From IMG/VR virus record IMGVR_UViG_3300042880_000230: 20,000 bases of DNA. One strand, given 5' to 3'. Shown here in pieces: positions 1 to 20,000 of the stretch. This DNA is from an uncultured virus (IMG/VR IMGVR_UViG_3300042880_000230) (Duplodnaviria; Heunggongvirae; Uroviricota; Caudoviricetes). A model generated the notes under the pieces. The model saw only the letters and a program-made list of their open reading frames with translations, searched no databases and was not told the origin of the DNA. The translations under genes and the position numbers were made by a program. The stretch's first letter is position 1. Each line of letters starts with the position of its first letter.

Positions 1-91
1 GACATGAGATGCTCTAGCACCTGTGTTCGCCTGTCCGGCCTATGAGCGCAATTGATGAGATAGACTCTGTCGAACAACTCTGTTAGTGTCT

Positions 92-283
92 TCATGGGTC
101 TACTGCTTCGCCACCGCCTTCTTCGCCACCGCCTTCTTCGCCACCGCCGCCTGAACCGCTAGGCAGGGGTGCAGAGCTTGATCCGCCAGAAGAGTAGACG
201 GAACTGCTAGACTCCGACACCGAGGTGCTAGTCTTTGCAGACCCGCTGGAAGACGAGGGGGAGGATGAGGAGGATGATGTCAT
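92..283 (-). CDS. Ser/Gly-rich low-complexity microprotein (63 aa)
   Basis: ATGA overlap with the upstream gene; 25 of 63 residues are Ser, using mixed codons; EEGGG repeats. Confidence 0.55.
   Translation of the reverse strand: MTSSSSSSPSSSSGSAKTSTSVSESSSSVYSSGGSSSAPLPSGSGGGGEEGGGEEGGGEAVDP
106..148. repeat. 15-bp tandem repeat, about 2.9 copies (GGGEE)
   Basis: cttcgccaccgcctt at 106-120 and 121-135, partial copy at 136-148. Confidence 0.95.
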
Positions 284-1758
284 TCGCGTGGGTAGGCAGA
301 GTTGATAAATGCTTCGTTAGCTTCAAACTGTTGGGCAGAGCGCGACGGGAATCGCATCCCGACAAATCCTTTCCGAATAGCCGTCAGTCGCACGCACACC
401 TTTGCAGGTCTCCTGCCGAATCGGTAGCACTCGACAATCAGTTCGCCGCGAACCACCCTAGCGCATCGCACTGGACCAGTATCTCCTGACGCACTACACA
501 CTTCGACAGTATCGTACTCGCAGACTGCCATGAAGCGAGGATCGACAGGCACCCGCGAAATCCGACCCTTGATCTTTAGCGTCATCACGTCATCGAACCT
601 AACATCAGGCATCTCATGCGCGAAGAGGGCAGCGTAGCCTGACGCGAGCCACGGTGCAGGCACGATAGCAGTGGACTTGTCAGAGCCGAGCGATGCAGAG
701 CTAGTGCTGGAGCCGGACGAAGAAGAGCTAGAGCCCGGGTCTATCTTGATCCCTGTTAGTGCAGGTGCAGCAATGACCCCTGTATGCCGCTGCTGTAGCC
801 ACAGAACGTCAGCGCCTGCCTCGTCTTTGACCGTGATGAACTCCGCTAGTAAAACGTGTCCGGTAGTTTCGGTGTTCACTGGAGCGGACGTAGTCGATAT
901 GATAGAGCCGCCCGTTGGTGTGTAGTAGTTGACCGTGATGCCGTTGATAGTCCTGCTAGCTTTAGAGAAATTGATCTGTGCGTAGACGCTGTGGCTAGCG
1001 GATACTGTAACGGATGCCCCGCCGATACCTACTTCCCGCAGCGAAGCAAACGGGATGCCTGTGACGGTAGCGCTAGCCCAGTCAGCGTAGGACACCCTGC
1101 CCGCAGAGAAATAGGCAGTGGTTGCGCCTGTCATCGCACCCGCAAACCCTAGCTTCCAGTCTAGCGTAGCCGCCTGCGGGCTATCTTCGTACACTTCCAC
1201 GCTAACAATCTTCACGGCTGCGCCCGACGCTACAAGCTCAAACTTGTTGAGCGCCACTAGCATCTCGCCGTCCTGTGCGGTTGGCGCTGTACCGTTTGCA
1301 AGGAATGCAACTTCAGCCCGCAGGGCCGACACACGAAGCCAGGAAATGTAAGTACCCGGCGCTAGCACTTTGTAGGGCGCGGGCGTAGCACTCAGCTTCG
1401 TATAGGTAGTAGACGGGTCGCCCTCATGCACCATAACGACAGAGCGCTCTATGCTGTGCGATCTCTGGCTAGTCGCGCCTACCGGGCGCTGCCGCAGCCA
1501 TTGCGATTGACCGTCCGTTAGGCTGACGCCGAACACGCCGCCTCGGTCTACGACGTAAGGGAAGAGGGAGCGGCGGGCATCAAGCGCCTCCTGCGCTAGC
1601 TCAATCACTACCATACTGCCTTCACGGCGAAGGCGAATGCCCGGTCCTTCCGAGACGCCTAGGCTGTTAGCGCCGACCTTGTTTACCTCCGCCGCAATCC
1701 GATTGAGCGCCGCAGCCAGTTCCGGCTGACCTGTGATTTTGAAGGTTCCTAGTGCCAT
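280..1758 (-). CDS. Putative tail-tip protein with poly-Ser linker
   Basis: ATG at 1758 (MALGTF), 4 nt after the upstream TAA, is preferred over 1815. Beta-rich body, GSSSSSSGSSTSSAS linker, then a distinct C-terminal domain starting KSTAIVPAPW. Confidence 0.65.
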   Translation of the reverse strand: MALGTFKITGQPELAAALNRIAAEVNKVGANSLGVSEGPGIRLRREGSMVVIELAQEALDARRSLFPYVVDRGGVFGVSLTDGQSQWLRQRPVGATSQRSHSIERSVVMVHEGDPSTTYTKLSATPAPYKVLAPGTYISWLRVSALRAEVAFLANGTAPTAQDGEMLVALNKFELVASGAAVKIVSVEVYEDSPQAATLDWKLGFAGAMTGATTAYFSAGRVSYADWASATVTGIPFASLREVGIGGASVTVSASHSVYAQINFSKASRTINGITVNYYTPTGGSIISTTSAPVNTETTGHVLLAEFITVKDEAGADVLWLQQRHTGVIAAPALTGIKIDPGSSSSSSGSSTSSASLGSDKSTAIVPAPWLASGYAALFAHEMPDVRFDDVMTLKIKGRISRVPVDPRFMAVCEYDTVEVCSASGDTGPVRCARVVRGELIVECYRFGRRPAKVCVRLTAIRKGFVGMRFPSRSAQQFEANEAFINSAYPRE

Positions 1759-1762
1759 GGCG

Positions 1763-2536
1763 TTAGTAAATGTCGGCGTCCCATCCAGCCCTACCTGACA
1801 GCTTCCAGCTTTCATGCAAGCGAAGACCGTTGCCGACGGTCTCCATCCGAGCAGTAGACTTGAGCCATGTGCGCGTGCCTACGTTAGGGAGGAGGTACGA
1901 AGCTGGCGGTGTGTCGATCTTGCCTAGAGATGCTAGGTTGATGCCTTGCGTTATCTTCGTGCGGTCAGGGATGGTGCGAACGCGGGTGTAGACTAGCCCT
2001 GGGCTATAGTAGGACTTGATTCCGGCCTTGGGGTTAGGCGCTCCAGAGATGAGCGGTCGGAAGCCTAGGAACTCTCCTGTCTTTTTGTCGAACTCGGCAC
2101 CATTCTTCCACGTTGCAGGATCGGCAGGCTTGCCAGCAAACTCCGGGAAGTCAGGGTGCGTCTCAATAGGCTCGCTGTCTGTGGCTCCTTCCAGCGTGTA
2201 CGTTACAAGCTCACCGTCCTCGCCTGTAGCCTGCTCCGGCATACCCGGCCCATTGCTGCCGGGAGAAGGCTCTGGATCGACTCCTTCAAAATTCACGCTA
2301 ACAGTCGCCAGGTAGCCTTCGATCCTCCTGATGGTAGCCTTCTTCCGCATAAGCCAGGAAAATTCTGGATGCACTTTGAGCGCCCTGACTAGCCTAATGG
2401 CATCGTCGTACTTGCAGGTGTACTCAAGCACGGCGCTGCCTACTCCGCTGTCGTCGATCTCTATGCTATGGTCAACGCCTTCGACTAGCGTTGCCAGGGA
2501 GCTACCAATGTAGAGGATTCTGCTAGTGTCTGCCAT
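1763..2536 (-). CDS. Putative distal tail / tail-tip protein
   Basis: Immediately downstream of the tape measure gene; contains EPIETHPDF. Function inferred from synteny. Confidence 0.55.
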   Translation of the reverse strand: MADTSRILYIGSSLATLVEGVDHSIEIDDSGVGSAVLEYTCKYDDAIRLVRALKVHPEFSWLMRKKATIRRIEGYLATVSVNFEGVDPEPSPGSNGPGMPEQATGEDGELVTYTLEGATDSEPIETHPDFPEFAGKPADPATWKNGAEFDKKTGEFLGFRPLISGAPNPKAGIKSYYSPGLVYTRVRTIPDRTKITQGINLASLGKIDTPPASYLLPNVGTRTWLKSTARMETVGNGLRLHESWKLSGRAGWDADIY

Positions 2537-2543
2537 AATGTTA

Positions 2544-4925
2544 TCAGGTTGAAGTCACGCGGAGAACTGACGTATTGCTAGTATTTTTCGAGATGCGTTC
2601 AAGCTCGGAAAGGATAGCCCTGTCCAGAGTGCCGCCTGCGGATGCAGGAGACGTGCCGCCTAGCAGAGTATTAGTCTTTGCCGAGTTCTCGTTGATAGAC
2701 TGCAAAGTCGTTAGCTGCTGGCGCTGAACTTCCGCAGGGTCTTGCTTGCCCGCAAAGAATCCGCCGCCACCGCCCATGCTCTGCAAAGAGTCCGCCACGC
2801 CTTGAAAGCTAGGCCCGTTCTTAGCTTTATCGGCACGGGCATTTACTAGCCGTTCTGCAAGCGATGCTGCTTCGATGTCGCTAACGCCTGTAGCTTCGAT
2901 GATAGAACGCTTCTCGCGTAGCAGGTCGATCTCGCGCTGTATCCGGTCAGCCGCAGTAGTGTCGCCCGCAGCCTCGGCTTCTGCCGCTGCGATGCTGCGC
3001 ATAATATCCTCCTTAGACTGCGCCTGCTTCTTTTCCTTGTCCATCTGCTCGGAACTTTTCAGAGCTTGGCTAGGGTTCCACTTGGTAGGGTCGAACTTGA
3101 AGAAAGATGATAGTCCGGCGGCTGGCCTGATGTCCTTCTGCGCATTCTTTGCCCACATCGCAGCCTCCGCGTTGCGCTTGTTCTCGTAGAAGATTCCACC
3201 GAGCGCATCCTTAAGAAGGTTAGCGTCTACAGCTAGCTCGGCGTAGTATGATTTGGTTTTACCGCTGGCACCTTCAATGCCTTCGGCCCTCGTTCTCTCT
3301 AGCACTTTCTGGAATTGCTCAAGAGCCTCTGTGCTTTTACGCATTTCCTCTTCAGTCTTCGATTCCAGAATAGTCTTGTTAATCGCAACGAACTGCTCGC
3401 GCAGGGCGCGGAGATTAACGACCGCACCTCCGTCGCTATTATTGCTCATTGCCGATATTGCAGAACCCATAAGACCTACCATTTGCGTAAGCCCGTCCAC
3501 TGCGGATTTGATAGGACCGCCAGCCATAGACCCTATGCGAACCTGAAGGTCGTCTACGGCATTGCCTAGCTTTTTCGCACTGCCTGCCGCAGTATCACCG
3601 ATAGCTTGCTCAAACCTAGCGCCAGCGCCCGCTGCGCTTTCCATCTTAGCCTGCATAGCCCCGAAGCTGCTAGCGTTTGCGGCTAGGATAGAAGAGATGT
3701 CAAGGTTTTCCGCTCCGAAGAGTTTTACTAGCGTGCTTTGGTCAAGCCGCGCTAGCTTTTTCATGATGTCTTCAACCGAGTTTAAGCTAGGCGATAGCTC
3801 ATACGCGGCCACGCCTGCGCTAGCCATAGCCTCTTCCGCGTCCTTGGTAGGCGCTACCAGCCTAGCAAATATTGCGCCTAGACCGCGACCAGCCATGCCG
3901 CCCCTGACACCGTTGTTTGCCAAGATTGCCAGTGCCGCCGACACTGTCTCAATCGGGATTTTCATCGCGGACGCAACAGGCGCAATGAACTTCATGGACT
4001 CACCCATGTCGTCGATGGAAGCAGGCGATGCGTTAGCGGCTGCCGTTAGCGTGTCGATAATCCGTGTCGTGTCTTTTGCGCCTAGCTGAAACGCCGACAT
4101 AGAGGCGACCATAATTTCGGCAGCACGGCCCATCTGAATTTCTCCCGCCGCCGCTAGGCGAAGCGTAGCTGTTAGCGAGCCAGCAGCCTGCTCGGCGCTC
4201 ATACCTGCCGCTACTAGCTCCCGCAGTCCTCCCGCCTTTTCGATAGAGTTGAAGGCGTTACTTCCTGACAGAGCGGCTTCCCTAAGAGTATTGAATGCGG
4301 CGGACGTTTTGTCGATCTCACCTACCGCAGCGACTCCAGCCATAGCCTGCTCAAAGTCCATAGCGTCCTTGATCGTGTCCCGCATAACCGCGCCAGTCGC
4401 CGCAAGCACAGCCGCAGGAGCGGCGAATCTTCCTAGCATCGACAGATTTAGCATGCCGCCTCCACCCGCGCCGCCACCCGCGTCAGCGACGCTAGCGCTA
4501 CCGCCGCTCATGACCGCAGTGCGGTGCCGAGACGTTACGCTCTGCTGCGAGCGCTTAGATACGGAATTGATAGCAGTAGACGCTCTGTTAGCATTAGCGG
4601 CGACAAGGGCTAGAGAGGACGCCATCGTCGCCAGCACCTGCTCTATCCCTGCTAGCTTACTCGCGGACGAGGCTAGCTGACTTGCAGAGTTTGAGCTAGC
4701 CAGCAGCTTCTTGTCAAGATCCCCGGTCGCTGTAGCCATCGCGTTCATCCGCTTGACGATAGCTTCAGAAGGTAGGCTTTTTTCCAGCCGGGTGAACATC
4801 GACATGACCCGCGAAGTACGGCCCTCCAGCCTAGCCAATCCCATGTCGATCTGCTTCAACCCGGCCAAAGCATTGCTAGGGTCGGAGAGGAAGTCAATTC
4901 CTACATTGGATTGGGTAGTACTCAT
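2544..4925 (-). CDS. Tail tape measure protein (TP901-type core)
   Basis: 793 aa, Ala-rich, helical; DFEQAMAGVAAV, GESMKFIAPVA, LANNGVRGGMAGRGL, KLFGAE. Confidence 0.95.
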   Translation of the reverse strand: MSTTQSNVGIDFLSDPSNALAGLKQIDMGLARLEGRTSRVMSMFTRLEKSLPSEAIVKRMNAMATATGDLDKKLLASSNSASQLASSASKLAGIEQVLATMASSLALVAANANRASTAINSVSKRSQQSVTSRHRTAVMSGGSASVADAGGGAGGGGMLNLSMLGRFAAPAAVLAATGAVMRDTIKDAMDFEQAMAGVAAVGEIDKTSAAFNTLREAALSGSNAFNSIEKAGGLRELVAAGMSAEQAAGSLTATLRLAAAGEIQMGRAAEIMVASMSAFQLGAKDTTRIIDTLTAAANASPASIDDMGESMKFIAPVASAMKIPIETVSAALAILANNGVRGGMAGRGLGAIFARLVAPTKDAEEAMASAGVAAYELSPSLNSVEDIMKKLARLDQSTLVKLFGAENLDISSILAANASSFGAMQAKMESAAGAGARFEQAIGDTAAGSAKKLGNAVDDLQVRIGSMAGGPIKSAVDGLTQMVGLMGSAISAMSNNSDGGAVVNLRALREQFVAINKTILESKTEEEMRKSTEALEQFQKVLERTRAEGIEGASGKTKSYYAELAVDANLLKDALGGIFYENKRNAEAAMWAKNAQKDIRPAAGLSSFFKFDPTKWNPSQALKSSEQMDKEKKQAQSKEDIMRSIAAAEAEAAGDTTAADRIQREIDLLREKRSIIEATGVSDIEAASLAERLVNARADKAKNGPSFQGVADSLQSMGGGGGFFAGKQDPAEVQRQQLTTLQSINENSAKTNTLLGGTSPASAGGTLDRAILSELERISKNTSNTSVLRVTST

Positions 4926-4926
4926 G

Positions 4927-5094
4927 TTAGTGCAGGTGTCGGCAGATTAGTCCTTGAGTGGCGAAGTGACAGTGTTCGTAACTGAATGCAGTAGCTAGCG
5001 ATATGTCGTGTAGAATTTGATCCGGCAGAAGCCCACTAACCGCCCGCACTGAAACAATCAGTCTGATTGGCCAGGGGGCGTGCAGTCGTTTCCC
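4927..5094 (-). CDS. -1 frameshift extension of the tail chaperone (gpGT analogue)
   Basis: From GGGAAAC (5088-5094) the -1 frame reads GKRLHAPWPIRLIVSVRAVSGLLPDQILHDISLATAFSYEHCHFATQGLICRHLH* and ends at TAA 4927-4929, 1 nt before the tape measure ATG. Confidence 0.85.
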   Translation of the reverse strand, partial: GKRLHAPWPIRLIVSVRAVSGLLPDQILHDISLATAFSYEHCHFATQGLICRHLH

Positions 5095-5603
5095 TCCGTG
5101 CGGGGTAGGCCCGGAGTAGCGGGAGCGCTAGCTAGAACGCGAGTGCGCCCGCCGTCCTGAAGGTACTGCGTCACTTCTGACACTAGCTCAAACACCGCAG
5201 GGCCGTAAGGGATGGACGCGGAGAACTCCTCGACCTGCTGCCTGTAGTCGGGCGCTTTCGAGACGGCTAGCGCTTCTCGGCTAGTAGGCAGGCTGCCGAT
5301 AAATACGACCTCGCACGCAGCCAGCACGGTGTCTGCCACGTTATCGGCTTTCGCTGTGACTAGCGCATTGTTGCTGCGCATGAAGATCATCAGGTCGGAC
5401 AGGGTCAGGCACCGGAGATTAAAGCCTGCGACAACCCATCCGCTTCCATCCAGACCCGCCGCCTCACCCTCACCGATAACCAGTTTCGCAGCCTCCTCAT
5501 CCGGCAGCGCGGGAGACGCGCCGCCGCCTAGCACTGCGTCCAGTTGCTTGTCTTCTTCGCTGTACGCTGCGGCAGGCTGTGCTGTTGCTCTCTTAGGTCT
5601 CAT
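5058..5603 (-). CDS. Tail assembly chaperone (lambda gpG analogue)
   Basis: Directly upstream of the tape measure gene; in-phase slippery heptamer G GGA AAC near the 3' end. Confidence 0.8.
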   Translation of the reverse strand: MRPKRATAQPAAAYSEEDKQLDAVLGGGASPALPDEEAAKLVIGEGEAAGLDGSGWVVAGFNLRCLTLSDLMIFMRSNNALVTAKADNVADTVLAACEVVFIGSLPTSREALAVSKAPDYRQQVEEFSASIPYGPAVFELVSEVTQYLQDGGRTRVLASAPATPGLPRTEGNDCTPPGQSD

Positions 5604-6133
5604 TCTTGTGGGGTGGTGGTGGGTAATTGTGTTTCCGGCGTATGCACTAGCCGTTCAAGTGCGGAGGGTACAGGCTCGGCAGTCGCAGGCTTCATCCCTC
5701 GGCGCAAAGCCGCGATGTGCTTGCGAGATCCTTCTGTTAGCCAGAGGTGCGTCTTGACTCCCTGCTGGTCGTGTACCGCCATAGGCACCACAGCCCGTTC
5801 TGACAGGTGCTTGCGTTCGATGTCTGCGAAGTTGATAATAGCGGCTAGCGCAAATGAGAGCGGGCAGACAGGGTTTTCCGCGACATAACGGAATGGGTCG
5901 CTAGACGCTACTAGCGCTTTCGATACGTCCACGATTCTCTCAGGATCGTGCGACTGGAAAATGAAGATCGCCTGCCTGTGTCCGCTAGCGTACTGGACAA
6001 GTTTTGCAGGTCTTGCAAGTGGCACCCCCACAGAGAGGAGTGCGGCGGCTAGCACCCGGTCTTTGACCACATAGGTGTTGCGGTTCTGTAGGTCCACGCC
6101 TTTGGCGCGAATAGCGTTAGTGTCTCTGGCCAT
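5600..6133 (-). CDS. Hypothetical protein in the tail operon
   Basis: ATG at 6133 (MARDT) is preferred over the listed GTG at 6157, which lies inside the hairpin. Contains KDRVLAAALLSVGVPL; ATGA overlap with the chaperone gene. Confidence 0.65.
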   Translation of the reverse strand: MARDTNAIRAKGVDLQNRNTYVVKDRVLAAALLSVGVPLARPAKLVQYASGHRQAIFIFQSHDPERIVDVSKALVASSDPFRYVAENPVCPLSFALAAIINFADIERKHLSERAVVPMAVHDQQGVKTHLWLTEGSRKHIAALRRGMKPATAEPVPSALERLVHTPETQLPTTTPQE

Positions 6134-6162
6134 AAAAGTTAGCCGGGGAATTAGCACCCGGC
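6134..6162 (-). terminator. Possible weak terminator/hairpin after the tail tube gene
   Basis: Minus strand GCCGGG-tgctaattc-CCCGGC followed by TAACTTTT just before the next ATG. Confidence 0.35.
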
Positions 6163-6183
6163 AGGGTTAGAACTCAGCCTGCG

Positions 6184-6561
6184 TTAGGCTCCGATAGCGT
6201 CCCAGCTCTTCAGCGAAACCACTGTCTGGATGTAGTCTTCATTGGAGAGGGTGACTTGGATCTTTGTGATGTAGAGCGTGCCGACGATCAGTTCACCGGA
6301 GAACACGGCAGCGTTAGCGAGGACCACAGTATCGCCCACGTCGTCGTTACTAGTGCCCGGTGCGCCGTAGCCAGTGATTTCCACTTCGTTGCCGCGATTG
6401 TAGAAGGCCGCGTTGCACACCTCTCCGCATCCGTTACGGATTTCCTTCAGGTCGCTACTGAGCGTGAAGGAGACGGACTGGGTTTTCAGGGACAGCTCTT
6501 CGTCAGGCACGCCCCACACGGGCGGACCAGAGCCGACATTTACAAGGTTAGCGCATGCCAT
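6184..6561 (-). CDS. Putative major tail (tube) protein, compact 125 aa
   Basis: Acidic, beta-strand pattern; synteny upstream of chaperone and tape measure; has its own promoter-like element and a downstream hairpin. Confidence 0.6.
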   Translation of the reverse strand: MACANLVNVGSGPPVWGVPDEELSLKTQSVSFTLSSDLKEIRNGCGEVCNAAFYNRGNEVEITGYGAPGTSNDDVGDTVVLANAAVFSGELIVGTLYITKIQVTLSNEDYIQTVVSLKSWDAIGA

Positions 6562-6594
6562 AAGTTGTGAGTAGAGTCAGGGTTAGTGTCCCGA

Positions 6595-6626
6595 ACTGAA
6601 CCACATACCCGGCTCCATGTCAATAC
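6595..6626 (-). promoter_or_regulatory. Candidate promoter for the tail tube gene
   Basis: Minus strand gtaTTGACA-N12-TGTGg-TTCAGT: perfect -35, 17-nt spacer, extended -10-like TG. Confidence 0.5.
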
Positions 6627-6634
6627 CCTGGCGG

Positions 6635-7249
6635 CTATTCCTCTGACGTGCATAGCCTGCGCTGCGCCCGGTACATGGACGGAACGCGAGCCGCTATGGT
6701 CAGGATGGTCTCGTAGTATATCTCTGACTCCACTTCCGGCAGCGTGGTATTGTAGACGATTGGCCAGGCAGAGGAACCGTCCAGCGTGGCGTCGGTCTTG
6801 CCGCTGTCGTCCATCTCTATCGCGTCCATTACTAGCGCAACCCAATCCTCGTGGCCTAGCTTAGAGCCTGCCACCGTAGGGTGCGGGTTGAGAGCGCCTG
6901 CCGCGATAGATGTTAGAATGGAAATCTGAATCTGCCTGACCGCCGTAGTAGGTGAGTCTTTCGCCCCTTGCTTCGGCATCGTAGGCCCTAGCGCTCCTGC
7001 GTAGTCACTGCGGGTTTCGGTAGTCAGTGTGCCTCGGTATCGGACGCATGGAAGCTCGCCCTCGCCGATGTCTTCAAATGCACTGCTTGCAAAAAGTACG
7101 CTCGCGCCGGAAGCCGAAGTCTTAACAGGCAGTTTCATTCCGGCTAGCATCCGCCCTGCGGCATGGTCGCGGGCTAGCCTTTTGAAGATGCAGGCTATAG
7201 GAGCGTTATAGACGGCGAATCGTGAGGTGTTAGGGATTGGTGTCTTCAT
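6635..7249 (-). CDS. Putative tail terminator / tail completion protein
   Basis: Synteny only (between the gp10-like and tail tube genes); TAATG overlap with the upstream gene. Confidence 0.45.
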   Translation of the reverse strand: MKTPIPNTSRFAVYNAPIACIFKRLARDHAAGRMLAGMKLPVKTSASGASVLFASSAFEDIGEGELPCVRYRGTLTTETRSDYAGALGPTMPKQGAKDSPTTAVRQIQISILTSIAAGALNPHPTVAGSKLGHEDWVALVMDAIEMDDSGKTDATLDGSSAWPIVYNTTLPEVESEIYYETILTIAARVPSMYRAQRRLCTSEE

Positions 7250-7788
7250 TACATGGAAAGTACGGCTTGAATAAACTGGCGCATCGAGGCCCGAGCAGTC
7301 AGTCTCATAAAGGGCAGGGCGTCTCTAACGATCCACATAGGACGAATCCCGCGCACCCTTTTAGCAAAGACGAAGTCACGGCCTGCGCGAAACTTAGGCT
7401 TACGCTTCGCAGCCCTAGCCTCAATCAGCTCCTGCACTACGACCCTAGGGCCAGCCTGCGCGGCGCGTCTAGTTAGGGGTACGAATAGCCGCTTGGCGTT
7501 TTTAGGGCCGTGGGCTTTAGTGCCTCGCTCAAGGAACACCATAGTCTTCGACGTATTTACAACCATGATGGCTGCTCCGCCTCTGGTAGACACGCTGTTG
7601 CGGACTGCCCACGCCTTCCTTGTTAGGCCAGTCCACCGTTTAGGCGTCCGAAGTACCATGCGACCGCGCCATACTTCGGCAATCCGGCGCATCACCTTGT
7701 CCTGCGCCTCGGGCGTCAGCGCAATCCGCAGCCTGCGCAGTTTTTTGCGCAGGTCTTGGGTGTTAGCGATGACACGGATTAAAGCCAT
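7249..7788 (-). CDS. HK97 gp10-like neck/tail-completion protein
   Basis: Very basic; RTPKRWTGLTRKAW, MVFLERGT, VRGIRP. Confidence 0.75.
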   Translation of the reverse strand: MALIRVIANTQDLRKKLRRLRIALTPEAQDKVMRRIAEVWRGRMVLRTPKRWTGLTRKAWAVRNSVSTRGGAAIMVVNTSKTMVFLERGTKAHGPKNAKRLFVPLTRRAAQAGPRVVVQELIEARAAKRKPKFRAGRDFVFAKRVRGIRPMWIVRDALPFMRLTARASMRQFIQAVLSM

Positions 7789-7789
7789 A

Positions 7790-8395
7790 TCACATGACCC
7801 GATGAGCGGTTAGGCGCATCTTGCGGAGGGACGCTTCCACTTCCCTAGGGATGCTCTGCACTAGCACGGTCTCGCTGGAGCCGTCGATAGACCGGGAAGA
7901 CTTCTTCCACATCCCTGACAGAACTGCGGCAATGCGGATCGCGGCATCGTTAATGTCGAACGGAAGAGACGGAGGTGGTGTGTTGTTAGCATCAATCTCG
8001 CTCAAGGCATAGCCGAAGGTGCCTTTGATGCGGATGATACTGCCAGTGTACGGGATAGCGCCCCACGTCCCGTTAGAGCGAATAGTGCGCTCGCCTACCG
8101 TAAACTGGTAGTCATCTTCCTCTCCTTCGGCTAGCGTCTCTCCTTCCTGCACGACCTCGGTAAGCGTTATGATAGGGAACGGGAGCAGGATGAAGCTGTC
8201 CAGCACGTCCCGCTTGTCTACGGGGTAGGCGGTAACGCTGTAGTCCTGGAACCATGAGCTAGCACCTAGCCTCTGATCGACATACCGAGAGGCGCGATTA
8301 ACCGCTTCCTCGAACTTTGCCTCAAGGTCTGGGTTGTCGTTACTGATGAAGTCGCGCAGTTGCTGGACAGTGCAGTAGGGGCGGTCGAGTGGCAT
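7790..8395 (-). CDS. Head-tail connector/adaptor (HK97 gp6 / SPP1 gp15-like)
   Basis: YCTVQQLRDFI, RASRYVD, IRIKGTFGY, LPFDINDAAIRIA; position after the capsid gene. Confidence 0.8.
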   Translation of the reverse strand: MPLDRPYCTVQQLRDFISNDNPDLEAKFEEAVNRASRYVDQRLGASSWFQDYSVTAYPVDKRDVLDSFILLPFPIITLTEVVQEGETLAEGEEDDYQFTVGERTIRSNGTWGAIPYTGSIIRIKGTFGYALSEIDANNTPPPSLPFDINDAAIRIAAVLSGMWKKSSRSIDGSSETVLVQSIPREVEASLRKMRLTAHRVM

Positions 8396-8425
8396 AGGTG
8401 CTAGCGTTAGGTGTGTTCGGTTAGT

Positions 8426-8620
8426 TCACTTCGTCTGCCCGAGAGGTCCGGGCTTCGTCATAGGCTTGCCCGCTAGCTTCCTGCGGACAAGGCGAATAGC
8501 TTCTTCCGAGCTAGGACCGCCTCTGCCGTACTGCTTTGCCAGCGCCGTTTTTTCGGCAGGCTCCAGTCCGGCATCCGCTAGCCAGCGCCCGAATGTTGCT
8601 TGGTCGATGCTAGGGTTCAT
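8426..8620 (-). CDS. Small hypothetical protein (64 aa)
   Basis: ATGA overlap with the upstream gene; fills the gap in the operon. Confidence 0.6.
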   Translation of the reverse strand: MNPSIDQATFGRWLADAGLEPAEKTALAKQYGRGGPSSEEAIRLVRRKLAGKPMTKPGPLGQTK

Positions 8621-9219
8621 TTGTGGGCGCGTTTACGAGCAGGCCCTTTGACAGGCGGTTCGACTTCCTTCTCCTCTTCAGCGCTAGGCTCTTCCTCCTG
8701 CACAGTCGCAGTGTCCGCAGAGTCTCCAGCGTCAGGCTTTAGCTGCTCTCCTGTATCTTGCCCTTCAGAACTACCCTCGCTAGCTTCTTCTTCATCGCGG
8801 CTAGGGGCAGGGCAGTTTCCTCTTTCTTGCGGGGTAAGAGTGTCCCAGCCATGAGCGCGTGCGGCGCGGCGGATATTGTCTACGATGTCGTCGATAGTGT
8901 TATGCTCAAAGACATCTACACGCAGCCCTAGCTCATTCATAGCTACGGCAATGTTAAGCACAGTATGCCGAGACATCGAACGAATGTAGCTAGCTGCATG
9001 CCTGCTACTCCAGTCGATGTGACGAAGATCATAGGTTGCTCTACCTCGTAGCGGGATAATTTTTTCTGGCAACTCCTGCTCGGATAGCGGCTCAAAATCA
9101 CCGCTGCTCATAGCATTTAGTTCTTCATCTAGGTGCAGGTCAACATGGTCGCCTACCTTAGTGAATCCGAAACGCCCGACGAATCCGGGAAGTCCTTTAT
9201 AGATGTGGGTGCGTGGCAT
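8617..9219 (-). CDS. Hypothetical protein with acidic disordered C-terminus
   Basis: 200 aa directly after the capsid gene; Glu/Ser-rich tail ending in basic KGPARKRAHK, a pattern common at this position in phages. Confidence 0.7.
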   Translation of the reverse strand: MPRTHIYKGLPGFVGRFGFTKVGDHVDLHLDEELNAMSSGDFEPLSEQELPEKIIPLRGRATYDLRHIDWSSRHAASYIRSMSRHTVLNIAVAMNELGLRVDVFEHNTIDDIVDNIRRAARAHGWDTLTPQERGNCPAPSRDEEEASEGSSEGQDTGEQLKPDAGDSADTATVQEEEPSAEEEKEVEPPVKGPARKRAHK

Positions 9220-9261
9220 AGCAGAGTTAGCTTGGTTAGTGTTAGCGGTTAGCCGCGAAAG

Positions 9262-9290
9262 ATACTAGCGCTGAAATGCAGCACTTGCAA
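9262..9290 (-). promoter_or_regulatory. Candidate sigma70-like promoter for head-completion/tail genes
   Basis: Minus strand TTGCAA-N17-TAGTAT immediately after the terminator, 42 nt upstream of the ATG at 9219. Confidence 0.55.
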
Positions 9291-9328
9291 ATGAAAGTCC
9301 CGCCCTCGGTAATTCCAAGGGCGGGACT
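9289..9328 (-). terminator. Intrinsic terminator after the capsid gene
   Basis: 11-bp perfect stem agtcccgccct (9296-9306) / agggcgggact (9318-9328), followed by TTCATTT on the minus strand, about 20 nt after the capsid stop. Confidence 0.75.
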
Positions 9329-9347
9329 GTAGTCATACTGCTAGAGA

Positions 9348-10988
9348 TCAGGCAGCGAAGTTAAACCCTAGAAACACAGTTTTTTGCGTCAAGGATGGAG
9401 TTTCCTTCGGCATGAAGGCGCGGCGGAACGAAGCGATGACGCTCTTCGTCTGCTTCTTCTTGTCCATGTCGGTCTCGACCGTAAACCCACGGCGGACGCC
9501 GAGATACCAGCTAGGCTTGTGGACGATAAGCATAGAGCCTTTCGTAGCCGTGACGCCGTCGTAGACGCCTGTTGCGTTAAGATCCTCCCGGACACGCTCG
9601 GAGACGATAATAGGCACTCCGTAGATAACACCCGCCACACCAGTCAGGATACGCGCTAGTGCAGGATTGCCCACCTTTTCTGCGGTCAAGGTTTCTGCTA
9701 GGCCGACAAGGTCGTTATAGCCGGAAGGGCCTGCGACAATAACCAGATCGCTGCGCCGAATACCCCATTTACCCAAGACTTTTAGAGCGCCTAGGATGTT
9801 AGCGTTAGTAACGCCACCACTCCAGTTGCCCGTAAGCGTAGCCGTCAAAGCCCGCTTACGAAGACCGAGCCACAGCTTGGACGGGGCGGTAGCCGCAGTG
9901 CCCGTGTCCATGTGAGTCGCTGTGGTATCTCCGTTGATGATAGCGTCTTCCAGAGCGTCCGCTGCGCCGAGGGCTAGGTCGTCTTGGAGCATAGGCAGGA
10001 TAGGCACGATAGCATCTTCGTCCGCCTCGTAGGAGTAGTCAGCGATGCCGATGAGCTTCTGCGCGTCTAGCGTGACAAGCCCGGTGCCTGGTTCAGACCC
10101 GACAGGATCAGTTCCAGGAGCTTCCGAACCTAGGCGGTATTGCGTCCGCGAAGTCTTGAGCGGGAGCTTGTAGGTGTCCGTCGGCATAACGACTTCTTGC
10201 GAAATCATAGCCGCAGCGAGCGGACTGTCCAAGTACAGACGCATCTGGAGTTCGCTAGACAGATCGCTAGGGATAAGCTCTGCACCAGTCGCCGCGCCGC
10301 CAGTAGTCAGCGTCTTCGCACGAAGGCCATCTAGCGCTTTAGTCCCGGAGGCGATAGCGCGGTCGAACATCTTAGCGTCGATGCCTTCGCGCTGGTTAGC
10401 TCCGAGGCAGACGTTGAGAAGCTCCTTCTGCGCAACCGTTAGGTTGCCCTTCCGGTGAACAATCACGTCAGTACCGAAGTCGGTCGGGAAGACGTTCTTG
10501 CTGTTAGTGCGCTGCGAGTTGAGCGCCGTCGTCAGTGCGCTGGCTAGCTGCTCCGCAGTAAGAGCGCCCTTTTGCGCTTCAGCAATCGCGGCTTTGATAG
10601 CCTCGGCAGTGTCAGCGGCGTTGCCCGCAGGAGTGAATGCGGCTAGCGCATTCTTCACAGCGGTCTGCACGTCAGCGAGTTTGACGTGGCCTTGGTTAGC
10701 TTCTTCAATCGCCTTGAGGATAGCAGCCTGATCGACGCCTTTCGCGGCGAGGGTATCGGCTAGGGCCGAGGAGACCATGCCTTTAAGCTGGTCGGCGGTC
10801 AGAGCCGTGTCGCCTTCGTCTTCAAGAGCGAGGGCTTCGGTAACGAACTTCTCGTCCAGCGTGAGCTTTTCAGCTTCTGCTAGGGACTTGAGCGTGGCGA
10901 GTTCCGCCACATCGTCAGGAGACAGTTGCAGGGCGGTCTTGGAGAGCAAGACGGCGAGGCGCTTGCGTTGAGCATTAGTTAGTTTCAT
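9348..10988 (-). CDS. Major capsid protein, HK97 fold, with long N-terminal scaffold (delta) domain
   Basis: About 225 aa of helical Ala/Lys/Glu-rich N-terminus, then KTLTTGGAATGAELIPSDLSSEL, VTLDAQKL, EDAIINGD, GVIYGVPIIVS, typical of HK97-like capsids; HK97 protease upstream. Confidence 0.93.
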   Translation of the reverse strand: MKLTNAQRKRLAVLLSKTALQLSPDDVAELATLKSLAEAEKLTLDEKFVTEALALEDEGDTALTADQLKGMVSSALADTLAAKGVDQAAILKAIEEANQGHVKLADVQTAVKNALAAFTPAGNAADTAEAIKAAIAEAQKGALTAEQLASALTTALNSQRTNSKNVFPTDFGTDVIVHRKGNLTVAQKELLNVCLGANQREGIDAKMFDRAIASGTKALDGLRAKTLTTGGAATGAELIPSDLSSELQMRLYLDSPLAAAMISQEVVMPTDTYKLPLKTSRTQYRLGSEAPGTDPVGSEPGTGLVTLDAQKLIGIADYSYEADEDAIVPILPMLQDDLALGAADALEDAIINGDTTATHMDTGTAATAPSKLWLGLRKRALTATLTGNWSGGVTNANILGALKVLGKWGIRRSDLVIVAGPSGYNDLVGLAETLTAEKVGNPALARILTGVAGVIYGVPIIVSERVREDLNATGVYDGVTATKGSMLIVHKPSWYLGVRRGFTVETDMDKKKQTKSVIASFRRAFMPKETPSLTQKTVFLGFNFAA

Positions 10989-11077
10989 GGGGTGTGTTAG
11001 TGGGGTTTCTTTGGTTGAACTTGGCTTGCGTCGCCCGGTACTCCCATCGGTTTCTCCAGCGCCTTAAAGCTAAGGTG

Positions 11078-11108
11078 ATAGTTGCACAGGCTGGGCGCTA
11101 GTCAATAC
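11078..11108 (-). promoter_or_regulatory. Candidate promoter for the major capsid gene
   Basis: Minus strand reads gtaTTGACT-N11-TGTGc-AACTAT; same layout as the site upstream of the tail tube gene; weak -10. Confidence 0.4.
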
Positions 11109-11125
11109 TTTGCACGATGTGCAAA
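11109..11125. promoter_or_regulatory. Palindromic candidate operator TTTGCAC-gat-GTGCAAA
   Basis: Perfect 7-bp inverted repeat in the endolysin-capsid intergenic region, abutting a TTGACT hexamer. Confidence 0.5.
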
Positions 11126-11132
11126 TTTTCTT

Positions 11133-11741
11133 TTAGCCGATCAGGCAGTAGGGGATAGTGACTCGACTCCACCGCGTACCGAACAGGCGCACGGCTTCTC
11201 CTTTAGCTAGTGCGTAGAAGGCGTCCCACTGGTTAGGCGGCACAGTCTGGCATCCTAGCGAGGACGTTCCGTTCTTCCCGCCTCGGTGGATGTTGATTCC
11301 GAACATGCCTACCCACAAGCCTTTTCCGAGGCAGACGCCTCGCTTGTCTTCGGTTCCGGCCTTAACATTCTGCGTTCCGTCACGGTACACGATCACGGTC
11401 CCAGCCCGCTGGCAGATAGCCGGGTGAGGAGCAGAACCGTTATGCGTATCGAACTGGTACGACTCGTACCATCCGGGCTGGAGGGTAGCGATGTCCTGAC
11501 GCCAGGCCGACGGATCGACGTTAGCATTGAACCCGGCAAAGACGTTAGGCGTCAGGAGGAAGATGGCGTCGTCGTAGACCTTGCGGTCATTGCGGCCCTT
11601 ATCGCCCATGCTGTTGAGGTAGTACCCGCGTTTGCCGACAAGCAGGTAGTTAGGGATCTGCCTGTCAGGATACGCCTTCCGCATAAGGTCTAGCAAGCCC
11701 TGTCGTGTTTCCTTTGGAGTAGACGGTGGGAGCAGAGCCAT
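11133..11741 (-). CDS. Putative endolysin with L,D-transpeptidase (YkuD)-like His/Cys motif
   Basis: GINIHRGG..TSSLGCQTV resembles the YkuD H-G..S-x-G-C catalytic signature; last gene of a holin/lipoprotein cluster. Confidence 0.6.
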   Translation of the reverse strand: MALLPPSTPKETRQGLLDLMRKAYPDRQIPNYLLVGKRGYYLNSMGDKGRNDRKVYDDAIFLLTPNVFAGFNANVDPSAWRQDIATLQPGWYESYQFDTHNGSAPHPAICQRAGTVIVYRDGTQNVKAGTEDKRGVCLGKGLWVGMFGINIHRGGKNGTSSLGCQTVPPNQWDAFYALAKGEAVRLFGTRWSRVTIPYCLIG

Positions 11742-11746
11742 ATCGG

Positions 11747-12049
11747 TTACTTCTGAACTTCAACAGGCTGCTTGCCCGTGTTAGCCTTGCGGATGCTGAC
11801 CTGCGTTCCGACGCCTTCGTAGCTGAACGCCACAGTAGTATCGTACCCTGCACAGCCTCCGACGGACATAGACACAATCAGGATGATAACCGCTAGCACC
11901 AGTGACAGGACGCCTGCTTTTATAGCGGAGTTCCCGCCATGGAACGAAGACCGCTCGGCATGGTTGTCGCAGTTAGCGCACTCTTCGCGGAACTCGCAGA
12001 ACCCGCAATCGCATTCCGGCTCCGTAGTCGTGTGAAGGTCGGTTCTCAT
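11747..12049 (-). CDS. Putative lipoprotein / spanin-like protein with Cys-rich N-terminus
   Basis: CDCGFC..ECANC, then hydrophobic GVLSLVLAVIILIVSM ending in lipobox-like VGG-C; ATGA overlap with the holin-like gene. Confidence 0.45.
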   Translation of the reverse strand: MRTDLHTTTEPECDCGFCEFREECANCDNHAERSSFHGGNSAIKAGVLSLVLAVIILIVSMSVGGCAGYDTTVAFSYEGVGTQVSIRKANTGKQPVEVQK

Positions 12050-12267
12050 TTCGGCACCCCCGTCTTGTCTGCGTCCTTGCTAGCAAATCCGCTGAATGCG
12101 GCACCGAACCCGGCGACGCTAAGGCTGATCCGTTCGATGGATAGTGGAGCGCCGTTAGACACAGCGTACAGATGCTCGACGAGATTAAGCAGCGCCCCCA
12201 GGAAGGAAACGATACCGCCTAGCAGCGTCTTCTTGCTGGCGAGAAAAGGTTTCAGAGATTTAATCAT
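12046..12267 (-). CDS. Putative holin (73 aa, two hydrophobic segments)
   Basis: KKTLLGGIVSFLGALLNLV and ISLSVAGFGAAFSGFA helices, charged C-tail SKDADKTG, position upstream of the endolysin candidate. Confidence 0.6.
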   Translation of the reverse strand: MIKSLKPFLASKKTLLGGIVSFLGALLNLVEHLYAVSNGAPLSIERISLSVAGFGAAFSGFASKDADKTGVPK

Positions 12268-12297
12268 GCGGGACCGTAACGCACCGAGGGCCGCTAG

Positions 12298-12543
12298 TCA
12301 ATGCTCTGCGCCAGGGTCAGGCAATGGACCTGTCATAGCGTCAACCTCTGCCCGGAAAGGGCACTGGCGGACGTGGCACCGCTTAACAGCATCCTTGAAC
12401 CCGTACAGCCTGCCGACAAGGCTGCTCAGTGCCGTGATCTTCTTGTTCTGCGTGCGAGTATCCAGCCACAGTTTGCCCACGGCAACCGCCTGAATGGTTA
12501 GCACGGCGATGGTGAATTTGTCGTAGGAGGTCAAGCTGTCCAT
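12298..12543 (-). CDS. Small membrane-anchored protein of the lysis cassette
   Basis: Likely ATG at 12543 (MDSLTSYDK). One hydrophobic segment, a basic coiled-coil-like stretch, then CHVRQCPFR; lies upstream of holin-like and endolysin-like genes. Confidence 0.5.
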   Translation of the reverse strand: MDSLTSYDKFTIAVLTIQAVAVGKLWLDTRTQNKKITALSSLVGRLYGFKDAVKRCHVRQCPFRAEVDAMTGPLPDPGAEH

Positions 12544-12556
12544 GGCGTCCCCTATA

Positions 12557-13408
12557 TCAGAAAGGTGACAAATCCACAAGACCCTGCCGCAAAGAATGTT
12601 GCGCGGAAAACCCGGTGCGGGCGGCTTTCTCCGTCGATGCTAGCGAACGCCTGACTCCGCAATCCTGTGTCGGCGTTACGCGGATCGAAGACTTAGAGCG
12701 CGTCAGCATGCAGACCGCAGCCGCTAGCGTACCTAACGTAGTAGCTTTCCCTGTACCGACGTTATACACTCCGGCTCCGTGAAAGTCGAATGCGTAGTGG
12801 ATGATGGCTCTTACCACGTCTCTGACATGGACGAAGTCGCGGCTGACATCTGGAGAGCCGTGGATGTAGATAGGCTCGCCGCTAGCCGCTGCCCGAAGCA
12901 TAGCAGGAACGACGCCTCCTAGCTGGCTAGGGCCGTACACGTTAAAGAACCGCAGAGCCACAGCACTCCGATTCCTGCCAGCGTACTCCTCGACTGCCTG
13001 CTCGCCTAGCCGCTTAGTGTGCCCGTAGATGCAGGCAGGCGCTAGTCGGTCAGACTCTCTGCTAGCCCATCCCTTTCTGACTTCTCCGTAGACTGCGGCG
13101 CTGCTAGCAAAGACGACCCGCCTGACGCGAGCCTTGCGGGCGGCTTCTAAGACCGTGCGTGTGCCGTCTACGTTGACCGCCGCACAGCGCGAGGGATTAG
13201 CCAGCGCCTCGCCTACGCTAGAGACGGCAGCTAAGTGAATGACGGTGTCGGCACAAGCCACCGCCCTCTCCACTGCCTTTCGGTCTAGGATGTCGATGCC
13301 TCCCGGCAGGGCTAGGTCTAGCGCCTCTGCGTCCGCTAGATTTTGCAAGGCGTGCAACAGGTGCGTGCCTATGAATCCGGCTCCGCCTGTAACAATAACC
13401 TTTCGCAC
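12557..13408 (-). CDS. NAD-dependent nucleotide-sugar epimerase/dehydratase (extended SDR, GalE/WcaG-like)
   Basis: VTGGAGFIG Rossmann motif, VIHLAA, FASSAAVYG, catalytic YGHTK (YxxxK), LRFFNVYGP, RDFVHVRD, YNVGTG. Confidence 0.95.
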   Translation of the reverse strand: MRKVIVTGGAGFIGTHLLHALQNLADAEALDLALPGGIDILDRKAVERAVACADTVIHLAAVSSVGEALANPSRCAAVNVDGTRTVLEAARKARVRRVVFASSAAVYGEVRKGWASRESDRLAPACIYGHTKRLGEQAVEEYAGRNRSAVALRFFNVYGPSQLGGVVPAMLRAAASGEPIYIHGSPDVSRDFVHVRDVVRAIIHYAFDFHGAGVYNVGTGKATTLGTLAAAVCMLTRSKSSIRVTPTQDCGVRRSLASTEKAARTGFSAQHSLRQGLVDLSPF

Positions 13409-13414
13409 AGCCTT

Positions 13415-14050
13415 TTATGCTAGGATTTGCGCTATGCGCTCTGCGGTTAGTATGCCGACCGCTTGCAGCAGTTCAAGTCCGCTAGTAACACGCGGGTCGT
13501 CTGAGAATAAAGCAGAAGGCCAAGTTGATAGAGTTATGACTAGAGCGCGGACGGTAGGATGTGCGCTGACCGCAATAGCCTCTTTTTCGGAGCTAGTAAA
13601 AACCTCCCAGAATGCTGCGCTGTTAGCCCAAATTTTGCGCGTAGATGCGGCCAGCTCCTCCGCAGTCATATTCCGCACTTCCCAATCACGCTCTACTCGA
13701 TCAGAGTGCCACACTAGCAGAGGTTCCGCAACCATGCCTGAAATAACTTCAGGCGCGGCTAGCTTGACTAGCGGCACTACTTCAGGGGGAGTCCACAGCA
13801 GGCCAGGATATGCCGACGGATCTCGATTGATAGGCTCGAGCTGCGGCGTATCTGGAGCCGCGTCCTCCGACAGCACAGGGTCAGGAGCATTCCATGGTGC
13901 CCGAGGATCTTGATTCCATGGTGCCCGAGGATCTTGTGCGGTAAACATACCCGGCGGCGTAGCCGCTAGCCAGTCAGGCTCGCCGCAAGGTGTCGCCGGA
14001 AGATCGACGAGCTGGAGTGTGCTGGAAATTCCAAAGGTCTTCATAAGCAT
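13415..14050 (-). CDS. Fibre-associated protein (possible fibre assembly chaperone)
   Basis: ATG at 14050 lies 1 nt after the fibre TAA and is preferred over the listed 14080 start. The C-terminus FTSSEKEAI..DDPRVTSGLELL..GILTAERIAQIL resembles small proteins commonly encoded right after phage fibres. Confidence 0.55.
   Translation of the reverse strand: MLMKTFGISSTLQLVDLPATPCGEPDWLAATPPGMFTAQDPRAPWNQDPRAPWNAPDPVLSEDAAPDTPQLEPINRDPSAYPGLLWTPPEVVPLVKLAAPEVISGMVAEPLLVWHSDRVERDWEVRNMTAEELAASTRKIWANSAAFWEVFTSSEKEAIAVSAHPTVRALVITLSTWPSALFSDDPRVTSGLELLQAVGILTAERIAQILA
13889..13936. repeat. Perfect 24-bp tandem duplication (encodes QDPRAPWN x2)
   Basis: attccatggtgcccgaggatcttg at 13889-13912 and 13913-13936. 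Confidence 0.97.
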
Positions 14051-14051
14051 G

Positions 14052-17000
14052 TTAGGAGCCGATTGCCAGTTCTTGAGCAAAAATTACAGCCTGCCATCGC
14101 CAAGTCTGACCAGATACCCCGGTGCAGTTGACCTCAAGGGAGTCGGTACCGTCCGAGACTGTAACGGAGATAGATGTTGTCGCTGTGACGTCTGCTCCTA
14201 CTGTAGTTACGGCTCCGACTAGGCTGGATGTTCCCGCCACGTTCTTGTACGAAACCTGACGCATATACCGCGCCACGTCTCCCGCAGTGCTGGTTCCAGT
14301 AATCAGTATCAGAGCCTGTCCTACTGTATCCGTAGGGATGGACATCCCTGGCCGAGTTACTAGAGTCCATACAGATGTCCAGTTAGGCCCTACGCCAGGC
14401 TCTGTCGTAGCTCCGCTAGTGTGCGGTTGGCTTACATAACTCCCCTGCTTGTTGTAAACCCGCACTCCAGTACCGTAGAACGTGCCTGTCGTCCACTTCA
14501 CGCCCCAGGATTCGGAAAGAGGGACGGATGCGGCGGACCCCACACTGACTGCATGAAGTACAGTTGTTCGCGACAGGCTATCGCGTGACGTTGCCGAGAT
14601 AAGACCGCTATTGGCCACAGCGATACCTTGCCCAGGTCGAATACGCAGCGTTTCGACTAACTGGTTTTGAGTACTGCTTCCGCCAGCAGAGGCTGGCGCT
14701 GTACGCGCTATAAGCTCTCCACCTACCCCGCTACCGCACCCTCGAGACGAATCCAGAGTAAAAGATACCGACGCCAGTGAGGAATCTGCGACTGTTCCAG
14801 AGTTAATTGATATAGTCTGTGCTGAAATAACCGAAGTGTCAGAGACGCCGAGTTGCAGATTATTTGCGGCTCGCCTTCGGATATACAGGTCTGGCGAGCC
14901 AGGTACAGTAGTAGAGTTAGACCAAGATACGTTATAGTCGCTCCTGAGCCTGAGTCCTGTTACTGAAGAGTTAAGCTGCGCCACGGATAGGACGTTGCAC
15001 GCCGTAATTGATGTCGCGCCAAACTCTGCTGCTACCCCAGACCCCGAAATATAGTTACCATTAGCACCTACCTGAAGACGTAGTATGGTCTGCCATGCAC
15101 CTCCAGAAACTCGTCCTTGAAACGCTAACTGAGATGTTGGATCAGCAGCACCGCTTGCGTTTAGGCTGTATGACCTCCACTCCGTAACTCGAGACTCCGC
15201 TGGAGTTGACGCCCACCCAGCCCCGAGCCACGCTATAGCAGGGCTGTTCTGATTAAGGACAGCAGTAGATGCAGTAGTGTTTCGCAGCGTCAGGTACGGA
15301 GTAATGCCAGCCCCTATCGCTTCTGCGTTACCTAGCGTGATCGTGCTGCCGGAAACAGAAGAGTTGGTAACAGACTCAAACGCGCCCGCGTTGTTGTACT
15401 GAAGCTCTCCGGTGGCTCCGCCAGGTGTTCCTCCGCTTCCGCCAGCAGGCGCTGCCCACGTCCCATCGGCTCGTAGAAAATTCGTAGTGCCTCCACCGGA
15501 CGCAGGCGCTAGCCCTTTGACCGAGGTAGTAAACGTGTCTAGGACGGCGGTTGCGGCAGCACTATTTGCTGCTGTCATTAAGCTCTGCCCGGTAGCTGTG
15601 CTGTTAGAGATGTCAGCCGCCACTAGCGTTACAGTTCCGGTCTTGCCTGCAACAGAAAGCACGGGAGCAGTAGGATAGGACAGTGAAGTCCAGTTGCCGA
15701 TAGAGCTGCTAGGCTCGGCGGTAACGATGTAGACCTTACCATCGTCGCTCCTGATAGCCCAGTCTCCGCGCTGGCCTACTAATGCTAGCATCGCTGCTTG
15801 GTTAGCTACGGTGCCGAGATACTGACTGATGGCTAGGTCAGGAAGTTGCGCAGTATCCAGCTTCCCGCCTACCAGATCCGCTTTAGCAGACAGCGCCGTG
15901 TCTAGACCCGTAATCGTACTAGTAGCCTGTGTACCTGTATGGTTAGTGCGGCTTAACAGGTAGGCGTCCGTAGAGTTAGCGCTGAAATTGCTAGGGTTGC
16001 TGCTTGGGTAAGCGCCAATAAGCGTAAGCGTCTGCGCCGCCGTCTTCGACTCCCACACGTTAGTGCTTGCGTTTTTCACAAGCACCGCAACCTGACCGGA
16101 CAGGCTGTCAGTTACGTTATGCAGTTCGCCTAGCTCATACCCGTTGTCTACCTTAATGAAGAGACTGCCGACCGTAGCGTGGACGCGCTCGACATATGCT
16201 ACGCGGACGCCGTGCTGTGGAGCAGGAGGCTCGGTAGCTGTTAGTGTCCCTGCCGTAGAGGATAGGAACATGAGAGCGCCAGCCGTCAGCAGCGAGGTGT
16301 CGAGATTGTACATCGGACCCTGCACTTGGACAAATCCTTCCGCGCCAGCCGCAATCGTCTGCGACACCAGACCTAGCGTGCCTGCGCTAGTAGATTCCGA
16401 TGCAGCGCTAGCCAGACGGACTGCGACCCGGTTGCCTTGCGCTCCGCTAATGTAGACAACCTGACCTCGCGTCATTGTCAGGGCAGTGTCGTTATACACC
16501 CTAACGTACTGCTGCACCCCTAGCTTCAAGGTAACGGTCTCAATCCCGACTTCCGGCACCTTTTCACCTGAGTCGTAGCGCATAACGCCAGCGGACAGGG
16601 CGGTGGTCGGAGTCTGCGCAAGCACTAGCGCATCCGTAGAGACTGCGCCTGCGTCGCTTACGCTAGCTCCGCTGTTCTGAATAACTTTGCCCGTCGTTCC
16701 GTCGAATCGGACGATAGCGTTATCGGTAGAACTAGCAGGTCCGGTCACGTCGCCAGATGCTGCGGCGCTTGACAGCTTCCAGACGGTTTCCCACGAAGCG
16801 CCTGTCCCCGGCTCTGTAGCTAGCGCAGAGGTGTGTGCTGCCGTACAAAGGTAGGCGTTCCCGTCGTTGCCTACGACCGTGTCGAGGGCATACGCTACGC
16901 CGGACTGCCAAGCCGCACCGCCGTAGACCCTAACAGACACTGTCTTGGTCGTAGGGTTAAGCGATACCGTTCCAGCGCCCAGCACCGAAAATGTTAGAGT

Positions 17001-17480
17001 ATCGTCACGACCAGAGGCTGTGATGCTAGTGCTGCCTGCCGCCGCAACATACCGGAAGACGTTCGACGCATAGAGCGATGGCGCTGGAGGCGGAGCGCCG
17101 ATGTCGCTTGCCGGATTAGCCTGCAAGGTCAGACGCCCTAGCACAAAAACCGTCTTGATCCCGCCAGTGCCAGTCCCGCGAACTACGAGGTAGAACGTGC
17201 GCGACAGGATCGAAGGCGCGGACGGCAGCAGGTTAGTCTGCTCCGGCGTAAAGGATAGCAGGTGCGGGCCGGAGCCTAGCGTCCCGACGTAGGTAACGGT
17301 AGCTAGCGGGTCTTCTCCTAAATTCGCGTTCTGGTAAATCTCCGCAACCAGTTCCTCGAAAGTGCCGTTAGAGAGGTCTCCTTCGCAAGACAGGATGAGT
17401 GTGTTAGCGTTGTACGCTACGACCGAGACCGGGACTACGCCGGAGGTTGAAAGGGCTAGGTTGACGGTCTGCGGTTCCAT
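14052..17480 (-). CDS. Large mosaic fibre / virion decoration protein (1142 aa)
   Basis: Ser/Thr/Gly/Ala-rich. Typical phage fibre modules: GDVTGPASSTDNAIVRFDGTTG, RTNHTGTQ, VLSVAGKTGTVTL, NFLRADGTWAAP, PGGATGELQYNNAGAF. Also two CBM5/12-like modules and a capsid-cement/head-fibre-like segment. Confidence 0.8.
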   Translation of the reverse strand: MEPQTVNLALSTSGVVPVSVVAYNANTLILSCEGDLSNGTFEELVAEIYQNANLGEDPLATVTYVGTLGSGPHLLSFTPEQTNLLPSAPSILSRTFYLVVRGTGTGGIKTVFVLGRLTLQANPASDIGAPPPAPSLYASNVFRYVAAAGSTSITASGRDDTLTFSVLGAGTVSLNPTTKTVSVRVYGGAAWQSGVAYALDTVVGNDGNAYLCTAAHTSALATEPGTGASWETVWKLSSAAASGDVTGPASSTDNAIVRFDGTTGKVIQNSGASVSDAGAVSTDALVLAQTPTTALSAGVMRYDSGEKVPEVGIETVTLKLGVQQYVRVYNDTALTMTRGQVVYISGAQGNRVAVRLASAASESTSAGTLGLVSQTIAAGAEGFVQVQGPMYNLDTSLLTAGALMFLSSTAGTLTATEPPAPQHGVRVAYVERVHATVGSLFIKVDNGYELGELHNVTDSLSGQVAVLVKNASTNVWESKTAAQTLTLIGAYPSSNPSNFSANSTDAYLLSRTNHTGTQATSTITGLDTALSAKADLVGGKLDTAQLPDLAISQYLGTVANQAAMLALVGQRGDWAIRSDDGKVYIVTAEPSSSIGNWTSLSYPTAPVLSVAGKTGTVTLVAADISNSTATGQSLMTAANSAAATAVLDTFTTSVKGLAPASGGGTTNFLRADGTWAAPAGGSGGTPGGATGELQYNNAGAFESVTNSSVSGSTITLGNAEAIGAGITPYLTLRNTTASTAVLNQNSPAIAWLGAGWASTPAESRVTEWRSYSLNASGAADPTSQLAFQGRVSGGAWQTILRLQVGANGNYISGSGVAAEFGATSITACNVLSVAQLNSSVTGLRLRSDYNVSWSNSTTVPGSPDLYIRRRAANNLQLGVSDTSVISAQTISINSGTVADSSLASVSFTLDSSRGCGSGVGGELIARTAPASAGGSSTQNQLVETLRIRPGQGIAVANSGLISATSRDSLSRTTVLHAVSVGSAASVPLSESWGVKWTTGTFYGTGVRVYNKQGSYVSQPHTSGATTEPGVGPNWTSVWTLVTRPGMSIPTDTVGQALILITGTSTAGDVARYMRQVSYKNVAGTSSLVGAVTTVGADVTATTSISVTVSDGTDSLEVNCTGVSGQTWRWQAVIFAQELAIGS

Positions 17481-17512
17481 TTGCCTGACTGATACTCCCG
17501 CCGCAGGCTAAG

Positions 17513-18097
17513 TCAAGGCATCGCAGCCGCTTCCTCCCACAAAGGCAGGTCATCCGCGTACAGCGCCCGCACGATGTCCCGTGTTAGCGCGGACGGCTCT
17601 TCGATGTCGTTATCGCACTGCACCTTGTACAGCTTGCAGCCTTCCGGCAGCATAGCCCATTGCGGTCTGATTAGCTCGTCACAGGAGAGCGGATCTTGAG
17701 CTAGCCCCCACCGCACGAAATCTCCGAATGACTTGCCTGACACGTCGCGGAAGCGCAGTGGGCAGCGAGCCGTGAATGCCGGGGAGGAGGTTCGATAGAA
17801 CCAGACTTTCCGCAGCCGCACTAGCGGGTCTTCTACTAGCGCGAACAGTTGCACGCCTTGCAAATTTTCGATGGGAGTGGGAGGTGTCTGCGTCTCAGAG
17901 AAGGAGCGCCCCAGCACGTTACGCAGGCCCGCTAGCTTCCTAGCATAACCGTTCGTATCCGGGCTGGAGTAGGTGCGGACGCACCATGCTTTACCGCCAT
18001 CCACATGGAAAGGCGCTAGGGCGCATCCGCGTCCCGAGATTGCGGCGGTAGTTTCACGCCATAGGTGCGACTTGGCAGGAAGAGCGTATGCGTGCAT
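17513..18097 (-). CDS. Sulfotransferase (Sulfotransfer_2)-like protein, degenerate
   Basis: FALVEDPLVRLRKVWFY resembles FxFVRDPxxRLxSxY; SFGDFVRW, DELIRPQ and VRALYADD resemble the family C-terminal half. No recognisable PKxxxTS 5'-PSB motif. Start uncertain. Confidence 0.45.
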   Translation of the reverse strand: MHAYALPAKSHLWRETTAAISGRGCALAPFHVDGGKAWCVRTYSSPDTNGYARKLAGLRNVLGRSFSETQTPPTPIENLQGVQLFALVEDPLVRLRKVWFYRTSSPAFTARCPLRFRDVSGKSFGDFVRWGLAQDPLSCDELIRPQWAMLPEGCKLYKVQCDNDIEEPSALTRDIVRALYADDLPLWEEAAAMP

Positions 18098-18770
18098 AGG
18101 TGTCTTGGATTAGAGCGGCGATGTCCTGACCGTGCGGCATGCCTAGGATGTCGCTAGAACTTCCCGACTGAACGAAGTACGGACGGCACCCTGTCAGCAT
18201 TGTACCGTGAGACGCTAGCCACTGGTCATACGGTCTAAAGGTCTGCGGCACGATACCGGAAGCGATTTCGGTTTCGCAGGGCACTGACACTAACACATCG
18301 TCGAAGACGTTGCGGTGGTAAAGGATAGCGTGCGTGGTGACCATTCCCTTAACCGTAAAAAGCTCGCCGCAGTCGTGCGGAAAAACCCGGAGGGCGGGAG
18401 TTGCCGGACGCCAGTTAGCGCGACAACCTCCAAGGTTTACCGTGTTCCAGTGCGGTGCCTTAGCTAGTGTCTTGAAGAGGAAGTCGTGGAGCTGTCTGGA
18501 GTTGACAGGCAGCGCATCGTCTTCCAGCACTAGCACTCCTTCAGCGTCCTCCGCCGCTGCCATAGCAATCGCCCTTCGATGGGACGCGGCGCAAGCCAGG
18601 TCGCAGAGCGCGACTCGCTGCGGGCCTTGTATGTTAGGGCTGATCTGTACGCCTGGGATAAACTCTAGATCGAAGATTGCCGTTAGGCCGCTAGCGTCCC
18701 ACGCCGCCTCCAGTTCCTCGCGCCTGTCCTCGCGGCTAGGCAGGCTGATGCAGAAAGTCCTGAGCCTCAC
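18054..18770 (-). CDS. Glycosyltransferase, family 25-like
   Basis: FCISLPSREDRR N-terminus, ACAASHRRAI, LVLEDDA (acidic donor-binding motif), TTHAILY, PYDQW, VQSGSSSDI fit the GT25 pattern. Confidence 0.8.
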   Translation of the reverse strand: MRLRTFCISLPSREDRREELEAAWDASGLTAIFDLEFIPGVQISPNIQGPQRVALCDLACAASHRRAIAMAAAEDAEGVLVLEDDALPVNSRQLHDFLFKTLAKAPHWNTVNLGGCRANWRPATPALRVFPHDCGELFTVKGMVTTHAILYHRNVFDDVLVSVPCETEIASGIVPQTFRPYDQWLASHGTMLTGCRPYFVQSGSSSDILGMPHGQDIAALIQDTYARIRSSCQVAPMA

Positions 18771-19429
18771 ACCGTCCAGTAGTTGACGGCGGCTTGCGCC
18801 ACGACGAGTTCAAGATAACCGTTAAACGGTGCGGCGGTAGTGCGGTCGTAGGCCGGGACTGTGCTGAGGCATTTAACGTGAAGGAACGCGCCAGGTTTAG
18901 CGACGCCTTGCAGCGTGTCGTACTTGTGGGTGCCGCCGCTTAGATAGTAGACAGGCTGAGGCGATCCGTCAAATGCTAGGCAAGCGCCTGGCATTAGCCG
19001 AAGCCCTGTGTTCAGCGAGGCAGGGTCGGAGATGAGAGAATCCGACATGCCCCACATCATGATGTACGGCGTGCGGTTGTACATCGACAGCAGGACGGGA
19101 GGTCGGGAGGTGCCGACAACCGTCTGCCCGTCAGGGTCCAGACCTGACGAATTCCACCCTCCATAGCAGACCCAGTAATTGTGAGGGTGCGTGGTCGAAG
19201 TTGTTAGCGGATTCAGCGAGATAGTCAGCATGTTCCGCAGCGGGTCCAGCGCGGCAGTAGTTCCGTTAAGCGGCCAGAACTTTCCGCTAACAACACGGTC
19301 TGCGCCTGGGAAGCTAGACGAGGACTTTCCTCCCGGCTCGTTTGAGATGGTGTAGTTGCCTGCGGCGCTAGGGATTTCCGGCGTTACGACGGCTCCTGCG
19401 GCAACACGAAAGAAAGGCTGTACGTTCAT
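18767..19429 (-). CDS. Hypothetical protein (220 aa)
   Basis: 4-bp ATGA overlaps with both neighbours; Gly/Pro/aromatic, beta-rich looking; no recognised motif. Confidence 0.7.
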   Translation of the reverse strand: MNVQPFFRVAAGAVVTPEIPSAAGNYTISNEPGGKSSSSFPGADRVVSGKFWPLNGTTAALDPLRNMLTISLNPLTTSTTHPHNYWVCYGGWNSSGLDPDGQTVVGTSRPPVLLSMYNRTPYIMMWGMSDSLISDPASLNTGLRLMPGACLAFDGSPQPVYYLSGGTHKYDTLQGVAKPGAFLHVKCLSTVPAYDRTTAAPFNGYLELVVAQAAVNYWTV

Positions 19430-20000
19430 TGGGAGATGCGTGTTAGGGATGCTAGATCCAGACTGCGGGTTTGAATAATAGCGTCAGGGTTAGCTGGCAC
19501 CGCTACTAGACTGATCTCGAAAAGGTAGGCTTTGCTGATCGTGCGCCCGTCCGGCTCGTACAGCCAGATGCCGCCGATAGACAGGGTGCGCAGCGACTTC
19601 TCCATTAGCGAGAACCTAACGTGTTTCATCTCAGGGGAGTTAGACACCTGGCCTTGCACGAACAGGCCGCGCTCGTCTTCCCTGACAATCGTGTAGTGCC
19701 CTGCGATATTCTCGACGATCTGGCGGTGATCGACTAGCATAACCGGGTTCATCATGAAGTCGCGGATAGTCTCACGGAAAGCGCCGACCTGAATGTTATC
19801 GCCGTGCCTGTCTGACGCCGTGACATGTGCCCAGGTGCTAGCGTACCCGGCGAAGCTCACGTTCTGGTAGTCCACTACCTGCCCGGTCTTGTCGTCTTTG
19901 ACCGCAACACCCTTCGCGTCCGTATCCAGGCACTGCCTGCGATTAGCTAGCTCGACGCGGCGGGACTCATGCGGAGTGTCTGTAATAGCCAGGGCGCAGG
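19426..20000 (-). CDS. HK97-family prohead (capsid maturation) protease, 5'-truncated by window edge
   Basis: Motifs FAGYAST, DRHGDNIQVGAF, PVMLVDH, REDERGLFVQG, LSIGG, EISLVAVPANPDA. The frame stays open upstream of the listed GTG (19875) to the window end (..CALAITDTPHESRRVELANRRQCLDTDAKGVAVKDDKTGQV). Confidence 0.93.
   Translation of the reverse strand, partial: CALAITDTPHESRRVELANRRQCLDTDAKGVAVKDDKTGQVVDYQNVSFAGYASTWAHVTASDRHGDNIQVGAFRETIRDFMMNPVMLVDHRQIVENIAGHYTIVREDERGLFVQGQVSNSPEMKHVRFSLMEKSLRTLSIGGIWLYEPDGRTISKAYLFEISLVAVPANPDAIIQTRSLDLASLTRISQ

Follow-up and report, generated by a model that had tools for sequence, protein, structure and literature searches.

The stretch of DNA analysed here (the window, 20,000 nt) is part of the genome of an uncultured tailed lake phage, which is probably virulent. 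The 20 ORFs of the window are all on the minus strand and were used as the set for the codon tests. The clade-specific module (Table 1) also contains small ORFs; in the relative L006, the capsid gene is located close behind the protease gene. The protease gene ties the window to an upstream segment of the G307 type via the bridging contig L050. The replisome genes of the phage encode DnaB helicase, family A polymerase, and DnaG primase, and its GroES, DnaB, DnaG, and PolA are of bacterial type. We refer to the lineage of the window, including the near-identical record G001 (39% complete by CheckV), as lineage A and to its sister lineage as lineage B; the DNA examined comprised 51 kb from lineage A and 29 kb from lineage B. 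G001 is identical to the window to the left of a mosaic boundary and shares 78.5% identity with it to the right. The clade and its relatives were delimited with the major capsid protein of the window as probe.

Table 1 Features of the window and of the clade-mate contig G307.
Feature	Position	Strand	Remarks
Tape-measure protein gene	2544..4925	-	793 aa; PhageMin_Tail, 3e-34; 28 CTAG vs 8.9 expected
Densest named stretch	3601..3900	-	9 CTAG in 300 nt; within tape-measure gene
Non-ORF stretch	8396..8616	.	221 nt; 5 CTAG, 10 CTARC/GYTAG; example of non-coding bias
Major capsid protein gene	9348..10988	-	546 aa; Phage_capsid; 15 CTAG vs 6.1 expected
Clade-specific module	11133..19429	-	roughly 8 kb; between prohead protease and capsid genes
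NAD-dependent epimerase	12557-13408	-	in clade-specific module; 14 CTAG, O/E 4.6
1142-aa protein	14052-17480	-	in clade-specific module; weak, sub-threshold CBM5/12 match
GT25-like glycosyltransferase	18054-18770	-	in clade-specific module
Mosaic boundary, window vs G001	18489..18839	.	holds all 74 single-base differences
Prohead serine protease gene	19426..20000	-	Peptidase_S78; truncated by window end
DpdA	G307 3987-4820		phrog_887, 3.9e-28
GATase-QueC	G307 4826-6085		QueC, 5.9e-49
FolE	G307 7245-8138		1.4e-57

Base composition predicts 74.8 CTAG in the window, whereas 189 were counted (O/E 2.53), and the CTAG O/E exceeded 1.2 in 18 of the 20 ORFs. The initial annotation had described CTAG, often within GCTAGC, as strongly over-represented throughout the window; the counts confirm this, with 51 GCTAGC against 6.1 expected by composition (8.3-fold), and its hand counts of 10 CTAG in 1–1020 and 9 in 3601–3900 were exact on recount. 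Among the 256 tetramers, TAGC ranked first (O/E 3.18) and CTAG second. On both strands, CTAGC/GCTAG was found 217 times (5.1-fold) and CTAAC/GTTAG 90 times (2.8-fold). The maximal-order Markov model predicted 162 CTAG (O/E 1.17). CCWGG was present at 0.53 times the compositional expectation. A restriction-type word is enriched in this clade, opposite in sign to the usual avoidance.

An excess of this kind could be a by-product of codon usage or of a translational codon-pair preference, and CTA is indeed unusually common for Leu in the window (163 of 535 codons, 30%), with NCT and AGC codons also favoured. The 173 CTAG within ORFs arise from the codon choices that had been claimed at the outset, namely CTA|G (113) and NCT|AGN (60), and none from the third frame. 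However, 300 synonymous permutations within genes gave 98.4 ± 6.9 CTAG, and none of the 300 reached 173 (O/E 1.76, z 10.7); the excess thus does not dissolve into codon usage. The corresponding O/E of G001 was 1.84, and GCTAGC in the window ORFs numbered 46 against 15.8 after permutation. The claim that CTA, TAG, and GCTAAC are also frequent held under the same test (1.34-fold, 1.53-fold, and 28 vs 12.9, respectively). Since the excess persisted after synonymous and whole-codon shuffles (O/E 1.76–1.94), was strand-symmetric, and was seen outside ORFs, a codon-usage by-product is ruled out as far as shuffle methods reach, and we consider this explanation extremely unlikely.

Before G, CTA made up 54% of the CTN codons (n = 342), whereas its share before other bases was 10–23%; GTA reached 39% before G. 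The share of NCT was 67% before AG (n = 145) compared with 23% elsewhere (n = 2319), and Ser was encoded by AGY in 77 of 120 cases after CT and in 171 of 605 otherwise. Under synonymous permutation, both strands behaved alike (CTA, z 16.1; TAG, z 15.5), as did words and their reverse complements (GCTA 1.81-fold and TAGC 1.78-fold; TAAC 1.63-fold and GTTA 1.73-fold). Outside ORFs, in stretches of which part is possibly coding, CTAG was enriched 2.5–2.8-fold and CTAGC 4.8–5.7-fold. The CTAG excess is a DNA-level property: it is strand-symmetric and is found in every allowed reading frame and also between genes. Nearly all of it is carried by silent third positions of codons and by bases between genes. 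Dipeptides whose codons could spell the CTARC word were enriched at most 1.1–1.4-fold; protein sequence is thus nearly unaffected, indicating a weak force.

What is enriched is a pentamer, CTARC (reverse complement GYTAG), and not a palindrome. In lineages A and B, the top pentamers were GCTAG/CTAGC (z 11–21) and CTAAC/GTTAG (z 5.5–12.5). CTAG and GCTAGC are enriched because both contain CTARC, which GCTAGC carries on both strands. When CTAG in the window was divided by G/C flank, 51 copies had both flanks (6.1 expected), 115 had one (30.6 expected), and 23 had none (38.3 expected); in lineage B, 7 copies without such a flank were found against 36 expected. GCTAGC fell below the pentamer expectation in the window (51 vs 62.3), G001 (72 vs 93.8), and lineage B (46 vs 61.6). 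Both flanks together were present in 0.23–0.29 of CTAG, compared with 0.30–0.39 if independent; the flanks act independently or slightly against each other, and the palindromic form is sub-multiplicative. No longer motif was found, and gaps were near-exponential (CV 0.94). CCTAGG had 0 copies in lineage B.

A highly iterated palindrome is a palindrome far commoner than its own sub-words predict, and HIP1 (GCGATCGC) is one of those of cyanobacteria. The phage word resembles HIP1 in exceeding two copies per kb and in occurring in and between genes via silent codon choices; with GCTAGC enriched 5.2–5.9-fold in the stretches outside ORFs, it shares the density of HIP1 in coding and non-coding DNA. 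It differs in that the palindrome shows no excess over its sub-words (Markov-4 O/E about 0.8) and the repeated unit is asymmetric, namely a pentamer; in addition, positions show no extra conservation, and proteins are nearly unaffected. The proposal of a selected iterated palindrome analogous to HIP1 was therefore not sustained, GCTAGC lying below the pentamer expectation and positions being conserved only as background. A term search of the Elhai 2015 HIP1 paper (PMC4390886) returned no mention of CTAG, CCTAGG, GCTAGC, or phage in the text searched.

The CTAG bias is confined to a single clade of uncultured phages from freshwater (lakes), of which three lineages were sampled. Among 32 loci with a TerL identity of at least 42%, four were CTAG-rich (O/E 1.96–2.44) and 28 had values of 0.07–0.86, and capsid relatives at no more than 58% identity had values of 0–0.76. 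After Markov correction, the CTAG O/E was 0.93–1.10 in the clade and 0.11–0.81 in the relatives. Depletion of CTAG in bacteria has been attributed, in passages of PMC4687349, to very-short-patch repair, DNA structure, or IS targeting. The same word is concerned here, and the relatives of the phage are depleted in the classical manner; in contrast, this depletion is gone in the clade, where CTA/TAG is enriched 1.5–1.6-fold and only CTAG without a flanking G/C is depleted.

Lineages A and B had an equal CTAG excess, although only ~27% of four-fold sites were unsubstituted between them. CTAG was shared at 43 of 104 aligned sites, ranking 13th of 207 tetramers, and retention was at expectation for CTA|G (0.60 vs 0.58) and NCT|A (0.69 vs 0.67), control contexts behaving alike. 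Turnover of CTAG sites thus matches that of background silent positions, and what is kept is a density and not positions. This lack of extra positional conservation fits a mutational equilibrium equally well.

Such an equilibrium would be neutral, with a sequence-specific mutational or repair drive, exerted by an enzyme on the phage DNA, turning near-cognate words into CTARC. Methylation with subsequent deamination, a CCA-preferring deaminase, and biased mismatch repair are candidates, and the CCAG/CTGG to CTAG deamination footprint suggested in the initial annotation belongs among them. Site retention at the equilibrium expectation is consistent with this drive, as is the confinement of the bias to silent positions and intergenic DNA, proteins being little affected. 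CTA/TAG was the most enriched trinucleotide (1.60) and CCA/TGG the third most depleted (0.70). CCAAC and GTTGG were very rare in lineage A (16 vs 31 and 3 vs 27 expected, respectively) and lineage B (12 vs 24 and 1 vs 16.6). In addition, GTTAGC, the C-to-T product of GCTAGC, was the most enriched core variant, at 5.8-fold in lineage B, which has a C5 methylase, compared with 3.4-fold in lineage A.

On the other hand, the bases that give way to A did so evenly. CTN before G had A at 0.54, G at 0.22, C at 0.11, and T at 0.14, compared with 0.30–0.49 for G, 0.20–0.25 for C, and 0.15–0.24 for T in other contexts; all three alternatives dropped by similar factors, NCN before A behaved alike, and the transition partner at four-fold sites was not depleted beyond the two transversion partners. 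CCAG and CTGG fell to 0.77 and 0.80 in the window ORFs after synonymous permutation, a drop that any CTA|G excess entails arithmetically. The precursors were intact in lineage A (CCAGC 1.01, GCTGG 0.98, CTGGC 0.91, GCCAG 1.00), with values of 0.63–0.87 in lineage B. A CCWGG methylase would yield CTTGG as often as CTAGG, yet TTGG was at 0.35. The methylase of lineage B is more likely a protector of CCGCGG, which occurred 29 times against 21.4 expected in lineage B and once against 27.5 in lineage A. No match to PF00145, PF01555, or PF02086 (C5, N6/N4, and Dam-type methylases, respectively) was found in G001, which is 39% complete. The CTAG bias is thus not a clear deamination scar, and a single mutational path does not fit, since the alternative bases are evenly under-used and the lineage A precursors intact. 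We regard a mutational drive as unlikely.

The bias stands against a strong purge of palindromes. Of the 60 palindromic hexamers that lack a CTAG core, 37 were absent from the window (2.7 absences expected by chance), and hexamers of this class numbered 80 in total against 347 expected; across the capsid family they were at 0.23–0.32 of expectation. GCGCGC (0 vs 22), GCCGGC (0 vs 17), and CTGCAG (0 vs 17) were missing from the CDS of G001, and palindromes were depleted beyond codon and dinucleotide expectation. Avoidance of restriction sites (short palindromes) in phages was reportedly treated by Rusinov et al. in 2018 (PMC6286503). An earlier account of such avoidance is Rusinov et al. 2015 (PMC4687349). 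The purge in this clade is a textbook case at its extreme, whereas the CTAG word is enriched. A recoding simulation that forbade 45 purged hexamers together with GGCC and CCWGG raised CTAG only from 149 to 152–162, compared with 282 observed; a by-product of the purge was therefore rejected.

Another explanation is that the clade moved to a host, or to a repair and defence regime, which is itself rich in CTA/TAG, and that the phage mirrors the host DNA. The clade-specific module with its glycosyltransferase, epimerase, and large protein weakly matching CBM5/12, not seen in relatives, would suit a different host surface. CCWGG was at 0.00–0.04 in all eight relatives compared and at 0.51–0.61 in the clade, and GTAC was at 0.00–0.01 in six relatives and at 0.5–0.9 in the clade; these differences in avoidance point to a different nuclease landscape. 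Moreover, the Markov-corrected values of the clade are those expected if a CTAG-depleting process, of which very-short-patch repair is an example, were simply absent. However, loss of such a process gives an O/E near 1 and not 2.5, and the phage encodes its own replisome. The capsid gene had a single cellular relative, located in an Opitutus MAG. Across 301 genomes of the phylum of this MAG, GCTAGC did not exceed 0.44 per kb, compared with 2.1–2.6 per kb in the phage. In 20-kb samples from 18 genomes of that phylum, 16 of which were among the richest in GCTAGC by count or per kb, the CTAG O/E was at most 1.1, and their tetranucleotide correlation with the phage was 0.05–0.37, compared with 0.83 between the phage lineages. 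With genomes of this one candidate host phylum covered, a host-derived signature appears doubtful.

The initial annotation had also anticipated a DNA-modification system elsewhere in the genome. Such genes exist in the clade, namely a cassette on the contig G307 and the C5 cytosine methylase of lineage B, but they do not track the bias, and the earlier interpretation as a whole was supported in part. G307 carries DpdA, Gat-QueC, QueD, QueE, and FolE between ParB-like and TerS genes, a 7-deazaguanine gene set of the 9g type lying outside the window; its DpdA shares 30% identity (E 1e-11) with those of Seurat/9g-type phages. G307 and the window co-occur in the same runs at 100% identity; in run X1, where the whole window is present, G307 was found with 0 differences. 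By synteny, G307 is placed directly upstream of the window, and its trinucleotide O/E correlation with lineage A was 0.96. In lineage B, the methylase occupies the slot of the G307 cassette, which is absent from it.

The word might be the target of the clade DpdA, silent changes having raised target density and thereby spread a protective base. The signature, co-occurrence, and synteny that G307 shares with lineage A agree with this, as does its possession of the gene set described for phage 9g, in which 25% of G is replaced by deoxyarchaeosine (passages of PMC10516641). According to passages of PMC10484667, phage DpdAs are sequence-specific with differing motifs, either GA or GA plus GGC, and CAjan and iggy carry the dPreQ0 modification; the known motifs start with G, as does GYTA. 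The likeness to the dG+ system of 9g is one of gene content, with a putative modification of the DNA, and the occurrence of the cassette across this family is not linked to CTAG richness. Lineage B, with no DpdA in its 29 kb, is just as rich in CTAG, Que genes are also present in five CTAG-poor loci of the family representing four lineages (L084, L090, L106/L107, and L108; O/E 0.07–0.32), and 26 other viral loci with DpdA 33–45% identical had CTAG O/E values of 0–1.1. By our own rough estimate, the share of G within the GA motif in CAjan and iggy is not above the base-composition prediction. No reader of the word was found in the 51 kb of lineage A and 29 kb of lineage B, and the modification genes present there do not follow the bias. 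Codon usage does not account for the CTAG excess, nor does any single modification gene found so far, and we judge a DpdA target very unlikely.

We tentatively favour, at somewhat less than even confidence, a weak selection that acts across the genome on the DNA itself for a 'licensed' word in the conflict of the clade with host nucleases; copies of such a word would do no harm or would protect, whereas most other symmetric words would be lethal. CTARC is favoured genome-wide and equally on both strands via silent third positions and intergenic bases, and it is kept as a density, single sites disappearing and reappearing at the rate usual for silent sites. The favoured word overlies the family-wide purge of restriction-type 6-bp palindromes. 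Selection rather than mutation would then maintain the bias, which may relate to anti-restriction. The rarity of GTTAAC, which carries GYTA on both strands (1 vs 4.3 expected), and the sub-multiplicative GCTAGC count against selection for a licensed word. In favour of such selection are the DNA-level, word-specific, and clade-specific character of the excess, its upkeep despite site turnover, its independence of the purge and of any single mutational path, and the arms-race setting given by the palindrome purge and by a CTAG-specific R-M system being known in only 0.9% of bacteria, as given in a passage of PMC4687349. Reports of CTAG enrichment are few; one of them concerns thermophilic archaea, in which a family of CTAG-centred hexamers including GCTAGC and CTAGCC is enriched (bioRxiv 10.64898/2026.06.16.732181). 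The word family is the same, whereas the present case is a lake phage with replication and chaperonin genes of bacterial type.

CTAG occurs 189 times in the window against 74.8 expected (2.53-fold) and GCTAGC 51 times against 6.1 (8.3-fold); the hand counts of CTAG in the initial annotation were exact. The dinucleotide TA is not suppressed (rho 1.08), and CTA/TAG is the most over-represented trinucleotide of the window (1.60). Genic CTAG is read as CTA-G (113 cases) or NCT-AGN (60), and 30% of the Leu codons are CTA. After 300 within-gene synonymous permutations, CTAG still stood at 173 against 98.4 ± 6.9 (1.76-fold, z = 10.7) and GCTAGC at 46 against 15.8 in the window. This direct test contradicts codon usage as the cause, which the initial annotation had considered. 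The 37 ORFs of G001, a virus record of the same lineage (lineage A), gave 282 CTAG in the synonymous permutation test (1.84-fold, z = 14.9). CTAG was enriched in 18 of the 20 ORFs of the window and in all 2-kb bins of G001 (observed/expected [O/E], 1.26–3.24).

The CTAG excess acts at the DNA level and is not translational. Third-position choice followed the neighbouring bases in every frame permitting the word: CTA made up 54% of CTN codons before G and 10–23% otherwise, GTA 39% of GTN before G, and NCT 42–69% before A and 67% before AG, while AGY codons made up 64% of Ser after CT and 28% otherwise. The word and its reverse complement were enriched alike although the genes all lie on one strand, and stretches outside ORFs, some of which may hide small or partial genes, showed the same excess. 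Proteins were barely affected, with the dipeptides able to encode the word at no more than 1.1–1.4-fold. Selection for off-frame hidden stops is disfavoured, since TGA is depleted (0.81), words and their reverse complements are equally enriched, and intergenic DNA is biased too. Primase start sites (CTA/TTA) and Chi-like words were considered as analogies and are disfavoured as well: the bias has no strand orientation, nor is it evident why a trinucleotide would need enriching. A UV signature is likewise disfavoured; TC/GA and AA/TT lack the shifts that it requires.

The enriched unit is the pentamer CTARC (reverse complement GYTAG), not the palindrome. CTAG flanked by both G and C was enriched 8-fold and CTAG with one of these flanks 3.8-fold, while CTAG with neither was depleted (23 against 38 expected in the window; 7 against 36 in lineage B, the sister lineage). 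Under the permutation null, GCTAG/CTAGC and CTAAC/GTTAG were the top pentamers in both lineages. GCTAGC was rarer than its pentamers predict, the two flanks being independent or slightly antagonistic, and all of its single-base variants showed some enrichment, which was strongest in the flank variants and in GTTAGC. CTAG in the CTAG-rich clade matched the trinucleotide prediction (Markov O/E, 0.93–1.10; window, 1.17). No longer motif was found around the word, nor any periodic spacing, its distribution being near-random apart from codon phase.

The 20 ORFs of at least 100 aa tiling the window are all encoded on its minus strand and together take up 92% of its length. G001 (34,421 nt; 39% complete by CheckV) is 99.6% identical to window positions 1–18850, and further on it encodes another GT25, an AAA ATPase, and a protein with a weak match to FkbM-like methyltransferases. 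It also encodes a DnaB-type helicase, a 936-aa family A DNA polymerase, and a DnaG-type primase, indicating that the phage replicates with its own enzymes. The capsid protein shares only 25–30% identity with the nearest cultured phages. The window was present in nine public runs, all from lake or other freshwater/aquatic metagenomes. The protease and a 511-aa tail-end protein retrieved no relatives as search queries, and no tRNA genes were found in the window, G001, or lineage B. Scans with 23-mers extended only lineage B and yielded a 1.5-kb fragment of the window's lineage. Window and G001 form a recombination mosaic: they are identical to position 18488, then show 74 differences in 350 nt, and share only 78.5% identity from 18851 to 20000. 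Recent mutations could not be polarised, all 74 differences lying within this one mosaic boundary.

A clade-specific insertion of approximately 8 kb, carrying the GT25-like glycosyltransferase, the epimerase, and the 1142-aa protein, lies between the protease and capsid genes and may serve virion glycosylation or host recognition. The epimerase has the highest CTAG density of any gene (14 in 852 nt). Its protein is 97.5% identical in lineages A and B and its DNA only approximately 84%, whereas its neighbours share 40–89% protein identity; the gene is under very strong purifying selection. The clade also encodes its own GroES-like co-chaperonin in the terminase-portal interval.

Coordinates of features in the window and in contigs of the clade and its relatives
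Feature	Sequence	Position	Strand	Remark
Tape-measure protein	Window	2544-4925	-	Pfam
HK97-type major capsid protein	Window	9348-10988	-	Pfam
Clade-specific insertion	Window	11133-19429
NAD-dependent epimerase	Window	12557-13408	-	Pfam
1142-aa protein	Window	14052-17480	-	Pfam; weak CBM5/12 match
GT25-like glycosyltransferase	Window	18054-18770	-	Pfam
Mosaic boundary with G001	Window	18489-18839
S78 prohead protease	Window	19426 to window end	-	Pfam
HNH endonuclease-like (phrog_99)/DUF6378 region	L042	1572-2681
HNH endonuclease-like (phrog_99)/DUF6378 region	L082	3429-4538
ParB-TerS cargo slot	L042 (G307)	3313-8745		Deoxyarchaeosine-type cassette
ParB-TerS cargo slot	L082	5179-7435		C5 cytosine methylase (L080-L082)
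C5 cytosine methylase	L082	5787-6851		PF00145, 6.9e-45
ParB-TerS cargo slot	L046 (G303)	541-1640		Nothing
ParB-TerS cargo slot	L045 (G304)	18569-19702		Nothing
GroES-like co-chaperonin	L042	13139-13420
GroES-like co-chaperonin	L017	658-969
Lineage B members	L001-L004, L012, L017, L030, L080-L082			Capsid identity 73%

Capsid, portal, and terminase probes revealed three CTAG-rich lineages: A (the window and G001), B, and contig G307. This contig probably belongs to lineage A as its upstream part. The trinucleotide profiles of the two correlate at 0.96; the contig occurs in runs X1 and X2 (0 and 3 differences), in both of which the window is complete, and in runs X3 and X4 with few differences. 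In the bridging contig L050, a G307-type end lies approximately 300 nt from a window-type end. The nearest CTAG-poor relative, L005 (capsid identity 58%), had a CTAG O/E of 0.13, and the other capsid relatives 0–0.76. Among 28 non-rich loci with TerL identities of 42–72%, CTAG O/E was 0.07–0.86 (0.11 in L083, at 72%); relatives by PolA, at most 41% identical, ranged from 0.04 to 0.90 and included no CTAG-rich member.

CTAG density is kept in the clade, not individual sites. Only approximately 27% of four-fold sites are unsubstituted between A and B, and observed and expected retention were 0.60 and 0.58 for CTA-G, 0.44 and 0.44 for GTA-G, and 0.69 and 0.67 for NCT-A. Site retention thus equals background plus context preference; four control contexts behaved in exactly this way. 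Of the aligned CTAG, 43/104 were shared (rank 13 of 207 tetramers), a high value that is explained by the context preference itself. The HIP1-type iterated palindrome proposed in the initial annotation is therefore contradicted, as GCTAGC lies below its pentamer prediction and sites are not kept above background.

We also considered whether the signature derives from the host. The only cellular capsid match was a 16-kb contig in an Opitutus MAG, which may be a binned phage contig. GCTAGC reached at most 0.44 per kb among 301 genomes of that phylum, compared to 2.1–2.6 in the phage. In 20-kb samples from 18 genomes of the phylum, 16 of which rank (by count or per kb) among its richest in GCTAGC, CTAG O/E did not exceed 1.1, and tetranucleotide correlation with the phage was 0.05–0.37, against 0.83 between the phage lineages. 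Host mimicry was thus not seen within the phylum of the Opitutus MAG, nor did an Atlas look-up of the epimerase point to a host. A host-derived signature is unlikely on our assessment.

The initial annotation had predicted a DNA-modification system elsewhere in the genome. No C5, N6/N4, or Dam-type methylase was found in G001, nor in relatives 50% and 68% complete. G307 carries, between its ParB-like and small terminase (TerS) genes, a five-gene cassette (DpdA, GATase-QueC, QueD, QueE, and FolE), the gene set of phage 9g, and lineage B has a C5 cytosine methylase in the same slot; these two finds bear out the prediction. In contigs G303 and G304, the ParB-like gene directly abuts TerS. Immediately upstream of the ParB-like gene, both CTAG-rich lineages encode a DUF6378 protein and a 369-aa HNH endonuclease-like protein (phrog_99); neither was matched in G303 or G304, whose contigs end close to this point. 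According to passages of PMC10516641, phage 9g replaces 25% of its G with deoxyarchaeosine, and phage DpdAs are described in part of PMC10484667 as sequence-specific with differing motifs. CTARC/GYTAG might be the target of a protective modification, by a DpdA of new specificity inserting deoxyarchaeosine or by a hypothetical equivalent in lineage B, with target density raised 3–5-fold silently so that more DNA is shielded. The supposed link of the modification system to CTAG did not hold, as the cargo does not follow CTAG richness: lineage B, lacking the cassette at this slot, equals A in CTAG richness, Que genes occur in five CTAG-poor loci of the family from four lineages, and 26 other DpdA-bearing loci had CTAG O/E of 0–1.1. 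The cassette of G307 is itself as CTAG-rich as its surroundings. We regard this modification-target explanation as highly improbable.

Compared to the relatives, CTA/TAG rose 3.1-fold and TAA/TTA 2.1-fold in the clade, and TCA/TGA, CCA/TGG, CGA/TCG, and CAA/TTG fell to 0.72–0.78. A simple deamination scar, the other origin suggested in the initial annotation, is contradicted by direct test, since all alternative bases lose about equally; a mutational equilibrium driven by an enzyme appears quite improbable. The bias would be produced by a weak pressure of five-base specificity that acts across the genome and alike on both strands. Our tentative preference is that the word may be selected as safe or protective in the conflict of the clade with host nucleases. 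This selection is favoured because of the even loss of alternative bases, because unflanked CTAG is still avoided, because density has held through near-complete silent turnover, and because CTAG-specific R-M systems are known in only 0.9% of bacteria (a section of PMC4687349).

The literature searched contained no account of phage genomes enriched in CTAG. The nearest report concerns CTAG-centred hexamers in thermophilic archaea (part of bioRxiv 10.64898/2026.06.16.732181), and a term search of Elhai 2015 (PMC4390886) found no mention of CTAG. CTAG stands alone among tetranucleotides in being avoided by most prokaryotes and their viruses, and this clade has flipped to a 2.5-fold excess with its nearest relatives at 0.1, a sharp contrast given capsid identities of 73% among its own members and 58% to the closest relative poor in CTAG. 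The clade thus amounts to a natural experiment on the determinants of phage oligonucleotide signatures, and k-mer-based host prediction would probably mis-assign its members. Should the word turn out to serve as a modification target or for protein binding, it would represent a genome-wide signal of a kind new to phages; in the former case, this would be the first genome enriching, not avoiding, a defence-related word.

Gene order and a purge of palindromic hexamers are common to the whole family, CTAG-rich and CTAG-poor. In the window, 37 of the 60 palindromic hexamers without a CTAG core were absent (2.7 expected by chance), and such hexamers totalled 80 against 347 expected. Palindromic hexamers stood at 0.23–0.32 of the dinucleotide expectation throughout the capsid family, including L005–L011, at 0.75 in the Opitutus-MAG locus, and at 0.5–1.0 in relatives by PolA only. 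GCGCGC, GGCGCC, and CGATCG were each absent from the coding sequence of G001 (22, 18, and 9 expected). When recoding was simulated with 45 purged hexamers, GGCC, and CCWGG forbidden, CTAG rose from 149 to 152–162, or from 77 to 84 with the codon usage of the relatives, far below the observed 282, so the purge does not account for the excess. CCWGG O/E was 0.00–0.04 in 8/8 relatives compared and 0.51–0.61 in the clade, and GTAC O/E was 0.00–0.01 in 6/8 relatives (G303, G304, L084, L090, L106, and L103) and 0.5–0.9 in the clade.

The tolerated hexamers differ between lineages: TGCGCA occurs 27 times in A and 2 times in B, and CCTAGG 14 times and 0 times. CCGCGG is tolerated only with the C5 methylase (29 against 21.4 expected in B; 1 against 27.5 in A), suggesting that the methylase of lineage B has SacII-type specificity. 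The ParB-TerS slot, holding the cassette, the methylase, or nothing, offers a compact system in which to study the combination of site avoidance with DNA modification in phages. Hexamers escaping the purge include TAGCTA and TTGCAA, neither of which is a known restriction-enzyme site. TTGCAA was approximately 3-fold over the dinucleotide expectation (34 against 9.9 in A [G001 and G307]; 17 against 5.5 in B [L017, L012, and L082]), and GTTGG was almost absent from coding sequence (3 against 27 in A; 1 against 16.6 in B).

Follow-up and report, generated by a model that had tools for sequence, protein, structure and literature searches.

Sugar-enzyme genes flank a long fibre gene and adjoin genes for serine-rich tail proteins in an uncultured lake phage

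Virion O-glycosylation by phage-encoded enzymes is reported for the Che8-type (cluster F1) mycobacteriophages (Freeman et al. 2023, as cited in PMC11256854 and PMC13313380). In a paper on Rhodococcus phages (PMC13313380), the presence of a glycosyltransferase together with a methyltransferase in one phage is treated as a sign of virion glycosylation. The mimivirus protein R655, once annotated as an LPS enzyme, is now regarded as a putative collagen glycosyltransferase (PMC9546862). Here we analyze a stretch of 20,000 nucleotides (hereafter, the window) from an uncultured lake phage, in which sugar-enzyme genes flank a long fibre gene and also adjoin genes for Ser-rich tail proteins. From the gene content, it seems possible, although somewhat short of probable, that these are virion-glycan tailoring enzymes, encoded at two places of one late structural string.

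The gene for the prohead serine protease (19426..19998, minus strand, 5' end outside the window; PF04586, E 7.2e-17; phrog_80, E 2.2e-25) can serve as the start marker of the inserted block. It is followed, all on the minus strand, by the genes for a 220-aa protein (p220), a GT25-family glycosyltransferase (GT238), a sulfotransferase-family protein (p194), an 1142-aa fibre, a 221-aa protein (p221) and an extended-SDR epimerase; every gene of the first-pass annotation was recovered in place on this strand, and the enzyme identities given there hold at the fold or family level. By coordinates, the protease and p220 genes overlap by 4 nt, as do the p220 and GT238 genes, the overlaps of GT238 with p194 and of the fibre with p221 are 44 nt and 29 nt, respectively, and gaps of 32 nt and 6 nt separate p194 from the fibre and p221 from the epimerase. 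On these coordinates, the sugar enzymes read as translationally coupled with the structural genes. The same gene order in relatives at 37-95% protein identity, together with 26 synonymous against 7 non-synonymous codon differences in the epimerase, indicates that the genes of the block are real and excludes chance ORFs. Promoter-like and terminator-like counts were not above those in shuffled sequence; the sole long-stem terminator is located at 9296-9328, 3' of the capsid gene, and no outstanding terminator-like site lies between the sugar-enzyme block and the end of the capsid gene. The enzyme genes are part of this late structural string, in keeping with the late placement proposed earlier. 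The protease-capsid gap also contains three small membrane-type ORFs and a gene for an unrelated 202-aa protein. Hydrophobic segments are absent from all four of the proteins checked, and the enzymes are soluble by this measure. Parts of the genes for the fibre, p194 and the capsid also appear on contigs from RNA libraries, which may stem from DNA carry-over.

GT238 (18054..18770, minus strand; 238 aa) is a GT25-family (GT-A) glycosyltransferase with a marginal direct match to PF01755 (24.3 bits, gathering cut-off 24; residues 51-98 only). A profile of 17 homologues (A2) retrieved mimivirus R655 (PDB 9crz; E 3.2e-5), human COLGALT1 (E 2.1e-4 to 3.3e-4) and a bacterial GT25 enzyme (8xlz; E 1.5e-3), with the PDB matches spanning profile positions 3-117 of 241; the C-terminal half of GT238 is subfamily-specific. 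The EDD motif (E83, D84, D85) is invariant in 17 of the 17 family sequences and aligns with LVLEDD of R655 and LVFEDD of COLGALT1, and PF01755 is present in 5 of 20 homologues. The at-cut-off Pfam match, the profile matches to solved GT25 enzymes and the aligned EDD support the earlier GT25-like call, and GT238 is best described as a soluble GT25-family transferase, with hexose transfer putative. In PHROGs, the glycosyltransferase matches are named 'glucosyltransferase' and fall into the category 'moron, auxiliary metabolic gene and host takeover'; the Pfam entry for PF01755 refers to LPS biosynthesis, and by its description bacterial GT25 enzymes typically act on lipo-oligosaccharide (LOS). 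A recombination breakpoint lies within the GT238 gene, near 18457.

The minimal sulfotransferase-family protein p194 (17513..18097, minus strand; 194 aa), identified by hhalign against PF03567 proteins, gives no match in Pfam even at E 10 when searched alone. Nevertheless, the alignment of the p194 family (A1) matches three canonical phage PF03567 members with an hhalign value of 98.3% (E 2.6e-14), the p194 profile retrieves P0032 (1.4e-9; PF03567 score 32.2 bits) and P0034 (4.8e-7; PF03567 score 55 bits), and 2 of the 13 family members match PF03567. For the structure model of p194 (pLDDT 79.7), Foldseek yielded no match at E<=0.001; in a wide VIA search, 23 of the 25 matches with Z>=2 had the sulfotransferase fold, with a top Z no higher than 5.3 (rmsd 3.8 over 135 residues). 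On the profile evidence, homology to the PF03567 phage sulfotransferases is solid, but the sulfotransferase-like call made previously needs correcting as to activity. In sulfotransferases, PAPS is bound at its 3'-phosphate by an Arg and a Ser within RxPxxRxxS. Both are absent from p194, with Glu89 and Lys97 in their places; the aligned motif columns of A1 and the canonical phage members read VEDPLVRLRKVW versus VRNPYDRLVSCW. Arg is replaced by Glu, and Ser by Lys or Ala, in 11 of the 13 family members (Ser in 0 of 11). Because these 3'-phosphate-site residues are replaced, sulfation by p194, which the first-pass annotation had entertained, is doubtful, and the Glu conserved in these 11 members points to a changed function, not decay. 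In the region of the 5'-phosphosulfate loop (PKxxxT/S after strand 1), the MAFFT columns are unreliable; the model contains a strand-loop-helix at residues 36-46, and by manual reading, not a computed alignment, the loop VRTYSS, with Arg41 for Lys, could be the equivalent of PKxxxT/S.

The fibre (14052..17480, minus strand; phrog_2824/26941) has a Ser+Thr content of 23.7%, exceeded in the window by that of the small ORF p63 (see below) alone, and contains no poly-Ser tract and no collagen repeats. Its N-terminal 240 aa are conserved, the tip is variable, and comparison with a relative, L002, shows that the protein is mosaic. It includes a pair of CBM5/12-like modules, near residues 190-234 and 995-1040 (CBM_5_12, 22.7 bits, under the cut-off of 26.2), and a middle 'minor tail protein' domain (about residues 510-630) that matches 477 phage records, mostly actinobacteriophage minor tail proteins, at no more than 64% identity. 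No second long fibre gene follows the tail genes. Given this middle domain and the lack of a second long fibre behind the tail genes, the fibre block reads as a tail-type module inserted between the protease and capsid genes, and the decoration system earlier placed in the head module is not evidently one of head decoration. The putative fibre-tip partner p221 (13415..14080, minus strand; phrog_25252, C-terminus only, E 3.5e-5) was swapped jointly with the fibre C-terminus, and in L002 this position is taken by a gene for a ConA-like lectin protein (PF13385, E 1e-18) that is not related to p221; p221 may form part of the tip or act in assembly. At the opposite end of the block, p220 (18767..19429, minus strand), assigned to no family, is an all-beta, jelly-roll-like protein by its structure model (pLDDT 61; generic jelly-roll matches only, Z up to 6.5). 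It has no match in Pfam, PHROG or NCBIfam, a homologue search among 5.8 billion clusters produced 7 matches including the window's own, and neither His nor Asp is invariant at any position of the alignment. With three alleles of 66-74% identity between near-identical flanks, the p220 gene varies more than any other in the block, and its product is probably exposed on the virion surface or interacts with the host.

The NDP-sugar epimerase (12557..13408, minus strand; 283 aa) is, as annotated, intact: it matches PF01370 (E 5.7e-50; 170.4 bits, cut-off 20.9) and phrog_540 (E 3.4e-59), and the NAD site GxxGxxG (GGAGFIG) and the Ser/Tyr/Lys catalytic motifs (SSAAVYG, YGHTK) can be read in the sequence. 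It scores under every equivalog cut-off of NCBIfam; assignment to the UDP-glucose 4-epimerase GalE equivalog (TIGR01179) was rejected at 112.9 bits against 262.3. Among solved chains, the closest are mostly C4-epimerases, namely MoeE5 and UDP-Glc/GlcNAc 4-epimerases. The gene is 95.8% identical to that of L002 at the nucleotide level, against 63-84% in the adjoining genes, and differs from this relative's copy in 26 synonymous and 7 non-synonymous codons. By these comparisons, the epimerase is under purifying selection and is a recently exchanged mosaic piece, independent of its neighbours, and hence not a co-evolving member of the set.

The sugar-enzyme system reaches outside the block originally delimited, to the start of the window, and a passing mention of poly-Ser tail proteins in the first-pass annotation turned out to be its best lead, with a second GT25 gene starting right behind these at window base 95. 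The distal tail protein p511 (280..1815, minus strand), a candidate acceptor, contains a poly-Ser linker (about residues 354-380; 16 Ser/Thr per 30 residues from position 354) that precedes a 130-aa C-terminal domain, 42-50% conserved in L169, L173 and L174. The other candidate acceptor, p63 (92..283, minus strand), is a 63-aa ORF with 44% Ser+Thr and a motif that recurs at the N-terminal ends of longer Ser-rich proteins from L169 and L173. Directly 3' of both, the window contains the first 31 codons of the second GT25 glycosyltransferase, GT25b (1..95, minus strand); the translation of 3-95 is the start of L168:363-1040, and the remainder was read in a near-identical record, G001 (PF01755, 27.7 bits, cut-off 24). 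In G001, GT25b is followed by a methyltransferase-like gene (FkbM-type, 22.0 bits against 22.7; phrog_8156); a methyltransferase gene also adjoins GT25b in L169, L170 and L171, the one in G001 being under the cut-off.

Both arrangements recur in other phages. The order p220, glycosyltransferase, p194, fibre N-terminus is kept in G001/L159, the L002 group and L083/L162/L163, at 35-95% protein identity, and genes of the GT238 subfamily lie directly 3' of a collagen-like fibre in L084 and of a 757-aa fibre in L085-87. The p511-type C-domain, preceded in each case by a Ser-rich linker, is followed by a p63-like ORF and GT25b in L169, L173 and L174, as in G001 and the window; this module was thus seen in 3 of the 7 fetched loci, on divergent contigs, in addition to the query, and L170-172 (3 of the 7) have no Ser-rich neighbour. 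Among ORFs from 78 control phage loci, 1 of 1105 reached 8 Ser in 12 residues. Because the Ser-rich/GT25b loci are homologous modules, they may reflect inherited synteny, not independent events. In the 37 loci of the GT238 subfamily, Ser-rich ORFs are not a regular neighbour, being seen in L084 and otherwise in doubtful or distant cases alone. In L084, a temperate phage with an integrase gene 2 kb away, a canonical sulfotransferase (PF03567, 35.8 bits) is encoded between a poly-Ser tail protein and GT25b; sulfotransferase-family and GT25 genes are therefore found paired more than once. Distant GT238 homologues are also found in sugar islands of large phages and beside replication or integrase genes (L089-L094), and therefore the family is not confined to structural modules. 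Linkage to structural genes in relatives, suggested previously as a check, accordingly holds for the GT25 genes with fibre or Ser-rich genes; the epimerase was exchanged separately.

Cytoplasmic O-glycosylation of the fibre and tail-tip proteins before assembly is our best reading, a tentative one to which we attach slightly less than an even chance. It draws on the identities and solubility of the enzymes and their coupling to structural genes; on the block order conserved in relatives, with the glycosyltransferase directly after unrelated fibre families; and on the association of GT25b with Ser-rich proteins, the methyltransferase beside it and the sulfotransferase/GT25 pairing in L084. In the cytoplasm of the infected cell, the epimerase would turn a UDP-hexose, or the corresponding NAc or uronic compound, into its C4 epimer, and GT238 would transfer the epimerised sugar to hydroxyls on a virion protein encoded by the same transcript; the 1142-aa fibre is the likeliest acceptor, with p220 as a possible one. 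The poly-Ser linker of p511 and the Ser-rich p63 would be the targets of GT25b and of the methyltransferase-like protein encoded behind it. As a partner of GT238, p194 would probably not use PAPS because its 3'-phosphate-binding site is re-tooled, and might bind another nucleotide or act as a non-catalytic helper. The likely benefit would be protease resistance of the fibres and flexible linkers, or altered adhesion. Against virion glycosylation stand the occurrence of the GT238 family outside structural modules, the typical LOS activity of bacterial GT25s, the separate exchange of the epimerase, the loss of cofactor residues from p194, the lack of poly-Ser in the fibre, the possible inherited synteny of the Ser-rich/GT25b loci, the GT25b loci that have no Ser-rich neighbour, and the rarity of Ser-rich ORFs near GT238 relatives.

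The main rival, unlikely in our estimate although a serious one, is that the enzymes alter a glycan of the host envelope (the core of LPS/LOS, the capsule or a wall polysaccharide) recognised by the fibre, blocking superinfection or keeping progeny off debris; the genes would then be inherited along with the fibre gene, since a receptor and its modifier have to fit each other, and the linkage fits this explanation and self-modification equally well. The Pfam description of PF01755, the PHROGs category, the temperate L084 with its nearby integrase, and the distant relatives in sugar islands and near integrases (L089-L094) all agree with it. However, with overlapping stops and starts in the late structural string and no excess of promoter- or terminator-like sites, enzymes acting on the host would be expressed minutes before lysis. 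Gtr-type lysogenic conversion relies on membrane flippase and bactoprenol transferase partners and a position beside the integrase. Genes for a flippase, a bactoprenol transferase or any further membrane enzyme are missing here, the four proteins lack hydrophobic segments, and no integrase was seen in 34.4 kb of G001 (about 39% of the genome). Modification of the host would also leave the repeated adjacency of GT25b to genes for Ser-rich virion proteins unexplained, and protein-acting or viral enzymes (COLGALT1, R655) outrank the bacterial GT25 for the GT238 profile, although all these E-values are weak.

Alternatively, and in our view distinctly improbable, there is no common pathway, the protease-capsid gap being a tolerated insertion site where separate accessory genes (for a fibre cassette, sugar enzymes and small membrane proteins) with unrelated or decayed functions have gathered. 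The breakpoint near 18457, the three p220 alleles, the swapped fibre tip and partner, the exchanged epimerase (95.8% nt), an additional 135-aa ORF in L002, the loss of canonical cofactor residues from p194, and the three membrane-type ORFs and the 202-aa protein in the same gap would all be expected of such a site. Yet the p220-GT-p194-fibre order persists at 35-60% identity, the Glu replacing Arg in p194 is conserved (11 of 13), the epimerase is under purifying selection (26 against 7), and L084 again pairs a sulfotransferase-family gene with a GT25 gene. Glycosylation of phage DNA to evade restriction, as in T-even phages, is very improbable: apart from the PHROG name 'glucosyltransferase', which fits, the genes lie among virion rather than replication genes, and no gene for hypermodified-base synthesis was seen either in the window or in the 14.9 kb beyond. 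In CAZy, the DNA glucosyltransferases of phage T4 are placed in families other than GT25.

Compared with known systems, the proposed virion glycosylation genes differ from Gtr-type loci in that the enzymes have no hydrophobic segments and no integrase was found in the window plus 14.9 kb of G001 (about 39% of the genome). GT238 resembles bacterial GT25 LOS galactosyltransferases, small, soluble, single-domain members of the same Pfam family (8xlz, 251 aa), although 8xlz matches its profile less well (1.5e-3) than the protein-acting relatives do, and GT238 is encoded in a phage virion operon rather than an LOS locus. The best solved relatives of its profile, with the EDD aligned, are COLGALT1/GLT25D1 and R655, which are protein-acting or virus-encoded, and its relative L084 has the glycosyltransferase beside a collagen-like fibre; the likeness is limited to 105-114 N-terminal profile positions (E 3e-5 to 3e-4), and COLGALT1 acts on hydroxylysine whereas the window encodes no hydroxylase (p220 has no invariant His/Asp). 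Similarly, p194 shares a homologous core and, judging by its model, probably the fold class with PF03567 PAPS sulfotransferases, canonical members of which also adjoin phage GT25 genes (L084), but differs in Glu89/Lys97, the length of just 194 aa and the lack of a direct Pfam match. As in the F1 mycobacteriophages and, with regard to the methyltransferase, in related actinobacteriophages, whose enzymes are taken to decorate virion proteins, a tailed phage carries glycosyltransferase and methyltransferase-like genes, and the fibre has a domain of actinobacteriophage minor tail proteins. Unlike the F1 mycobacteriophages, this is a freshwater uncultured phage; its glycosyltransferase genes are interleaved with structural genes instead of lying near the right end of the genome, off the structural genes (PMC11256854), and its GT25-family enzymes are joined by an epimerase, a protein of the sulfotransferase family and candidate acceptors rich in Ser.

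All long open reading frames (ORFs) of the window are located on the minus strand and together make up one string of structural genes from a tailed phage; Pfam matches were obtained for six of the 24 window proteins scanned. In the order of transcription, the string begins with the prohead protease (19426-19998; PF04586, E 7.2e-17), which is followed by a 220-aa protein, p220 (18767-19429), the 238-aa GT25-like glycosyltransferase GT238 (18054-18770), the 194-aa sulfotransferase-family protein p194 (17513-18097), an 1142-aa fibre (14052-17480), its 221-aa partner p221 (13415-14080) and the SDR epimerase (12557-13408). Between the epimerase gene and that of the HK97-type major capsid protein (9348-10988; TIGR01554, E 2.1e-16) are three small ORFs of 93, 73 and 100 aa (11747-12579) and then a gene for a 202-aa phrog_3000 protein (11133-11741). 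Adaptor and neck proteins are encoded between the capsid and tape measure (2544-4925) genes, and the latter is followed by p257, the tail protein p511 (280-1815) and the Ser-rich p63 (92-283). Adjacent genes of the block either overlap (4 to 44 nt) or lie 6 to 32 nt apart; across the region 8000-20000, promoter- and terminator-like sites are not in excess over shuffled sequences, and the sole long-stem terminator (14 pairs) lies 3' of the capsid gene at 9296-9328. PADLOC identified no defence systems among the 10 proteins scanned. The gene calls, junctions and site counts thus bear out the description in the first-pass annotation: the genes, their order, and the overlaps or near-contacts downstream of the protease are all confirmed.

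The small ORFs and the capsid protein have some features of their own. The 100-aa ORF contains a strong hydrophobic segment (Kyte-Doolittle 2.76) with a lipobox-like end, V-G-G-C; the 73-aa ORF has a borderline hydrophobic segment, and the 93-aa ORF is weakly hydrophobic. The 202-aa protein contains an H...S-x-G-C stretch that we take to be reminiscent of L,D-transpeptidase-type active sites, and together these genes may represent a lysis or membrane cassette at an unusual position. The capsid protein carries an N-terminal extension of ~200 aa that is Ala/Lys-rich and weakly matches linker histones (E 7.4e-4), probably a scaffold or delta domain that has become fused to it; distant relatives of this protein (25-30% identity) are found in T5-like phages and a Microcystis phage.

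GT238 marginally passes the Pfam GT25 cut-off (24.3 versus 24 bits, residues 51-98), and PF01755 is recorded for five of its 20 homologues. The profile of the GT238 family, constructed from 17 homologues, matches mimivirus R655 (3.2e-5), human procollagen galactosyltransferase 1 (2.1e-4 to 3.3e-4) and a bacterial GT25 (1.5e-3), and the EDD motif that is invariant in the family is aligned with the EDD of all three. In PMC9546862, R655 is discussed as a putative collagen glycosyltransferase that had been mis-annotated as an LPS enzyme. The epimerase is an intact extended SDR (PF01370, 170 bits) with readable NAD-binding and catalytic motifs; it reaches none of the NCBIfam equivalog cut-offs, and the closest solved chains are MoeE5 and UDP-Glc/GlcNAc 4-epimerases. 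Because p220, GT238, p194 and the epimerase all lack a hydrophobic segment (maximum Kyte-Doolittle mean over 19 residues <=1.25), these four proteins should act in the cytoplasm.

The p194 protein itself has no Pfam match even at E 10. Three homologues are word-indexed, and a full HMMER search with the p194 profile yielded 13 representatives, two of which match PF03567 (P0032, 32.2 bits; P0034, 55 bits); comparison of the p194 group with three canonical phage sulfotransferases using hhalign gave 98.3% probability (E 2.6e-14, 73 columns). Foldseek returned no match at E<=0.001 for the AlphaFold model of p194 (pLDDT 79.7); in a structure search independent of Foldseek, sulfotransferase-fold proteins made up 23 of 25 chains at Z>=2, and heparan sulfate 6-O-sulfotransferase scored highest (Z 5.3; rmsd 3.8 across 135 residues). 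A language-model atlas ranked a viral Sulfotransfer_2 cluster first (0.93), a result that serves as a lead only. The profile searches accordingly uphold the proposed family assignments: GT25 (marginally) and Epimerase are matched directly, and p194 is tied to PF03567 through its homologues and the hhalign comparison.

The proposed activity of p194 fared differently from its family. Canonical members carry the motif V-R-N-P-x-D-R-L-x-S, the first Arg and the Ser of which contact the PAPS 3'-phosphate in known sulfotransferases. The corresponding stretch of p194, which aligns securely, is V-E-D-P-L-V-R-L-R-K: Glu takes the place of this Arg, as it does in 11 of the 13 family members, and none of these 11 retains the Ser. 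The conservation of the Glu argues for a changed ligand rather than decay. Given the replacement of the PAPS-contact Arg by a conserved Glu and the loss of the Ser, we consider true sulfation by p194 improbable, so that the family assignment stands while the suggested sulfation is doubtful. A scan of viral contigs with the p194 family detected close relatives only. We found no work that joins phage, sulfotransferase, tail fiber and glycosyltransferase, and, judging by titles and abstracts, virion sulfation does not figure among the bacteriophage-sulfotransferase literature matches listed. In L002, a related phage with the same block order, a 202-aa ORF directly upstream of the portal gene (L002:1004-1612) weakly matches phrog_3347, a phage sulfotransferase family (E 1.3e-4); as a possible second sulfotransferase it is a lead only, not supported by hhalign against the p194 family (probability 0.8%).

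The expected linkage of the gene set to fibre and structural genes is kept in related phages. The order protease-p220-GT-p194-fibre N-terminus is found in G001, a near-identical record that overlaps the window, in the L002 group (L001, L002, L082, L160, L161) and in a distant lineage (L083, L162, L163) in which the GT is 59-62%, p194 35-40% and p220 ~36% identical. In the temperate phage contig L084, a collagen-like fibre (L084:8229-10528; GPAGADGAT repeat) is directly followed by a GT238-subfamily gene, the start of which is overlapped by the stop of the fibre gene; this contig also encodes tail proteins in which poly-Ser and Gly/Ser/Asp runs are very long, along with a canonical sulfotransferase, another GT25 and an ORF of the nitroreductase family. 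A 757-aa fibre in L085-87, whose C-terminal domain is homologous, precedes a GT238-subfamily gene, just ahead of the neck and tail genes. A metagenome scan with the GT profile added five loci, all within the same three lineages. More distant GT238 homologues (24-32%) are encoded within sugar islands of large phages or next to genes for replication or integrase, so that the family overall extends beyond virion modules, and the GT238 subfamily has no general association with Ser-rich ORFs. For all of the synteny evidence, including that on the second GT25 locus below, the modules that recur share homology, and they may therefore reflect one inherited arrangement rather than independent associations.

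The fibre has a Ser+Thr content of 23.7%, exceeded within the window only by p63 (the remaining proteins have 9-18%), and contains a sub-threshold CBM5/12 module at residues 190-234, with a second copy detected by internal match near residue 1000. Its middle domain (~510-630) is present in 477 deposited phage records with up to 64% identity, nearly all of which carry the annotation minor tail protein and come from phages of Mycobacterium, Arthrobacter, Gordonia and Microbacterium. Since the tail module of G001 closes with p257, p511 and p63 and has no other long fibre gene, the 1142-aa protein is probably a tail fibre, not a head fibre, that is encoded at a distance from the other tail genes. 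Relative to its L002 counterpart, the fibre is 79% identical over the first 240 residues and 40% in the middle, and the tips are unrelated; the next gene in L002 encodes a protein of ConA-like lectin type (PF13385, E 1e-18) that is not related to p221. The tip and its partner thus appear to be exchanged as a cassette, the usual pattern for a receptor-binding tip. The most variable gene of the block is p220, with three alleles (window, G001, L002) that are 66-74% identical, a variability that would suit a protein exposed on the virion or in contact with the host. The protein is all-beta; its weak model (pLDDT 61) matches generic jelly-rolls only, with Z up to 6.5. We considered p220 as a cupin/2-oxoglutarate hydroxylase paired with a collagen-type GT25, given cupin, PhyH and TauD rows at TM 0.31-0.40 with the atlas model, and rejected this assignment because no His or Asp is invariant in the family.

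The block is also mosaic. G001 and the window are 100% identical from the middle of the GT gene (~18457) downstream and 51-90% identical upstream, which places a recombination breakpoint within this gene. The epimerase genes of the window and L002 share 95.8% nucleotide identity, compared with 63-84% for seven other genes; in L002, an extra 135-aa ORF lies just upstream of the epimerase gene. This disparity points to a recent lateral exchange of the single gene between co-occurring phages, and the epimerase does not co-evolve with the other enzymes of the block. The picture of one fixed pathway is weakened by this exchange, even if a donor-supplying enzyme could well be interchangeable.

G001 contains 96% of the sampled words of the window and, at 34.4 kb, an estimated 39% of its genome; it runs past the left end of the window and there reveals a second GT25 locus. 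This second enzyme, GT25b (PF01755, 27.7 versus 24 bits), is encoded directly after p63, its first 31 codons corresponding to window bases 95-3 on the minus strand. The following gene encodes a 471-aa protein with a match to phrog_8156 and an FkbM-type methyltransferase domain that falls narrowly short of the threshold (22.0 versus 22.7). Next come an AAA ATPase and replication genes; the ATPase (L168:2598-4262, in G001) is a 554-aa AAA+ protein matching PF00004 and phrog_8638 (E 3.8e-112). The two preceding tail-module proteins are candidate acceptors: the poly-Ser linker of p511 has 16 Ser/Thr per 30 residues, at position 354, and Ser+Thr account for 44% of p63. A scan of viral contigs with GT25b detected seven loci (35-39% identity). 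In three of these (L169, L173 and L174, the last of which lies on the L084 contig), the gene immediately before the GT encodes a Ser-rich linker followed by a p511-type C-terminal domain (42-50% identity); L169 and L173 encode a Ser-rich ORF with a motif in common with the p63 N-terminus, and L174 a 473-aa protein whose poly-Ser runs are very long. There is no Ser-rich neighbour in L170-172, and the one in L175 is doubtful and 5 kb away. As a control, eight Ser in any 12 residues were reached by one of 1105 ORFs, called with our own greedy script in 78 unrelated phage loci. A methyltransferase adjoins the GT25b homologue or is two genes away in L169, L170 and L171; in L174, a canonical sulfotransferase (PF03567, 35.8 bits) takes its place between the poly-Ser protein and the GT. 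This second locus beside Ser-rich tail proteins strengthens the case for virion glycosylation.

The window belongs to a phage of lake and river waters: at least half of its sampled words occur in each of five runs, all lake or freshwater metagenomes, two of which are possible sources of the window. Among 50,697 deposited phage records, there was no match to the 8-kb block, the GT or p194; 185,579 species genomes contained no close prophage relative of the GT (best 31%) and no relative of the epimerase. In four river RNA libraries, assembled contigs covered small parts of the genes for the fibre, p194, GT, capsid and tape measure at depth 2-6; epimerase contigs had depth 10-17 and continued into L002-type sequence, and these deeper contigs belong to the L002-type phage. 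As the contigs may come from DNA carry-over, they speak neither to timing nor to transcription.

Taken together, the soluble enzymes, the translational coupling to virion genes, the recurrent linkage to fibre and Ser-rich genes, and the methyltransferase and sulfotransferase-family partners make modification of the phage's own virion proteins the best explanation of the block, one that we advance tentatively, at somewhat less than even odds. Under this scheme, the soluble sugar enzymes would modify the fibre and tail proteins ahead of particle assembly; virion glycosylation has been reported for Che8-type mycobacteriophages, as cited in PMC11256854. The main rival, in which the enzymes modify a host glycan recognised by the fibre, accounts equally well for the fibre linkage and agrees with the usual annotation of the family, but it sits badly with the position in a late operon, the lack of membrane partners and the proximity to Ser-rich genes, and we regard it as a serious yet unlikely possibility. 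Somewhat lower still we place a gathering of separate accessory genes in a permissive gap, with no common pathway, which keeps this standing owing to the strong mosaicism. Glycosylation of DNA by these enzymes is very improbable. Of the original virion-modification proposal, then, glycosylation is plausible, with the second locus in its favour, sulfation is open to doubt, and the epimerase belongs to the mobile parts of the block.

A more specific joint reading, which we consider rather unlikely, combines both loci: in a group of freshwater tailed phages, a conserved module of Ser-rich tail-tip linker, small Ser-rich protein, GT25 and methyltransferase, together with a fibre-linked pair of GT25 and a sulfotransferase-derived protein with a rebuilt cofactor site for a non-PAPS donor, would equip tail fibres with O-glycans that are methylated or capped in some other way. 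The components are small, soluble and testable: the two GT25 enzymes, short Ser-rich acceptor candidates such as the 63-aa p63, and p194, with its probable sulfotransferase fold and a conserved Glu in place of the Arg of PAPS enzymes, can all be expressed in E. coli and directly assayed. Judged by titles and abstracts, none of the literature matches on O-glycosylated phage tail fibers deals with a fibre glycosylation system encoded by a phage. Should lake phages glycosylate their own fibres and tail tips, virion glycosylation would be a widespread trait, with relevance to host range, particle stability and phage engineering. Phage sugar coats have been chemically demonstrated for a few actinobacteriophages only, in which they alter recognition by antibodies (as cited in PMC11256854). 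Compared with these systems, the joint reading, if true, would extend virion glycosylation beyond actinobacteriophages, GT25 enzymes to serine-rich protein acceptors and the sulfotransferase fold to a new chemistry, each of these being new as far as our searches reached.
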